The translations under genes and the position numbers were made by a program. Below the pieces are notes generated by a model. The model had not been told where the DNA came from, made no database searches, and saw only the letters and a list, made by a program, of their open reading frames with translations. From the NCBI GenBank assembly GCA_048885865.1, contig JBHLLF010000021.1, positions 1 to 48,711 on the forward strand: a stretch of DNA of 48,711 nucleotides, in the 5' to 3' direction. Position 1 is the stretch's first letter. Each line of letters opens with the position of its first letter. The stretch is from Candidatus Hermodarchaeota archaeon (GTDB taxonomy: Archaea > Asgardarchaeota > Thorarchaeia > Thorarchaeales > Thorarchaeaceae). Shown piece after piece: positions 1 to 48,711 of the stretch.

Positions 1-531
1 GCTTCTGTTTGGCTGAATACTGCAGAACAGTTGGGAATGGATATTGTCGTGGATGGAACTAATGCTAGTGACATGAAAGGCCATCGTCCAGGTGCATTAG
101 CTCTTAAGGAAGCAGGAGTCATCTCACCTTTTAGAGAGTATGGCATTACTAAGGAGGACATTCGCAATTATGCTAGGAAGGCAGGCTTGTCGGTTGCAGA
201 AAGACCTTCAATGGCCTGTCTTTCGAGTAGGTTTCCATACGGCACTGAAATAACAGAAGACCGGGTGAGGCGTGTAGACAAAGTGGAGCGGTACGTGAGG
301 GAGATTTTTGAAATCGAGTGCGTACGTGCACGGTTCCATGGTGATGTAGTCCGCATAGAGGTCGGTCGAGAAGAGCGGGAGAAATTGTTCGATGTGGTCA
401 AGCTGGACAGGATTTATGATCTAGCTAAGCAAGTGGGGTTCAAGTACGTCACATTCGATGTCGCAGGATACCGTACAGGGGCAATGAACGAGGTTCTTGA
501 ATCTCACGCATCTGCAAAGATTGATTCATGA
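1..531 (+). CDS. larE: LarE-like ATP-dependent sulfur transferase (PP-loop family), 5' end outside window
   Basis: Motifs DGTNASD..HRPG, PSMACLSSRFPYG, RARFHGDVVRIEV and GYRTGAMN; frame is open from position 1. Confidence 0.85.
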   Translation, partial: ASVWLNTAEQLGMDIVVDGTNASDMKGHRPGALALKEAGVISPFREYGITKEDIRNYARKAGLSVAERPSMACLSSRFPYGTEITEDRVRRVDKVERYVREIFEIECVRARFHGDVVRIEVGREEREKLFDVVKLDRIYDLAKQVGFKYVTFDVAGYRTGAMNEVLESHASAKIDS

Positions 532-563
532 TACTTTTGGCATTTCACACAGATTTTTGACGG

Positions 564-577
564 CCGTCATATGACGG
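564..577. promoter_or_regulatory. Perfect 14-bp palindrome CCGTCATATGACGG, putative operator
   Basis: Lies 52 bp upstream of the 629 start; near-identical motif at 36850-36869. Confidence 0.55.
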
Positions 578-628
578 TTGAAGAATCAAATAGCAATTAG
601 ATGTGAATGACGCTAAAGGTGTCGTTAG

Positions 629-1408
629 ATGTCTACTCTTACAGAGAGTCTGAAAGAACTTGCGCTTGGTAGTGGATTTGCAGATGTAGGAATTACTACT
701 CCTGAGAGAGTCAGTGATTTGTATTATGGATGGGTTGGTAAGATTCGAAAGATGAAAACACCTTCAGAGGAGTTGGAGTCGGCTAGATCTGTAATCATCA
801 TGACTCAGGAAATCTGGGATGACTCGTTCAGCTTATCCATATACCCGCAAGACTGGAAGGGGTATGGGATGCACCCAGAGAATGAGCAATTCGAATCATA
901 CTATATTGGCTATGAGGTCATGAGGAGGAAAGCTCAGCTCATCGTCGATTATCTGAAAGATAACGGATTTGAAGCACTCATTTCTTTTGAAATACCCTGC
1001 AAGACGACCGCGGTTCGGTGTGGTCTGGGTGCTCAAGGAAAGAACACTCTACTAGTGACGCCAAATCTCGGACCTAGAGTAATGTTGGTTTCTGTTCTCA
1101 CATCCGCAGAGCTTGAGGTTGATGAGCCATTTGAGGAAGATTTGTGTGGAGATTGTGAGAAATGCATCACTGCTTGTCCAACCAGAGCGATTGAGCCATA
1201 TAGGCTATCGATTCATAGATGCATGACATATTCTGCAGAGAGTCCTTGTTCTCCAGATGTTCATGCAGATGTGCGGAAACTAGAGAAGAAGTTGGTTCGC
1301 CGACCTACAAAGAATAGCTTCATCGATTGTTCAATATGTATCAATGTTTGCCCAGTCGGAAAGAGGCAAGGAACGCAATACTCTAAGGCGAAGACATCAC
1401 AGACCTGA
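629..1408 (+). CDS. Epoxyqueuosine reductase-like (QueG/reductive dehalogenase family) 4Fe-4S protein
   Basis: GLGAQGKNTLL..GPRV segment; CGDCEKCITACP and CSICINVCP motifs. Confidence 0.75.
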   Translation: MSTLTESLKELALGSGFADVGITTPERVSDLYYGWVGKIRKMKTPSEELESARSVIIMTQEIWDDSFSLSIYPQDWKGYGMHPENEQFESYYIGYEVMRRKAQLIVDYLKDNGFEALISFEIPCKTTAVRCGLGAQGKNTLLVTPNLGPRVMLVSVLTSAELEVDEPFEEDLCGDCEKCITACPTRAIEPYRLSIHRCMTYSAESPCSPDVHADVRKLEKKLVRRPTKNSFIDCSICINVCPVGKRQGTQYSKAKTSQT

Positions 1409-1414
1409 TGAGAG

Positions 1415-2131
1415 GTGACATCATTGAAAAACGATCAGATCAACCAGGCCTTCACAAATCTCTCTACACCACAAATAGCTGATGCCTGTATACGACTAGC
1501 TGTTCCTCTGAGAATAGGCCCACCTGGCATCAAGCTGATTGATAGTAGATTGCTAATTGCAGGTAGATCGCTTCCATGCCAGCATTTTGGAAGTGTAGAC
1601 ATCTTCTTGGAAATCATGGAAGATGCAAATGAGGGGGATGTCTTGGTAATAGACAACGGTGGTCGGGATGACGAGGGATGCATTGGCGACCTCATCGCGC
1701 TTGAAGCGAAGGAATGTGGACTCGGAGGAATTGTGGTCTGGGGCACTCACAGAGACACAAAGGAGCTGATGGATATCGGGCTTCCAATTATGAGTTATGG
1801 CACCTATCCGGCTGGACCCCAAAGAGTCGATCCACGAAGTCCTGAGGCACTTGACTTAGCTAGATTTGGTGGGTTGACTGTGACCCGAGAAGATGTAGTG
1901 TTTGGAGACCCTGATGGCGTTCTCTTTGTACCATATGAGGATGTTTCAAGAGTGTTGGAAGCTGCCAAGGCCATAATGGAGAAAGAGCAGAGCCAGTCTG
2001 CCAAGATTAGAGATGGAAATAGTCTGAGTGAGCAATTACAGTTTGAGAGCTATCTTCATGCCAGAAGAAAGGACCCATCCCTCACCTTTAGACAACACCT
2101 CAGAAAGATTGGAGGAGCAATCGAGGAGTAG
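1415..2131 (+). CDS. RraA family / HMG aldolase-like protein
   Basis: STPQIADA, GDVLVIDNGG, G..RD and GDPDGV motifs. Confidence 0.85.
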   Translation: MTSLKNDQINQAFTNLSTPQIADACIRLAVPLRIGPPGIKLIDSRLLIAGRSLPCQHFGSVDIFLEIMEDANEGDVLVIDNGGRDDEGCIGDLIALEAKECGLGGIVVWGTHRDTKELMDIGLPIMSYGTYPAGPQRVDPRSPEALDLARFGGLTVTREDVVFGDPDGVLFVPYEDVSRVLEAAKAIMEKEQSQSAKIRDGNSLSEQLQFESYLHARRKDPSLTFRQHLRKIGGAIEE

Positions 2132-2252
2132 CAATGGTACAGATTGGTGTGATACTGGGGTGATACGCCAAAAATTGCGAAATCCTCATTTACACAGCTG
2201 AAATATCACTATAAGTAACAGATTGGAAGATAGATAACGCCACCATCCCTGA

Positions 2253-3383
2253 ATGGAGGGAGTCCGCATCCCATTTGAACTACATCGCCGACAATTCAAA
2301 GTCTGCCTGATTGGAGATGGATTTGTCGGAAAGACGAGCATACGTCGCTCATTCCTAGGTAGTGTGTTCAAGAGAAGTTACATCGCGACATTGGGAGTGG
2401 ATTTTGCGCAGAAGACCTTTGTCATGGGAAAGACTCCTATCTACCTGTTGATATGGGACATAGCTGGGCAACCCCTTTTTCAGGGCCTTCGTAGACGATA
2501 TTATGAAGGATGCAGCGGTCTCCTGCTGACATATTCTGTAGTAAATAGAGAATCATTCGACAATGCATCGAAATGGCTTGTCGAAGCACATGGATTCATG
2601 GGCAAACTTCCGCCTCTGATTATTATAGGCAACAAGATTGATCTTAGACCAAGTCACACAAATGAAGAAACCGTTTCATATGAAGAGGGCCAAGCATTCA
2701 CCAAGAGATTTGGAGAGAAGATGAATACTCCATCCATCTTCATCGAAACATCAGCATTGACTGGTGAGAATATCGACCAGGCCTTCAAGTCGCTCACCGA
2801 GATGATGATTGACGAAGCAGATGGTAGACCCATAAGGAGTGAGCGTGTCCAACTCAGGGTTGATAGGCCTACGGCTATTGATGAAGGTGTGGGCGATACA
2901 ACAATTATGACTTCTGAAACTGAAGCAGCTCAGCCTGTATCAGACACTAGTTCTGTAGGGTCTGCTGAGCCAAGTGAAACAGGAGCTAGTGAACCGGCAA
3001 GTCCATTTGCAGGAAGAATGGAGGTTGCTGATTATGTATCATCGGTCCATGAACCTGTGACTGATGAAAGGCCAGTCAAGGAATCACCCACTGAGATTCT
3101 TAACTTGCGTGCCGAGCTGAAGAGAGCTGAATCGGAACTCTCGAATGTCACCTCAGACTTGGACACTGCCCTACTCAATCTAAAGAACACGGTACATGTC
3201 AAGAGAATCATGTACGAGCATTTGAAACGGCAGCTTCGTGAAACCAGACAAGAGTGGTCAGATGCCTATGACGACTATGTAAGGACAAATCAGCGAAAGA
3301 AGGCTGAGCTAGATAAGAGGAATAAGGAAATCGCGGAGCTTCGAGAACGTATCAGAAAGGCTGAGGAATCTAGGCCCCAATAA
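2253..3383 (+). CDS. Rab/Ras-like small GTPase with acidic linker and C-terminal coiled coil
   Basis: G1 GDGFVGKT, G2 YIATLGVDF, G3 WDIAGQ, G4 NKID, G5 ETSA; heptad-rich C-terminus. Confidence 0.9.
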   Translation: MEGVRIPFELHRRQFKVCLIGDGFVGKTSIRRSFLGSVFKRSYIATLGVDFAQKTFVMGKTPIYLLIWDIAGQPLFQGLRRRYYEGCSGLLLTYSVVNRESFDNASKWLVEAHGFMGKLPPLIIIGNKIDLRPSHTNEETVSYEEGQAFTKRFGEKMNTPSIFIETSALTGENIDQAFKSLTEMMIDEADGRPIRSERVQLRVDRPTAIDEGVGDTTIMTSETEAAQPVSDTSSVGSAEPSETGASEPASPFAGRMEVADYVSSVHEPVTDERPVKESPTEILNLRAELKRAESELSNVTSDLDTALLNLKNTVHVKRIMYEHLKRQLRETRQEWSDAYDDYVRTNQRKKAELDKRNKEIAELRERIRKAEESRPQ

Positions 3384-3427
3384 CTGCATTTTCACGACAT
3401 ATCGTAGAGCTTATCAGTATATTAACA

Positions 3428-3985
3428 ATGGTTAATTCTATGAGAGCTAAATGCGACACGAATGCCTTCATCGCATTGTCAGGCCCACACCCGACGTATT
3501 TAGTCACGGCAAATGATCCAAGAGATAATAGTAAGGCCGCCATTGCTGTTGCATGGGCCACTCCTCTCTCAGTTCGACCCCCTTTATTCGGGATAGTGGT
3601 TTCTCCAAACAAGTCCAGCTACAATATAGTCAAGGAAGCTGGGGTTTTCACTGTCAATATAATGCCCCTTAATGCTCTAAGTGAGCTGTGGTGGGCAGGC
3701 ACCCATACAGGCCGACAGTATGAAGACAAGATAACAGAGGCCGGTTTGACTCCAGTACCTGGGAAAACAGACAAGAATGCGACCTCAGTGGAAGAGGCTA
3801 TCGCCTCCTTTGAGTGCAAAGTGAAGAACATGGTTCCTATTGGAAATCACACACTCATTGTGGGCCAGGTCGTTTCTGCCGATGCTATGGAGAAGTTCTT
3901 TGACACTAAGAAGGGTGCGTGGAATCCTGAGACTGCACGCTTGATCTATCATCTTGCGAACGAGGCATTCTTGACCAATTGTTAG
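3428..3985 (+). CDS. Flavin reductase family protein
   Basis: AVAWATPLSVRPP, FTVNI and GNHTLIVGQV motifs. Confidence 0.85.
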   Translation: MVNSMRAKCDTNAFIALSGPHPTYLVTANDPRDNSKAAIAVAWATPLSVRPPLFGIVVSPNKSSYNIVKEAGVFTVNIMPLNALSELWWAGTHTGRQYEDKITEAGLTPVPGKTDKNATSVEEAIASFECKVKNMVPIGNHTLIVGQVVSADAMEKFFDTKKGAWNPETARLIYHLANEAFLTNC

Positions 3986-4118
3986 AAAGAGTGATGCCGC
4001 AGAAGCAAGCCTGCAAAATCTGGCATACACAAAGGTAGCTAGAAATCCATTTGGCCCAAGAGGCAAACGTTTCAGCTCATCTATGGAAAGCTGTATATCA
4101 TAATGACGTATTAACTAT

Positions 4119-4371
4119 AATGAAGACCATGAAGGTAATGTCGAAACGAACAAAGCTGGACAGAGCTGAAATCATCCGAAAAGCGAAGGCGGAGTTCAAT
4201 GGGAGATTTGGACTAGCTGTAAGGAATCCTGATGCAACATGCTGCATTGAGTTTGCTAGCGATTTGGGCTACATCACACTCGAGGTGATTGAGCATGACC
4301 ATGAGAATGAGGTAGTCCTGAGAACTCGGGAGTGGGAATACCAAGTGCAGCAGTTCATCCAAAGGCTATGA
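4119..4371 (+). CDS. Small hypothetical protein (start uncertain)
   Basis: Protein-like ORF in line with neighbours, ending ..TREWEYQVQQFIQRL. Confidence 0.6.
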
Positions 4372-4387
4372 TGATTCTAAGAAACTG

Positions 4388-4804
4388 ATGCAGTGGAGGA
4401 GAAGTAAGGAAATGACAGAGAAACTGAAAATGTCAACAACTATTTCCGCGAAGCCAATGGAAATCTATGAGTCATGGCTAGATAGCAAGAAACACAGCGC
4501 CATGACTGGGAGTGAGGCAAAGGTCGAACCTAAGGTCAATGGGAAGTTCACAGCATGGGACGGCTATATTGAGGGTAAGACGATTGAGATGGAACCAGGC
4601 AAGAGGATCATTCAGAAATGGCGTACAACTGATTTTCCATCCGGCAGTCCCGATTCTACTGTCAAGATCACTCTGGAGGAGGTCGAGAAGGGTACGAAAA
4701 TCGTCTTAGTCCATACGGAAATACCGGAGGGCCAGAAAGATGACTACAAGCAGGGCTGGAAGGACTTCTATTTTGATCCCATGAAAAACTACTTCAAGTC
4801 GTAG
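4388..4804 (+). CDS. SRPBCC/AHSA1-like (activator of Hsp90 ATPase) domain protein
   Basis: W.DS..H..MTG, F.AWDGYI.G, QKWRT.DF and GW..FYF motifs. Confidence 0.85.
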   Translation: MQWRRSKEMTEKLKMSTTISAKPMEIYESWLDSKKHSAMTGSEAKVEPKVNGKFTAWDGYIEGKTIEMEPGKRIIQKWRTTDFPSGSPDSTVKITLEEVEKGTKIVLVHTEIPEGQKDDYKQGWKDFYFDPMKNYFKS

Positions 4805-5051
4805 CTATGGACGAGCATTTTCGTTTTGAAAAGTGACTACCTTGTCAGATTCGCAGTCCATCTAGCAAGATTCCTCATGCTGCCTCGTTCCACTCGTGAA
4901 ACTAGGTGTTCCTCAGTCAGGCCTTGGCATGAAAGAAGCGACGATACACCTTGTGGAATTTGCATTTCAAGCTGAAAAACTGGACGTATCAATAAACAGC
5001 AGGTTTATATCAAATTAGTTTAACAATAGTTAATAGTCCGGGGAGGCTCCA

Positions 5052-7775
5052 ATGACTCGAGCGGAAATAGACAATGTGATTCGGACCCCAGACAGAAAGT
5101 TGCGTGTATTTGTGAGTTCGACACTAAAGGAGATGCTGAAGGAGCGTGAGGTCGCTCGAAAATCCATAGCCAAGCTGCATCTCGCACCTGTTATGTTCGA
5201 GCTTGGAGCGCGGCCACATGATGCTCGTGACCTCTATCGTGCCTACCTTGAACAAAGTGACATCTTCATAGGTATCTATGGCGAGAGGTATGGATGGATT
5301 GCTCCAGGGGAGGAAATTTCAGGTTTAGAGGATGAATACCACCTTTCAGAAAAGAAACCTAGGCTAATCTATGTTAAGAACCCCGTTTCTAATCGAGACC
5401 CCCGTCTACAGGATATGCTACTCGAGATTCGTGATTATGGTGGAGTGTCCTACAAACATTTCTCTACACCCCAACAGCTTGAAACGCTCATAGCCGAAGA
5501 TCTTGCTGTGCTCCTTTCTGAACGGTTTGCAATGAGCCAGGCAAAAAGGGAGCAGGCGATGGCTGAAAATTTGAAATGTCCAGTGCCGATTCCAGCTAGC
5601 CCAATAGTAGGAAGAGCCCTCGAAGCAACAAGGGCATTTGACTTGCTCATGGGAAACGCGCGTCTTGTGACACTAACAGGTCCTGGGGGCAGTGGCAAGT
5701 CACGTCTCGCAATCGAATTGGCAAACATGTTGGCAGAGTCCTTCGATAGTGTTTGCTTTGTTGAGCTTGCAGCGGTTTCTGATCCTGAACTAGTTGATGA
5801 CGTAATCGCAAGTGAACTCGGACTTAAGGATGCAGGAACTAGACCAATGGCTGAAATCCTCAAGTTAAACCTCAAGGACAGGCGGATGCTCTTAGTTCTG
5901 GACAATTTTGAGCAGGTAATATCCGCAGCTCCCTTGGTCGCGGACTTTCTTCAGAGCTGTCCAATGCTCAAGGTTCTTGTCACAAGTAGGATGCCGCTCC
6001 ACCTACGGGGTGAAAAGGAACTTACAGTACCGCCTCTTCCTGTACCTGAACCTGACTGCAATGAACCATTTGAGTGCATTACGGAATATCCTGCAGTTGC
6101 ACTCTTCATGGAACGAGCGCAGTCCGTAAGGCCAAGCTTTGAACTGACACGAGAAAACGCATCGAGTATCGCTGAGATATGCAGGCGCTTGGATGGCCTT
6201 CCGTTGGCCATCGAGCTAGCTGCAGCTCGTATACGCCTTCTTTCGCCAGCTGCAATGTTGGACCGTCTAGAAAGAAAACTCCCGCTTTTGAAGAGTCTAT
6301 CACGAGATTTGCCTCTGAGACAGAAGACAATGCAGGACACTATCAAATGGAGCTATGACCTGCTTGAATCACATGAAGCCAAATTCTACAGAAGATTGGC
6401 AGCTTTCACTGGAGGTTGGACGCTCGATGCGGCAGAATCAGTCTGTAATTCAGAAGGAGAGATTGCAGAAGATACGCTTGAAACACTTGAAAGACTTGTC
6501 GATAAGAATCTAGTACGTTACAGGGAAGACGCAAAGGGTACTGCACGTTTCGACATGCTTGAAACAATTCGTGAATTCGCCAGCGAGCGACTCTCTAAGA
6601 GCGGCGAGGAATCCTTGATAAAACAACGTCACGCAGACTACTTCCTAAGGTTGGCCGAAGGTGCAGAATTGGTTCTTCCCAGCCAAAAACGAGAGAGGAG
6701 GCTCTCGATTCTTGCTAGCGACTTGGATAATTTCAGAGCTGTAATTCAGAGGGCTCTTGATGGATTTGTAGAGCAATCTGTAGCGATGAGAGTCGTTGGA
6801 TCTCTGGCTTGGTTTTGGCACTTCCGAGGTCACATCACGGAAGGACGAAAATGGGCATCAGTATTTCTCGAAAAGATGGGGAGCGGAGTTGCACCAGAAA
6901 TTAGAGCGAAGGTCCTCTATACTGCCGGAGGACTTGCGTGGGGGCAAGGTGATTATGAAACCTCAAACTCCCTGCTAGAACAGAGCGCATCGATATCCAA
7001 GGAAAATGATATGAAGTGGCATCAAGCCCATGCTCAAGTCATCCTAGCTGGCGGTCTTGCGAATATAGGCGATTATGATAGAGCACGTAGTTACGCCAAG
7101 GAGGCTGTGTCGCTCATGACAGAGGTCGAAGATATCTGGGGAAAGGCCTTCGCTCTGAACTGGCTAGGGGACATTATTTTTGTGCAATCTGGTAATGAAA
7201 ACGCTGCAATGTCATTATTCAATGAAAGCTTGGAGATTTTCAAAGGACTGAATGACATATGGGGATGGGGAGCGGCGCTGAATCACATGGGTGTGATCGC
7301 GATGCTTGACGGGAATCTTGCCAGAGCAAGGTCATTCATCGAAGAGAGTATCGCTCTGATTCATGACTCAGGTGATAGGTGGGCCATGGCCCGAGGCCTC
7401 ACTGAGTATGCTAATGTTATTCTTCAACAGGGAGATATTGAGCGGGCGAAGAGGACCTTTGAGAAGGGCCTATACATGTGGAATGAGATGGGGAACAAGC
7501 TCGGTATTCTGATGTGTCTTGATGGATTAGCGCGTGTTGCTACAGGAAGCGGCGATCTACAACGGGCTGCCAGGCTTTTCGGAATAGCACGACTACCTGC
7601 GAAGCCAGTCGGTGTATTGTTTGTACCAGTCGATTCAGAGGAGCTAGAAGCACGTATCGATCCGGTGCGGAGTCAGCTAGGCGAAGAAGAGTGGGAACGG
7701 GAATATGAGAAAGGCGGCGAAATGACACTAGAAGAAGCTGTTGCTTTTGCGTTCCAACAAAGCTCCTTCAGCTAG
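5052..7775 (+). CDS. DUF4062 + STAND/NB-ARC ATPase + TPR repeat protein (NLR-like)
   Basis: N-terminal VFVSST...ER..SDIFIGIYGERYG; Walker A GPGGSGKS; LLVLDNFEQ; LDGLPLAIELAAAR; TPR-like helical repeats. Confidence 0.85.
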   Translation: MTRAEIDNVIRTPDRKLRVFVSSTLKEMLKEREVARKSIAKLHLAPVMFELGARPHDARDLYRAYLEQSDIFIGIYGERYGWIAPGEEISGLEDEYHLSEKKPRLIYVKNPVSNRDPRLQDMLLEIRDYGGVSYKHFSTPQQLETLIAEDLAVLLSERFAMSQAKREQAMAENLKCPVPIPASPIVGRALEATRAFDLLMGNARLVTLTGPGGSGKSRLAIELANMLAESFDSVCFVELAAVSDPELVDDVIASELGLKDAGTRPMAEILKLNLKDRRMLLVLDNFEQVISAAPLVADFLQSCPMLKVLVTSRMPLHLRGEKELTVPPLPVPEPDCNEPFECITEYPAVALFMERAQSVRPSFELTRENASSIAEICRRLDGLPLAIELAAARIRLLSPAAMLDRLERKLPLLKSLSRDLPLRQKTMQDTIKWSYDLLESHEAKFYRRLAAFTGGWTLDAAESVCNSEGEIAEDTLETLERLVDKNLVRYREDAKGTARFDMLETIREFASERLSKSGEESLIKQRHADYFLRLAEGAELVLPSQKRERRLSILASDLDNFRAVIQRALDGFVEQSVAMRVVGSLAWFWHFRGHITEGRKWASVFLEKMGSGVAPEIRAKVLYTAGGLAWGQGDYETSNSLLEQSASISKENDMKWHQAHAQVILAGGLANIGDYDRARSYAKEAVSLMTEVEDIWGKAFALNWLGDIIFVQSGNENAAMSLFNESLEIFKGLNDIWGWGAALNHMGVIAMLDGNLARARSFIEESIALIHDSGDRWAMARGLTEYANVILQQGDIERAKRTFEKGLYMWNEMGNKLGILMCLDGLARVATGSGDLQRAARLFGIARLPAKPVGVLFVPVDSEELEARIDPVRSQLGEEEWEREYEKGGEMTLEEAVAFAFQQSSFS

Positions 7776-7790
7776 AATGATTCTTTCAAT

Positions 7791-8219
7791 TCATATGTAT
7801 AGACTCATCGCGGCATCGCGTGCAATGTCTACAAACATCCCTAGACCAGCTACAGAATCAACCTCTTCTATCAGTTCTTCTTGTGACAGATTGAAGAGAG
7901 TCATTGCTGTGACGCAGACATGAAGTTTAAGTCCAAGACGCTTTGCCTCACGAATCTGCTCTGAGATGGGAAGCAAAATTCCCACTTCAAGTCCCATCTC
8001 AATATCATCTCTCAGGTCGTCATTAGTTTCTGGTGCGATATCATCGATCACTCCCTTAACCAGTCGTTTCAGGGCTCCAAATGTGAAGAGAGTAATAACT
8101 TCCATTCCAGAAGCCAATGCAGCTTTTGCTAGCATGAGACCATAGCTTATTCTATCGTATGCTGCGCTGTGAAATATCATCGCTAATACATCGGCCCTAT
8201 CATTTTTCCCGTGCTTCAT
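7791..8219 (-). CDS. DsrE/DsrF-like (peroxiredoxin family) protein
   Basis: LFTFGAL, HVCVTAM and VAGL..F motifs. Confidence 0.75.
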   Translation of the reverse strand: MKHGKNDRADVLAMIFHSAAYDRISYGLMLAKAALASGMEVITLFTFGALKRLVKGVIDDIAPETNDDLRDDIEMGLEVGILLPISEQIREAKRLGLKLHVCVTAMTLFNLSQEELIEEVDSVAGLGMFVDIARDAAMSLYI

Positions 8220-8477
8220 GTAGGCACCTTCTTTCACTATGAAAGATAGATTCTATCCTAATGACTCCCTTGATGGGTATGAGAGCGTTATTGACTCCGA
8301 TCTTCTCTGTTGGACGCCCTTGAGAGCTTTAGGCATGTAATTCTACAGCTGAGCCTCGACTTAGCTTCACTCAACCCCCACTCCAATGGTTTATGTAGAA
8401 ATCCTAGCAATACTTGATATTCGATTTACCTCATGGTACTGACTTATTGTACCACCTAATCGAATGGAGTGATACAA

Positions 8478-8651
8478 ATGGCTGAGAGAATCAAGAAATT
8501 TGTGAGTGTGATTGGTGGAAAGCTCGACATCACATGCGATGAGTGTGGCGGTAAAATGCGTCCTGGAGGACACTATCAGCTCGAGGCGGGTGGTAAAACC
8601 TACCAATTCGACACAGAGAAGTGCATGGAGGCTTTCGAAGCCAAGCTCTAG
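8478..8651 (+). CDS. Small TRASH/YHS-like metal-binding protein
   Basis: CDECGG...GKTYQFDTEKC pattern; SD-like GGAGTGA upstream. Confidence 0.65.
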   Translation: MAERIKKFVSVIGGKLDITCDECGGKMRPGGHYQLEAGGKTYQFDTEKCMEAFEAKL

Positions 8652-8779
8652 TCTTTTCACTTTCGTCTATTCGCCGCGCGGAGGCAATTCTGATTTAGCC
8701 TCCGCATCTGTCTTTTTGGGTAGAAGGCACGATTTATAGTTCGAGTCTACTGTTTTCCTTTCCTTTACCGGTTCATTTT

Positions 8780-8799
8780 TAATGAATCAATATTCATAA
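8780..8799. promoter_or_regulatory. Palindromic operator-like site ATGAAT-N4-ATTCAT upstream of mrp
   Basis: TAATGAATCAATATTCATAA is the exact reverse complement of 27949-27968. Confidence 0.6.
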
Positions 8800-8861
8800 T
8801 TATATGTCAATGTTGATTCTTCAGATGTTGAGAGATGACAACATGAATTGAGGTGCATTGT

Positions 8862-9695
8862 ATGGCCGACACAGATGCTCATGCAAAAGACTTGGTACCG
8901 CCTGAAGTCAGAGGTAACATGAAGGACGTGAAACACAAGATCGTTGTGCTCTCGGGCAAAGGCGGTGTAGGAAAGACCACAGTGGCGACGAATTTGGCAA
9001 TGTCTTTCGCCAAGCAAGGGCTGAAGTCCGGTATTCTTGATGTTGACATATACGGTCCAAATGTTCCGAAGCTTTTAGGTCTCGAGGGAATCCACCCGCA
9101 GTTAGAAAACGAAAGAATCCGACCCATACGGGGCCCGCTAAATCTCAAAGTGATGAGCATGGGCTTTCTGCTAAGACAGACAGATGACGCGATCGCTTGG
9201 AGAGGGCCGCTTGTTGGAAAAGCTATTCGGCAGTTCCTTAGTGATGTGATGTGGGGAGAACTGGATGTCTTGGTTGTGGATCTCCCTCCTGGCACGGGAG
9301 ATGAGATACTGAGTATTCTTCAGTCGATTCCCGACATAGATGGTGTGATAATAGTATCAACACCCCAGGAGGTTGCTGTGCTTGATGCACGTCGAGCGAT
9401 TCGTCTTGTGGAGAGAATGGGGGTACCTGTCTTGGGGATAGTAGAGAACATGAGTGAATTTGTTTGTCCGAAGTGCGGAGAGATATACAGACTGTTCGGA
9501 GAAGGAGTGACCCAAAAGGCTGCAAAGGATTTTAGGGTGCGCCATTTGGGGTCTTTGCCACTGGACCCAAGAATCATCAGTTTGTCTGATAAGGGGACGC
9601 CATTTGTGGAGGAGAATCCTGGCTCAAAAGCAGCCAAGGCCTTTGGTGCCATGGTCAGTCAAATCAGCGAAATCATTGGACTAGAGGACTCATAA
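8862..9695 (+). CDS. mrp: Mrp/NBP35 Fe-S cluster carrier ATPase
   Basis: SGKGGVGKTT, DVDIYGPN, WRGP, DLPPGTGD and ENMS..CPKCG motifs. Confidence 0.92.
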   Translation: MADTDAHAKDLVPPEVRGNMKDVKHKIVVLSGKGGVGKTTVATNLAMSFAKQGLKSGILDVDIYGPNVPKLLGLEGIHPQLENERIRPIRGPLNLKVMSMGFLLRQTDDAIAWRGPLVGKAIRQFLSDVMWGELDVLVVDLPPGTGDEILSILQSIPDIDGVIIVSTPQEVAVLDARRAIRLVERMGVPVLGIVENMSEFVCPKCGEIYRLFGEGVTQKAAKDFRVRHLGSLPLDPRIISLSDKGTPFVEENPGSKAAKAFGAMVSQISEIIGLEDS

Positions 9696-9751
9696 GCGAA
9701 TACGAGATGAGGCACCAAGTGTTGCAGATGAAACATGAATGTTGGAGTCCT

Positions 9752-10060
9752 TTATTGATTTCCTGAATAGATTTTGACACCTTTGTATATGAGAAAGATG
9801 CCAATAATCAAAGCAACACCAATTATGGTGATTTCAATCAGTCCCAACAATAGGCCACTGGTCACTATCCAATATGCATACCAGGAAATCGGAGTCACTG
9901 GTATCATGATACCTACGGTGATGCCACCCACGCCTAAGAAACGATAACGCCTTGTCAAGTCAGAACCTTCTCGGTAGCCAAGTCCCAGAAATACAAAACC
10001 AATCAGGAATCCTATCGCGAGAAGCATAGGAAGGGGTACTGCAAGCATCTGTTCCTGCAT
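9752..10060 (-). CDS. Hypothetical membrane protein (about 3 TM)
   Basis: Hydrophobic segments; SD-like GGAGATG upstream. Confidence 0.6.
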   Translation of the reverse strand: MQEQMLAVPLPMLLAIGFLIGFVFLGLGYREGSDLTRRYRFLGVGGITVGIMIPVTPISWYAYWIVTSGLLLGLIEITIIGVALIIGIFLIYKGVKIYSGNQ

Positions 10061-10193
10061 TCTTCAACATCTCCCCAATTTGAATTAGATAACTATGTTG
10101 AACCAAACCTACTTAAGAATATAACGGCGTTATAGATAGACTGTAGCCCAACTGGGTTAATGCTATGCAGCGTGAAGTGGAGGAAGAAATAGA

Positions 10194-10418
10194 GTGCTCA
10201 GATTCAATGTGCTGGTACAGCTACGTGCTCATGAGGTGCGTAATGCCTACAAGACTATTAGCAGGATGAAGGGAGTTAGACGAGCAAATCGAGTTGCAGG
10301 AGCTTATGATGTAATCGCGTACGCCGAACTCGAATCAGTCAGCGAATTAAAAGGATTCATGGATAGGGTGCGTCTAATGCCAGGCTTCATCCATGCTGAA
10401 ACCTGTGTGGCATTATGA
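10194..10418 (+). CDS. Stand-alone Lrp/AsnC ligand-binding (RAM) domain protein
   Basis: GV.....V.GAYDVIAYAE...ETCVA pattern; paralogue at 31089. Confidence 0.8.
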   Translation: MLRFNVLVQLRAHEVRNAYKTISRMKGVRRANRVAGAYDVIAYAELESVSELKGFMDRVRLMPGFIHAETCVAL

Positions 10419-10652
10419 CCTATTTCTAAGATTGTTGAGAGAATAAATATGGTGGATCGCTACCGATGGCTTTTAGAGATCCCTCATTTCACGCGGACTG
10501 TACTGCCGTAGTGCTGCGCAAACCTACACCATCTGGTCGCGACCACCGCCCCTCTTTCTGCATCCCGGAGGCTGCCTCAATGAGCGATGGCGTTTCCTAT
10601 AGTTCATCGGTATGCATATACGGGATTGTACTTCACACAGGTTGGTGTCTGA

Positions 10653-11039
10653 ATGCGTCCCCCATGTGAAACTATTGTTGCAGCGATACTCCCTGCTATT
10701 CGCTCTCTTCTAGCCAGAGAGCTTGTTGAGAACCATTCCATGTCCCAGACGAAAGTTGCGGAGTTGCTTGGCACTACACAGCCAGCTATCAGCCAATACC
10801 TATCCCAGAAGAGAGGAGATCAATTGACAGACGCTCTAAGTTCTCTGCCGGATGTAAAGGCTGCAATTGAAACCCTTGTCGATGAGATTACTTCAGACAC
10901 GGTTTCGCAAAAAGACGCGGTGGGAACAATCTGTACTATATGCATGTCCCTCAGAAAAGATGGTACCGTTTGCACAATACATCAAGCCAAGTCTGATAAT
11001 CCAAAGGACTGTGATATGTGTCAATCCTTGCCAGAGTGA
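10653..11039 (+). CDS. HTH transcriptional regulator with Cys-rich C-terminus (archaeal COG2522-like)
   Basis: PCE...LPAIR, SQTKVAELLGTTQPAISQYL..KRG and C..C...C..H motifs. Confidence 0.8.
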   Translation: MRPPCETIVAAILPAIRSLLARELVENHSMSQTKVAELLGTTQPAISQYLSQKRGDQLTDALSSLPDVKAAIETLVDEITSDTVSQKDAVGTICTICMSLRKDGTVCTIHQAKSDNPKDCDMCQSLPE

Positions 11040-11177
11040 ATTACGACAGCTACTTGACCCAAAGCACGAATCGCATGGGACCGTGAGAGCCCGATAGAGA
11101 TATAACACTGTTATAGGGATTTGGGGCGTGCGGGATGGGTGGTCCTGAGATGTTAAGGATATTACCCCAGAGGAGTA

Positions 11178-11564
11178 ATGACAAAAAGGAGAAAGAAAAT
11201 GGACCTTAGAGAATCATTGATCCTGGTTGCACATTCAGTTGCTATATACTTCGTATGTTTTGCAGTGATGGGAATTTCCATGAGTACATTGGACTTATAT
11301 TCAGCCTTGATTGTTCATGCTGCTGCTGCACCATTTGTATCTGCAGCGTTCTCATACATCTACTATAAGAAATTCAACTACACGAGCCCTTTGGTGACAG
11401 CCACTGTGATAGTGGCCACTGTGATCTTATTGGACTTCTTCCTCACAGCAACAATCATCCTCAACGATTATAGTATGTTCTATGATCCCATTGGAACTTG
11501 GATTCCCTTCGCTTTGATCTTTAGTGCTGCTCTCATAGTAGGCTACTACCTGAATCGAGATTAG
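11178..11564 (+). CDS. Hypothetical membrane protein (about 4 TM)
   Basis: Hydrophobic helices; GAGGAG SD. Confidence 0.65.
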   Translation: MTKRRKKMDLRESLILVAHSVAIYFVCFAVMGISMSTLDLYSALIVHAAAAPFVSAAFSYIYYKKFNYTSPLVTATVIVATVILLDFFLTATIILNDYSMFYDPIGTWIPFALIFSAALIVGYYLNRD

Positions 11565-11596
11565 CAGTGGGTCAGCTACGCAGCTGACCCATCTGC
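11564..11596. terminator. Hairpin TGGGTCAGCT-acgc-AGCTGACCCA between convergent genes
   Basis: Perfect 10-bp stem just after the stop codon. Confidence 0.45.
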
Positions 11597-11656
11597 CCCC
11601 ACTGGCGGAACCTGACACAACATGTTGAATAGCGTTCTAGTTTCTACTGTACCAGG

Positions 11657-12145
11657 TCAGCCATGCAGAATGACGACCGTCTGTGCAACCTTGTCACCGT
11701 ATCTTTGAATGTGTGGAGAATTCCTTGCAATCCTGATTCCTACAATGTAAACCGCAATTCCATCAATTAGTCTGCACAGGTTCCTCGTCGCAGATTGCTT
11801 CATTTTTATCTTCGTTCCTTGCTCACTAACTACGCGAATTCCACTGATGAGTTTCCCAAGGGTGAATCCAAATAGCCCCTCCATCCCTATGAAATAAGCA
11901 AAGATTCCTATCAAGAACACTCCACAGAGGGGGTCAAAGACTATCCATAAATGGTCACCCGGCAACATGAGCCAGACACCCTTCACTTGATATGTAACCA
12001 AGATGAAAACAATCGCCAAAATCACGAAATCAATCATCTGTGCTGCTGCTCGTCTTGGAATTGAAGCCAACTGGACTTGATTTGACTTCCAAGTTTCAGA
12101 TTCAATTTCATCAACTTCATCGTTCAATAGTATTCTATCAATCAT
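11657..12145 (-). CDS. RDD family protein
   Basis: ASIPRRAAAQMID, G.TLGK..GIRVV and QR.GD.VA.T.V motifs. Confidence 0.85.
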   Translation of the reverse strand: MIDRILLNDEVDEIESETWKSNQVQLASIPRRAAAQMIDFVILAIVFILVTYQVKGVWLMLPGDHLWIVFDPLCGVFLIGIFAYFIGMEGLFGFTLGKLISGIRVVSEQGTKIKMKQSATRNLCRLIDGIAVYIVGIRIARNSPHIQRYGDKVAQTVVILHG

Positions 12146-12584
12146 TTTTCCTCACCAACTCATTGTGTTTTGGAGGAACTATGGTCCTAAATAGCTGAGA
12201 ATCCGGAGGGCCTATGACATCGCATCGCGCAGTCCAGATGCACCCATCCAGTACGACTTCCATTTTGAATCCAGCATCCTCCAACCGAAGCATGTATTCA
12301 ATATAGGAAATGCATTCGATCAGTTGATTCCGCGATAAGCTGACATCGTCAGCTGAATCATCGATTGATTCAGAATGGGCTGATTTCGCCCTCCGGCCAA
12401 CTCCCATGAAGATATCAATCTCAAGCGAGATCTCGTCCCATCTATCAGGCCCCCTCGTCAGATAGATTCTAACATATTCGTCGTTATGTAGGAGAACTGT
12501 TCGTCCGGTTTCAAAGTACAAGGGATCGAGTTGAGAGGTAGAGCAAAGAAGCTCGTACCCCTCAATCAAATCAGATATGTTCAT
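12138..12584 (-). CDS. Hypothetical protein
   Basis: ORF tightly coupled to the ABC operon; likely start MNISD. Confidence 0.6.
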   Translation of the reverse strand: MNISDLIEGYELLCSTSQLDPLYFETGRTVLLHNDEYVRIYLTRGPDRWDEISLEIDIFMGVGRRAKSAHSESIDDSADDVSLSRNQLIECISYIEYMLRLEDAGFKMEVVLDGCIWTARCDVIGPPDSQLFRTIVPPKHNELVRKND

Positions 12585-12585
12585 T

Positions 12586-13749
12586 CTACTTGCCTCTTCC
12601 CCATTTCTCGAAGACCAGGGTTCCAACAAGAGCTACTGCAATGCCAGCTGTGATCACTAGAGTGAGGTCAATCCAAATGGAAAGAGTGTCAATTGCGGCA
12701 CCCCTCAGGAATAAGGTAGTCAGTGCATCTGTCACATACTTGCTGGGCATTACAGAAGCAATCGTGTCTGCGATACCACCAAGAGGCATGAATGTTCCAA
12801 GAAACATCTGTGGCATGGCAATCATGAATGCCAGACCCGTCGCCCCATCGGCTGAGTTCGAGAATGTAGCTGCAATGAGCCCTAAACCGACGCAGGAAAG
12901 AGAAAAGATGGCGAGAATCATGATGGCAAATCCGATTCCAGCCATTCCAGTGGAAGGTCTATAGCCAATCAAGTAGGATGTCAGAAATATCATACCAACT
13001 TGAAGAATGGCGACGGCCATGTAAGAGATAGTCTGGCTCAGCATATAGTCTGAGGATGTCAAAGGCGTGGTCGACATTCTTCTGAGAAGGCCCTCACTCC
13101 TCTCTACGGTCATTGACTGTGCTACAATAACGGTGATGAAAATCGCAGAGAAAGCAAACATACCTGGAACCATGAAGTCCCATTGGGAGAAAGCATTGGC
13201 CGAAATGAGTTGCGGACTTGGAAGTTCAACTGGTACATCAAATGACACTTGTGTGCTTCCAAAGAGTGTGTTCAGAAAGGCCTGCTGGACAATTGGTGGA
13301 ACCGCCACAGTAGCGATTAGCGATCCACTATCAAGATATAGTCCAATGGATGTGTTCCTCCAACTGCTTCCATCAAGGGGAGATGACCAATAGGATTGGC
13401 AGCTATCGCCAAATCCTTGGGGGATGACAATTAGCGCATCTAAGCTTCCCTGAAGAAGATTCTCCTGCCCGGTTTCGTTGTCATCATATAGCACGATTGC
13501 AAAGTCATCAGTTTCACTGAGGTTTGAAATGAATCCACTGGACCATTCGGGATTGCCTGATGATTCATCTAGATTAACTACGCCAATTTCAAAGCTCTGT
13601 GGCCCAGAATCGCCGATTCCTCCGAATGCGAATCCAAAAACGGTAGTAAGAACAACAGGAAACAGAACTAGCAGGAATAGAGTACCTGGATCTCTTACTA
13701 GCTTCTTCATGTTCTTCTTCACCAGTGAAAAAACACGTCGTGCTTCCAT
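12586..13749 (-). CDS. ABC-2 type transporter permease
   Basis: RDP.TL..L.LFP, ER..GLLRR..TP motifs; about 6 TM. Confidence 0.9.
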   Translation of the reverse strand: MEARRVFSLVKKNMKKLVRDPGTLFLLVLFPVVLTTVFGFAFGGIGDSGPQSFEIGVVNLDESSGNPEWSSGFISNLSETDDFAIVLYDDNETGQENLLQGSLDALIVIPQGFGDSCQSYWSSPLDGSSWRNTSIGLYLDSGSLIATVAVPPIVQQAFLNTLFGSTQVSFDVPVELPSPQLISANAFSQWDFMVPGMFAFSAIFITVIVAQSMTVERSEGLLRRMSTTPLTSSDYMLSQTISYMAVAILQVGMIFLTSYLIGYRPSTGMAGIGFAIMILAIFSLSCVGLGLIAATFSNSADGATGLAFMIAMPQMFLGTFMPLGGIADTIASVMPSKYVTDALTTLFLRGAAIDTLSIWIDLTLVITAGIAVALVGTLVFEKWGRGK

Positions 13750-14529
13750 CTAGACCGCCTCCCTTAGCTTCTTGCCCGTCCTAAGTACAAACACTTCTTC
13801 TAGGTCTTCGACCCCGTACTTGTCAATCAGTTCCTGAGGCGGTCCTAGTTCTATCAGTCTGCCTTCATCGATTATGCCGACTCTGTCAGAGAGCTCCTGA
13901 GCTTCTTCCATGTAATGGGTAGTTAGAACAATAGCTTTGTTTTGGACTCTTAGCTCCCTGATGAAGTCCCAGACAGACCTACGAGACACTGGATCCATTG
14001 CGACCGTGGGCTCATCAAGTAGAGCAACTGAAGGATCATGTATTAGAGCCATAATTGTGCTGATACGTCGTACCATACCACCACTATAATGACTAGCACG
14101 TCTGTCAATATCATCCTCCATGCCTACCCTTTTAGCTAGGACCTCTATTCGATCATCCAATAATTCTGGAGGAACTGAATGAAGCTGGCCAAACAGCTCT
14201 ACATTTTCTCTGCCAGTTAGATATGGAAAGAACGCTGGTTGCTGTGGACATAGACCAATCAGCTTCCTCACTGCGTTCGCGTTCTCCACCACATCATATC
14301 CAGCAACCTTGGCCGCTCCATCTGTTGGATTCTCTAAAGTAGAGAGCATGTTGACTGTTGTGGTCTTTCCGGCTCCATTTGGTCCTAGAAGGCCAAATAT
14401 CTCACCCCAGGCAATAGCAAGGGTGACTCCATCAACAGCTACGAGATTTCCGAACCTTTTGGTTAGATTCTTCATTTCAATGGCTGATCCATTGAGTTCC
14501 TTCAACGTTTGTTCAATTGTCACTTGCAA
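13750..14529 (-). CDS. ABC transporter ATP-binding protein
   Basis: GPNGAGKTT, YSGGM, LLDEPT and TTHYMEEA motifs. Confidence 0.93.
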   Translation of the reverse strand: MQVTIEQTLKELNGSAIEMKNLTKRFGNLVAVDGVTLAIAWGEIFGLLGPNGAGKTTTVNMLSTLENPTDGAAKVAGYDVVENANAVRKLIGLCPQQPAFFPYLTGRENVELFGQLHSVPPELLDDRIEVLAKRVGMEDDIDRRASHYSGGMVRRISTIMALIHDPSVALLDEPTVAMDPVSRRSVWDFIRELRVQNKAIVLTTHYMEEAQELSDRVGIIDEGRLIELGPPQELIDKYGVEDLEEVFVLRTGKKLREAV

Positions 14530-14677
14530 TTTACCAAATCACCTATGCCAAGATTTGGCAAAAGTTGCAATTCTATTCGTGTGTGCCAATGAGTTCAGAA
14601 TTTGCTTGACAATGCAAAGAGGTGGCACGTTTTGTGAACCCACAAGTTCACATTACAGAGTGAAGTATCATTGAAGC

Positions 14678-15598
14678 CTAGAATCCAGCTTCAGTGAGCA
14701 TTTCTTCCAGTCGAATACTACGAATATCGGGAAAACTCACTGAAGGTCTGCCAAATAGAGCTTGGCAAGATTTCACAGAGGGCGACCCTGCAATCTTTTT
14801 CGATATCTGATCCGCATCTTTAAACTGGTCAACAACAAAAACTGCAAAGACCACTGGTTCAGTGGCTGATACCAGTGGTCCATAAAAGGCCACAGGGAAG
14901 TTTTGACCAATAAAGATGAGAACATCTTCTAGACTCCCAGTTTTCTCATCCCATTGAATTCTCAAAAGGAATACAAATCCATCTCCCGCACTCAAGTTCC
15001 ACCTAATACCAAGAGAAACCGCACCGCTCTCGAGAAGCATCTTAATGGTGGCTCGAGTTCTTCTGACCGTCAGTCCTGTGAGCTCTGATATCTCGTTGGT
15101 AGGCATGCGCGGATTCTTGACAAGGCAATTTAGAACCCTGAGTTGGAGTTTGGTCAATTCAGTCTTCGAACCGTGATTTGCATCCTTTACCAAGCTGTGG
15201 AGCTCAACATGGTTTGCATTCTTAATTCCCCGAAGAAAGCTACCCAGGTCTCTAAGACTCTCTGAGCCGATGGAAGTTCCCATTGCTAGATATGAAGACC
15301 CAGATAAGATACCGACCTCTCTAACTAGTTTGTGTGATCCTATGAGATTGAGGCATTCCTCTTCATTCTCAGAACCATCAGTGGAAATCACAGCAAGGAA
15401 ATTATCACCATCAACCATTGCGGGGGAAAGGTCTGCAGTGAATCGCACAATCACACCTGTGTCAATAAGCTTCTGAACACGCTTCTTGACTGCGTTTGCT
15501 GTCATGTTAAACTGCTGTGCAAGGGTCCGATAGGGTGTCCTACAGTTTTGGAGCAACCCAAAGAGAATTCCCTTGTCTATCTCGTCCAATCTTCGCAC
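14678..15598 (-). CDS. Tandem Lrp/AsnC-family transcriptional regulator
   Basis: Two wHTH + RAM repeats (LDEIDKGIL..L..NCR; LTKLQLRVL..L..NPR). Confidence 0.8.
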   Translation of the reverse strand: MRRLDEIDKGILFGLLQNCRTPYRTLAQQFNMTANAVKKRVQKLIDTGVIVRFTADLSPAMVDGDNFLAVISTDGSENEEECLNLIGSHKLVREVGILSGSSYLAMGTSIGSESLRDLGSFLRGIKNANHVELHSLVKDANHGSKTELTKLQLRVLNCLVKNPRMPTNEISELTGLTVRRTRATIKMLLESGAVSLGIRWNLSAGDGFVFLLRIQWDEKTGSLEDVLIFIGQNFPVAFYGPLVSATEPVVFAVFVVDQFKDADQISKKIAGSPSVKSCQALFGRPSVSFPDIRSIRLEEMLTEAGF

Positions 15599-15688
15599 CT
15601 AGCCGCCGAAATAGTAGAGTGTCCTCGCTAATATCGTATTCGGACTTGGACTTACTGTGTTGCTTGAGTCCATCTGATTCTCTCTGCC

Positions 15689-16507
15689 CTAGGTGAATGT
15701 ATCGATGCTCCGTCTTGCAGCTATCATCAGATTGTACGAACGCGTAATCATCTTCGTTGCGTCATAATTCCAAATCTTCCTAGCAAGACTCCACTTGATT
15801 TTCAGTTCGTTATATCTTCTAGAGAGTATTGAGTATCTTTTCTTGAGGACTTTTGCCTGCGCATTGGGATCTTTTGCTTGAGCACGCAAGTCCTTGGCCA
15901 GAATCTCAAACGAGGATATATCATGAGAGAGTGTACGAATTACAGCCTCTTCCACTATCGATTGCTTTCCAACCAATCTAAGTCGAGACCATCTTGAAAC
16001 TTCAGCTCCAAGGATGCGTAGCTCCTCGCTTATTTTCTTCGAATCTGCAAACCTATTTGGCTCATCAGATTGTAAGAGTCTTCGTCTGTCCTTCAATCTG
16101 AGAACAGGGAATAAGAGAACTCCAGGTCGAAGACGAATTGATGCCGACTTTCGCACTAATCGTTCAACTCTCTTTTTCTGACCAGCAGTAGGGTCTTTGA
16201 ATCGGTATGAAACAACGGCATAGACACGTCTACTGATGGCGTCTTCCCCGCGCTCACTGGCACTTGGAATCTCACGAGTCTTTTGAAAGGAAATCGCTGG
16301 CAGATCCTGGAGAATTGATTGTTCTTTGGTAATTTGCCCATGAAGTAGGAATAAGCCTCTTCCGACTCTAACCATTTTCCCAAGAGAATTGAGCTTCTTC
16401 ATGTATTCCCGTAATGTCTGAGATTTTCCCATGACAACAATGAGTCGTGACTGTCCCTTCATTGTGGTGTCAAGTGCAGTGGAATCAGATACATCCGCAT
16501 CGCTCAC
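15689..16507 (-). CDS. Basic hypothetical protein, possible ChrB-N/PaaX-like domains plus helical C-terminus
   Basis: YAVVSYRF......KKRVERLVRK...RLRPGVLLFP pattern; family call uncertain. Confidence 0.55.
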   Translation of the reverse strand: MSDADVSDSTALDTTMKGQSRLIVVMGKSQTLREYMKKLNSLGKMVRVGRGLFLLHGQITKEQSILQDLPAISFQKTREIPSASERGEDAISRRVYAVVSYRFKDPTAGQKKRVERLVRKSASIRLRPGVLLFPVLRLKDRRRLLQSDEPNRFADSKKISEELRILGAEVSRWSRLRLVGKQSIVEEAVIRTLSHDISSFEILAKDLRAQAKDPNAQAKVLKKRYSILSRRYNELKIKWSLARKIWNYDATKMITRSYNLMIAARRSIDTFT

Positions 16508-16747
16508 AATACATCAGTTCTCCGAAAAGACAAATAGTGACACACTGTCGCGCATACCATATTCGTTAATATTCTTGTCTACGAGGTCTATAACCACTTC
16601 TGATAATTAACCAACTTGATAACGCCTATAATTCAATAAATAACGCTCATTGGTCTTTAATTCTGATTTTAGGATGCCATTCAGTCCGTAGTTTTCATAG
16701 TCATTCTTTACTCATTTTTCGAGTAGCATTGTTGTGAGGTGAACTTC

Positions 16748-16828
16748 ATGTACTTTGACGATGAAGACATCTGGGCCGATGATGATGACGATTGGGACGA
16801 TGATGATTGGGAAGACGATGACGAATAG
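16748..16828 (+). CDS. Ultra-acidic 26-aa micropeptide MYFDDEDIWADDDDDWDDDDWEDDDE
   Basis: ATG..TAG with GAGGTGA SD at 16736-16742, complementary to the 16S 3' end in this window; mixed GAT/GAC codons; too short for the ORF track. Confidence 0.7.
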   Translation: MYFDDEDIWADDDDDWDDDDWEDDDE

Positions 16829-16900
16829 TCATAGTCAGATCTGATTCATCAATCTCATCCGTTGTCACTTCGTGTTTCTGAATTAAAAGGAGATAACCCA

Positions 16901-16975
16901 ATGGCGAAGAAGAAACCAACTACAAAGAAAAAGAAAACCGAACCAAAGGCGGCTCCTGCCAAGAAGAAGAAATAG
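16901..16975 (+). CDS. Ultra-basic 24-aa micropeptide MAKKKPTTKKKKTEPKAAPAKKKK
   Basis: ATG..TAG with AAGGAG SD at 16887-16892; Lys/Ala/Pro-rich. Confidence 0.7.
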   Translation: MAKKKPTTKKKKTEPKAAPAKKKK

Positions 16976-16987
16976 CAGCATGATGTA

Positions 16988-17008
16988 GGATGAGCTCATA
17001 GCTCATCC
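16988..17008 (+). terminator. Hairpin GGATGAGCT-cat-AGCTCATCC after the micropeptide pair
   Basis: Perfect 9-bp stem with outer CAGCA/TGCTG pairing; T-rich tract near 17040. Confidence 0.5.
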
Positions 17009-17179
17009 AGCCTGCTGTTGAACTTCAGACTTATTCTCATTTTGTTTTCATATTATTGGTAAGAGGACAGGATGCACATGAGAATCCTTCGTGCTTAGAA
17101 GTCCAGGGAAATAGCACCTGCTTTTCTATTCATCTGCCCGAACAATATAAAATACGCTTCATCGGGGTTTTGAAACAAG

Positions 17180-18718
17180 TTGATATCAAGGCGTGAAACT
17201 GAGCTGACTCTAGAGGAAACAGAAAGAGCTCTCAGAAACATGGTGAAGCAGGGAACTGCTGTTCAAATCAGAACCACTTTTACAGAGAGTGTATTCTTAG
17301 TTGCATTCGCCCTTCTTTTGGGTGCGCCAAATACTGTAATAGGAATCTTGGCGGCAATTCCATCAGTGACGCAGTTCCTGCAGCTACCCGCTGTCATCCT
17401 AATTGAGAAATTCAAGAATCGTCGGCGGCTGAATTTCATAACTCAGCTGGGAAATAGATTTGGCGTTCTAGTAATGGCCCTCATTCCATTCATATCAACC
17501 TCAGAAATCAGCGTATTTCTTCTTATTGCAGCACTGGCTATTCAAGCGGTGTTCACAGCTCTCGGATCTCCAAGTTGGAACTCATGGCTGAAGGACCTTG
17601 TTCCACCAGAAAAGCTTGGACGCTTCTTCGCAACAAGAATGACGGTCATGGGAATTGTTGGCATTATCGCGTCGGTTATTGGAGGCTTCTTCATTGGCGA
17701 ATGGAGCCGAATCAATCCCGGCGTCCCGATAATTGGTTATTCTATACTCTTCCTTTTCGCATTCCTTGCAGGGATGATTGCGATATTCTATACATTGTCC
17801 ACTCCTGAACCTCCTATGCTGACAACGCATGAAAAAATGAGCTATTCGGACCTCTTGGCCAAGCCATTCCAGAATAGGAACTTCAGAAACCTGATGTGGT
17901 TCTCAGCTGTGTGGGGTTTTAGCACAGGTCTGGCGGCACCATTCTTCACGGTGTATCTCCTTTTGAGATTAGGTCTTGATATCACTCTCGCTGCGGCGCT
18001 TGCAGCTCTAACTCAATTAACCAGCGTTGTCTTCTTCAGATTCTGGGGAGGATTATCTGATCGCTTGAGTAACAAATCCATATTGCAGGTCACAGTACCT
18101 CTATTCATGTTGGGAACTTTTCTCTGGACATTCTCCTCGATAGCTTCAGACTATAATCTTACAATTCCGCTTCTTGTTATAATTCACATTCTGACTGGAT
18201 TTTCCGCTGCTGGTGTGAATCTCACCTCCAATAATATTGGATTAAAGCTCTGTCCCAAAGGCCAATCATCTGTCTTCATTGCTGCAAAAGGTGTTGTTAC
18301 TGCGGTCACAGGTACGATTGCGCCCATCCTGGCAGGTATCTTGGCGGACTTATTCGACTTACATCAGCTATCCATTTCCATCACATGGATCAGTCCTACT
18401 GGCGTGGTAGTCGTCGATGCGTATCGGCTCATGGGACTTGACTTCATACTCATACTCTCCGTCATCTTCGGAATCTTTGCGGTATATAGGCTTGCATATA
18501 TAGAGGAGCAAGGTGAAGTTGAAGAAAGAGTAGTCCTAGAGGCGATAGTTGCTGAAACACGGCGCAATGTCAAAACGATTTCCACTGTTGATGGTCTTCG
18601 TCATACTTTTGAAGCTCCCATTAATTTGACTCGAAGGGCAGTAAAGAGGAGAAGAAAGAAGAAGAAAGTCAAGTCTGAGGAGCCCCTATATGGAACCAGA
18701 GAAGAAACTATGGAATAG
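17180..18718 (+). CDS. MFS transporter
   Basis: About 12 TM; W.SW..DLVP...GRFF and WGGLSDR..NK motifs. Confidence 0.85.
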   Translation: MISRRETELTLEETERALRNMVKQGTAVQIRTTFTESVFLVAFALLLGAPNTVIGILAAIPSVTQFLQLPAVILIEKFKNRRRLNFITQLGNRFGVLVMALIPFISTSEISVFLLIAALAIQAVFTALGSPSWNSWLKDLVPPEKLGRFFATRMTVMGIVGIIASVIGGFFIGEWSRINPGVPIIGYSILFLFAFLAGMIAIFYTLSTPEPPMLTTHEKMSYSDLLAKPFQNRNFRNLMWFSAVWGFSTGLAAPFFTVYLLLRLGLDITLAAALAALTQLTSVVFFRFWGGLSDRLSNKSILQVTVPLFMLGTFLWTFSSIASDYNLTIPLLVIIHILTGFSAAGVNLTSNNIGLKLCPKGQSSVFIAAKGVVTAVTGTIAPILAGILADLFDLHQLSISITWISPTGVVVVDAYRLMGLDFILILSVIFGIFAVYRLAYIEEQGEVEERVVLEAIVAETRRNVKTISTVDGLRHTFEAPINLTRRAVKRRRKKKKVKSEEPLYGTREETME

Positions 18719-18740
18719 GGTGAGTCATAAAGGCGGCCCG

Positions 18741-19706
18741 CTAAATCCATTGCCTTCTCCTGAAGTAAAAGAGGAACAGCACACCAATTGCAAGCATTGT
18801 TAGGACAACCAGTGGATATGCATATTCCAATTGAAATGGCATGTTTTGAAAATTCATACCAAAGATGCTTGCAATTAGTGTGAGGGGCATTAGAATAGTT
18901 GATACAACAGTCAGAACCTTGACGGTTTCGTTCGTCTTCGTATCAAGACGCAATAGATGAATCTCTAGCATGTTAGACAGATTATCCAAGTAAGCATCTG
19001 CCATTTCTCCTACATGAAGAAGATGGTCATGGAGATCCTTCAGGTATGGTCGGGAAGTTTCCATAATTACCTCTGACTCATCTCGTATGAGTCTTGAAAC
19101 CGCCTCTCGGAGTGGTCGAACGGTCCTCTGGAAAACGCCCATTAGATGCCTTAGTCTGTATATCTCATTAAGGGTAGTTTTATCCCATGATTCTAAAGCG
19201 TCCTCAAGTGCTTGAATTCTGTCATCAAATGAATCCATTACAGCTATATATCGATCAACCAAGGCGTCAATCAATAGATATCCCAAGAAATCAGACTTGC
19301 TGTTTCTCACCCTGCTCTTGGGATTTGATAGTCTTTGTCTTATGTGTGAAAAGAAGTCAATGTCACTCTCTTGAAATGATAAGACGAATCCAGAGCCCAC
19401 AATTATACTAACCTTTTCTGACTCCATTTGCACCGATGAGGTCAGTCTGAACTCTCGAAGAATCAAACAGAACTGGTCAGGGCCAGCGTCTAATTTAGGA
19501 CGATGTTTAGGATTGAGGATGTCTTCAACCAGGAGTGAGTGTATTCCGAACTGCCTACCAATCTGTTCAACCGATTGTCTTTCCTGAAGTCCCTTAAGAT
19601 GGACCCATCTTGTTAACTTAGAGTCCGCTGGTTCTGCACAATCATCGATAGAAGCCGCATCAGACACTCTAATTTCGGTTGGGCTGAAATCGATTATTGT
19701 GATCAT
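18741..19706 (-). CDS. corA: Magnesium/cobalt transporter CorA
   Basis: EDILN...RPK and GMNF signature; 2 C-terminal TM. Confidence 0.93.
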   Translation of the reverse strand: MITIIDFSPTEIRVSDAASIDDCAEPADSKLTRWVHLKGLQERQSVEQIGRQFGIHSLLVEDILNPKHRPKLDAGPDQFCLILREFRLTSSVQMESEKVSIIVGSGFVLSFQESDIDFFSHIRQRLSNPKSRVRNSKSDFLGYLLIDALVDRYIAVMDSFDDRIQALEDALESWDKTTLNEIYRLRHLMGVFQRTVRPLREAVSRLIRDESEVIMETSRPYLKDLHDHLLHVGEMADAYLDNLSNMLEIHLLRLDTKTNETVKVLTVVSTILMPLTLIASIFGMNFQNMPFQLEYAYPLVVLTMLAIGVLFLFYFRRRQWI

Positions 19707-19838
19707 TGTGGTTCACTCTGTCCCGATTTTGGATTCACCAGATTCTATGGAAACTTCCTTTGATAGGCCTTTATTCTGACTCATCGGAAGTGTTCCATAT
19801 TGCTGCCTTGTCATTCATTGGCAAGAGTGAATTCCATG

Positions 19839-20054
19839 CTATATAGGAACTCCTCCGGTTAGCATGCTAATGCAGATAATCATGGATAGCAGGAAGATCG
19901 CCGCCAACAACGTGTAATATGAGAAGAACTCTTCGGCGGTCATTGGATCATCTTTCGTGCGGGACTCTCGCTTTGGTTTTCGTTGACTCTTCCTCTTCTT
20001 GATATGAGTTGGTTTGGCTGAAGCGGAGCTCTTTCGAGTCGTGACTGTGCTCAT
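19839..20054 (-). CDS. Small basic protein with single C-terminal TM (tail-anchored-like)
   Basis: K/R/S-rich N-terminus, hydrophobic C-terminus. Confidence 0.55.
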   Translation of the reverse strand: MSTVTTRKSSASAKPTHIKKRKSQRKPKRESRTKDDPMTAEEFFSYYTLLAAIFLLSMIICISMLTGGVPI

Positions 20055-20093
20055 CTTTCTTTAGGCAGCTCCGTATTCATGTTTTTCAGCTAT

Positions 20094-20453
20094 TCATCGA
20101 TTGAATAAGCCAGAGTATTCAATGGGCCGCATAGACCATTCCGACGCAATCTCACCTGCTGGATATTGCGTCCTGACCGGTGGCATCCAAGTCTGTGGGT
20201 ACATCCATATCTCAACTATACTCTTCGGGAAGCCTGCAGACTCTGGAACACGACCACGTAAAGTGTTCCTGTATACTGATAGCTGAATCCTATAGCTGGC
20301 TGTAGTACCATTCTTCAGGGTAACTCCTCCCTTATAGCTCCCTGATTTGAGACCATAGAAATCCTTCACATATCTGGGTACATAGAACATGTGGTAATGA
20401 CCTGCACCCTTCATCAATCTTGACAAGAATCTCAAAGGCATTCTAGATGTCAC
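20094..20453 (-). CDS. Hypothetical protein, possibly AbrB-like fold
   Basis: FYVPRYVKDFYGLKSG resembles the AbrB/MazE 'IP..IR..LGL..G' pattern; weak. Confidence 0.5.
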   Translation of the reverse strand: MTSRMPLRFLSRLMKGAGHYHMFYVPRYVKDFYGLKSGSYKGGVTLKNGTTASYRIQLSVYRNTLRGRVPESAGFPKSIVEIWMYPQTWMPPVRTQYPAGEIASEWSMRPIEYSGLFNR

Positions 20454-20491
20454 CTCACTTTCAGCTCTGAATCAAATTCCTTCAGAACTAG

Positions 20492-20543
20492 TGTATACAT
20501 ATGTAATCAAAATGTATATAAATATGTCTATCTTTGTATACAA
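20492..20543. promoter_or_regulatory. Phased array of TGTATACA-like boxes (array 1)
   Basis: Boxes at 20492, 20502, 20513, (20525) and 20535 between divergent genes. Confidence 0.6.
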
Positions 20544-20574
20544 TAGCGGCTTCATTGAAAAGGATGCTGACTCT

Positions 20575-20736
20575 ATGACTGAAGATATGATGATACGAGT
20601 TCCGCGTGAACTCAAAAAACGTTTCGAGAATCTTGAAAAGAAAAACTCATGGAAAGGCTTTGCTTCCTTCGTAAGAGAGGCAATACGTTTCCATCTTGAT
20701 CACCATGAGAAGATTGAGAGAAGCAACAACAGCTAG
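20575..20736 (+). CDS. Ribbon-helix-helix (CopG-like) regulator
   Basis: MMIRVPRELKKRFENL......FASFVREAIR pattern. Confidence 0.75.
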   Translation: MTEDMMIRVPRELKKRFENLEKKNSWKGFASFVREAIRFHLDHHEKIERSNNS

Positions 20737-20948
20737 TCGTCCAAAGAGATTAGAAGAAAGGATGAACTGCACCACGAGGAATCTACATCACTTGGTTCAT
20801 TTATCCAGTTCTAATTGATACCGTTCTATTTTGCATAGAAAGCAAATTGTCTACATTCTTGCCGCGACTGCGATTCGTATTGTTTTGAATCAATGTGAAT
20901 TCAATAGCGAATTGTGACGGCAATCAGCCACATAGCACATACTGTCAG

Positions 20949-21010
20949 TGTAAACAAATTTATAACCAAATGAATACATTATGTATACCAAAGTATACTA
21001 TTGTATACAA
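20949..21010. promoter_or_regulatory. Phased array of TGTATACA-like boxes (array 2)
   Basis: Boxes at 20949, 20971, 20982, 20992 and 21002. Confidence 0.6.
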
Positions 21011-21011
21011 T

Positions 21012-21764
21012 ATGGTGATTAGGATGTTGAATAGCAATTTGCGTCAGACTAATGCCAATCAAGAAGTTAAGCACCAAAAAGTCGAGAGAAGCGTGAGGTG
21101 GGTTGAGATTGACACCGAATGGGCCTATTGGATTGACCCGGAGTCATTCAATATCAAACGGCTAAAGAAACGTGCGCCCATAGGTGCAATCATAATTGTG
21201 AAGACTAGAAAGAAACTTGATGATGAAAGAACATACGTGGATGACTCATTTGGTTTGGTTATTGAAAAAGGAATAGAGGATCTTACGAAGAAGGAAGCAA
21301 GCGATATTCTTGCCAAGCAGGCATTGGAATACATGCGATGGGCGAAACATTGGCCGCCTTTCACGGAACTAAAGGAAATTCAAAAGTCTGGAGATGTGAA
21401 GGTCAGCTTTAAGCCCAGTGAGTACGACTCCTTCATTCTCGTGATGACCCGCAATATAATTGGTGCGGATCCAGCTGAGTTCCTGAGTAAACTCAAGAAA
21501 CATGTAGCTCCACAGGAACCAGCATGGAGAGTTGAAATTGCTAAATCGGGGAGATCAAGATGTCGTTCGTGTCGAGATTATATATTTGAGGGTAGATTTC
21601 GCATTGGTGAGCCATATTTCTATGAGGGGAGCCTTTCCTATAGATGGTATCACCCGAGATGTGTGACGAGAAGGATCGATGTGAATGAAATTGAAACTCT
21701 AGACGGTTATAGCATGCTTAGACCAGGCGAGAAACAACGTTTGAAGCATCTATTATCACAATAA
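21012..21764 (+). CDS. Unknown N-terminal domain fused to a C-terminal PARP-type zinc finger (start uncertain, 21012-21093)
   Basis: VEIAKSGRSRCRSC...I.....RIG.......WYHPRC matches the zf-PARP pattern; N-domain is paralogous to 23210-23674. Confidence 0.8.
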   Translation: MVIRMLNSNLRQTNANQEVKHQKVERSVRWVEIDTEWAYWIDPESFNIKRLKKRAPIGAIIIVKTRKKLDDERTYVDDSFGLVIEKGIEDLTKKEASDILAKQALEYMRWAKHWPPFTELKEIQKSGDVKVSFKPSEYDSFILVMTRNIIGADPAEFLSKLKKHVAPQEPAWRVEIAKSGRSRCRSCRDYIFEGRFRIGEPYFYEGSLSYRWYHPRCVTRRIDVNEIETLDGYSMLRPGEKQRLKHLLSQ

Positions 21765-21768
21765 GAAT

Positions 21769-23226
21769 TTGGATTGTGAATCAAGAAGGACATTTCAGAA
21801 GGGGCAGGGGTTGAAGACAGAGACACACACCACCAAAAGCAGGTTGGGTGGTGAGCATATCGTTTCAGGAACACTGTATGATGCTCGTTCATGTAACACA
21901 CTTGGGAATTTGTCTGTGGAGGTGTGGGATGAGGACTTTATAATGAATGATTTTCTGGGCTCAACAACTTCAGACTTGTATGGTCACTACCATGTTAGCT
22001 TTGAGAGGGACAAATTTCACGGGATTCTCGATGTGAACCCGGATGTCTACATCAAAGTCAAGAACAAGGATGGCATGTTATTGCATAGGTCTTCGACACG
22101 CAAAGAATCTGGGAACAACACAATCATTAATGCAAGGATAAGTGGAGTGGAGTTAGCGGGCAGAGTTTCTGACGGTTTATACCAGTGGAAGACATTCTAT
22201 AACCAAGAGGGCACACATGTTACTGTACGTATACGATTAGTACACGATAGCAGTATCAAAGAGAGCGAAATAGTGAGCCTGCGTGAGAAATGGAAAAGGG
22301 GTATAGAGGACATCTGGTCTGACCGCTATGCTTGCTGCTGTGAATCGTATATTAGCGCACTTTCTGATTGCAGTCGACCTGCACGACTGACATTTGAGGT
22401 TCAGTGGGTTGAGAAGAGTCCGCATTACACAGTAAATGTAAGGAAAGGTCCATCTGTGTCAAACATGCTACTATGGGATACTGAAGACTCTGAGGCAGTT
22501 GTTGCACATCACTTCGGTCATATGTTGGGCTTAGAAGACGAATACTATGACCCCTCTTGCCCCTTGAGGTCACCAGTCGATACAGGAACGATTATGGATG
22601 ATGGCATGCATGTTGTAAGTCGTCATGTGGATCACTTGTGTCAGTTTTTGAATCAGTCTACAGCTCCTATTCCACATCGAGGAAATTATGACGAGTTCTT
22701 ACCTGCTAGAAGTCAACGCGCCAAAGTCCCTGAACAAGCAGCGAATGAAGAGGTTAGTCGTCTTTTGAAGGCAATCACTTCAGGAGAAATGATGCTGGAA
22801 GAAGGTGACAAAATTACTCACAGAGTCATTGGTGGTTTCTCAAGTGACAGGTATGAATGGTTTCTTGAAATTCTCCATAATGGAAGAGCTACCCTCATTA
22901 TTAGAGATGAAATAAAGGAGGAAAAGGCAGAATATACAATATCTCTTGATTCATCATCGATAATGAGGCTCATCAAGGAAGTCATAGCCAGCGGAATCAG
23001 TAAAGCAAGCTCATCTAGTTATGGATATCTTCCAGACTCGCTCATAGGATGTTTTGCCTTAGATATCAGAGGGCTGCGGAAGTCTTGGTTCTTTTTAGCT
23101 AGCCCAATACAGAGAAGGGCACATCGCATTAGAATAGGAAAGGCCTGTGCGGCAGTGAATCGTTTGATGAGAAGAGTTGCTGAAACAGTAATAATGGGAG
23201 GAACCGAGGATGGTGAAATTGATTGA
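21769..23226 (+). CDS. Transthyretin-like domain + zincin-like domain with HHFGHMLGLEDEY motif + C-terminal domain (start uncertain)
   Basis: VEVWDED...DFLG..SD..G.Y segment; HExxHxxGL.DEY-like motif with E replaced by H. Confidence 0.7.
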   Translation: MDCESRRTFQKGQGLKTETHTTKSRLGGEHIVSGTLYDARSCNTLGNLSVEVWDEDFIMNDFLGSTTSDLYGHYHVSFERDKFHGILDVNPDVYIKVKNKDGMLLHRSSTRKESGNNTIINARISGVELAGRVSDGLYQWKTFYNQEGTHVTVRIRLVHDSSIKESEIVSLREKWKRGIEDIWSDRYACCCESYISALSDCSRPARLTFEVQWVEKSPHYTVNVRKGPSVSNMLLWDTEDSEAVVAHHFGHMLGLEDEYYDPSCPLRSPVDTGTIMDDGMHVVSRHVDHLCQFLNQSTAPIPHRGNYDEFLPARSQRAKVPEQAANEEVSRLLKAITSGEMMLEEGDKITHRVIGGFSSDRYEWFLEILHNGRATLIIRDEIKEEKAEYTISLDSSSIMRLIKEVIASGISKASSSSYGYLPDSLIGCFALDIRGLRKSWFFLASPIQRRAHRIRIGKACAAVNRLMRRVAETVIMGGTEDGEID

Positions 23227-23674
23227 AATCAAACATGATTGGGCAATTTGGGTAGATGCTGACAGTTTCGAAACTTGTCAAACAAAGAATCAGGCCCCCA
23301 TCCACTCGATTGTAATCATGAAGACAAAGGAGGCGCCCAAAGGGGAACCTTGCTACATCAAAACTGCGTATGGAATAGTTGGTGAATTCGGAATTGTCGG
23401 AATCAACAAAAAATCTGCTTGTGAGATACTCTCAAATCGAGCCATTGACTTCATCCAAAGGACTGGACATTGGCCACCATGCACAAACTTGAAGAGGGTT
23501 TTGAAGTCGGGAGATGTCGAACTATCGTTCACAATTACAGAACATGACGCGTTTACGTTAAGAGTAACTGCAGACATGGCCGATGGTAATCCACTTGATT
23601 TTCTTTTGGGGCTCAACCAATATGAGAAACCAAGAACATCTCAGAGAGGGCCTAATCAATTAATAAGCACTTGA
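23210..23674 (+). CDS. Hypothetical protein, stand-alone paralogue of the zf-PARP protein N-domain
   Basis: Shared WA.W.D..SF, API, KK.A..IL, HWPP.T.LK...KSGDV..SF and P..FL..L motifs. Confidence 0.75.
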   Translation: MVKLIEIKHDWAIWVDADSFETCQTKNQAPIHSIVIMKTKEAPKGEPCYIKTAYGIVGEFGIVGINKKSACEILSNRAIDFIQRTGHWPPCTNLKRVLKSGDVELSFTITEHDAFTLRVTADMADGNPLDFLLGLNQYEKPRTSQRGPNQLIST

Positions 23675-23729
23675 AGATGATATGAGAATTTTGGGGAATT
23701 TCTGCAACTAATGGAGGTAGAAATGAGGA

Positions 23730-24272
23730 GTGTCTTCTGAGTATTACCCAAGCTGGTCAAGATGGCTCGATTTAGTAATTGGGGTCGCCATTCTTGTAGT
23801 GAGTCTATGGATTGTCATCGATTCCACATTGACACAACGCACAATAATCTTGACGATAGCGATTGCATTATTGATTGTTGGTTTTGTCAGGATTATCAAG
23901 AGCATTTTCATGAAACGAATTGATACAAGATCCCGTATTACCAAAGGAACTGTAGGAGTTGCTGCAGTCCTAATATCAGTGGGTGTTGTCCTATTTCCAG
24001 GCCTCGCAATCACATTTCTAGTTACAATGATGACCTTCGCGATTATGCTTATGGGAATGTCAAGAGTAATAGTAGGATACTTGGAGAGAGAACTTGCTAC
24101 ATGGGCCAGAGCTCTATACATGATTGGCGGCGCTATAGCCTTTGGTTTTGGTTTCCTGGCAGCATTATTCCCTGGACTAGGGTTCTACACCTTAATTCTG
24201 CTAATATCCGCAGCGATGATTACTGTGGGAGTCATTCGAATTGCAAGTGGAATAACAGGAGAGCTGAGATAG
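23730..24272 (+). CDS. HdeD/DUF308 family membrane protein
   Basis: Six TM helices in repeated hairpin pattern; paralogue at 24932. Confidence 0.75.
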   Translation: MSSEYYPSWSRWLDLVIGVAILVVSLWIVIDSTLTQRTIILTIAIALLIVGFVRIIKSIFMKRIDTRSRITKGTVGVAAVLISVGVVLFPGLAITFLVTMMTFAIMLMGMSRVIVGYLERELATWARALYMIGGAIAFGFGFLAALFPGLGFYTLILLISAAMITVGVIRIASGITGELR

Positions 24273-24307
24273 CATAACAACATGATAGAACAAGCAGACG
24301 TGAGTGA

Positions 24308-24886
24308 ATGGAAATGAGCAGGAAATTGCCAGTCAGAGATGTATATACAGTAAAGACGTTTCTTAATGACTTGAAGAAGATGAATCTAACACCTAGTGGA
24401 TTATACACAATTGGCACTGAAGTTGTATATTATGAATGGCTGAAGGCTATTGACAATCTTGGTGAAAATGACTCTGTTGTCGTCTATTTGGAAGAACTTC
24501 TCAATTTCATGCAAACGGATTATGAGCGTCGGTTGGTGGAAGCGGACCTCCGCCGGGAGAAGGACACACCTGGAGCTACAATCAATTCATTTCTCAAAGA
24601 AACCCCCCTAGAATTTCAGTCCTATGTTCTTCAACGTTCGGGCGAGTTCATAAGCGGGGTTCTTCGGGCGGCTCAGGCCATCAATAGGAGAGAGATTGAG
24701 AGGTATGAGAGAATAGAAAACAGGCTATCAGCTGAACTTGAAGAGAATCCGGATAATCCTGAACTCTGGAATCAGCTCAGACTTGCCCTGTGGATTCTCG
24801 GACGACATGATGAGGCAAGTTTTGCGTTCAAGCAGGCGAAGAAGCTGGGATGGGACAAAAGGAAGTCAAGGACGGTCGCAGTTTAG
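24308..24886 (+). CDS. Hypothetical protein with C-terminal TPR
   Basis: NPDNPELWNQLRLALWILGRHDEA..AF..A TPR motif. Confidence 0.7.
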   Translation: MEMSRKLPVRDVYTVKTFLNDLKKMNLTPSGLYTIGTEVVYYEWLKAIDNLGENDSVVVYLEELLNFMQTDYERRLVEADLRREKDTPGATINSFLKETPLEFQSYVLQRSGEFISGVLRAAQAINRREIERYERIENRLSAELEENPDNPELWNQLRLALWILGRHDEASFAFKQAKKLGWDKRKSRTVAV

Positions 24887-24931
24887 CTATCAGTTGCCTT
24901 GAACAGATATCCCATCCTTAGATTGCATAAA

Positions 24932-25465
24932 TTAGATATCCCCAGTGACTCCACTGACGACGCGTGCAGCCCCAGCCATGATAAAAGCAATCGAAGCAAA
25001 CAGGGAAAGTGTGATGAAACCAAGCCCAGGGACAATTAGAATCAGAACAGGTATTGCAGCTCCTATAGCCCCCACAAGAAGGTGAAAGACACGCGTCCTC
25101 ATGCTCATCTCGGCTTCGCTATAGAAGATTATAATCCTAGCCGCACCTGTGAAGAAAAGGGCTATTGCCACAATTGAGATCAGAAGATTAATTCCAAAGG
25201 CAGGAAAGACCAATACTATGACAGCAAGGATTACCGACAGTAATCCTGTGATAACATGTATTGCTCTGCTTGTTCGTTTGAGACTCATAACGACTGCCCC
25301 TTTGGAAATCCTTGCAATTCCAATAAGAACAAGGCCAACTGCAAAGATAAGAAGAATGATAGCTTCGGCGAGTGTTCCGCCAAGAATCACCCACGAACCC
25401 AATACGATTAGGATCAGACCCACAAGCAGATCTAATACTCGAATGGAGTTGGGAGCGGAGGACAT
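24932..25465 (-). CDS. HdeD/DUF308 family membrane protein
   Basis: Paralogue of 23730-24272 (R.LDL..G; ends SG.TG(D/E)). Confidence 0.75.
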   Translation of the reverse strand: MSSAPNSIRVLDLLVGLILIVLGSWVILGGTLAEAIILLIFAVGLVLIGIARISKGAVVMSLKRTSRAIHVITGLLSVILAVIVLVFPAFGINLLISIVAIALFFTGAARIIIFYSEAEMSMRTRVFHLLVGAIGAAIPVLILIVPGLGFITLSLFASIAFIMAGAARVVSGVTGDI

Positions 25466-25695
25466 AGAATTCTAACAACATCTACGGCATATCTTTCTTT
25501 GCCTTTGCAGATCTCGATTCAGGAATCAAGAGTGTGTAGAATGAAGGGGAATCTGTAGATTGCTTCATCAAGATATGTTTAAGAGAGACTTCTGAAATGC
25601 AGATATCCAAGGCGGTCAATTGGCTACTAGACCCTGTTCAAAGATTGTAGCTGCCAGGATTCCAATTCGGTTTTGCATAGAAGGCGCTTTTCCAG

Positions 25696-27510
25696 ATGAT
25701 AGAGAAAGCAATCATAAAGCATCAAGTGCGGCTTTACATTTTGGGTGCGATAATTGGAGTCGTATCAGGTCTGGTTGCAGTTGGCTTCAGATGGCTAATT
25801 CTTGGATTCAGTGTCTTATTTGTATGGATTCCTCAGAATGTGGGCTTGTTTGGTTGGCTTGTAATTCCAGTTCTCGGAGGCCTAATAGTTGCATTCATTG
25901 TACAGAGGTATGCTCCAGAAGCTAAAGGGCACGGAGTCCCCGAACTGATGGACGCATATGCTCTTCGGGGGGGGAGAATTCGAATGCGAGTCCCGCTTTT
26001 GAAGAGCCTTGCGTCAGCGTTATGCATAGGTTCGGGAGGATCTTGCGGCAGAGAAGGGCCTATAGCACAAATAGGCGGGGGAGTGGGTTCTGCAATTGCA
26101 GGAAAACTGAAGCTCAACACTCGAATAACAAAGACATTGGTGGTCTGTGGCGTATCGTCTGGAATTGCTGCATCATTCAATGCTCCATTAGGAGGTACAC
26201 TTTTCGGGATTGAGATAATAGCTGGAGGGCTAGTTGGATTCTCCATCATTCCAGTTATCCTGTCATCTGTTGTGGCGACCGCACTAGCAAATGCAATCTT
26301 GGGTAACCAGCCTTCATTTCAAGCACCTCTGTTCTCTTTGAACAACTATTTTGAACTTGGATTCTATTTGATTCTAGGACTTCTTTTTGGGCTTATCAGC
26401 GTCGCGTGGACAAGAGGTTTCTATACCATTGAAGACTTCCTTGAGCGCCTTAGAGTATCAAAATACCTTCTGCCTGCGATTGGGGGCTTGCTTGTAGGTG
26501 GTCTTGCGATATCTATTGTCTTCGTAGAGCAGGCATTTTCTTATTCCGGTTTCTTCAAGCCCAACGAACCATACTTCCCAGCCAATATGGGGGTAGGGTA
26601 TGCATTCATGGATACAGCCCTGCTTGGCAGTGTGCCGCTTGCTGTGCTTCTCATCTTTGGGATAGTGAAAGCATTATCAACATCATTCACCTTGGGCTCA
26701 GGGGGTTCTGGTGGAGTCTTTGCGCCGACTCTGTATATGGGAACAGCCTTGGGTGGAGCTTTCGGTCTAGCATGCTCAATTGCTTTTCCAGGTGTGATTC
26801 CAGAGCCAATGGCTTTTGGTATCGTTGGAATGGCTGCCCTCTTTGCGGGATCGGGACGAGCACCAATTACATGCATTGTAATGGTGATGGAGATGACAAG
26901 TGACTATTCCATGATTCTCCCATTAATGATAGCGGTATCAACCTCATTCCTTGTTGCTTCGTCAATAGAGGAAGAAAGCATCTACAGTCTAAAGCTGTCA
27001 CGAAGGGGTGTGAAACTAAGACGCGGATCTTACATTGGCGCTCTGAGAGAGATCAAAGCTGGACAGGTCATGACTAAAATTCCGACTGCGCTGGCTCCTG
27101 GCATGACAAAGGAAGAAGTGCTCAAGATAGTCGACGACACACAACACACGAAGTTCCCAGTGGTCAATGGAGAGGGTCGAGTCGTCGGGACACTCATTAC
27201 AGAAGATCTGTTCTGTGAGATTGCAATAGAAGGCACGTGTCCAGTAGAGGCTCTAATGAACCCGGACTTTTTGCATATCACTGCAGACAGCTCGATGGAT
27301 AGTGTTCTTCACGCCATGCTCGAACGGGGTGAAGGCCATGCCGTCGTCGTGGACGCAACGAATCCACACAAGATGATTGGGTTCATCACAAAAGCAGATG
27401 TGCTTCGAGCCTATGAGCTTTCAATCGTCAGACTCAGAGAAGAAGGAGAACCCATAGATGCAATTGATCCTCTAAGTACAATACTTGAATCGATTGACGG
27501 GATTGAGTAG
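25696..27510 (+). CDS. ClC chloride channel/antiporter with CBS domains
   Basis: GHGVPE, GREGP and GGVFAP motifs; C-terminal CBS pair. Confidence 0.93.
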   Translation: MIEKAIIKHQVRLYILGAIIGVVSGLVAVGFRWLILGFSVLFVWIPQNVGLFGWLVIPVLGGLIVAFIVQRYAPEAKGHGVPELMDAYALRGGRIRMRVPLLKSLASALCIGSGGSCGREGPIAQIGGGVGSAIAGKLKLNTRITKTLVVCGVSSGIAASFNAPLGGTLFGIEIIAGGLVGFSIIPVILSSVVATALANAILGNQPSFQAPLFSLNNYFELGFYLILGLLFGLISVAWTRGFYTIEDFLERLRVSKYLLPAIGGLLVGGLAISIVFVEQAFSYSGFFKPNEPYFPANMGVGYAFMDTALLGSVPLAVLLIFGIVKALSTSFTLGSGGSGGVFAPTLYMGTALGGAFGLACSIAFPGVIPEPMAFGIVGMAALFAGSGRAPITCIVMVMEMTSDYSMILPLMIAVSTSFLVASSIEEESIYSLKLSRRGVKLRRGSYIGALREIKAGQVMTKIPTALAPGMTKEEVLKIVDDTQHTKFPVVNGEGRVVGTLITEDLFCEIAIEGTCPVEALMNPDFLHITADSSMDSVLHAMLERGEGHAVVVDATNPHKMIGFITKADVLRAYELSIVRLREEGEPIDAIDPLSTILESIDGIE

Positions 27511-27533
27511 TTCTACTCAGTCATCATTACGAA

Positions 27534-27767
27534 TTAGACTGGTTGATTAAGTTCTACCATATCACGGTCGTGAATTTGATTCTCGGGTTTTGCCAGAGCA
27601 TTGTTGATGTAGCAATCTCCAACATCGCTCAATTCCAATCCCAATCGATTCAATAAGCCTTGGAAATGCTCTCCTTCGACATACTCGCATATCAGGATAG
27701 TATTGGCGTCAGGAATGCGTTTCCTGACCGTTTCTTTGAGATTGCCATAGATAAGAACTTCAATCAT
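27534..27767 (-). CDS. MoaD/ThiS-like beta-grasp protein lacking C-terminal GG
   Basis: IEV..YGNL, LL..LGL, YINN and I.D.D.V motifs. Confidence 0.6.
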   Translation of the reverse strand: MIEVLIYGNLKETVRKRIPDANTILICEYVEGEHFQGLLNRLGLELSDVGDCYINNALAKPENQIHDRDMVELNQPV

Positions 27768-27817
27768 ATTTCTAAATGCGTTTCTCAGAAGATAAGGAGT
27801 TCGCTAGGAGATCCCTC

Positions 27818-27904
27818 AAATTAAAAGGTGCTCAGCAGTGCGAGAAGGGCATTTCCCCCAAATACACCATCTCACTGCCGCCTCAACTTCTCTCTACCTC
27901 AGAA
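27818..27904 (-). repeat. 16S-trailer repeat copy R6 (~87 bp)
   Basis: Aligns to 48429-48513 with scattered substitutions and a small indel. Confidence 0.92.
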
Positions 27905-27948
27905 TTGATGTCTACGGTTTTCTTCACATGAAGTGCATGAGAAGATTT

Positions 27949-27989
27949 TTATGAATATTGATTCATTAGTTTTATTGAATCATGATTCA
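27949..27989. promoter_or_regulatory. Palindromic operator-like sites upstream of cdhA
   Basis: TTATGAATATTGATTCATTA (reverse complement of 8780-8799) plus perfect palindrome TGAATCATGATTCA at 27976-27989. Confidence 0.6.
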
Positions 27990-28156
27990 TAAATTTGATG
28001 GGCTTGATTGAGGAGGATTCCTGTGACAGCGTCTTTGCCTGGAGAGTCAGCTCAGGATCTTAAACGCTCCACTTTCATGACCTGGGGGGACTGGCGGTGC
28101 TATATGCCATGTTCTGAGGTCAATGCAACTGCAAAAGGAACAGGATTTGAATAAGT

Positions 28157-30499
28157 ATGAAAAAGAAGGCACACTTCAAAGCTGATGAAGCGAAGACCGC
28201 TTTAGGCATCTTCAAAGGTCTTGAGATCAGAATTGGTCAAATTGTGGATGACGAATGGGATGAGCCAATGGGCCCAACCCCCATGCCGAGTCCAACCGGT
28301 CTCCGCTCTTGGGACCACCAGCTCTTGTCGAAGTACCAACCATCCTACATGCCCTATTGTCAGGTCTGTTGCCTATGTACTTTCGGCAAATGTGACCTCT
28401 CTGGTGACAAACGAGGTGCTTGTGGGATTGACCTGAAAGGGCAACAGGCAAGGATTGTGCTTGCAGCAGCCAATATAGGTAATGCAGCACACCTGGCTCA
28501 TGCAAGACACTTGGTTGACCACTTAATTGATGAATTTGGTCCCCAGACCGATCTTATTCAAGGGCCTGGCACTGAGATACATGCACCTGTTTCACGATTG
28601 GCAACAGGAATGCGACCCAGAACTCTTGAGGATGCAAGCATTATCCTTGACTATTGCGAGAGCCAGCTGGCACACACACTCTCGGCAGTACATACTGGCC
28701 AAGAAGGAAGCTGGCTGGACTTCGAGAGCAAGGTTCTCCATGTTGGTATGATTGATCAAATAAGCATGGAGATTGCAGACCTTGTTCAGATTGCAACTTT
28801 GGATTTTCCAAAAGCCGATCCAGAAGCACCACTTGTGGACTCAGGCATGGGAATGATGGATACCAATAAGGCAATCATTCTGACCATTGGCCATAATATT
28901 GTACCAGCAGCATCGATAACTGACTATATTACTGAGAAAAAACTTGGAGGGCAGGTTGAGGTGGGCGGGATGTGCTGTACCGCTTGGGACATCACACGAC
29001 GTGATCCAAGCGCCAAGGTTGTTGGGCCAATCTCATGGCAGCTTAGATACATACGAAGCGGCAAGGCAGATGTAGTGGTAGTTGACGAACAATGTGTCCG
29101 GACTGATGTTGTCAGTGAGGCTCAAAAAGTGAAAGCGCCAGTCATTTCAACCAGTGACAAGGCTGTTATGGGACTGCCTGACAGATCTGGCGACTCAATT
29201 GACTCTATTGTGGAAGAACTTGTATCAGGGAAGATACCTGGCGCATATATCCATGACCACCATAAGGTCGGAGCGGTGGCGACCAAAGTAGCCCTCGCTG
29301 TAATGCCAAAGAGGAGGAAGATGAAATTCTTCCCGACAAAGAAGCAAATCCAGAAGATGGCGCAAGATTGCAGGAAATGCAGCGAGTGCATTCGCTCATG
29401 TCCAAATGACCAGCCAATCATGGACGCTGTGCTGGCGGCGCAGACAGGGAACTTTGAACCGTTACGTGATGTCTATCGTAACTGCATTGGATGTGCACGG
29501 TGTGAATCTGCTTGTCCCAATGGCTATGATTTGCACAGTTGGATGGTTGTTGCAGCAGAAAAAGACTGCAAAGATGAAATCTACAAGCTTCGAACAGGTA
29601 GAGGCGCAATTCAGGACACCGAGATTCGTAGTGTTGGGCAACCCATCGTCTTTGGTGAGATTCCTGGAGTGATTGCTCATGTTGGCTGCGCCAACTATCC
29701 AGGCGGAGGAGAAGCAATTCACGAAATGGCTGAGGAGTTCGCAAAGCGAAGATACATCATATTGACGTCTGGATGCGCAGCGATGTCAGCAGGCTCTGTA
29801 AGAGATGAGAACGGACAATCAATCTACGAGCGACGTGGTGGCGAATTTGATGCCGGTTGCGTAATCAATGTTGGCTCATGCGTATCCAACCCCCATATCG
29901 CTGGTGCTGCAATCAAGATTGCTGCGATATTTGCCAAGAGGAACTTACGAGGCAACTATGCAGAGATTGCTGATTATATCCACAATCGTGTGGGCGCAGT
30001 GGGGATATCTTGGGGTGCCATGTCACAAAAGGCTGCATCAATTGCTGCAGGATTCTGGAGACTCGGTGTTCCTGTGATTGTGGGACCACATGGCTCCAAA
30101 TATCGCAGGATGCTGCTTGGCAAAGCAGAGGAGGAGCGGGCTTGGACTGTCTATGATGCACGCACTGGAGAACGCGTGGTAACTGCTCCGGGTCCTGAAC
30201 ACCTATTCTATGCCGCTGAAACCGTCGCAGAAGCCAATGTGATGACAGCAAAGCTCTGTATTAGACCCAATGACACAAGTAAAGGACGATCCATCAAACT
30301 GAGCCACTATATTGACATCCACGAGAATTCGTATGGCTTCTTCCCTGAGGATGTTTGGAGATACATCCGTCGAGAATCGGATATTCCAATCACATTGAAG
30401 GACAAGATTCTAGCTCAGATGAAGGAGAACAAGTGGAAGGAAAGGACAATTCCAGATCCAACGCTTCTCAAGGAGCTAGTTATGGGAGGTGGCAAATAG
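28157..30499 (+). CDS. cdhA: CO dehydrogenase/acetyl-CoA decarbonylase-synthase alpha subunit
   Basis: EPMGPTPMP, CCLCTFGKCDL, GHN, CCT, two ferredoxin motifs, GSCVSNPH and IPDPT. Confidence 0.96.
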   Translation: MKKKAHFKADEAKTALGIFKGLEIRIGQIVDDEWDEPMGPTPMPSPTGLRSWDHQLLSKYQPSYMPYCQVCCLCTFGKCDLSGDKRGACGIDLKGQQARIVLAAANIGNAAHLAHARHLVDHLIDEFGPQTDLIQGPGTEIHAPVSRLATGMRPRTLEDASIILDYCESQLAHTLSAVHTGQEGSWLDFESKVLHVGMIDQISMEIADLVQIATLDFPKADPEAPLVDSGMGMMDTNKAIILTIGHNIVPAASITDYITEKKLGGQVEVGGMCCTAWDITRRDPSAKVVGPISWQLRYIRSGKADVVVVDEQCVRTDVVSEAQKVKAPVISTSDKAVMGLPDRSGDSIDSIVEELVSGKIPGAYIHDHHKVGAVATKVALAVMPKRRKMKFFPTKKQIQKMAQDCRKCSECIRSCPNDQPIMDAVLAAQTGNFEPLRDVYRNCIGCARCESACPNGYDLHSWMVVAAEKDCKDEIYKLRTGRGAIQDTEIRSVGQPIVFGEIPGVIAHVGCANYPGGGEAIHEMAEEFAKRRYIILTSGCAAMSAGSVRDENGQSIYERRGGEFDAGCVINVGSCVSNPHIAGAAIKIAAIFAKRNLRGNYAEIADYIHNRVGAVGISWGAMSQKAASIAAGFWRLGVPVIVGPHGSKYRRMLLGKAEEERAWTVYDARTGERVVTAPGPEHLFYAAETVAEANVMTAKLCIRPNDTSKGRSIKLSHYIDIHENSYGFFPEDVWRYIRRESDIPITLKDKILAQMKENKWKERTIPDPTLLKELVMGGGK

Positions 30500-30504
30500 C
30501 GGTG

Positions 30505-31056
30505 ATGAGACCAGTACCCTGGCAGACAGGGGAGATTTGTGGCCCTGATAGTGCAAAGTCACTCAACAAAGCCACTCAACTCAAAAGAACCTTCACAAAA
30601 TCAAAGCGGCCCTTATTGATTGTGGGATCAGATGCAGTTAACATGACACATGGGGAGGGTGACATGATTGACTATGCAATAGCCCTTTCAAAGGCGGCAA
30701 AGATACCTGTTGTTGCGACTGGAGGTGCAATCAAGACCTTTATTGAGAAGGGTTTTGAGGGCTGTAAATCAATGGGTGCAATGGAATTAGCAAACTCCCT
30801 TCAGGATGAATCGTGGTCAGGCCCCCATGAAAAGGGCCCTCACGATTTGATCTTGGTCTATGGCATCCCGTACTATATGCAATGGACGCTGCTATCTGCA
30901 GTCATGAATTTTGGAACCCATCTGACAAAGGTTTCTCTGGGGCGCTATTATCAACCACATGCAGATTGGTCATTCCCGAACATGAAAGAGAAGCAGTGGC
31001 ACGAGATTCTGGATGAAATTCTGGAGTTTGTGGGAGGAGGGAGGACCAAATCATAG
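30505..31056 (+). CDS. cdhB: CODH/ACDS epsilon subunit
   Basis: KRPLLIVG, HDL....G.PYY and YYQPHADWSFPN motifs; directly after cdhA. Confidence 0.92.
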   Translation: MRPVPWQTGEICGPDSAKSLNKATQLKRTFTKSKRPLLIVGSDAVNMTHGEGDMIDYAIALSKAAKIPVVATGGAIKTFIEKGFEGCKSMGAMELANSLQDESWSGPHEKGPHDLILVYGIPYYMQWTLLSAVMNFGTHLTKVSLGRYYQPHADWSFPNMKEKQWHEILDEILEFVGGGRTKS

Positions 31057-31088
31057 AGATTTTGATTAGAATTCACTGGAGATGATAC

Positions 31089-31313
31089 ATGATGCGATTG
31101 ACTGTTCTAATTCAAGCAGTTGGAAAGGAAATATGGGAAGCCTGCAAAGAAATTGAGGAAATTGAGGGTGTCAAGACTGTTAAGGTCGTAATCGGGACAT
31201 TTGATGCAATTGCATACGCAGAACTACCCGAGTTGACAGGATTGCGACAGCTCTTAGACAGCATTCATAGAACGGAGGGAATCATTAGGACTGAAACCTG
31301 TATTGCAATATGA
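31089..31313 (+). CDS. Stand-alone Lrp/AsnC ligand-binding domain protein
   Basis: IEGV....V.GTFDAIAYAE..TETCIA; paralogue of 10194. Confidence 0.8.
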   Translation: MMRLTVLIQAVGKEIWEACKEIEEIEGVKTVKVVIGTFDAIAYAELPELTGLRQLLDSIHRTEGIIRTETCIAI

Positions 31314-31449
31314 CTGAAAGTTGGAGAGCCATGAATTCACTTTGCATTTGATCGGAAGAAAACTCCAAAGATTTGGCTAAATATGATTTCCATTTATAAT
31401 TCAAGTCTGAGTAATATTGGACTCAAAATGCAAGGGGAAGGAATCTCTT

Positions 31450-31629
31450 CTAAAATTGCAGAGGATTTCCCTTGTCTGGCAGAAAAACATAGACGTTATA
31501 TTGGACATGCATAGGATCATCTTTGATGCGCCTAATATGGACAAACGCTCTCAGATGATTCTCTGCACATTGTTCTAGGTATTTTTCGACCTTGATTTCA
31601 CTTGTTGTTGTCAACAGATGCTGAATCAT
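31450..31629 (-). CDS. Small hypothetical protein
   Basis: Short ORF only. Confidence 0.35.
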   Translation of the reverse strand: MIQHLLTTTSEIKVEKYLEQCAENHLRAFVHIRRIKDDPMHVQYNVYVFLPDKGNPLQF

Positions 31630-31696
31630 TTTGATGCCCCCCAAGGGATAGATTCAAACTCTAGACGATAATACTGGCTTTTTGGTGGGAGTGACT

Positions 31697-32008
31697 TCAT
31701 GCTACCTCCTCAGCTTGGTCTACTTCCCACTCATCTTCCCCCAGCTCGTCCCTCAATAAACGAATCAATCGGTCTCTGGTCATTTCAAAGGTATCTTGCC
31801 TTAGGGCTGTTGCTATTACAGCCAAACTCCTGATAAGATCAAGAATCATGTATTCATTAGAGCTTGCCAGCCATTTCTCTTCCTCAAGTATCTGTTCTAC
31901 CTCTTCTAGATCTGCTGGCAGATTGATTTCCGAAAGAATGTGTATGGCAACTGTTCTAAGACGGTTTAGAGATTCCGCTAATAGATGGTTTCTTTCTGTT
32001 CCGACCAT
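31697..32008 (-). CDS. Acidic helical hypothetical protein
   Basis: Protein-like composition; GAGGGA upstream of MVGTE. Confidence 0.5.
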   Translation of the reverse strand: MVGTERNHLLAESLNRLRTVAIHILSEINLPADLEEVEQILEEEKWLASSNEYMILDLIRSLAVIATALRQDTFEMTRDRLIRLLRDELGEDEWEVDQAEEVA

Positions 32009-32493
32009 TCTAATCCCTCTTTCTTTCTGAAAGCACACCACAAACGGGCTTCTGTTTCTCGAATCGGTTGGACTGGCTCTCTGAATTTAGTATCATTCTT
32101 TCTCTCAATTGTATTCACTTCAAAGTCATTCTTTACATCTAATATGGCAGAAAAAACAGGATTCGGATTTACTACCCAACCTTTGATGTCCGTGATGCAT
32201 CCAAAGTAATGACCATGAAGGCATCAATTCTTGGACCGAAGGCTGCCTTCTCCAATGTTGTGTCTATTCTTAGTATATCTAGCAGTTAATGCGAAGACTT
32301 CGCTTATAAATATAATCAAAAGATTAATAGAACACTATAAATATTATACAGTTATTATATAAATTACTATCTTTAGAATTGCGACTCCGCACCTTGGAAT
32401 ATGAGTTGTTGTGACAGTACCAAGTGCATGGTTCAATCTGAAAGTATTTAGTCATGAATCTAGAGCCCGTGCAGTCAAGGACTGTTACTGATA

Positions 32494-33798
32494 TTGTCAG
32501 AGAACCCCATAGAACTAGATGGCGCAAATACCCCTAGTCCAAACTATGAAGGAAGCGTACTTACCGTACTAAATCTCTCTCTGGTGACGTTCCTAGTCAT
32601 CATTGGTCTGAGCATGGTCGCTCCAATTCTTCCCACATACGCAGAGAGCTTTCAAGTTTCATACACACTCGTTGGTTTTGTTGTGTCATCCTTTGCGGTA
32701 ATGCGAATGCTTCTTGATTTGCCTGCAGGTCTTTTCTCAAGGAGGTTTGACAAGAAGAAAATCATGATGTCAGGCTTGGTTCTCATCTCTACTTCATCCG
32801 TATTGGCTGGTTTCGCTCTCAACTATTCTACCCTTGTTATTGCTCGAATGATCGAGGGAGCAGGTTCAGCTCTGTATGTCACCACAGCAACAGTGTTCCT
32901 TGCTCAAATCTCTGGAGAGGAGAAGAGGGGACAATGGATGAGCCTTTACATGGGAATGTTGCTTCTCGGCTCCATCTTTGGGCCTACATTTGGAGGTATT
33001 ATTGCAGACACGTATGATATTCGTGCACCCTTTTTTGCCTACGCAATAATAACAGGCATTAGTTTGATTCCAACATTCGTATTGCCAAAGCTACCTAATT
33101 CCGGAAATGGGTCTTCTCTTTCGCGAAATCAAATCCTCCACGACATGAGGGAAATTCTATCCACCCCCTCATTCCTCTTGGTGACCTTTGCAGTCTTCAC
33201 AACATTCTTTCTGCGAACAGGGGTGAGAACTACACTAGTACCCCTATATGCGGCGAATAACTTAGGGCTAGACTCAGGTGCGATCGGCCTTATCCTTACT
33301 ATTGGCGGAGTAACAACAGCTCTTACAATTACACCGATGGGAAGTATTTCAGATAGAATTGGGAGAAAGATTCCCCTAGCATTATGTCTTATTCTGACTG
33401 CGGGAGTTACGTTACTAATCCCACTATCTACAGACCTATTCACGCTGTCCTTTGCTATGGCAGTATATGGAGCGGTCATTGGGTTCTCAGGTCCTAGCGC
33501 GGCCTATGTGACTGATGTATCACCACAGGACAAATTGGAGATATCCATGGGACTCTATCGGATGATCAGTGACTTTGGTTTCGTCGTGGGACCTCTTCTA
33601 CTTGGCCTTTTAGCAGACATAACAGCCACCCCTGTAGTTGGAGCATCCCACTCAGGTCTAATTGGGTTGGTTCCTTTTGTGGCGGCATCAATTATTCTTA
33701 TTGTAGCATTCTTTGTACTCCTAAAGGCTGATGATCCAGCAAGGGATAGAAACCAATTGAAGAACAGAGAAGTACAGATTTCTGACCCTCGAAGGTAG
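32494..33798 (+). CDS. MFS transporter (DHA1-like efflux)
   Basis: About 12 TM; SDRIGRK motif A; ARMIEGAG. Confidence 0.9.
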   Translation: MSENPIELDGANTPSPNYEGSVLTVLNLSLVTFLVIIGLSMVAPILPTYAESFQVSYTLVGFVVSSFAVMRMLLDLPAGLFSRRFDKKKIMMSGLVLISTSSVLAGFALNYSTLVIARMIEGAGSALYVTTATVFLAQISGEEKRGQWMSLYMGMLLLGSIFGPTFGGIIADTYDIRAPFFAYAIITGISLIPTFVLPKLPNSGNGSSLSRNQILHDMREILSTPSFLLVTFAVFTTFFLRTGVRTTLVPLYAANNLGLDSGAIGLILTIGGVTTALTITPMGSISDRIGRKIPLALCLILTAGVTLLIPLSTDLFTLSFAMAVYGAVIGFSGPSAAYVTDVSPQDKLEISMGLYRMISDFGFVVGPLLLGLLADITATPVVGASHSGLIGLVPFVAASIILIVAFFVLLKADDPARDRNQLKNREVQISDPRR

Positions 33799-33807
33799 TC
33801 TTCTAGC

Positions 33808-33890
33808 AAAATGAAACGAGAGGTTGATCAACGGTAGGCAATGGGAAATCCATCAAATACTCTATTCTACCGCCTCTACTTTCCTCCCCT
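33808..33890 (-). repeat. 16S-trailer repeat copy R5 (degenerate)
   Basis: Colinear blocks AAAATGAAA, AATACTCTAT and CCGCCTCTACTT as in 48428-48498; GCAATGGG.AATCCA.CAA shared with R4. Confidence 0.7.
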
Positions 33891-34380
33891 CCTTTATCCA
33901 ACGCAGAATCCTAGTTTTTGCCCATCGATAATGATTGGCGGAGTTCGCCAGAATGTAGCCAGCGATATTTTCAGCCCCAGTCCATTCGAATCTACCGACC
34001 TCAAACAGATCCTCTTCAGGGATGCCATTGATTGCCTCAAGCAACCTCTCGTAGGATGATTGAAATTCGGCCTTTACATCTTCAAGGATTCGATTTCGAT
34101 GTTTTTCGAAGACCTCCTGATTCAGGATGTGCAGTTGGCTCCATTTCAGACCTGGTGCAGGGGTTTCTGGCACTTCACCTTGGAGTCCTGCTTTGTACCA
34201 TCCAAGAAATCGCTGTTCCCAGTCAAAGAGATGGGCCATGATGTCCTTCACAGACCACTCCGCAATGACACCAGGCACTAGCATGTCTTCATCAGAAAGG
34301 GACGCGAGATTCTTTTCTAATCTGCGACGCTCAACATGGATCCTTTCTATGATGCTGTCCTTGGTCCTAAGTTTCTTCAT
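33862..34380 (-). CDS. ClbS/DfsB-like four-helix bundle (DinB superfamily) protein
   Basis: WSVKDIMAHLFDWE and N...HY.WA motifs. Confidence 0.8.
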   Translation of the reverse strand: MKKLRTKDSIIERIHVERRRLEKNLASLSDEDMLVPGVIAEWSVKDIMAHLFDWEQRFLGWYKAGLQGEVPETPAPGLKWSQLHILNQEVFEKHRNRILEDVKAEFQSSYERLLEAINGIPEEDLFEVGRFEWTGAENIAGYILANSANHYRWAKTRILRWIKEGRKVEAVE

Positions 34381-34461
34381 TTGGACTCACTCACGAGTAC
34401 CAATTACTACTGTACTTATCAGCAATAACTATTGAGTTCATAGCCATTATAGGGATAGCAC

Positions 34462-34593
34462 AAAATGAAAAGGGCGCTCAGCAATCAGCAATGGGCAATC
34501 CACCAATAATCAATCTCACCATCGTCTGCACTTCTTTCCACCTTAGAAAGCAAAGGTGACCCACCCGCCGCTTCCGCTACGGATACCTTGTTA
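34462..34593 (-). repeat. 16S-trailer repeat copy R4, including a displaced ~40-nt 16S 3'-end fragment
   Basis: GCTTCCGCTACGGATACCTTGTTA (34570-34593) is identical to 48546-48569; the rest is colinear with the trailer. Confidence 0.92.
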
Positions 34594-34649
34594 AATAGTG
34601 AAAGAAATCACAAGCAGAATAGACTCACTTCATATCAGAGGGTCGATAA

Positions 34650-35240
34650 ATGAATAGGATGAATCCCAAGGTTGATGCATATTTGAGCAAAGCCAAAGAG
34701 TGGCAGGAAGAATTCGAGAAATTGAGATTGATTATTCTTGATTGTGGGTTGACCGAGGAATTGAAGTGGGGCAAGCCTTGCTACACGTTTCAGAAAAGTA
34801 ACATAGTTATAATTCAAGGATTCAAGGAATACTGTGCGCTTCTTTTTTTCAAAGGCGCCTTGTTGAAAGATGCCAATGGTATTCTAATCAAACCAGGGGA
34901 GAGTACGCAGGCGGGGCGCCAGATTCGGTTCACCAATTCTCAACAAGTAGCTGAGATGGAACCAATCTTGAAGGACTATATTCATGAAGCCATTGAAGTG
35001 GAAAAAGCGGGTTTGAAGGTTGATTTTAAGTCGACTACAGAATTCAAAATTCCTGGGGAATTTCAAAGTAAGTTGGATGAAATCCCTGACTTGAAAACTG
35101 CTTTTGATGCATTGACGCCGGGACGGCAAAGAGCGTACATTCTCTATTTCTCTCAACCCAAACAATCCAAGACCAGGAATTCAAGGGTTGAAAAATATAT
35201 GCAGCAAATTCTCAATGGGAAAGGATTGAATGATCGTTAA
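34650..35240 (+). CDS. YdeI/OmpD-associated family (DUF1801) protein, bacterial type
   Basis: LTEELKWGKPCY, FFKGALL.D and F..LTPGRQR.Y motifs. Confidence 0.9.
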   Translation: MNRMNPKVDAYLSKAKEWQEEFEKLRLIILDCGLTEELKWGKPCYTFQKSNIVIIQGFKEYCALLFFKGALLKDANGILIKPGESTQAGRQIRFTNSQQVAEMEPILKDYIHEAIEVEKAGLKVDFKSTTEFKIPGEFQSKLDEIPDLKTAFDALTPGRQRAYILYFSQPKQSKTRNSRVEKYMQQILNGKGLNDR

Positions 35241-35276
35241 ATTCGATGATAGAATAAATTAATCGAAATTCAAGAT

Positions 35277-35365
35277 GCCGCCTCATTCTTCGTTCATTCG
35301 AGCTTCGAATCTACCAACCTCAAGCAAATCCACTTCAGCAATACTATTGAGTTCATAGCCATTAT
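35277..35365 (-). pseudogene. Internally deleted remnant duplicate of the ClbS/DfsB cassette
   Basis: 35304-35338 matches 33985-34019 (31/35); 35336-35365 matches 34420-34450 (one indel). Confidence 0.7.
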
Positions 35366-35432
35366 GATGTCAAATGCTATCTTTTTCAATGTCTTGAGAG
35401 AACCTGCTAAGGTTTCTAGTATTGATGGACTT

Positions 35433-36314
35433 CTACGGTTTCAGGTTTGTCAAGTCCAAACTGACCTCCCAAAGCCGTTTTGCGGTTACCAAGTCATAGG
35501 ACTCGTCTGAGGATTGCTTTTCTGACTTCTTCTCAAAGTATTTGCCTGTAACACCCTCGACCTCAGGGGAAGCTGCGAGATAGATTGAAGTCTCCGCACC
35601 TTTCTCTGGACTGCTTGCAAAGCGGCTAAAGATTCTATAGAGTATCCGAGAGAGTCGTGGGATGTCAGGATCCTTCTCAACAAGACCAGTAGCTACTGCA
35701 CCTGGATGGAGGCAATTAGCTGTGACCCCTGTGCCATCAAGTCTTCTTGCCAGCTCATAGGTAAACAGGACCAAAGCTAGTTTGCTCATATTATTCGCTC
35801 TCGAGCCATCATACTTGTTCTCTGACATCAGGTCATTGAAATCCATAGTTGCCCTTCTATGATAGGCACCGGACACATTGACTATGCGTGATGGCGCACT
35901 CGCTTTGAGTTTCTCAATGAGGAGATTCGTCAATAGGAAAGGAGCCAAGTAATTGACGGCGAATGTTATTTCAGTACCCTCTTCTGTGATAGTTCTCCTC
36001 GTCCTGTACGTTCCCGCATTGTTAACTAAGATATGAAGAGCTTGATAGCGATTCTCAAACTCTTTGGCAAGGCTTCGAATAGAATCCTGTAATGACAAGT
36101 CGCATAATAGAAAGCTGACTTGGTCATTACCTGTCTTGCTAACAATTTCTTTAACTGCTTCCTCTGCTTTTGGTCCATTGCGACACACTAGCACTACATT
36201 TGCACCCATATTCGCAAGTCCAATAGCTGTCGCCTTTCCAATTCCGGAGCTAGCTCCTGTGACCATGCAGACCTTGTGTTTCAAATACTCTGACTTACCA
36301 TGATTTTCAGTCAA
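35433..36314 (-). CDS. SDR oxidoreductase (retinol dehydrogenase-like)
   Basis: TGASSGIG, NNAG, RIVNVS and LHPG.V.T motifs; likely TTG start after GGAAGGTGA. Confidence 0.88.
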   Translation of the reverse strand: MTENHGKSEYLKHKVCMVTGASSGIGKATAIGLANMGANVVLVCRNGPKAEEAVKEIVSKTGNDQVSFLLCDLSLQDSIRSLAKEFENRYQALHILVNNAGTYRTRRTITEEGTEITFAVNYLAPFLLTNLLIEKLKASAPSRIVNVSGAYHRRATMDFNDLMSENKYDGSRANNMSKLALVLFTYELARRLDGTGVTANCLHPGAVATGLVEKDPDIPRLSRILYRIFSRFASSPEKGAETSIYLAASPEVEGVTGKYFEKKSEKQSSDESYDLVTAKRLWEVSLDLTNLKP

Positions 36315-36423
36315 ATCGTTCACCTTCCTCTCAATCGCAACAATTGCAGTTGATTCATATTCTGATGATGTGCTGCTAATCTTCCAGAAACAAGAAGCCG
36401 TGCCACTGGCACGACTATTGTTA

Positions 36424-36633
36424 CTAATTTGTAATTTGATCGAGGCCAGCAATACCTAGACAAGCCAGAGCAATCCCAGCAAGGGATTGATCGACTGGTT
36501 GACCAACTATTGGTAGTACGATTATAACAACTCCCATCGCCAATGCAATTGCATATAGTACAAGGATTACCAACTTCTTCGGGGAAAGCCCCTCAGATGC
36601 CAAATCCTCTCTAATCTCTTCCATTTCTCTCAT
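36424..36633 (-). CDS. Small 2-TM membrane protein
   Basis: IALAMGV.IIVL and GIALACLGIAGL segments. Confidence 0.55.
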   Translation of the reverse strand: MREMEEIREDLASEGLSPKKLVILVLYAIALAMGVVIIVLPIVGQPVDQSLAGIALACLGIAGLDQITN

Positions 36634-36807
36634 CTCTTGGAACTTTGAGATATCGCTCTATGACCAATATCACCCTTCATTCGTATCTCCACCCTGATAA
36701 GAGTATAACGGTGTTATTGAATGAGGGGTGGCGGCTTAAGGCGCGATCCTATGATGGTTTTCGAATATTCCCAACCTCAAACATCATGTAACTGACTTGT
36801 TTCCAGT

Positions 36808-36826
36808 AAAATGAAAGGGTGCTCAG
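36808..36826 (-). repeat. 16S-trailer repeat copy R3 (19 bp)
   Basis: AAAATGAAAGGGTGCTCAG is identical to 48428-48446. Confidence 0.8.
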
Positions 36827-36849
36827 TTCACCAAAAACCCAATGAGGAG

Positions 36850-36869
36850 ATACTGTCATATGACGGTAT
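36850..36869. promoter_or_regulatory. Palindrome ATACTGTCATATGACGGTAT upstream of HTH regulator
   Basis: Near-perfect palindrome; core shared with 564-577. Confidence 0.55.
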
Positions 36870-36896
36870 ACAATACATTACGCAAAAGGGAGAGAA

Positions 36897-37640
36897 TTGG
36901 CTATGACTCTATTTGAACTTGAATTCAAGATTCGACACAATTGTAGATTGGCAGACTTTTCCTATCGCCAACCCCTTGCAGGTGTGCACATGTGGAGAAT
37001 AAAGAACCATGAAATCATTGAGGTGTTTTCTCGAGATGGAACAGAAAATCCAGACGCGCTAGAAGATGCGTGTACTCTTGATGGTATAATTGATCATGTT
37101 GGAAACAAGTATCAGAACCATCTCATATCAAAATCAATTCCATGTGGAGTGGACAAAACCATTGAAGATTGCTCATCCAAGCTCGATATTCTTCATTTGG
37201 CACCTGTTAGTTACTACAGTGGATGGGAGTATCATAAGGTGGTAGCATTCAGACAAGATGACATAACCAAGCTCATAGAGGAATTCCAGGAGGGCAGCTA
37301 CATGCCGTCGATTCTCCGCAAAGTACCATTCAGTGGGTTCTCTGAAGGGTCGATGACAGTGCGAACAGAGTCTTTGTTCAACGGCTTGACTGATCTGCAG
37401 ACGGATGCAGTTCTTACTGCGCATTCTCATGGATATTACCGAATACCGAGAACTGCAGATGTCAAGACAATATCAAACAGCATAGGTGTCAGAAGGACTA
37501 CTTTTCAGGAACATCTGCGAAAAGGAGAGAACAAAATCATGCAAGCGCTAATACCGCATCTTCACACGTGGCATCACTTCTCAGGGAAGAGGGGATCTCA
37601 TCCAATGTCAGTTGAGGTTGGTATAGCTGAAGAAATCTGA
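36897..37640 (+). CDS. Bacterio-opsin activator-like (HTH_10) transcriptional regulator
   Basis: LTD.Q...V..A...GYY.IPR......I....G....TF.EHLRK.E.K motif. Confidence 0.85.
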   Translation: MAMTLFELEFKIRHNCRLADFSYRQPLAGVHMWRIKNHEIIEVFSRDGTENPDALEDACTLDGIIDHVGNKYQNHLISKSIPCGVDKTIEDCSSKLDILHLAPVSYYSGWEYHKVVAFRQDDITKLIEEFQEGSYMPSILRKVPFSGFSEGSMTVRTESLFNGLTDLQTDAVLTAHSHGYYRIPRTADVKTISNSIGVRRTTFQEHLRKGENKIMQALIPHLHTWHHFSGKRGSHPMSVEVGIAEEI

Positions 37641-37645
37641 GTTTT

Positions 37646-38017
37646 CTATAATGTAAGAGATGTGTAAGACTTGCTGATGATTAACCATTTGCCTTCATCT
37701 TGAAGAAGTGTCAGGTAGTCTGTAAGTATAGTCCTCTCGGTTGGAGTTTCTCTGAGTACCATTACCTTTGCAGAAGCGATGTTTCTAGTCACATCAATCG
37801 ATGCAATCGTACTGGTTCTCTTTTCTTCCTGATCTATCGGATTCTTGCACCAATCTTCCCAGAATGAGCGAGGGACTGAATTCACTTCATCATCCCTTAC
37901 AAAACTCATTCTTGCTTCAGAATGCCAGGATTCTTGAAACTTATTCCAATCTTTGTGTTTCACTGCCTCCAGATAGGTATTGACCGTTTTTCGAACAGTC
38001 TCTATTTCTTCGATCAT
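37646..38017 (-). CDS. NTF2-like / lumazine-binding family protein
   Basis: I.SIDV....ASAKV and TDYLTLL...GKW.I.SK motifs. Confidence 0.8.
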   Translation of the reverse strand: MIEEIETVRKTVNTYLEAVKHKDWNKFQESWHSEARMSFVRDDEVNSVPRSFWEDWCKNPIDQEEKRTSTIASIDVTRNIASAKVMVLRETPTERTILTDYLTLLQDEGKWLIISKSYTSLTL

Positions 38018-38126
38018 AATTCTAAGCTCCAAGTTTTGATGTGGTGTCTTGAGGCTGTATCAAACATAAGGTTAGTACTGACCTAAGACTGGACCAAGTT
38101 ATCAGAACAAGGGATGATGAAGATGC

Positions 38127-38151
38127 AAAATGAAAGGGCGCTCAGCAATGT
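38127..38151 (-). repeat. 16S-trailer repeat copy R2 (25 bp)
   Basis: AAAATGAAAGGGCGCTCAGCAATGT matches 48428-48452 at 24/25. Confidence 0.85.
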
Positions 38152-38167
38152 CTCTTGACTTGTATTC

Positions 38168-39460
38168 CTAGGGGAAAATACCTCTAAGCTCGATAGCTCG
38201 AGCCACTCTTCTGATAGCGAGCGCTAATGCGGCTCTTCTAAGGCTCTTGAGATTGAACTCCTCAGCTGTTTTATCTACTTCATAGTAGGCACGAATAAGC
38301 ACCTCACGGAGCCTATCATTGACCTGTTTTTCATCCCAGAAGAAGTACTGAAGTCCTTGTACCCATTCCAAATAGGAGACTGTCACTCCGCCGGCATTTG
38401 CCAGAATGTCTGGTATTACAGCAATTTGCCGTTCTTGAAGAATATCGTCAGCTTGGGCCGTAGTGGGTCCGTTTGCGCCCTCTACAATGATGCTTGCTTC
38501 TATGGAATCTGCATTTTCTTTGCGTATCACCTCTCCAATAGCGCACGGAGCTAGGACATCCACATCCAGTTTGAAGAGCTCCTCATTTGTGAGGGCATCC
38601 AATCCTGGGTAGCCTTCAACGGATTTCCTTGGGTGTTGAGATGCATATTCTAGTAGCTTCATTGTATCCAATCCATCGGGGTCGTAGACTCCTCCGAATG
38701 CATCTGTTATACCCACAATCTTGGCTCCAGCCTGGCTAGCTGAAATTGCGAAGTGACTTCCCACATTCCCAAACCCTTGTAGGGCAATAGTGATTCCTTT
38801 ACATTTTCTCTTTTGCTGGCGAAGAGCCTCCTGCATGGTGTAGAACACTCCTCTTCCAGTAGCTTCAACTCTGCCCACACTTCCTCCAGTTTCTACAGGC
38901 TTTCCTGTAACGACACCGAGCTCGGTATGACCTTTTATCATTGAATATGTGTCCATAATCCACGCCATCATCTGGGGATTGGTGTTAATATCCGGCGCGG
39001 GAATATCTGATTCTGGTCCAATCATATTGATTAAACTATAAGTAAAACGCCGAGTCAATTTCCTTAGCTCATCTGATGACAACTTCCAAGGATCACAAAC
39101 AACGCCCCCTTTCGCACCACCATAAGGAATATTGACGACTGCTGTTTTCCAAGTCATTAGAGCAGCAAGAGCTTTGACTTCATCAAGATTCACATCTGGA
39201 CTGAATCTGATTCCTCCTTTACAAGGTCCCCGATGATGGGAGTGTTGAACTCTATACCCTTCAAACACTTTTACAATACCATCATCCATCTGAACTGGAA
39301 TACTAGTGATGAGTATTCTATCTGGCTTTTCTAGAATACTTAGTATATTACTATCCAATTTGATAATTTCAGCAACATCTCGCAGCTGAGTGAGAACATT
39401 ATTCCACGGGTTTGTTTCTAGCTTTTCTTGAATTTCTCGACGCATAGACATTGTCTCCAT
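38168..39460 (-). CDS. gdhA: Glutamate dehydrogenase (Glu/Leu/Phe/Val family)
   Basis: GPCKGGIRF, MTWK, GGAKGG, DIPAPD, GFGNVG, EGANGP and NAGGV.VSY.EW motifs. Confidence 0.93.
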   Translation of the reverse strand: METMSMRREIQEKLETNPWNNVLTQLRDVAEIIKLDSNILSILEKPDRILITSIPVQMDDGIVKVFEGYRVQHSHHRGPCKGGIRFSPDVNLDEVKALAALMTWKTAVVNIPYGGAKGGVVCDPWKLSSDELRKLTRRFTYSLINMIGPESDIPAPDINTNPQMMAWIMDTYSMIKGHTELGVVTGKPVETGGSVGRVEATGRGVFYTMQEALRQQKRKCKGITIALQGFGNVGSHFAISASQAGAKIVGITDAFGGVYDPDGLDTMKLLEYASQHPRKSVEGYPGLDALTNEELFKLDVDVLAPCAIGEVIRKENADSIEASIIVEGANGPTTAQADDILQERQIAVIPDILANAGGVTVSYLEWVQGLQYFFWDEKQVNDRLREVLIRAYYEVDKTAEEFNLKSLRRAALALAIRRVARAIELRGIFP

Positions 39461-39516
39461 GTTTTTCGACCTCCTATTCCCAACCACGTTTATGATGATA
39501 ATCACATGATAATTTG

Positions 39517-40323
39517 CTAATCTATCGTAATACTCAGAAACAGACTTTCCATATCCTCCACAATTCTATTCGCATCTTCCAGAAAATCCGGTTTACTATC
39601 ATAGTCCCATTCGCATAGCCAACCTCCTGACTCTTCCCTCCTCCGTTTACCATTTTCTAATCGAAAACCCATAAAGGCAGGCTTTGGCGAAAGCGACATT
39701 CTAAGATTAATCCAATCTGGAAGCGTCGTGATGAAGTTTATTGTTTGATCGAATGCAACGCGGATTGGAAGTGTGGGAGAAGACTTTACATACCACTCGG
39801 GAGAGATGCAGTCCTCTAGTGGACCCTCGTACCAATCTAATTGCAATGTTCGGGCAATCATGCCTGGCCATATCAGAAGTACAAAAGCTAGCTCGGCTTC
39901 GCGTTCGTTAGAATATCCCCCTCGAGCTCGTATAGCTAAGGCCGCACAAGGAACCGATTCAGGAATGAGTGTTTCACTCCAATTCCTCAGCATGGTCAAG
40001 AATGTCTTCCTAGCTTCTATGTAACTCATGTTCGATCTGTATTTGTAAAGTGGAAGTTGTACAATTCTTGCCCTTGATGGGAGTCTTCCACAGATCTCAT
40101 TCCAAAGCTCAGAACTCAAACTATTGAATCTTCCAGAGTGATCCATTTTTTCTCCCCCCCTAGGTAGTTCAAGGGGAACAGGGTTGTGTGAATCTATCGG
40201 GAAATGGCCCGGAATGGTATCAACAAGTCTGATTTCCTCGTGAATGGCGATATTTGGAAGATCTAGTAGATTCCTAAGACTTCCCCAAACCAAAGATAAT
40301 CCATAATTCGTCGAGGATTCCAT
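39517..40323 (-). CDS. Hypothetical protein between two GDH genes
   Basis: 268-aa ORF tightly packed in the operon. Confidence 0.65.
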   Translation of the reverse strand: MESSTNYGLSLVWGSLRNLLDLPNIAIHEEIRLVDTIPGHFPIDSHNPVPLELPRGGEKMDHSGRFNSLSSELWNEICGRLPSRARIVQLPLYKYRSNMSYIEARKTFLTMLRNWSETLIPESVPCAALAIRARGGYSNEREAELAFVLLIWPGMIARTLQLDWYEGPLEDCISPEWYVKSSPTLPIRVAFDQTINFITTLPDWINLRMSLSPKPAFMGFRLENGKRRREESGGWLCEWDYDSKPDFLEDANRIVEDMESLFLSITID

Positions 40324-40328
40324 TTGGC

Positions 40329-41537
40329 CTACCTGCCTTCGTATTTTCCTCGCTTTTCCATTGCATCCAGAACTCTTTGTTGAGCAATTTCCTTTGCTAT
40401 CACTCGTGGACTTAGACCTCTATCTAGAGCCTGCTCCAATACAAGTCGGGTATTGCTACTAATTTTGGATTCTATCATGGAGAATGCCTCAGCTTCATTT
40501 CCCCTCTTGTATTCCACATACGAGCCTATGACTCCGCCAGCATTCGCAAGAAAGTCTGGTATGATAATCGTCCCCTTCTTCCATAGCAACTCTTCTGCCC
40601 GGGGATTTGTAGCGTTGTTTGCCCCCTCAATGATATATCTGGCCTTAATCGAGTCATAGGTATTCAGATTTATGACATCCCCCACTGCACATGGAATTAA
40701 AATGTCGCAGTCGATACTCAGTATTTCATCTCGGGGCAGTATTTGACCAAACCTATAGTTCTTGACAGAGTCTCTTTCTCGTGTTGCATAGGAATACTTC
40801 TCAGCATTCTCGATATCAATCCCATCAGGATTGTATGTTGTCCCCCAGTAGTCGTTAAGTGCAACTATTTTAGCTCCTTTTGCAGCAAGGTATTTTGCAA
40901 TTCCCAAACCAACATTACCAAAGCCTTGGATAACGATCCTGTTCTCAGATAGATCTTCACAGAGACCGAGATGATTACAGAGAATTCCAAGTCCAGTTTC
41001 TAGAGCAATTCCTACTCCAAATCCGGTTGTACCAAGCTCATGGGGGATTCCACCCATCGAAGCCGGCTTGCCTGTAGCAGCTTTAAGGTCTCCGACCTCA
41101 TCAACAAATGCTGCCACCTCATTTTCTCCAACATTCATATCTGGAGCCGCAATATATTGTGATGGTACAAGAGGCGCTATTTTACTTGCGAATTCCCTGA
41201 TGAATCTGATTTTGTCGATTTCGAACGGATTCGCTCTGATTCCGGATTTTGCCCCTCCAAATGGGATGTCTGCAAGTGCACATTTCCAAGTCATAGCTCG
41301 TGCCAACCGAAATACTTCCAGAGGAGTAACTGTAGGAGATATTCGAATGCCCCCTTTGCCAGGTCCAAGAGCCGTATTATCAATGACGAGAACTCCCTGC
41401 ATTTGAGTTTCCGGATCATAGACTTGGATTACTTCCTCCGGCCCCCAGATGTCGAGAAAGGCTGAAACATTAACCTGATTCAAAGCGTCTATTATACCTT
41501 CAGCATCGATAACTTCGGTGTCCCTTTGAACAGACAT
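40329..41537 (-). CDS. Second Glu/Leu/Phe/Val dehydrogenase
   Basis: GPGKGGIR, MTWK, GGAKSG, GFGNVG and NAGGVI.SY.E motifs. Confidence 0.92.
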   Translation of the reverse strand: MSVQRDTEVIDAEGIIDALNQVNVSAFLDIWGPEEVIQVYDPETQMQGVLVIDNTALGPGKGGIRISPTVTPLEVFRLARAMTWKCALADIPFGGAKSGIRANPFEIDKIRFIREFASKIAPLVPSQYIAAPDMNVGENEVAAFVDEVGDLKAATGKPASMGGIPHELGTTGFGVGIALETGLGILCNHLGLCEDLSENRIVIQGFGNVGLGIAKYLAAKGAKIVALNDYWGTTYNPDGIDIENAEKYSYATRERDSVKNYRFGQILPRDEILSIDCDILIPCAVGDVINLNTYDSIKARYIIEGANNATNPRAEELLWKKGTIIIPDFLANAGGVIGSYVEYKRGNEAEAFSMIESKISSNTRLVLEQALDRGLSPRVIAKEIAQQRVLDAMEKRGKYEGR

Positions 41538-41754
41538 CTTTATCACTTGAGTACAGAATGAAACACATGCTATATAGAAAAGACGCCATAGGCATGTACA
41601 ATTGTGCCATCTCTATATAAGATTCAACCACATTGATGCCATAAATGCATAACCTCTTTCACAAAATCGGTATATTAAAATGTACAAATTTGGCACATTA
41701 TCAATAGCAATATGCCTTCATAATACAATCCCTAGTTGTTGCGAGACTGTCAAA

Positions 41755-42831
41755 ATGACTGATCCACTTAATGACCCGTTGAATGTTGAATTGCTCAAGC
41801 TAGTCTGCTCAGGGCAGGGGGTCGAGATTAATGTGAGTGAACTTGCTGAAACTTTCAGAAAACATAGGAACACTATTTCATCACGAATTGATAATATCTT
41901 CAGGTATGAAATTGTAGACAAACCATTTCATCCTTTGCCATTACTGTTCAATCAGTACCCCTTTCTAGTTATTGAAAAATGCGAGTTCCCGCGTGATATT
42001 AGAACTAACAAGTGGATTGAATTGGATCCTTTCATATGGGCGGCATTCTTCTTTAGAGATGAAGAGTATAATACTCTATTAATCGAACTCCATAAAGACC
42101 TGTTTCATTACCAAACGTGGAAAGATCGTATTGTTGATGAGGGACTAGTTTCTATCAAGCGTGGTCGTGACTATATACATTCGCAAGCAATCTACGTTGA
42201 TACGAAAGCGATGATCAAATATGACCCTTCATCAAATTTGCATGTAATTAAGGAGAATCAGCGAGAGGGCATTCTTGGAGAAATAAATGGTCTGGAAATG
42301 GACAATACATACCTGAACCTTATAGAAGCTCTCCTTCGAGGGAGAGGAGTATGGACTAATCCTAATGCTCTTGCCAAAAGATTAGGGATACACCGCAGAA
42401 CTGCTCAACGACGCTTGAAGCTTTTGCTAGATAAGCGAATAATCTCACCAGCAGTGTCTCGATTTCCACGAATTTGGGTACCTCCTGAATACTTCATGGT
42501 GCTTTCATTACTCGAAATAAAATCACACAAAGAGCAGATTCAAAATGCGCTTTCTGCTGACCCGCATATTTCTTTCTTAGCGAAGACCGTCGCTGACCGC
42601 TATAATTACGTCAGCATTGCTGGATTCTACAAAGTACGAGACCATCTGAATTGGGAGGAGGAGTATAGCCAGAGGTTCTCAGAATCACTCGGCGCTGTAA
42701 AGAATGTCTATTTGTCGCCGGCTATGACTTTCTCGATTCACCAACAGTTTGTCGCACTCACATACCTGGACCAACTAGCAGACCAGCTACGAGGAAGGGA
42801 ACTACTCAGTAGCATGAGAGGTCGTGGTTGA
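41755..42831 (+). CDS. Tandem wHTH/Lrp-like regulator, paralogue of 44897-45940
   Basis: N.S.L....KHRNTI..R and LA..LG.HRRT.Q.R HTH segments. Confidence 0.7.
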   Translation: MTDPLNDPLNVELLKLVCSGQGVEINVSELAETFRKHRNTISSRIDNIFRYEIVDKPFHPLPLLFNQYPFLVIEKCEFPRDIRTNKWIELDPFIWAAFFFRDEEYNTLLIELHKDLFHYQTWKDRIVDEGLVSIKRGRDYIHSQAIYVDTKAMIKYDPSSNLHVIKENQREGILGEINGLEMDNTYLNLIEALLRGRGVWTNPNALAKRLGIHRRTAQRRLKLLLDKRIISPAVSRFPRIWVPPEYFMVLSLLEIKSHKEQIQNALSADPHISFLAKTVADRYNYVSIAGFYKVRDHLNWEEEYSQRFSESLGAVKNVYLSPAMTFSIHQQFVALTYLDQLADQLRGRELLSSMRGRG

Positions 42832-42966
42832 TTCAACATGACTCTCTTGATTCTATGAGCTACTAGGTTTCTTGCTCCAATGATAGTGAAGACCGTTTAT
42901 GATCATACAAGAGAGCTACTCGGGAAACAGAACTTCTCCAATAATTCCCTTTATTCATTTACCTCA

Positions 42967-43725
42967 CTAAAAGAACATCACTTTGGTTAGGGTAAAGAGA
43001 CCTATCGCTATCACTGCTACGCCTATTACCTCTCTTAATTTATGCATACTAATCTTTGAAACAGTCAATGCTGCGAACGGCGTTGCTAGCAATGCTCCTG
43101 CACAGATAGGTAACAATATCGTCAATACGTCTATGTTTCCAATAAAGAGGTATCCAATTACTCCCATTACGCACACCGCCGCCTCAGATATTGAGGTTAC
43201 AGCAATGGCAGCCTTTCCGTCAACCCCACTGAGTAATTGCCCGGAAACAGATACCGGACCATATCCTCCACCTGATATTCCTTTATTGAAGGCACATAAT
43301 AGCCCTATTGAAGCCATCTTCTTTAACTGGTATCCACCCACGTGCTTTCTTCTGAGCAATACCAGACTTCCCATCGCAATCACAAGAAATGCAATATAGA
43401 CCTTGACGTAGAATGACGGAATTGAGATAGCAAAGACCATAGCAACAGCAATTCCTAGAACCCCTGACAACACAAGTACTCTCAAAGAAACCCTAGCGAT
43501 CTTGTTATTGACAATATCCACATTTCCTGCTTGATTATGGAAATAACCACTAGCGAACCCCGTCAGCATCTCACTTACCAATATCGCCGGGACAATAATC
43601 AGTGGCTCAAATCCGAAAATTATGAGCAGTGGTGTCATTATCGTGCCATAGCCCCCACCCAAAGTGGAATCTACCAGTTCCAAGAAGAATGCTAACAGGA
43701 CTAGCTCCAAGACTAAATTAGTCAG
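42967..43725 (-). CDS. TauE/SafE (TSUP) sulfite exporter family protein
   Basis: VDSTLGGGYG...P.L and SGGGYGP motifs; about 8 TM. Confidence 0.88.
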   Translation of the reverse strand: MTNLVLELVLLAFFLELVDSTLGGGYGTIMTPLLIIFGFEPLIIVPAILVSEMLTGFASGYFHNQAGNVDIVNNKIARVSLRVLVLSGVLGIAVAMVFAISIPSFYVKVYIAFLVIAMGSLVLLRRKHVGGYQLKKMASIGLLCAFNKGISGGGYGPVSVSGQLLSGVDGKAAIAVTSISEAAVCVMGVIGYLFIGNIDVLTILLPICAGALLATPFAALTVSKISMHKLREVIGVAVIAIGLFTLTKVMFF

Positions 43726-43939
43726 GAACCTCACCCCTCGCTTCATATTCATGTTTCAGTGGCTGGATTGTACCACTTCTAGTTCGATGTTTTTTCATTC
43801 TACGTTCCCACTCTTTCTCCTTACATGACTTCTTGGGCTTCTTCGGCTTAGACCTGAGAGCGATCCAACCATAGTAGATGACAAGTCCCAGAATCACGAA
43901 GAAGATGTAGAAGAACCACCTGTCCGAGAAGGTCGACAT
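43718..43939 (-). CDS. Small membrane protein with basic tail
   Basis: N-terminal TM; overlaps the TSUP start. Confidence 0.55.
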   Translation of the reverse strand: MSTFSDRWFFYIFFVILGLVIYYGWIALRSKPKKPKKSCKEKEWERRMKKHRTRSGTIQPLKHEYEARGEVPD

Positions 43940-43990
43940 TCATATTCCCCCTTCACATCTACAGCAGAGATGCCTACTTAGCTCGTTCCA

Positions 43991-44710
43991 CTAGGCGACT
44001 ACGGCTGCATGTGGTCCCTTTCTGATTTTGGTTTCCATTCTTTCGATTCGCTTTAGGATTCGATCAAGAGTGTGTATCATCCCTTCAAGGTTCTCATCTA
44101 GAGCGCCATGGGTCATGATTTTCTCTACATTCAGTAGGGCAAGCTGCGCCTCATATATCGTGTCATAGACCGTGCTTGGATACTTGACTATGTAGTCCTC
44201 AGTCAAGACATATCTTATCAGGTCGAGTATCTCCTCTGTCCCGAAGACCTTCATATCAATGGCCCTTCGGGGACACCCGGCAACACAAACACCGCAGCCT
44301 CGACATCTTTCCTGACGTACGGTTATGCATCTGTTGACTATTATCGGTGCATCCCATGGACACAAGTCAGTACAAAGACCACATAGTATGCAACCTTTGG
44401 CACCATCCATCCTAACCTCTATTGTAGACACTAGGGCGAGCTCTGTTGCGTTTAGTGCTTCTTTTGGGTCCCCAATTATCTCAGCCTCAGATTCTGTAAG
44501 CGTTTTTCTCTCAGGGTCATGCAGAATGGTGGGAACAACTCCTCGTTTCTTCAGCTCTCTTTCAATCTTGGAAACATAAACGGAACACGTGCTTATTGTA
44601 TTCTTCAAAGAAACTAACATCAGTTTGAGGTCGCTGTCAGAATGAATGGCCGCCCGTCTAGGGAGCATTAAACTGAACGAGTGTCTTCTTCCAGATACAG
44701 CGTCGGTCAT
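43991..44710 (-). CDS. 2x[4Fe-4S] ferredoxin-domain protein flanked by helical regions
   Basis: CILCGLCTDLCP and CRGCGVCVAGCP motifs. Confidence 0.8.
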   Translation of the reverse strand: MTDAVSGRRHSFSLMLPRRAAIHSDSDLKLMLVSLKNTISTCSVYVSKIERELKKRGVVPTILHDPERKTLTESEAEIIGDPKEALNATELALVSTIEVRMDGAKGCILCGLCTDLCPWDAPIIVNRCITVRQERCRGCGVCVAGCPRRAIDMKVFGTEEILDLIRYVLTEDYIVKYPSTVYDTIYEAQLALLNVEKIMTHGALDENLEGMIHTLDRILKRIERMETKIRKGPHAAVVA

Positions 44711-44896
44711 TATGTTTCGGTTAAGATGTGGAATGATTTGTAGATATATGACAGCTACAAATTCTGGTTTGAAAATGTCACATGTGCTCCTTTTGGAGTT
44801 TTCAATTCAATCATATTGAACATACTGCGCCTATATAACGTGCATATTTGCACCTCAAGGGTAAATATCCTAATGGTAGAATCATTCTTTTCAGTC

Positions 44897-45940
44897 CTAA
44901 TTGGATGGTTTCTTTCTTCGCAATTGCTTCAGTCTTCGCTCTATTATCCCCAAGGACACCTTCTGTTGGTTGAGGAACAACCGCATCTTAGGTAGGAGAA
45001 GGGTTATGGCCGCCATGCCAAAGCAACCCGGATAGATGTTAGAGTATTTCTCTTCCCAAATGAGATGGTCTTCAATACTACGATAATTCGCAAAAAGAAG
45101 GTAATTATACCTACCCATACTTGTTCTGTAAATGATGCTCAAGTGTGGGTCTTTCATCCATTCTACCAGAATATCTTCACGGTGATTCTTCATTTCAATA
45201 AGGGAGAATGCAAGGATAAATCCTGGCGGGCTAAAGAACTGCGGAAACCTACACAAGGGATTAAGAATAATCCCTGCTCTTGTCATCTTTGCTATCCTGT
45301 TTTGCACAGCCCGTCTACTCAAGCCCACATCTCTCGACAGAAAACTCTCGTTGACCTTTATCCCTCTTCCTTCCAGAAGATGCCTTAGGATTTCGAAATC
45401 TAGACCCTTTAGTTCATAGCCATCAATGTCAGCATACCCCTGTTTCTCGATCTCCTCCTCTATCAGTCTTAGCCCTATGTTGGGTTCATATTTGATTATG
45501 AGTTTGTTTGAGAAGAAGAGTACACTCGACGGGAATCTTGTGTTTCGCGAAGGGACTACTCCTTTTTCCACAAGCGACTCCCTCCACATATAGTGCCCAT
45601 AGAGATCCGTGTGAAACTCGAGCCGCATCGTGTTGAATTCCTCTTCTCTTATCTTGAAAGAAGCGAAGATTCGTTCGTCGTCTTTCATCCATTGCTCGAT
45701 TTTTTTGCTGGGAGGCAGGTCTGCCCGGGTGACAACCAGCAAAGGGTATTCATTTAGTAAGTGGATGAAAGGGAATACAGGCCGATCGATAATTCCTTGT
45801 TCGAGAAGAACAGTCACCCTCTCCTTTATGGTATTTCTGTGTCTTCTCAGAAGCCTCGACAGCATGCTGATGTTTATTTCCACTCCCTTTCCAGAGCAGA
45901 TGTTCTTGAGAAGGAGCAAGTTCCGTTCATCATTAAGCAA
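44897..45940 (-). CDS. Tandem wHTH/Lrp-like regulator, paralogue of 41755-42831
   Basis: LNDERNL.LLK.ICSG.GVEIN.S.L and YP.LV..EE.NT..E.H.DL shared with the paralogue. Confidence 0.7.
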   Translation of the reverse strand: MLNDERNLLLLKNICSGKGVEINISMLSRLLRRHRNTIKERVTVLLEQGIIDRPVFPFIHLLNEYPLLVVTRADLPPSKKIEQWMKDDERIFASFKIREEEFNTMRLEFHTDLYGHYMWRESLVEKGVVPSRNTRFPSSVLFFSNKLIIKYEPNIGLRLIEEEIEKQGYADIDGYELKGLDFEILRHLLEGRGIKVNESFLSRDVGLSRRAVQNRIAKMTRAGIILNPLCRFPQFFSPPGFILAFSLIEMKNHREDILVEWMKDPHLSIIYRTSMGRYNYLLFANYRSIEDHLIWEEKYSNIYPGCFGMAAITLLLPKMRLFLNQQKVSLGIIERRLKQLRRKKPSN

Positions 45941-46075
45941 TGCACAAAACCCTCTCTATATCTGAATTGGTAATTATATCACAATATGATTCCCATTGAC
46001 ATCAGAAAAAGGCTGTGATTGATGTGCAGTTTTAGATAATATTGGACTATGATATACCATTCAGTACATAGAAGA

Positions 46076-46372
46076 CTAAAATTCCACCATCTCTTGAGCA
46101 AGCTTACGTGTCTGCCCTATCATTCTCTCAACTCTCTTATCGCTAATCCTGTAGAGTTTCCTAACACCATCCTTTCGCACTCGTAATATTCCAGCTCTGA
46201 CCATTTGAGTCAGATAAGCAGAAACTGTAGATTGAGCCAGACCAAATCGCGGGAATATATCACATTGGCATTGCTCACCGTCCAAGAGAAAGTCAACGAT
46301 ATCTAACCGAACAGGATTACCAAGCGCTTTGTGAAAGTCCGCTCTCCATTTATTCTCCTTATTCATGTTCAT
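46076..46372 (-). CDS. arsR: ArsR/SmtB family regulator
   Basis: KALGNPVRL.I, GEQCQCD and QSTVS motifs; next to acr3. Confidence 0.85.
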   Translation of the reverse strand: MNMNKENKWRADFHKALGNPVRLDIVDFLLDGEQCQCDIFPRFGLAQSTVSAYLTQMVRAGILRVRKDGVRKLYRISDKRVERMIGQTRKLAQEMVEF

Positions 46373-46445
46373 CCGGTATCTCTCTCCATATCTTCATTCA
46401 AGCATGGCACTGCCAATAAACCGCTTTGGCTTGACTGATTCGAAA

Positions 46446-47525
46446 CTACATAGGTTTTCCTTTCCAGTAGTTTCTCCTTTGCAGGTACTTGCCCAGGTAA
46501 ACAATACCTAGCATCACTGGCACCTCCCAAAACAGTCCCATTGTAGTCCCTAGCGCGGCAATGGATCCGACCCCGTAAATCGCGATTGCTGTCGCGATAG
46601 CAATCTCAAAATGACTTGATGAACCAATGATGACGGTAATCACTCCCTCTCGGTATGCGAGGTTTGCCATTCGTGTCACTAGAAGGTTGTAACCAACTAC
46701 TATTGCAAATCCAATCAAGAGCGGAATCGAAACAAGAACTAGGAGATCGGGATTCTCCAGCATGACTCTCCCGTTCAATGAGAAAAGTACCACTAGAGTG
46801 GTCAAGAGAGCTACTAGCGCCAATTTCCCCACAGCTGGGCGATATTTCTCATCAAACCATTCTATCCCTTTCCAAGGCACAAGTGATTTCCTTGTGATGA
46901 TTCCGAGCGCCAAGGGTATTCCTATGAATACAAGTACTGAAACAAACAATGCCCATCGATCTATGGGAATGGCGGAGATACCAGTAAAAAGCGCAACAAT
47001 TGGTGCATAGAGGACTATTATTGTAGCTGTGTTTAGAGTTGTATTGACAACATTTTGCTCCTGGTTTCCCTCAGCCAGATAACCCCAGACCAGGACCATT
47101 GCAGTGCAGGGACTCGAGGACAGCAAGATTATAGCTACTATCAGTTGTGCGTTGCCAGCCAGAAAGAGATTTGCGAGAGCAAATCCAACTATAGGAGCAA
47201 TAATCCAATTAGAAAACAATGTGAGAATGATTGGTTTTGGATTCTTGCCGAGTTTCCTTAGCTCAGACGCCTGAATGTTGAGCATTGCTGGGTACATCAT
47301 CAGGAACAAGCAAATTCCGATGGGCACTGAGATATTACCGATTTTCCAAGAATCAATGGCTTCGCCTATGCCCGGTATAGTCAATGAAAGAAGAATTCCA
47401 GCAATCATGCAGATTGCAACCCAGAGAGGGAGATACTTCTCAAAGATTCCAAGTTCTCTCTCTGGTTCAACCAGCTTTTCGGTACTGGTTTGAGGGGCTG
47501 ACTCATGTTGATTGTCCTCGTCCAT
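46446..47525 (-). CDS. acr3: Acr3 arsenite efflux transporter
   Basis: EKYL..WV, MMYP, PCTAMV.VW, SS.FE.AIA and EVPVM motifs. Confidence 0.92.
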   Translation of the reverse strand: MDEDNQHESAPQTSTEKLVEPERELGIFEKYLPLWVAICMIAGILLSLTIPGIGEAIDSWKIGNISVPIGICLFLMMYPAMLNIQASELRKLGKNPKPIILTLFSNWIIAPIVGFALANLFLAGNAQLIVAIILLSSSPCTAMVLVWGYLAEGNQEQNVVNTTLNTATIIVLYAPIVALFTGISAIPIDRWALFVSVLVFIGIPLALGIITRKSLVPWKGIEWFDEKYRPAVGKLALVALLTTLVVLFSLNGRVMLENPDLLVLVSIPLLIGFAIVVGYNLLVTRMANLAYREGVITVIIGSSSHFEIAIATAIAIYGVGSIAALGTTMGLFWEVPVMLGIVYLGKYLQRRNYWKGKPM

Positions 47526-47604
47526 GTTTCCCACCAATTCGTGTGAATGAGTTTCATCGAATAATCGCGATATATAAATAAATGGAGTCCGATTTGATAC
47601 TATA

Positions 47605-47684
47605 GAAGATGAGGGTGCTCAGCAATGTGAGAAGGGCATTTCCCCAATACTCTATCTCACCGCCGCCTACACTTCTCTCTGACC
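47605..47684 (-). repeat. 16S-trailer repeat copy R1 (~80 bp)
   Basis: 47612-47668 is identical (57 bp) to 48436-48492, followed by ACTTCTCTCT. Confidence 0.95.
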
Positions 47685-47709
47685 TGATGTATCTGTACAG
47701 ACCAGAAAC

Positions 47710-48273
47710 TCACTCTATAGGATGCTTCCCTACAGACCAGGCATCACCAATGGCTTCGCCGATCGCCCAGTATTTGTCACCAGGTTTAGTGAAAACGAAG
47801 GGATCAATCTTCTTTGGATCAACATCATCATCGGTCATGCAGCGTTCATCGGCATAGGCATGCTGGACTTCTCCAAGAACAAGTACACTCGCCGGCAGCT
47901 CGATGAGATCATAGACTGAACACTCCACACAGAAAGGACACTCTTGAATCATGGGGACATTCTCAAGTTTGCCATAGAAGATGTTGAAGAGTATTGACTT
48001 GTCGACGCTTCTTCCAGAATAAAGTCCACAGTAGTCGGTCTTCTCGACTAAGTCCGTGCTGGGAATGTTTATGCTGAAGCTGCCATTCTGTTTTATACCC
48101 TCAAGGGTGTACCTCTTCTTGCTTATGGCAACGCCCCAGATGTTTGGACTCCGGTTAAGACGATTGAACCAAGCAACAGTAATGAAGTTGGGACGGCCTT
48201 CTACTATTGAACCTACAAGGGCAATGGGCTTCGGAAACGGAGCAATCTCGGGACTAATCTCTATCTTAGACAT
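47710..48273 (-). CDS. Flavin reductase family protein
   Basis: G.PNF..VAW, FS.NIP, TDYCG..SG and PMI.ECP motifs; start MSKIE. Confidence 0.88.
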   Translation of the reverse strand: MSKIEISPEIAPFPKPIALVGSIVEGRPNFITVAWFNRLNRSPNIWGVAISKKRYTLEGIKQNGSFSINIPSTDLVEKTDYCGLYSGRSVDKSILFNIFYGKLENVPMIQECPFCVECSVYDLIELPASVLVLGEVQHAYADERCMTDDDVDPKKIDPFVFTKPGDKYWAIGEAIGDAWSVGKHPIE

Positions 48274-48427
48274 GATTTGCAGCCCGCTGAAACGGATTGA
48301 GTACGTAAGAATGATGGATGGACGACCTTTTAGGCTATCCTGTAAGCAAATAGTTTGAGGGGGGCCAGTCATTCCTTGTTTTCGGACCTGCCCCGAACTC
48401 ATTAACCACAAGCTCAGCAACAATTTG

Positions 48428-48526
48428 AAAATGAAAGGGTGCTCAGCAATGTGAGAAGGGCATTTCCCCAATACTCTATCTCACCGCCGCCTCTACTTCT
48501 CTCTACCTTAGAAGGTAAAGAAGCTT
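48428..48526 (-). other. 16S rRNA 3' trailer (two hairpins + U-rich end); master copy of the repeat
   Basis: Minus strand: CUUCU-UUACCU/AGGUAG-AGAAG and CGGCGGUGAGA/UCUCAC-AU-UGCUG stems, ending CCCUUUCAUUUU. Confidence 0.75.
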
Positions 48527-48711
48527 AGGAGGTGATCCATCCGCAGCTTCCGCTACGGATACCTTGTTACGACTTCTCCCTACTTGCGAACCCAAGATTC
48601 GTCATCGCCCAGTGGACGACACCTCACCCCAAGTCCGCTCGCATGGAGCGACGGGCGGTGTGTGCAAGAAGCAGGGACGTATTCTCCGTGCGATAGTGAC
48701 ACACGGATACT
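48527..48711 (-). rRNA. rrs: 16S rRNA gene, 3' terminal part (continues beyond window)
   Basis: Reverse complement contains CACACCGCCCGTC, AAGTCGTAACAAGGTA, helix 45 and GGATCACCTCCT. Confidence 0.98.

Follow-up and report, generated by a model that had tools for sequence, protein, structure and literature searches.

Organization of the locus

The DNA analyzed here (the window) comprises positions 1–48,711 of contig JBHLLF010000021.1 from Candidatus Hermodarchaeota archaeon (assembly GCA_048885865.1), a member of the Thorarchaeota (Asgard archaea) with a genome of 3.58 Mb that is 87% complete. A gap of ~ 670 bp between two flanking long ORFs (16507 to 17180) was found to hold two micro-ORFs, which the original prediction had described as unannotated genes, and both were present as described: one encodes an acidic peptide in which 18 of 26 residues are Asp or Glu and three are Trp, and the other a basic peptide with 12 Lys in 24 residues. 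None of the forms possible for the two peptides, four in all, was present in a collection of 15 billion proteins, and no published description of such an acidic/Lys micro-gene family was found in the literature.

The left side of the gap is bordered by the gene for a very basic orphan protein of 272 amino acids ('unk272'; 15689–16507, minus strand), which points away from the micro-gene unit. Adjoining the start of this gene is an intergenic block (16545–16592) that was conserved across 13 aligned genus-level loci, the most divergent ones among them, and this block may represent the promoter or operator of the 272-residue protein gene. A promoter-like region had also been predicted upstream of the micro-ORFs, and a box at 16687–16703 on the plus strand (core CTTTAC at 16696–16701) was located ~ 33 nt 5′ of the Shine–Dalgarno (SD) site of the acidic ORF. 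The box stands at an equal distance from the SD site in most Thorarchaeota loci, across several genera, and is a candidate BRE/TATA element for the unit.

The acidic micro-gene occupies 16748–16828 on the plus strand (ATG at 16748, stop codon at 16826–16828) and is preceded by the SD sequence GAGGTGA (16736–16742), 5 nt 5′ of the ATG. The GGTGA core of this site was invariant in all loci, lying 4–7 nt ahead of an ATG, GTG or TTG start. The basic micro-gene follows at 16901–16975 on the same strand (ATG at 16901, stop codon at 16973–16975), with the SD sequence GGAGA (16889–16893) 7 nt 5′ of its ATG; this spacing was 7–8 nt in the genus-level loci, while a GGA-GTGA-type site was present in other genera. 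The claim of a good SD site for each ORF was thus borne out, and so was that of a hairpin downstream. RNA folding placed the end of the bicistronic unit at a terminator-like structure (16988–17049, plus strand) made up of a hairpin at 16988–17008 and a T-rich tract at 17030–17049. A hairpin and T-run were found 3′ of the basic ORF in every locus carrying that ORF, with stem sequences that differed between loci and compensatory changes in five of the six consensus pairs.

The succession of promoter-like box, SD site, acidic ORF, SD site, basic ORF, hairpin and T-tract suggests that the two micro-ORFs form one short unit that is probably cotranscribed. No RNA runs were listed as containing the analyzed stretch. 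Short contigs from relatives, in three runs labelled as metatranscriptomes but flagged as probably DNA, cover 16752–16953 and so bridge both ORFs while leaving the flanks uncovered, which is at most a weak hint of transcription.

The acidic and lysine-rich peptides

The acidic peptide contains neither Lys nor Arg and carries a net charge of −18; its orthologues (24–34 amino acids, −17 to −21) are composed of acidic runs only and are without Cys or His. The N terminus follows the motif M-x-F-D-D-[DE]-D-x-W, in which position 2 is variable, and Asp or Glu make up five of the 10 residues that follow Met. Alignments demonstrated conservation of Phe3, of the Trp positions and of an aromatic C terminus; Trp is found at or close to the C terminus in most orthologues, and the last residue varies between Glu, Asp, Trp and Phe. 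All six frames of the 3.58 Mb genome were searched for stop-to-stop frames with at least 12 Asp/Glu and at least two Trp in 20 residues. Just two such frames were recovered genome-wide and both are acidic micro-ORFs, indicating that the sequence is more than a chance product. The second copy lies on another contig and has no Lys micro-gene beside it.

Analysis of 18 acidic peptides by hmmscan against Pfam-A, including the DSS1_SEM1 model, gave no match at E-values up to 10, although the composition filters of HMMER may suppress sequences of this kind; neither the acidic nor the Lys stand-alone peptide (24–26 amino acids) carries a Pfam domain. An Atlas feature search with a 34-residue acidic orthologue returned scores of 0.81–0.83, which were uninformative. 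Likenesses of the N-terminal motif to the FFAT motif and to the C-terminal tip of SSB (D-F-D-D-D-I-P-F) were dropped as unsupported, the motif of the acidic peptide being variable at position 2 and N-terminal rather than C-terminal. In the LysW and ArgW amino-group carrier proteins, the core is a zinc ribbon and the tail is of the EDWGE type, with a C-terminal Glu that does not vary. Membership of that group was rejected for the acidic peptide on account of the missing Cys and His residues, the variable C-terminal residue and the absence of lysine or arginine biosynthesis genes from the neighborhood.

The basic peptide is of K/A/P/T composition and has a net charge of +11 (+9 to +13 across orthologues). 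Of 35 Thorarchaeota loci, 23 carried its gene, 67–104 nt 3′ of the acidic ORF; in several species the gene has been lost or has decayed to remnants. The Lys micro-gene is dispensable and less constant than the acidic gene, and its loss in these species, together with its absence beside the second acidic copy, means that acid–base pairing cannot be essential. The two products had been predicted to act as a charge-complementary pair. This is a fair description of their opposite charges; the pair is not, however, the whole unit, since the more constant partner, the 272-residue protein, had been missed.

Conservation as coding sequence

Both reading frames, together with their start positions and SD sites, were retained in relatives at 69–76% DNA identity, and the acidic frame was retained in more than 40 distinct loci. 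Differences in the acidic ORF fell on codon positions one, two and three in the numbers 773/844/1895, with a pN/pS of 0.26 as against 0.95–1.9 in the other frames, and the same analysis of the basic ORF gave 93/48/151 and a pN/pS of 0.28 as against 0.8–4. ATG, GTG and TTG replace one another as start codons without a change in the distance to the SD site, and insertions and deletions comprise whole codons. Conservation of frame and SD site, and selection at the protein level, had been named as checks on the prediction, and on both counts the outcome was favorable. The two micro-ORFs are very probably real, translated genes, as far as sequence can tell.

These data bear directly on the idea that an RNA element or regulatory DNA is what is conserved here, the open frames being incidental. 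The RNA of this window does fold better than shuffled sequences (z = −2.9). The predicted structure was not conserved in relatives, however, and the substitution pattern was frame-specific in both ORFs; the start codon exchanges and whole-codon indels also speak against it, and peptide composition was retained below 70% DNA identity and in other Asgard families. No Rfam family was found at the locus, and none was expected. A purely noncoding explanation is scarcely credible.

A second alternative is that the locus acts in cis as a translation sensor, in which the acidic ORF would be of the intrinsic ribosome destabilization (IRD) type and its abortion set by the level of Mg2+ or polycations, the poly-Lys ORF would be a second hard-to-translate sequence, and the act of translation would itself be the signal. 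N-terminal runs of Asp and Glu abort translation in E. coli, in yeast and in a human reconstituted system, Mg2+ relieves the abortion, and N termini of this kind are avoided in proteomes (PMC9718836). The Asp/Glu load of the acidic ORF, both near its start and overall, is in keeping with this, and the strong SD sites would suit a heavy load of ribosomes. The likeness extends to bacterial leader peptides such as MgtL and to the D/E-rich ORFs of that study (PMC9718836), which share a very short reading frame and an N terminus dominated by Asp and Glu. Such a leader needs a regulated gene downstream, however, whereas the acidic ORF does not lie in the leader of one: the unit ends in the covarying terminator and the genes beyond it vary. 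The acidic ORF, spacer and second SD site were without conserved RNA structure, alternative or otherwise (consensus −1.78 kcal/mol, no compensatory pair), and the acidic ORFs of family f32 sit 3′ of the basic protein gene. Conservation of Phe3, the Trp positions and the aromatic C terminus also points to a functional product rather than a signal, and the sensor is regarded as unlikely. An attenuator was discarded separately, as the pairing of the acidic ORF with the spacer predicted in this window was not conserved in relatives.

Genomic distribution and linkage

A profile search with the acidic peptide proved too insensitive, missing known positives, and the census of genomes was therefore carried out with a DNA pattern of SD site plus start. 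Matches were obtained in 38 of 85 genomes of the same family and in 43 of 400 genomes of the phylum, against a single match for the reversed control pattern. Those outside the family (L027–L031 and L035) were false, being the N termini of long proteins or chance matches.

The most constant feature of the neighborhood was the gene for the 272-residue protein, which adjoined an acidic/Trp micro-ORF at all but one of 37 Thorarchaeota loci (35 in one scan, with a 36th found separately). This adjacency held in every genus sampled, over a range of 31–72% identity in the 272-residue protein; locus counts from related genomes are not, however, independent samples. An acidic/Trp micro-ORF was also found beside a homologue of this protein in the Asgard families f31, f13 and f32. 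In f32 the order is co-directional, with the basic protein followed by acidic peptides 1 and 2 and the Lys peptide, showing that the association survives rearrangement. The same family contains a Lys-rich leader fused to an acidic/Trp core, an arrangement that fits the idea of acidic and Lys segments working together. On the evidence of gene order, the acidic, Lys and 272-residue protein genes appear as a three-gene module retained by the Thorarchaeota and several other Asgard families. A conserved neighborhood shows linkage, not contact; a functional link between the acidic micro-gene and the 272-residue protein is nevertheless likely.

The genes 3′ of the unit differ between genomes, and the ancestral neighbors are an MTAP gene, which scored above the TIGR01694 cutoff, and a nitrilase-like CN hydrolase gene. 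The latter product only weakly resembles N-carbamoylputrescine amidase (106 bits against a cutoff of 410), and a link to polyamines through these neighbors was set aside as too thin.

The neighborhood is also informative on the question of whether these are peptides of the translation apparatus. The acidic peptide could mimic an acidic tail, such as the C terminus of the stalk protein aP1, and bind a translation factor, while rRNA would be bound by the Lys peptide and by the basic protein. The ribosomal P-stalk has acidic tails with a hydrophobic residue at the end, which the composition of the acidic peptide resembles, and abundant peptides associated with the ribosome are typically tiny and preceded by very strong SD sites. 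None of the conserved neighbors was a ribosomal or translation gene, however, the ancestral ones being those named above. In addition, the surroundings of ABCE1 in this genome were free of acidic micro-ORFs, as was the 1.2 kb upstream of this gene at each of 64 loci (mostly from Thorarchaeota, plus Sifarchaeum and Methanocaldococcus). This role is considered distinctly improbable.

The basic 272-residue protein

The 272-residue protein has a pI of 10.6 and a net charge of +27, and the corresponding family values are pI 10.2–10.8 and +18 to +29. The invariant residues of the family are mostly Lys and Arg, without a catalytic set, and the family numbers just 55 representatives among 1.84 billion proteins. 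No match to a Pfam, NCBIfam or PDB sequence was found, and 20 Thorarchaeota members gave none in Pfam at E-values up to 5, the models for PaaX_M (PF20803), PaaX_C and ChrB_N (PF20229) included; one precomputed PaaX_M match, described as 'faint', was present on a distant homologue. The protein also lacked a helix–turn–helix profile match and any recognized nucleic acid-binding domain.

An AF2 model (pLDDT 84, pTM 0.82) predicts two domains of the ferredoxin/Cas2-like type alongside a three-helix bundle, with the N-terminal 75 residues modelled as a β-α-β-β…β ferredoxin-like unit. A Foldseek search of the PDB with this model returned nothing at E ≤ 0.001, and E-values of ~ 8e-3 to entries 3kfw and 8a39. 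In VIA, the best hit of the N-terminal half was ferredoxin-like (Z 6.5) and that of the helix bundle spectrin-like (Z 12), both weak and generic, and PaaX (8a39) and Cas2 (8ia4) gave Z 5.9 over 58 residues and Z 5.7, respectively. Comparison with the ESM Atlas gave TM scores of 0.45–0.50 to ChrB_N/PaaX_M clusters. The predicted succession of a ferredoxin-like (Cas2-like) domain and a helical bundle may correspond to that of PaaX, ChrB and Cas2. Unlike PaaX and ChrB, however, the protein is without a winged-helix domain and its N terminus is instead a second ferredoxin-like domain, and the matches lie within generic fold likeness.

The weak likeness to PaaX_M/ChrB_N regulators also bears on a three-component toxin–antitoxin-like module, a possibility raised in the original prediction in its two-gene form. 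In that case the Lys peptide would be a toxin that binds nucleic acid or the ribosome and is neutralized by the acidic peptide as antitoxin, and the 272-residue protein, distantly PaaX/ChrB/Cas2-like, would be the regulator. The two peptides are oppositely charged, and the order of neutralizer then polycation, 67–104 nt apart under one promoter-like box and terminator and next to a divergent regulator-like gene, recalls three-component toxin–antitoxin loci. The gene order is as the prediction would have it; the distribution is not. Each genome holds one locus (plus one acidic paralogue) and one or two pattern matches, and synteny is conserved, with vertical-looking inheritance across the family and beyond, unlike mobile and patchy toxin–antitoxin loci. 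The supposed toxin is the gene most often lost whereas the 'antitoxin' is always kept, the 272-residue family is very small, and searches of Pfam and NCBIfam linked none of the three products to toxins, antitoxins or DNA-binding domains already described. We consider a module of this type rather improbable.

Proposed module

The three genes may instead encode an electrostatic module. In this model, the 26-residue peptide would be a polyanion, intrinsically disordered, in which the runs of Asp and Glu hold two to four aromatic anchors in an exposed state, namely Phe3, the spaced Trp residues and often a C-terminal Trp or Phe. It would dock on the Lys/Arg-rich surface of the 272-residue protein (net about +25) and could form a pair with the Lys peptide (about +11) as well. 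Through competition with nucleic acid, or with some other polyanion, for both polycations it would serve to mask or chaperone them, or as a small mimic of nucleic acid. The Lys peptide would have an accessory part, titrating the acidic peptide as its counter-ion. The sequence data establish the genes and their signals, purifying selection on each frame, the linkage of the three genes and the charges; that the peptides are translated in the cell, bind physically and act by masking is what we infer, and the binding and masking mechanism as stated is put forward tentatively, as a possibility that may well prove wrong in its particulars. The DNA condensation, chaperoning and coacervate formation suggested in the original prediction are likewise conjectural.

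Since N-terminal Asp/Glu runs abort translation elsewhere (PMC9718836), efficient synthesis of the acidic peptide is not assured, and translating it may itself be the function.

A conserved family from the archaea closest to eukaryotes is thus missing from the protein databases queried, because gene callers discard ORFs as short as these. Its composition is extreme, with ~ 70% Asp/Glu and fixed Trp anchors beside 50% Lys, and it combines tight linkage to an orphan basic protein across Asgard families with a type of sequence that is poorly translated by bacterial and eukaryotic ribosomes. If the peptides bind as suggested, this would be the first case in archaea of a disordered polyelectrolyte complex serving in regulation, which has so far been known from eukaryotic nuclei. 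If, on the other hand, translation abortion is the function, IRD-type sensing would be extended to archaea. The module is small, consisting of two synthetic peptides and one 272-residue protein, and is thus directly testable in vitro.

Comparison with known systems

The combination of acidic runs with spaced Trp residues in an Asgard host raises the question of an archaeal counterpart of a eukaryotic acidic-Trp protein, either a homologue of DSS1/Sem1 or a WASP-type motif acting on Asgard actin or Arp2/3, the last of which had been part of the original prediction. In the WASP VCA region, an acidic stretch carries a Trp near the C terminus, a feature common to most of the acidic orthologues. 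That stretch is the only part of the region represented, however: the whole 26-residue product consists of M-x-F and acidic/Trp runs, leaving no room for WH2 (V) or for the C helix, and the actin connection was not upheld. Models for ARPC4 (PF05856) and ARPC2/P34-Arc (PF04045) found no match in the 87%-complete genome, and the control genomes were likewise silent.

DSS1/Sem1 (PF05160) is a eukaryotic acidic Trp adaptor and DNA mimic of ~ 70–90 amino acids, with two acidic segments that contain Trp, that docks on basic grooves of several partners and binds PCI-domain, proteasome-lid or BRCA2-type OB-fold proteins, and, like the acidic peptide, it is small, disordered and acidic with Trp set within Asp/Glu runs. 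The acidic peptide is about a third of that length (26 residues against about 70), lacks the C-terminal helix and matches no Pfam model, and its sequence is of low complexity. Its conserved neighbor and proposed partner is an archaeal orphan protein, and no proteasome, PCI-domain or cytoskeleton gene was found as a conserved neighbor. The resemblance to either eukaryotic protein is compositional only, and a counterpart in the strict sense is very improbable.

A broader proposal is that of an Asgard polyelectrolyte switch, in which the free-standing, disordered acidic-aromatic micropeptide would titrate the Lys micropeptide and the Cas2/PaaX_M-like polycation on and off nucleic acid. Such a switch would foreshadow the mechanism of acidic disordered adaptors and chaperones of eukaryotes, such as DSS1, prothymosin-α with H1 and acidic-aromatic activation motifs, and might even be ancestral to them. 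This is a speculative idea and, as a whole, unlikely to be correct. By analogy, prothymosin-α and the tail of H1 provide a picture of how the two peptides could behave: one is extremely anionic and the other a polycation rich in K, A and P, and charge alone could bring them together while both stay disordered, with the acidic partner competing with nucleic acid for the basic one. The differences are nonetheless considerable. Prothymosin-α has ~ 110 amino acids and its partner is a tail on the winged-helix histone H1, whereas here both are free-standing peptides of 24–26 amino acids without a Pfam domain; the polyanion is Asp-rich with conserved Trp/Phe anchors and has no sequence relationship to prothymosin-α; and the constant partner is not the Lys peptide but the folded, basic 272-residue protein.

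The acidic and basic micro-ORFs

Both micro-ORFs lie inside a 670-bp stretch flanked by an ORF for a very basic 272-aa protein on the reverse strand (15689-16507) and by an MFS transporter gene on the forward strand (17180-18718). The acidic ORF (16748-16828, forward strand) has 26 codons, with 18 Asp/Glu, three Trp and no Lys or Arg, and a Shine-Dalgarno (SD) sequence, GAGGTGA, is located five bases 5' of its ATG. After a spacing of 72 nt, the basic ORF follows on the same strand (16901-16975; 24 codons, 12 Lys), with the SD sequence GGAGA seven bases 5' of its ATG, and is itself followed on that strand by a hairpin found by RNA folding (16988-17008) and by a T-rich tract (17030-17049). The two ORFs, their SD sites and the hairpin were present in the gap exactly as described in the original prediction, and upstream of them lies a promoter-like box with the core CTTTAC (16696-16701, forward strand), which keeps a fixed distance of ~33 nt to the SD across genera. 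A candidate promoter or operator is an intergenic block beside the start of the 272-aa gene (16545-16592), whose strong conservation extends to those species of the genus that diverge most. Of the genes further out, one for an Lrp/AsnC-type regulator with two HTH regions (14678-15598, reverse strand) adjoins the 272-aa gene and one for a CorA Mg2+ transporter (18741-19706, reverse strand) lies 1.7 kb downstream of the micro-genes; neither is a conserved neighbour in other genera. The window belongs to a metagenome-assembled Candidatus Thorarchaeota (Asgard) genome: one of the neighbouring genes shares 99% identity with a gene recorded under that name, and the 3' end of an archaeal 16S rRNA is located at 48527-48711.

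The coding potential of the two ORFs was assessed by composition and by comparison with relatives. Only two stop-to-stop frames among the six frames of the 3.58-Mb genome contained at least 12 Asp/Glu and two Trp per 20 residues, namely the acidic ORF and one further micro-ORF, which lies on a different contig. A collection of 15 billion proteins contained neither the acidic nor the basic peptide in either of their possible start forms. At the DNA level, 13 of the 16 genomes from the same genus matched the gap; wherever it matched, both frames were open, indels comprised whole codons, and the acidic ORF began with ATG, GTG or TTG at a constant distance from an invariant GGTGA. Within the family, 38 of 85 genomes carried a DNA pattern of SD plus start, as did 43 of 400 across the phylum, against one match for a reversed control. 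The translated hits were Asp/Glu/Trp peptides of 24-34 aa that begin with the motif M-x-F-D-D-[DE]-D-x-W and usually end in Trp or Phe, and the few hits beyond the family were false. Loci L029 and L030 of another Asgard family (f9; ~1512-1815) were pattern false positives with an acidic, Phe/Leu-studded N terminus on longer proteins, and the downstream stretch (first 100 residues translated) looks ubiquitin-like (beta-grasp) and contains Gly-Gly.

Across same-length pairs, differences at codon positions 1, 2 and 3 numbered 773, 844 and 1895 for the acidic ORF (pN/pS 0.26) and 93, 48 and 151 for the basic ORF (pN/pS 0.28), compared with pN/pS values of 0.8-4 in the two shifted frames; as the pairs are related, these figures are descriptive and are not P-values. 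A hairpin and T-run were present 3' of the basic ORF in every locus, and, while the stem sequences differ, five of the six consensus pairs carry compensatory changes. The open frames, the SD register, the codon-position pattern, the promoter-like box and the covarying hairpin lead to the conclusion that the two ORFs form a single short bicistronic unit predicted to code for two micro-proteins.

The main rival to the charge-based mechanism considered below is that the acidic ORF is a translation sensor of the intrinsic ribosome destabilisation type. In bacteria and eukaryotes, N-terminal Asp/Glu runs, the class to which the acidic ORF would belong, cause translation to abort, an effect relieved by Mg2+ (PMC9718836). 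Here, however, no regulated gene lies downstream, the unit closes with a terminator, no conserved RNA structure was found, and the residue pattern resembles that of a functional product.

Transcription of the predicted two-protein unit was considered through a search of sequencing runs, among which only DNA runs clearly contained the stretch. Short contigs that cover 16752-16953 and bridge both ORFs came from three runs that bear a metatranscriptomic label but are flagged as probable DNA; they give a weak hint of transcription. Two runs of one study, X19 and X20, with a metatranscriptomic label, each gave a contig of ~138 nt that carries sequencing adapters at either end and extends from within the acidic ORF to the basic ORF's ATG (16762-16901); it may represent a discrete fragment or an artefact of assembly.

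The 272-aa protein

The 272-aa protein had no sequence match in Pfam, NCBIfam or the PDB. Its family has a pI of 10.2-10.8 and a net charge of +18 to +29. Lys and Arg make up most of the invariant residues, among which there is no catalytic set. An AF2 model (pLDDT 84, pTM 0.82) comprised two ferredoxin-like domains and a three-helix bundle. Matches to this model were weak, with TM 0.45-0.50 for ChrB_N/PaaX_M clusters (ESM Atlas), E about 8e-3 for Rv0674 and PaaX (Foldseek), and Z 5.9 over 58 residues for PaaX and 5.7 for Cas2 (VIA-align), and that of the helix bundle to spectrin-like repeats (Z 12) was generic. Unlike PaaX, ChrB and Cas2, the protein lacks their winged-helix domain. Its charge, the missing family matches and the weak fold matches point to a putative polycationic binder that is at most distantly PaaX/ChrB/Cas2-like.

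Linkage and history of the module

Using the 272-aa protein, 40 Thorarchaeota loci were retrieved, 37 with enough upstream sequence. The acidic micro-ORF was located 180-450 nt upstream on the opposite strand in 35 of these 37, and a 36th, with a TTG start, came from a later scan. The two genes were neighbours in every genus sampled (protein identity 31-72%), including at loci without the Lys micro-gene. The latter was found in 23 of the 35 loci, and is a start-less remnant in some species and a longer, less basic variant in others. A toxin-antitoxin idea had been part of the original prediction, and the gene order would indeed fit a trio of this kind; the single-copy, syntenic distribution, however, does not fit, nor does the loss in some species of the very gene that would encode the toxin.

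The 272-aa family is small, with 55 representatives in a set of 1.84 billion proteins. It is present in several Asgard families, but the query found none in 135, 31 and 22 genomes of others. Its distant homologues again adjoin charged micro-ORFs. In families f31 and f13 the micro-ORF is a divergent Asp/Glu/Trp one, followed in f31 by a Lys micro-ORF. In family f32 (L114, L115, L117) the arrangement is co-directional: the basic 272-aa homologue comes first, then on the same strand two longer acidic/Trp micro-ORFs and last a Lys micro-ORF of 17 aa. In one of these acidic ORFs, a leader rich in Lys is fused to the acidic core. Distant homologues in family f15 (L101/L120) and at L105 have only tiny Lys/Arg-rich micro-ORFs (15-19 aa, perfect SD sites) on their flanks; at L105, a 17-aa ORF combines a basic start with a poly-Glu run and ends in Trp. 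Because the association survives inversion and reordering, the sequence comparisons provide good evidence for a functional link between the micro-ORFs and the 272-aa protein.

In the Thorarchaeota loci that branch deepest, and in one sub-lineage of the window's own genus, the three-gene module is flanked by an MTAP gene and a gene for a nitrilase-like CN hydrolase, the ancestral site in deep-branching Thorarchaeota. Between these same genes, the window's genome keeps the second acidic/Trp micro-ORF alone (contig C73, 10168-10248, reverse strand; 26 aa, terminal Trp), with GAGGTGA before its GTG start and a hairpin after the ORF, and with no Lys partner or 272-aa neighbour at that site. In the window, the 272-aa gene and the acidic and Lys ORFs lie between the Lrp/AsnC-type regulator gene and the MFS gene. 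The lone acidic ORF at the old site and the full trio in the window argue that a duplication or relocation of the module took place in this genome.

Possible mode of action and known systems

The products carry extreme opposite charges (acidic peptide about -18, Lys peptide +11, 272-aa protein +27), aromatic anchors are conserved in the acidic polyanion, and a fused basic-acidic form occurs in one family. The acidic peptide may be disordered and, as an acidic-aromatic ligand, could dock on the basic 272-aa protein and also pair with the Lys peptide. Its competitors would be nucleic acid or another polyanion, and its role that of a small mimic, a masking factor or a chaperone. Taken as a whole, this mechanism is offered tentatively, with the chances lying somewhat against it.

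Membership of WASP, suggested by the acidic-Trp motif, and of DSS1 failed such tests as could be made, and a ribosome or ABCE1 connection had no support in Thorarchaeota. Full-text literature searches returned no description of Asgard or archaeal micro-proteins of this kind, and the module belongs to no known system. The nearest analogies are the disordered polyelectrolyte pairs of eukaryotes and DSS1, the likeness in both cases lying only in the module's possible way of working.

Follow-up and report, generated by a model that had tools for sequence, protein, structure and literature searches.

In eukaryotes the PARP-type zinc finger is the textbook sensor of DNA nicks, and the fingers of PARP1 (Zn1/Zn2) and DNA ligase III are structure-specific sensors rather than sequence-specific binders. 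In the window (the whole 48,711-nucleotide stretch of archaeal DNA analysed here) a Thorarchaeota gene, X-zfPARP, combines this eukaryote-type break-sensing finger with a well-folded domain, domain X, that has no known family or structure match (Table 1). Its finger shares family and fold (28% identity) with those of PARP1 and DNA ligase III, keeps the CCHC zinc site, the backbone-grip arginines and the aromatic in the base-stacking loop and, as in both eukaryotic proteins, is joined to a second module. Unlike them, X-zfPARP has a single, C-terminal finger and lacks PARP catalytic, WGR, BRCT and ligase domains, its fused module is the uncharacterised domain X, and its host is an Asgard archaeon, a group for which we found no report of a PARP-type finger in the literature that could be searched.

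The neighbouring genes also resemble described systems. The zincin-like protein encoded downstream is reminiscent of snapalysin (M7) and InhA (M6) in its H-x-x-x-H-x-x-G-x-x-D motif, with an invariant Met ~19 residues further on, and in weak profile matches centred on that motif; the wider family to which it belongs (HEFGHMLGxxDEY) has, like these metzincins, the appearance of active enzymes. Unlike snapalysin and InhA, the family has no signal peptide and is intracellular, it carries TTR-like N-domains and a C-domain of ~190 aa, and throughout its X-linked clade it has His in place of the catalytic Glu. A parallel may be drawn with catalytically dead protease homologues such as the non-proteolytic ADAMs, in which loss of the general base is likewise combined with a conserved metal-ligand scaffold under purifying selection. 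Upstream, a small RHH-like gene whose own promoter, like the downstream one, has a putative operator array of short palindromic boxes ~10-11 bp apart recalls the autoregulated operons of RHH (CopG/MetJ/Arc-type) regulators, from which the locus differs in its sub-threshold Pfam score for RHH membership and in having an orphan, orf119, as the divergent partner.

Table 1. Features of the X-zfPARP locus in the window
Feature	Position	Strand	Remarks
orf119	20094..20453	-	conserved orphan, divergent from RHH gene
RHH-like regulator	20491..20736	+	small; probable start ATG 20575, giving ~53 aa
Operator-like TGTATACA boxes	20492..20542	.	orf119/RHH intergenic; 2 of the 3 perfect matches of the window
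Second TGTATACA-like box array	20949..21009	.	ends right before the X-zfPARP start codon
X-zfPARP	21012..21764	+	250 aa; domain X 21093-21503, PARP-type zinc finger ~21516-21752
TTR + metzincin-like protein (HHFGHMLGLEDEY) + C-terminal domain	21769..23226	+	N-terminally truncated; alignment A3
Free X paralogue	23210..23674	+	154 aa; start overlaps end of zincin gene
DUF308/HdeD-like membrane protein a	23730..24272	+	PF03729 28.6 bits against cut-off of 25; variable accessory gene
192-aa protein, weak TPR-like C-terminus	24308..24886	+	all TPR matches below cut-offs
DUF308/HdeD-like membrane protein b	24932..25465	-	convergent; PF03729 29.4 bits against 25

The PARP-type finger and domain X

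The initial annotation had read X-zfPARP as an unrecognised domain followed by a zf-PARP finger, and an ORF check of the window, Pfam and fold comparison all bear this out: the ORFs that it listed are present where it had placed them, the finger scores 50.0 bits for zf-PARP (PF00645; gathering threshold 39.3, E 5.3e-13; 51.1 bits in the genome scan), and its fold matches PARP1 Zn1 with Z 12.6 and rmsd 2.1 over 82 aa (4opx_A, 3od8_A) and the Zn1-like fold with a Foldseek E of ~1e-6. The model has an overall pLDDT of 89.8. The C-x2-C...H-x2-C ligands align with C21/C24/H53/C56 of PARP1, the R18/R34-type arginines and the aromatic loop are present in the alignment, and the finger segment has a pI of 9.4, the median net charge of X domains being -1. 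Judged by alignment and model, the finger has every sequence and structural hallmark of a DNA-break sensor, and X-zfPARP is predicted to bind DNA nicks or breaks. According to Pfam the 250-aa protein contains no PARP catalytic or ligase adenylation domain, the rest of it being domain X, and it is under purifying selection (dN/dS 0.07 vs G373). X-zfPARP belongs to an Asgard family with members in 76 of the 400 genomes examined from the phylum; zf-PARP fingers, as X-zf or tandem-finger proteins, occur in 101 of the 400 (about a quarter of the Asgard genomes sampled). In two families the finger always comes joined to a domain that folds confidently and has no known relative. All of the genomes compared are MAGs, and kin among them are not independent.

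Domain X itself (137 aa, pLDDT 95) had not been recognised in the initial annotation, which left room for a well-known housekeeping domain; Pfam, PDB sequence profiles and three fold searches likewise matched it to no family or fold. Pfam gave no match common to 30 members, the PDB profile search none below E 0.3, Foldseek against the PDB a best E of only 0.057, a VIA-wide fold search a best Z of 5.3 over 56 aa (3.5 in a second VIA look), the BFVD viral library a best E of 7e-3 with TM 0.22, and the ESM Atlas no usable match. Failure to find a match is no proof that the fold is new. In other proteins X occurs as a fusion with WD40, LRR, Ank, SWIM-like and RPA_C modules. X has a roughly neutral charge and is, in our reading, a module for pairing or recruitment and not a DNA binder, and the tandem X-X-zfPARP proteins found among the homologues, together with a free X derived from local duplication, make X domains seem to work in pairs, presumably by X-X contact. 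The invariant K, D and F residues of X, which are K64, D139 and F141 in the 250-aa protein, could mark an enzyme active site, which counts against the adaptor reading. Members of one X subfamily (A5, 275-330 aa) carry a C-terminal domain of ~100 aa that looks OB-like by eye and for which Pfam and the PDB profile search were blank.

If these Asgard finger proteins do sense strand breaks, they would offer a simple, enzyme-free model of break-sensing wiring before PARP1 and Lig3 and add one more candidate to the eukaryotic signature domains. Domain X is also a clean target for structure determination. A more far-reaching proposal, which we regard as doubtful, is that X is a new fold and the effector or adaptor arm of Asgard-wide break sensors ancestral to the eukaryotic PARP1/DNA ligase III nick sensors, and that in Thorarchaeia a zinc-binding pseudo-protease and free X were recruited into a stress-induced complex.

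The zincin-like protein and the free X paralogue

The lack of a catalytic Glu in the zincin-like protein, pointed out in the initial annotation, holds up against its homologues: the motif in the window is HHFGHMLGLEDEY, with HHFGH in place of HEFGH, and HHFGH is shared by all X-linked homologues, whereas all of the 70-plus others have HEFGH. The substitution is confined to the X-linked Thorarchaeal clade (every non-Thor homologue is HEFGH) and occurs only where X is adjacent, X never being found near HEFGH forms. In alignment A3 residues H247, H251, D257 and M276 are invariant, and the motif can be aligned to snapalysin 1c7k; the M6, M7 and snapalysin matches are weak, all Pfam and NCBIfam scores lying below their thresholds. 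The metallopeptidase domain has a pN/pS of 0.09, and the HHFGH form is probably a pseudo-protease. The C-terminal domain has a pN/pS of ~1.9, a value based on few sites, and the first TTR domain has been lost, so that the zincin is possibly decaying in the window.

The same loss bears on the tight gene coupling described at the outset. The spacing is as reported, with a gap of 4 nt between the X-zf and zincin genes and an overlap of 17 nt between those of the zincin and free X, but the X-zf/zincin coupling is secondary. Relatives have hsp20 and ~84 extra zincin codons between the two genes, and compared with L024, L143 and L026 a deletion of ~0.84 kb has removed hsp20 and the first TTR domain from the window, thereby bringing X-zf and zincin together.

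The identification of a second, free copy of domain X was correct: over 141 aa it is 38% identical to the X of X-zfPARP (E 6e-38). The tree places free X as the sister group of the RHH-linked X-zf clade (support 99/89), and by these sequence comparisons it is a local duplicate of the neighbouring X-zf that has lost the finger. Its dN/dS is 0.20. Five lineages have the free X gene overlapping or abutting that of the zincin, and their free X is 54-96% identical to the window copy; it directly follows the zincin with an overlap in L183 and L184 and at a distance of ~10 nt in L185.

Gene neighbourhoods and upstream boxes

A novel system had been proposed, to be given up should its genes never occur together elsewhere. 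Our neighbourhood survey found them together in at least eight lineages and therefore provides no such ground; however, all of these belong to one Thorarchaeal clade, the only one to unite orf119, RHH, X-zf, hsp20, zincin (HHFGH) and, variably, free X. Most X-zfPARP genes stand alone in unrelated neighbourhoods: some 70 of the 79 X loci lack any partner gene, orf119 accompanies RHH and X-zf in only nine, and among the 118 genes flanking X-zfPARP each Pfam family is represented 5 times at most, neighbour enrichment thus not being found. Among close genomes hsp20, zincin, free X, DUF308a and ferritin have been gained, lost or moved. The multi-gene "system" is a recently rearranged cluster limited to close relatives, not a conserved machine, and as a clade-specific arrangement it is of lesser importance, its one intriguing feature being that the linked metzincin has consistently lost its catalytic Glu.

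Some neighbours do recur. An hsp20 gene lies directly downstream of X in 7 loci (the window has none), a ferritin or ferritin-like diiron gene directly upstream in 17, CorA nearby in 8 and DUF308 in 9 (within 3 kb; four of these nine outside the clade), loci in another family included. These recurring hsp20, ferritin-like, DUF308 and CorA genes suggest a stress response; since most X-zfPARP genes have no conserved neighbour, the stress theme belongs to a minority of loci in related genomes.

Of the regulators that had been placed upstream, the RHH gene is where it was said to be, although its match to RHH_1 is weak (Pfam, 16.4 bits against a cut-off of 20.5, E 0.0092); homologues of 61-90 aa hold the equivalent position in relatives. 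The AbrB-like label of orf119 is unsupported, as Pfam, NCBIfam and the PDB profile search gave no AbrB match for it (the last only spurious LRR rows). Its alignment (A6) has 51 invariant columns. A toxin-antitoxin reading of the RHH/orf119 pair was also set aside, the genes being divergent and the RelB similarity weak, at only E 0.066 (NCBIfam). The window has three perfect TGTATACA boxes, all of them flanking the RHH and X-zf starts; with up to one mismatch there are 29 in the window vs 14.9 expected. Box positions are kept in six relatives, and in L022-L028 boxes lie at -63 to +16 relative to the X-zf start codon. The RHH protein may exert its control through these boxes.

Candidate functions of the locus

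Our preferred reading, held tentatively, is that X-zfPARP is an RHH-controlled, stress-linked DNA-break-binding adaptor in which X pairs or recruits, free X and the pseudo-protease being clade-specific accessories. X-zfPARP would be a small Asgard DNA-strand-break-binding protein whose basic C-terminal PARP/Lig3-type finger docks on nicks and breaks, with the N-terminal X as its pairing or recruitment module. In the Thorarchaeal clade X-zf and the divergent orf119/RHH pair would be under common control via shared TGTATACA boxes. In the putative ancestral order hsp20 follows X-zfPARP by ~25 nt on the common strand, and the gene would therefore be part of a stress or damage response and not an antiviral one; the locus would be induced by stress. 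Free X is probably a heterodimer partner of X-zfPARP or of the Glu-less metzincin encoded next to it. The metzincin would serve for binding, as a pseudo-enzyme and not as a protease, and the DUF308, TPR, ferritin and CorA genes would be loosely associated stress/ion-homeostasis neighbours and not effectors.

If instead X-zfPARP acts alone, the zincin, free X, DUF308 and TPR genes would be historical neighbours only, unrelated in function and part of one clade's variable region. This would accord with the ~70 X loci that lack all partners, the absence of an enriched family among flanking genes, the ease with which hsp20, zincin, free X, DUF308a and ferritin come, go or relocate between close genomes, and the origin of the window's tight coupling as a by-product of deletion. 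We nevertheless think it somewhat unlikely, given that zincin and free X overlap or abut in five lineages, that the E-to-H zincin exists only beside X and HEFGH forms never with X nearby, that free X derives from the adjacent X-zf, and that the metallopeptidase domain is under purifying selection. It is also unlikely that X-zfPARP works as a transcription factor or chromatin protein whose finger binds DNA generally while X senses a ligand or stress, regulating adjacent stress genes (hsp20, ferritin-like, DUF308, CorA): the zf-PARP fingers of PARP1 and Lig3 are structure-specific and not sequence-specific, the residues for break binding are kept here, a separate RHH gene with boxes already accounts for regulation in the clade, and the neighbours vary widely from locus to locus. 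Such a role would nonetheless suit the small size of the protein, the recurrence of stress and ion-homeostasis genes directly beside X-zfPARP in different families, the neutral, well-conserved and sensor-domain-like character of X, and the RPA_C winged helix added in one relative.

Virus sensing, raised in the initial annotation, finds little place here. An antiviral or conflict system, with paired X domains sensing DNA damage or viral DNA and the DUF308 membrane proteins as effectors, would fit the architectural flavour of the locus (nucleic-acid sensor, degenerate protease, small membrane proteins), its variable gene content, and the LRR proteins of 1000-1735 aa that carry X at their C-terminus, reminiscent of NLR-like sensors. 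However, none of the 8 proteins matches PADLOC-DB 2.0 (0 families at E <= 0.01) and a search of viral contigs gave no relative, on which grounds the defence reading was rejected; the locus is flanked by housekeeping genes (CorA, MFS, ClC, CdhA) and not by a defence island, and its conserved companions are a chaperone and ferritin, leaving such a system very improbable.

The supposed effectors fare no better in this role. Both genes described as HdeD-like do exceed the Pfam threshold for PF03729, their NCBIfam match to HdeD being weak (19.3 bits vs 189), and the TPR gene exists, but its TPR matches all fall short (best TPR_14, 17.2 bits vs 23.5; MamA, 20.8 vs 200). The DUF308 and TPR genes move or drop out between close genomes, which speaks against membrane effectors. 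In G368 and G320 the TPR-like gene lies beside DUF308a, but elsewhere relative to X-zf, and DUF308a is missing from G373 as a clean indel, and so dispensable, although the block from X-zf to free X is 96-99% identical there.

Gene content and the PARP-type finger

The source assembly is an Asgard MAG (87% complete) and the locus lies on its contig C21, with a related contig 95% identical across 6.3 kb of it; every genome compared is a MAG, and the relatives cannot be counted as independent. The initial annotation had assigned a PARP-type finger to X-zfPARP (X-zf) and HdeD-like (DUF308) identities to two downstream genes, and Pfam bears out both DUF308 genes and the finger (50 bits against a cut-off of 39.3). 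A second, free copy of domain X was likewise recovered (38% identity to the X of X-zfPARP over 141 residues, E 6e-38), as was the loss of the catalytic Glu from the zincin: all X-linked zincins read HHFGH, whereas all other homologues, Asgard or bacterial, read HEFGH. The proposed RHH gene sits where it was placed but is a weak match (16.4 bits against a Pfam threshold of 20.5), the putative TPR gene scores under the Pfam threshold, and no profile match was found for orf119, the upstream gene that had been called AbrB-like.

Features of the locus
Feature	Position	Strand	Remark
CorA	18741-19706	-	left boundary of gene block
orf71	19839-20054	-	between CorA and orf119
orf119		-	between orf71 and RHH-like gene
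RHH-like gene		+	upstream of X-zfPARP
TGTATACA, perfect sites	20492, 20535, 21002		
X-zfPARP	21012-21764	+	
zincin-like gene	21769-23226	+	485 aa
free X gene	23210-23674	+	
DUF308a	23730-24272	+	
TPR-like gene		+	192 aa, after DUF308a
DUF308b		-	after TPR-like gene
ClC channel	25696-27510	+	right boundary of gene block

The three perfect sites of the operator-like box are the only ones in the 48.7-kb window; one-mismatch copies lie ~10-11 or 21-22 bp from them, and six relatives carry equivalent arrays ahead of the RHH and X-zf genes. The small orf71 product is very basic at its N-terminus and has a single predicted membrane helix; four related genomes keep it in the same place, with CorA on one side and orf119 on the other.

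In an AlphaFold2 model of X-zfPARP from a 44-sequence alignment (pLDDT 89.8), the predicted structure of residues 168-250 superposes on PARP1 Zn1 with Z 12.6 (rmsd 2.1, 82 aa), on PARP1 Zn2 with Z 11.6 and on the Lig3 finger with Z 8.9. The phmmer alignment to PARP1 shows the CCHC ligands and the SGR and (L/F)R arginines retained, and an aromatic residue also in the F44 loop. Together this superposition and these retained residues place the protein in the zf-PARP family. X-zfPARP contains no PARP or ligase catalytic part; its finger segment is basic (pI 9.4), and X domains are roughly neutral (median net charge -1).

Across the phylum X occurs in 76/400 genomes (42/85 in family f1, 23/31 in f8) and zf-PARP in 101/400, with the same f1 and f8 counts; none of 14 control genomes has zf-PARP. 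Families f9-f12 carry zf-PARP as ~266-aa proteins with two tandem fingers, a helical tail and no X (e.g. L263:2612-3412 (-)), which recalls the Zn1-Zn2 arrangement of PARP1. Public annotation of the X-zfPARP family reads just "PARP-type zinc finger-containing protein", and a literature search found no report of Asgard zf-PARP.

Fold and architectures of domain X

Modelled alone (pLDDT 95.3, pTM 0.87), X starts with seven strands, continues with a helix of 19 residues and three further strands, and closes with a pair of short helices; its invariant positions are a Lys, an Asp and a Phe. No Pfam family is common to 30 X members, and no sequence relative was found in the PDB. The best Foldseek match had E 0.057, the VIA-wide search reached Z 5.3 on 56 residues (Z 3.5 on a second look), and BFVD and the ESM Atlas returned nothing. 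As these values lie under the tool's background level, a known fold was not found, which is not proof of a new one.

A profile search over 1.84 billion representatives returned only 129 X clusters, the majority X+zf-PARP. Rarer finger-bearing forms are N-extension+X+zf, tandem X-X-zf and X+zf+RPA_C; others are WD40+X, X with a SWIM-like CxC...CxH tail (L049:3060-3692 (-)), an ankyrin-repeat protein whose N-terminal segment is X-like, and LRR giants of 1000-1735 aa bearing X near the C-terminus (L050:8852-13690 (-); P0095, P0105, P0109), the N-terminal ~860 aa of P0095 having no Pfam match. A 275-330-aa subfamily (alignment A5; e.g. P0094, P0110, L053:8206-9027) joins X to a conserved ~100-aa C-terminal domain, OB-like by eye and with no Pfam or PDB match.

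Conservation and history of the neighbourhood

If the genes form a linked system, as had been proposed, they should recur together. Among 79 X loci surveyed, those with a partner within 3 kb number 6 for the zincin, 9 for RHH and orf119 and 7 for hsp20, and every one of them belongs to a single clade (genera g1, g12, g6); the zincin is present in just 10/400 genomes of the phylum. DUF308 (9/79) and CorA (8/79) each have four occurrences outside that clade, and among 118 immediate neighbours of distant X copies every Pfam family appears in five or fewer. Metagenome contigs L183-L185 add three lineages with the order X-zf > hsp20 > zincin > free X. The partners thus do co-occur elsewhere, but survey and contigs confine this to a single clade of family rank; X-zfPARP as a family is not tied to them. 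Ferritin lies near X in 3/79 loci (in the f1 loci L029 and L144 a PF00210 gene lies 47-121 bp away from X-zf), and a ferritin-like diiron gene (weak PDB matches) in 14 f8 loci; throughout f8 this 160-aa four-helix-bundle gene precedes X-zfPARP by ~100 bp and is co-directional with it (e.g. L055:7840-8319 (+)).

The tight coupling of X-zf and zincin genes is real in the window but derived. Six relatives (G368, G378, G362, G360, G370, G320) have hsp20 ~25 nt after X-zf and one more TTR domain in the zincin, and in the DNA alignment ~65 nt of the window stand for ~900 nt of G368; the arrangement arose by a ~0.84-kb deletion common to relative G373 (locus L022). Between G373 and the window's genome, the block with X-zf, zincin and free X (positions 20922-23680) is 96-99% identical (dS 0.05-0.09) and the flanks mostly 81-92%, with some higher patches (dS 0.15-0.64 outside the block), a mosaic suggestive of a recent recombination event or of a sweep by the allele that carries the deletion. 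The dN/dS ratios of X-zf, free X and the zincin are 0.07, 0.20 and 0.40, respectively; for the zincin, pN/pS is 0.09 in the metallopeptidase part and ~1.9, from few sites, in the C-domain. In the X tree the free X clade (G000, the window's genome, with G373 and G370) is sister to the RHH-linked X-zf clade (support 99/89), a placement indicating that free X was duplicated locally and then lost its finger.

A virus-sensing or defence module, as initially envisaged, is disfavoured because there is no PADLOC match, no relative was found in viral contigs and the flanks are housekeeping. DUF308a is a clean indel (positions 23683-24273), so that the TPR-like gene comes immediately after free X in G373. 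The best-supported picture, which we hold tentatively and at somewhat under an even chance, is that X-zfPARP would be a stress-linked, RHH-controlled adaptor binding DNA breaks, X would serve in pairing or recruitment, free X and the Glu-less metzincin would be clade-specific accessories, and the membrane (DUF308) and TPR genes would be loose neighbours.

Zincin homologues

Hod-type TTR-TTR-zincins (L186-L189; 40% identical) have no X nearby. A widespread bacterial family (L065-L141, e.g. L103:7728-8489 (+)) is recognised by the zincin's catalytic core, HEFGHMLGxPDEY. It comprises 254-aa stand-alone proteins as well as long fusions, from Actinomycetota, Burkholderiales, Cyanobacteria and Acidobacteriota, and no Pfam-A model scores over threshold for it. 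Of the Asgard TTR-TTR-zincins, P0178 ends in an RNA polymerase alpha CTD/HhH-like DNA-binding tail, and others (among P0176, P0177 and P0179) share a conserved ~35-aa C-terminal tail, with PF09851 precomputed for P0177.

Follow-up and report, generated by a model that had tools for sequence, protein, structure and literature searches.

Loci that pair a diverged Cas1 homologue with a TnpB protein have been published from Asgard archaea as aCas1-TnpB (Cas1H-Asgard-1/-2; Altae-Tran et al. 2023, PMC10691335, citing Makarova et al. 2020). They carry a TTCACTC(A) motif downstream of tnpB, are often flanked by repeats and were proposed to constitute a transposon, and the variable stretch upstream of GTTCACTCA was suggested as a possible guide (PMC10691335). 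The main text of that paper, in which the terms 'rRNA', '16S' and 'tRNA' are absent, contains no target, multi-guide arrays, rRNA targeting, protective inserts or cargo arrays. The TnpB proteins of IS200/IS605 elements and IStrons take a guide from the flank of the element and cut the vacant site, which is thought to drive homologous repair (PMC10690162), and further precedents are the 16S rRNA introns and homing endonucleases of Thermoproteales (PMC4496867) and collaborative homing. The gene pair examined below is hence already published; the putative target, inserts and arrays that we assign to it, including the targeting of 16S, were not found described in the literature searched, whose coverage left subscription journals outside.

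The window analyzed here is the whole contig C21 (48,711 nt) of an Asgard archaeon (Thorarchaeota), and it ends inside a 16S rRNA gene. A preliminary description of this DNA had recognized six copies of the sequence just behind that gene, all in the same orientation, sharing a distal end and differing in extent. All of these coordinates were confirmed, as were the gene labels (by Pfam), giving the following features:

48527..48711, minus strand: 3' end of the 16S rRNA gene, insert-free allele (Rfam RF01959)
48428..48526, minus strand: live 3' trailer, the 3' arm of the pre-16S processing stem plus the U-rich end
47686..48427, unstranded: cassette 1, flavin reductase (47710-48273, minus)
47605/47612-47685, minus strand: displaced trailer copy 1, 96% identity to the live trailer
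38152..47604, unstranded: cassette 2, two Glu/Leu/Phe/Val dehydrogenases, HTH regulators, TauE, ferredoxin, arsR and an acr3-type transporter
38127..38151, minus strand: displaced trailer copy 2, core only (25 bp, 96%)
36827..38126, unstranded: cassette 3, HTH_10 regulator and NTF2-like (Lumazine_bd_2) gene
36808..36826, minus strand: displaced trailer copy 3, core only (19 bp, 100%)
34594..36807, unstranded: cassette 4, YdeI/OmpD-associated gene and SDR
34462..34593, minus strand: displaced copy 4, comprising the trailer and the final 43 nt of 16S (132 bp, up to 16S position 48569)
33862..34461, unstranded: cassette 5, DUF1706 (ClbS/DfsB, DinB-like) gene
33808..~33885, minus strand: displaced trailer copy 5, diverged (nhmmer E 6e-10)
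27905..33807, unstranded: cassette 6, cdhA, cdhB, small ORFs and an MFS transporter
27818..27904, minus strand: displaced trailer copy 6, the most distal recognizable one (87 bp, 87% to the live trailer)

The core from which all copies start corresponds to the distal ~22 nt of the live trailer, and their proximal ends are truncated variably. In copy 1 (47605..47685) the distal part resembles the host trailer and the proximal ~25 bp are linked with its cassette, while the reach of copy 4 into 16S is the furthest among the copies of the family. The 5' leader complementary to the trailer was located by a profile match at C61:247-315, and in the near-identical allele of G010 the leader/trailer duplex amounts to -68.9 kcal/mol. 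Copies were expected only behind 16S, and the genome-wide profile search placed every one of them on C21; besides the C61 leader, the rest of the 3.58-Mb genome yielded nothing of note except a single chance core with four mismatches in C25. The preliminary description had also seen no copy in the first 27 kb, which holds insofar as none is recognizable there; a faint remnant nevertheless lies at about 15680-15697, and genes of this part directly adjoin trailer copies in relatives, so that the array was probably once longer, reaching into the first 27 kb and decaying there.

Because the contig ends inside 16S and comes from a metagenome bin (87% complete; the central part of its 16S is not assembled), an assembly artefact beside the rRNA had to be considered. 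Logan contigs, which are independent assemblies, nevertheless run across four of the copies (33808, 34462, 36808 and 38127) in X1, which may be the source sample, and across those at 33808 and 34462 in runs X2 and X6, the latter belonging to another study, hence the array is not chimeric. Together with the mutual divergence of the copies and the recurrence of the architecture in dozens of genomes, this leaves the artefact a negligible probability.

Trailer-copy arrays are common in the family, and the prediction that gene content would differ between relatives at the repeat boundaries was borne out by cassettes of one to three genes reshuffled at the repeats. The flavin reductase unit occupies other array positions in G001, G014 and G008; in G015 the counterpart of cassette 2 closes the array at its far end, and arsR-acr3 forms a separate cassette in G010 and G004; cassette 3 recurs beside different neighbors in G015, G008 and G016; MFS and cdhAB are separate units in relatives; and the YdeI junction at 16S position -43 is identical in six genomes. 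An identical cassette can carry differing trailer types in differing hosts, which indicates that crossovers occur inside the repeats, and strain-level joints in Logan contigs skip cassettes at repeats. Copy length ranges from 19 to about 230 bp and moves with the cassette between genomes. Among 146 copies, the proximal end lies 5-40 nt into the trailer in 61, reaches 16S in 22 and is further out in 57; given this wide spread, the clustering near the predicted cuts (see below) is at most suggestive. No copy in the family exceeds 16S position -43 or carries the -42 insert described below, and copies do keep the -10 insert. G004, assembled as one contig, has an array to which no 16S match is adjacent; eight genomes (G026, G034, G031, G037, G058, G038, G042 and G054) have no copies within about 19 kb behind 16S. 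As side observations, ACTCA occurs at 28-33 nt in 15 of 139 flanks of cargo-only cassettes and TGC stands beside the core in 42 of 146; both are weak as element-end motifs and are not claimed as such.

The unit that comes first behind the trailer in 11 relatives consists of a divergent pair of genes encoding aCas1 (~1,700 aa) and TnpB, the only ones conserved across the mapped loci. The distance between the trailer core and the aCas1 stop codon is 38-75 nt in 11 of 11 loci measured, including an internal copy in G011, and the same arrangement is present in G023, whose contig ends within the core. No match to aCas1 was found in Pfam, NCBIfam, PDB sequences or Atlas. In fold comparisons, however, residues 1-214 aligned with the Cas1 catalytic domain (Z 13.2, rmsd 3.6, 178 aligned) and with casposase (Z 11.1, rmsd 3.8, 189 aligned), and the Cas1-type E69, H156 and D167 as well as the nuclease residues E371, D384 and K414 of a PD-(D/E)xK domain are invariant in 37 of 37 homologues. 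By predicted fold and motif aCas1 is Cas1-like, a likeness that sequence profiles miss. Residues 580-860 are predicted to adopt a RecA-like fold (Z about 11), and fold comparison of the last 150 residues of the C-terminal half returned generic helical-repeat matches, none at E 0.001. TnpB matches PF07282 and has the rearranged RuvC arrangement D..G..E..D, which is treated as probably active (PMC10691335), and the TTCACTC(A) motif is present downstream of tnpB. This engine of the relatives shares with the published aCas1-TnpB both the Cas1-fold E/H/D residues in a large Asgard protein and the adjacent tnpB with its motif. As in casposons, a Cas1-family integrase would belong to a mobile element at conserved genes; unlike casposons, which have short, constant target duplications, the element is flanked by direct repeats that are long and differ in length. 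In the loci mapped, its core comprises two genes, and no third gene of polymerase size is conserved. No terminal inverted repeat was seen at the aCas1 end. A tracrRNA-like pairing between regions up- and downstream of tnpB in five elements was equalled in G011 by one of 300 shuffles and is noted as a lead only.

The guides follow a short repeat, AGGTCGG, in a mini-array downstream of TTCACTC(A), so the target-matching sequence comes after a repeat downstream of the GTTCACTCA motif, as opposed to the placement suggested in PMC10691335. They match four sites at the 3' end of 16S, each with a GRAT 5' flank. The window's 16S allele, which has no inserts, offers three such targets behind GRAT, counted from the 16S 3' end at -154 (sense), -34 (antisense) and -12 (sense), with guide matches of 18, 20 and 16 nt, and the contig stops exactly at the -185 insert site. 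Carriers of the element mostly bear 30-nt hairpin inserts in guide-matched sites (-185/-191, -144/-155, -42 and -10), within the motif or seed. For 14 of 16 guides, the match to the allele of the carrier itself spans at most 10 nt, against up to 20 nt for the window's allele, and some guides fit alleles with inserts found in other lineages (G017, G080). The presumed immunity is imperfect: in G091 and G071 the -182 guides fit the allele of their own genome over 12 nt, and in G104 a guide whose repeat is degenerate does so over 17 nt. The inserts are hairpins at conserved rRNA sites, as in BHB microintrons; single-sequence folding resolved no canonical BHB in them.

The motif-then-guide junction, seen in G088, where the repeat is fused directly to a displaced 16S end and whole trailer, and the GRAT motif at four sites resemble IS200/IS605 elements. 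Unlike in IS200/IS605 or IS607, the partner of TnpB, which is predicted to fold as Cas1 plus RecA-like and has no Pfam match to a Y1 or serine TnpA, is a 1,700-aa Cas1-fold protein; the putative target, an essential gene, is fixed and would have its end replaced; and protection would come from small inserts in the target, not, as in IStrons, from the element splicing itself out. The short hairpins at conserved 16S sites recall archaeal 16S introns and would likewise block a nuclease, except that here the nuclease would be RNA-guided, encoded outside the rRNA gene and supplied with several guides, some of them against insert-bearing alleles.

Traces of the element extend to internal copies, which in relatives continue beyond the terminator into aCas1 3' stubs of 50-900 bp (four in G103, five in G027, others in G104, G018 and G008), and in G011 such a stub abuts the live trailer. 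Paralogues of aCas1-TnpB aimed at mvhD and at tRNAs also leave displaced fragments, and C56 of the genome studied here holds an array of mvhD tails. In this genus, the majority of cassettes are without element remnant, and their origin from aCas1-TnpB is for this reason an extrapolation from other genera and from G006, G008 and G011. Neither aCas1 nor tnpB was found by tblastn, profile and PF07282 searches in this assembly, which at 87% completeness may lack genes that the organism has, and a six-frame profile search for aCas1 and a DNA search for its stubs in the window were both empty. The array of this genome is an orphan in an assembly without an engine. Since aCas1-TnpB is missing from the window and the assembly alike, the likely driver was invisible to the preliminary description. 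A guide-like match at C63:8016 of this genome (G000) proved to be chance, lying within coding sequence without a scaffold.

At tRNA genes, islands arranged in tandem with displaced gene ends are well known, and this precedent, along with the resemblance of the one- to three-gene cassettes to integron arrays, would favor an integron or islands of a tyrosine integrase, with the 16S end serving as attachment site. As in tRNA 3'-end islands, the element would restore its target gene and leave the old end at the far side, and as in integrons, accessory cassettes stand between repeats in a polar array and are shuffled between strains. Yet the family search for PF00589 found nothing in this genome, G015, G010 or G103, and the matches in G011 and G018 are on contigs other than that of the array, in agreement with the earlier failure to recognize an integrase. 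There is no single crossover point, no IntI at the array and no fixed attC/attI crossover; cargo genes occur in either orientation (124 vs 91), displaced rRNA trailer stands as the repeat in place of attC hairpins, and, unlike in tRNA islands, the displaced piece has a variable proximal end and the target is 16S rRNA, apparently chosen by a guide RNA. We consider such an integrase highly improbable. The preliminary description had preferred two other routes, one of which, insertion of 5'-truncated reverse transcripts of the pre-rRNA 3' end, would account for a fixed end at the U-rich transcript end and a varying opposite end. It largely fails, on several grounds: no reverse transcriptase (PF00078, RVT_1) was found in six assemblies (this genome and five relatives), the repeats cross the terminator into aCas1 stubs, they stop hard at -43, they retain the -10 insert, and cargo genes would not arrive with a cDNA made from rRNA. 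Scarcely any probability remains for it.

The other route, homology-facilitated illegitimate recombination (HFIR), belongs with Campbell-type integration of circles looped out between copies, in both of which aCas1-TnpB would be a mere passenger at a hot spot. Crossovers inside repeats, the joints that skip cassettes and the presence here of an array without an element all fit, and 16S probably does anchor one side. Element-independent recombination nevertheless leaves unexplained the 16S-aimed guides with inserts in exactly those sites, the aCas1 stubs at consecutive copies, the -43 limit and the matching arrays at other aCas1-TnpB targets, and it sits poorly with the eight genomes lacking copies. 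We regard it as an unlikely sole cause; it probably performs the later shuffling, and HFIR alone is half the story at best, the likely driver being aCas1-TnpB with 16S guides. Similarly improbable is a CRISPR-like duplication, by which aCas1 would add gene-sized spacers behind 16S and duplicate the resident trailer as a repeat (a long target-site duplication), never replacing it. The Cas1 fold with intact catalytic residues and the polar array agree with it, as do copies in G018 that are 93-95% like their own trailer and a nearest copy here at 96-99%. It is opposed by G011, in which long and short trailer types alternate along one array and a short copy adjoins a long live trailer, and by copy lengths that are not constant and travel with the cassette.

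We therefore favor the addition of genes one after another behind 16S, each event displacing the trailer before it, as had been proposed earlier and as the comparisons support, and consider the array likely to be a scar record of serial homing by a 16S-targeted aCas1-TnpB element, in which the old trailer was displaced, the core genes were lost and shuffling followed. TnpB would find and cut an insert-free 16S end such as the one in this window, whereupon the donor's protected 16S end, trailer, element and cargo would be installed, the near side via 16S homology and the far-side joint by aCas1 or by trailer homology. The resident trailer would be pushed outward with its proximal end trimmed near the cut and its distal end whole, the latter because it would still be joined to older cassettes. 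Deletion of aCas1 and tnpB would later leave units of trailer and cargo, and recombination between copies would delete, move and exchange cassettes. TnpB cutting, insert splicing and Cas1 joining are steps that we infer from sequence comparison. More tentatively, aCas1 might be an RNA-guided integrase: directed to a site in an essential gene by TnpB and its multi-guide RNA, the Cas1 domain would join cargo of several kilobases there, and the element would supply a protected replacement end; Thorarchaeota might thus use 16S, mvhD and tRNAs as integron-like capture platforms, with guides and 30-nt microintrons co-evolving in an arms race.

The array points to an undescribed way of gathering genes. 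The published, unexplained Asgard Cas1 homologues gain a concrete target, the GRAT motif, a guide boundary and a product, and with these in hand the steering of a Cas1-family enzyme by TnpB becomes directly testable, a question relevant both to how CRISPR adaptation arose and to the programmable insertion of large DNA. The 30-nt inserts, for whose abundance in Thorarchaeota 16S genes this offers a possible reason, help explain broken rRNA assemblies, and two of them lie within the 3'-terminal region targeted by common 16S primers. For these Asgard archaea, the end of 16S emerges as a family-wide hot spot of gene acquisition that moves metabolic and resistance genes (cdhAB, gdh, acr3).

The window is the whole of contig C21, which carries the array and ends in the following features, where the trailer is the sequence directly 3' of the 16S gene:

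Contig end, minus strand: 3'-terminal 185 nt of 16S
48428-48526: live trailer, the 99 nt after the 16S gene
Starts at 47605, 38127, 36808, 34462, 33808, and 27818, all in a single orientation: trailer copies

The recurrence of the 16S trailer in one orientation and with a common distal end (away from 16S), as claimed in the preliminary description, was confirmed, with all six copies beginning at the same distal core. Their proposed confinement to the region behind 16S also held in a genome-wide search, which returned one other real match, the complementary 5' leader on another contig (C61). Because leader and trailer pair with a computed energy of -68.9 kcal/mol and the core common to the copies lies at the base of the predicted stem, the repeat is the terminator together with the 3' arm of the stem from which pre-16S is processed. 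Four copies were bridged by Logan contigs, assembled independently from sequencing runs, and two of these four were bridged in a separate study too; we regard the chance that the array is an assembly artefact as negligible. Logan contigs also exhibited strain-variant joints at the repeats (47586 to 48428, 38151 to 48428, and 47680 to 46086), which may derive from related strains. Short pieces of the DUF1706 cassette are repeated just downstream of YdeI (33985-34031/35304-35350 and 34428-34450/35343-35365), suggesting the trace of a deleted second copy. Separately, a perfect 20-bp inverted pair, AT-rich and near-palindromic (8780-8799 and 27949-27968), sits upstream of a 280-aa ORF at 8853 and upstream of cdhA, and is probably the operator of a shared regulator.

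The homologues traced carry the label Candidatus Thorarchaeota. Trailer or 16S-end matches occurred in 14 of the 16 genomes of the genus, and most of the family's genera have single contigs that hold several cores in one orientation; one relative (G015) has 15 copies within 30 kb. Three family members and five genomes from outside the family had no trailer copies within ~19 kb behind 16S. A lone displaced copy of the 16S end or trailer was seen in each of three other Asgard families (L057, G040 C23:3863-3969; L154 in G048; L157 in G050). Cassettes are mostly shorter than 3 kb, with one to three genes in either orientation, and gene content varies at repeat boundaries as had been anticipated. 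Cassette order differs between genomes, with most breaks at repeats. In the window the 9.4-kb gdh-acr3 block comes second, in G015 it is the most distal one, and arsR-acr3, MFS, YdeI, HTH-NTF2, and flavin reductase all stand next to different neighbours in other genomes. The junction of a cassette with its 16S-distal copy is kept while the remainder of that copy may be another lineage's trailer type, and crossovers therefore took place within the repeats. Gene order in window 1-27500 also differs between relatives, and several of its genes adjoin trailer copies in other genomes; this is probably an old, decayed portion of the array.

Searches of the source assembly, in which the contig (C21) belongs to a 3.58-Mb bin with a completeness of 87%, found no tyrosine integrase, RT, TnpB, or aCas1 (a ~1,700-aa giant protein with a Cas1 fold); gene capture by an integrase or integron is highly improbable, and an origin of the copies by reverse transcription is just as remote. 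In relatives, the live trailer is often followed first by a divergent aCas1-tnpB gene pair, and aCas1 remnants lie at trailers:

Element first behind the live trailer: G006, G018, G023, G027, G071, G074, G091, G100, G102, G103, G104
Element deeper in the array: G011, G017
aCas1 stub beside the live trailer: G011
aCas1 stubs at internal copies: four in G103, five in G027, one each in G104, G018, and G008

The stop of the giant aCas1 gene lies 38-75 nt from the trailer core. An AlphaFold model of aCas1 residues 1-900 (pLDDT 87.9) resembled the Cas1 catalytic domain (Z 13.2, rmsd 3.6, 178 residues) and a casposase (Z 11.1), and residues 580-860 are predicted to adopt a RecA-like fold. Among 37 homologues, the Cas1-type E69, H156, and D167 and the PD-(D/E)xK-type E371, D384, and K414 are invariant. 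In the partner, a TnpB, glycine takes the place of the RuvC-II glutamate, and an alternative glutamate precedes the zinc finger; this rearranged RuvC is judged probably active in PMC10691335, where aCas1-TnpB loci are considered probable transposons and their target is unnamed. The gene pair belongs to this already published family, and the element is likely the engine behind the array.

Downstream of tnpB, a scaffold precedes one to five units, each made of a short repeat (AGGTCGG) and a 9-27-nt guide. Guide targets in the 3' region of 16S lie at -182 (antisense), -154, -34 (antisense), and -12, counted in nt from the 16S 3' end, and their 5' flanking motif is always CGGAT or AGAAT. The 16S alleles of the family contain 29-33-nt hairpin inserts at -185/-191, -144/-155, -42, and -10, all inside these motifs or the seeds. 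Matches to the carrier's own allele are at most 10 nt for 14 of the 16 guides, the exceptions being G091 and G071 (12 nt); in G104, a guide whose repeat is degenerate matches that genome's own allele as well. The window allele is without insert across the last 185 nt of 16S and, with the motif in place, matches guides of G006, G018, and G102 over 18, 20, and 16 nt, respectively; C21 stops precisely where the -185 insert would sit. One G017 guide fits only the insert-bearing allele of G011 (16 nt), and a guide array of at least five units in G080 (L148, C138:~5000-5200) includes three -42-site variants resembling different insert-bearing alleles. These guides suggest that guides and inserts may be locked in an arms race. 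An 89-nt insert at -23 in another genome (L013, G034 C2) comprises three tandem ~30-nt hairpins, and inserts at different sites have loop motifs in common, a hint that these microintrons move between sites. One locus behind 16S (L145, G019 C23:1796-5600), with two divergent tnpB genes, a guide fitting an insert-bearing -42 allele, and no aCas1 match, is a TnpB-only derivative. Several elements show complementarity between the aCas1/tnpB intergenic region and the scaffold that follows tnpB (in L054, 14685-14760 and 16441-16500), possibly like the split tracrRNA/crRNA layout of Cas12f.

Three lines of observation link the element to the array: the junction in G088, the aCas1 stubs, and the traces left by paralogous elements. 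In G088, the short repeat runs directly into the final 12 nt of a displaced 16S end and its complete trailer, the layout expected if an old 16S end becomes the element's flank. The aCas1 3'-end stubs (50-900 bp, with linker) abut internal copies on the distal side, and those units are therefore decayed elements. The 16S-linked aCas1 proteins cluster on the tree (2 changes versus 10.4 when shuffled). Recombination independent of any element is an unlikely source of the array. No copy extends past -43 or carries the -42 insert, and the -10 insert is present in many copies that keep the 16S end; these limits fit displacement of alleles cuttable at the next unprotected site, though copy ends are widely spread. 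Duplication of the trailer by Cas1 is opposed by the alternating trailer types in G011, and we consider it improbable.

Paralogous elements aimed at mvhD or tRNAs likewise leave displaced fragments, and those aimed at mvhD leave fragment arrays too. In the source genome, three copies of the mvhD 3' tail follow the live gene in one orientation (C56:11501-13990), a second orphan array whose gene is targeted by aCas1-TnpB paralogues in relatives, and tRNA-Gly and tRNA-Tyr genes have displaced 3' fragments kilobases off (C9:26102-36720 and C23:5273-16803); in five relatives, aCas1-TnpB elements lie next to tRNA-Gly. In a further paralogous element (L094, G080 C62, near 10900-11250), the guide fits the displaced 5' end of a tRNA, and the adjacent intact tRNA carries an insert and an altered 5' end, which we read as protection by recoding.

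In the literature searched, we found nothing on targeting of 16S, on arrays of several guides, on protective inserts, or on cassette arrays, and what is new here is the tested link between element, guide/insert match, and array. The sequences directly show the anatomy and co-location, the complementarity of guides and inserts, the stubs, and the shuffling, and the following origin is, in our judgment, probable. TnpB would cut an unprotected 16S end, and the donor's protected end, with its presumably spliced insert, would be put in place together with trailer, element, and cargo, any catalytic step by aCas1 being putative. Replacement in this presumed direction would displace the resident trailer, which would keep its whole distal end but be trimmed at the proximal one; aCas1 and tnpB, the core genes, would be deleted later, and copy-to-copy recombination would reshuffle the cargo.
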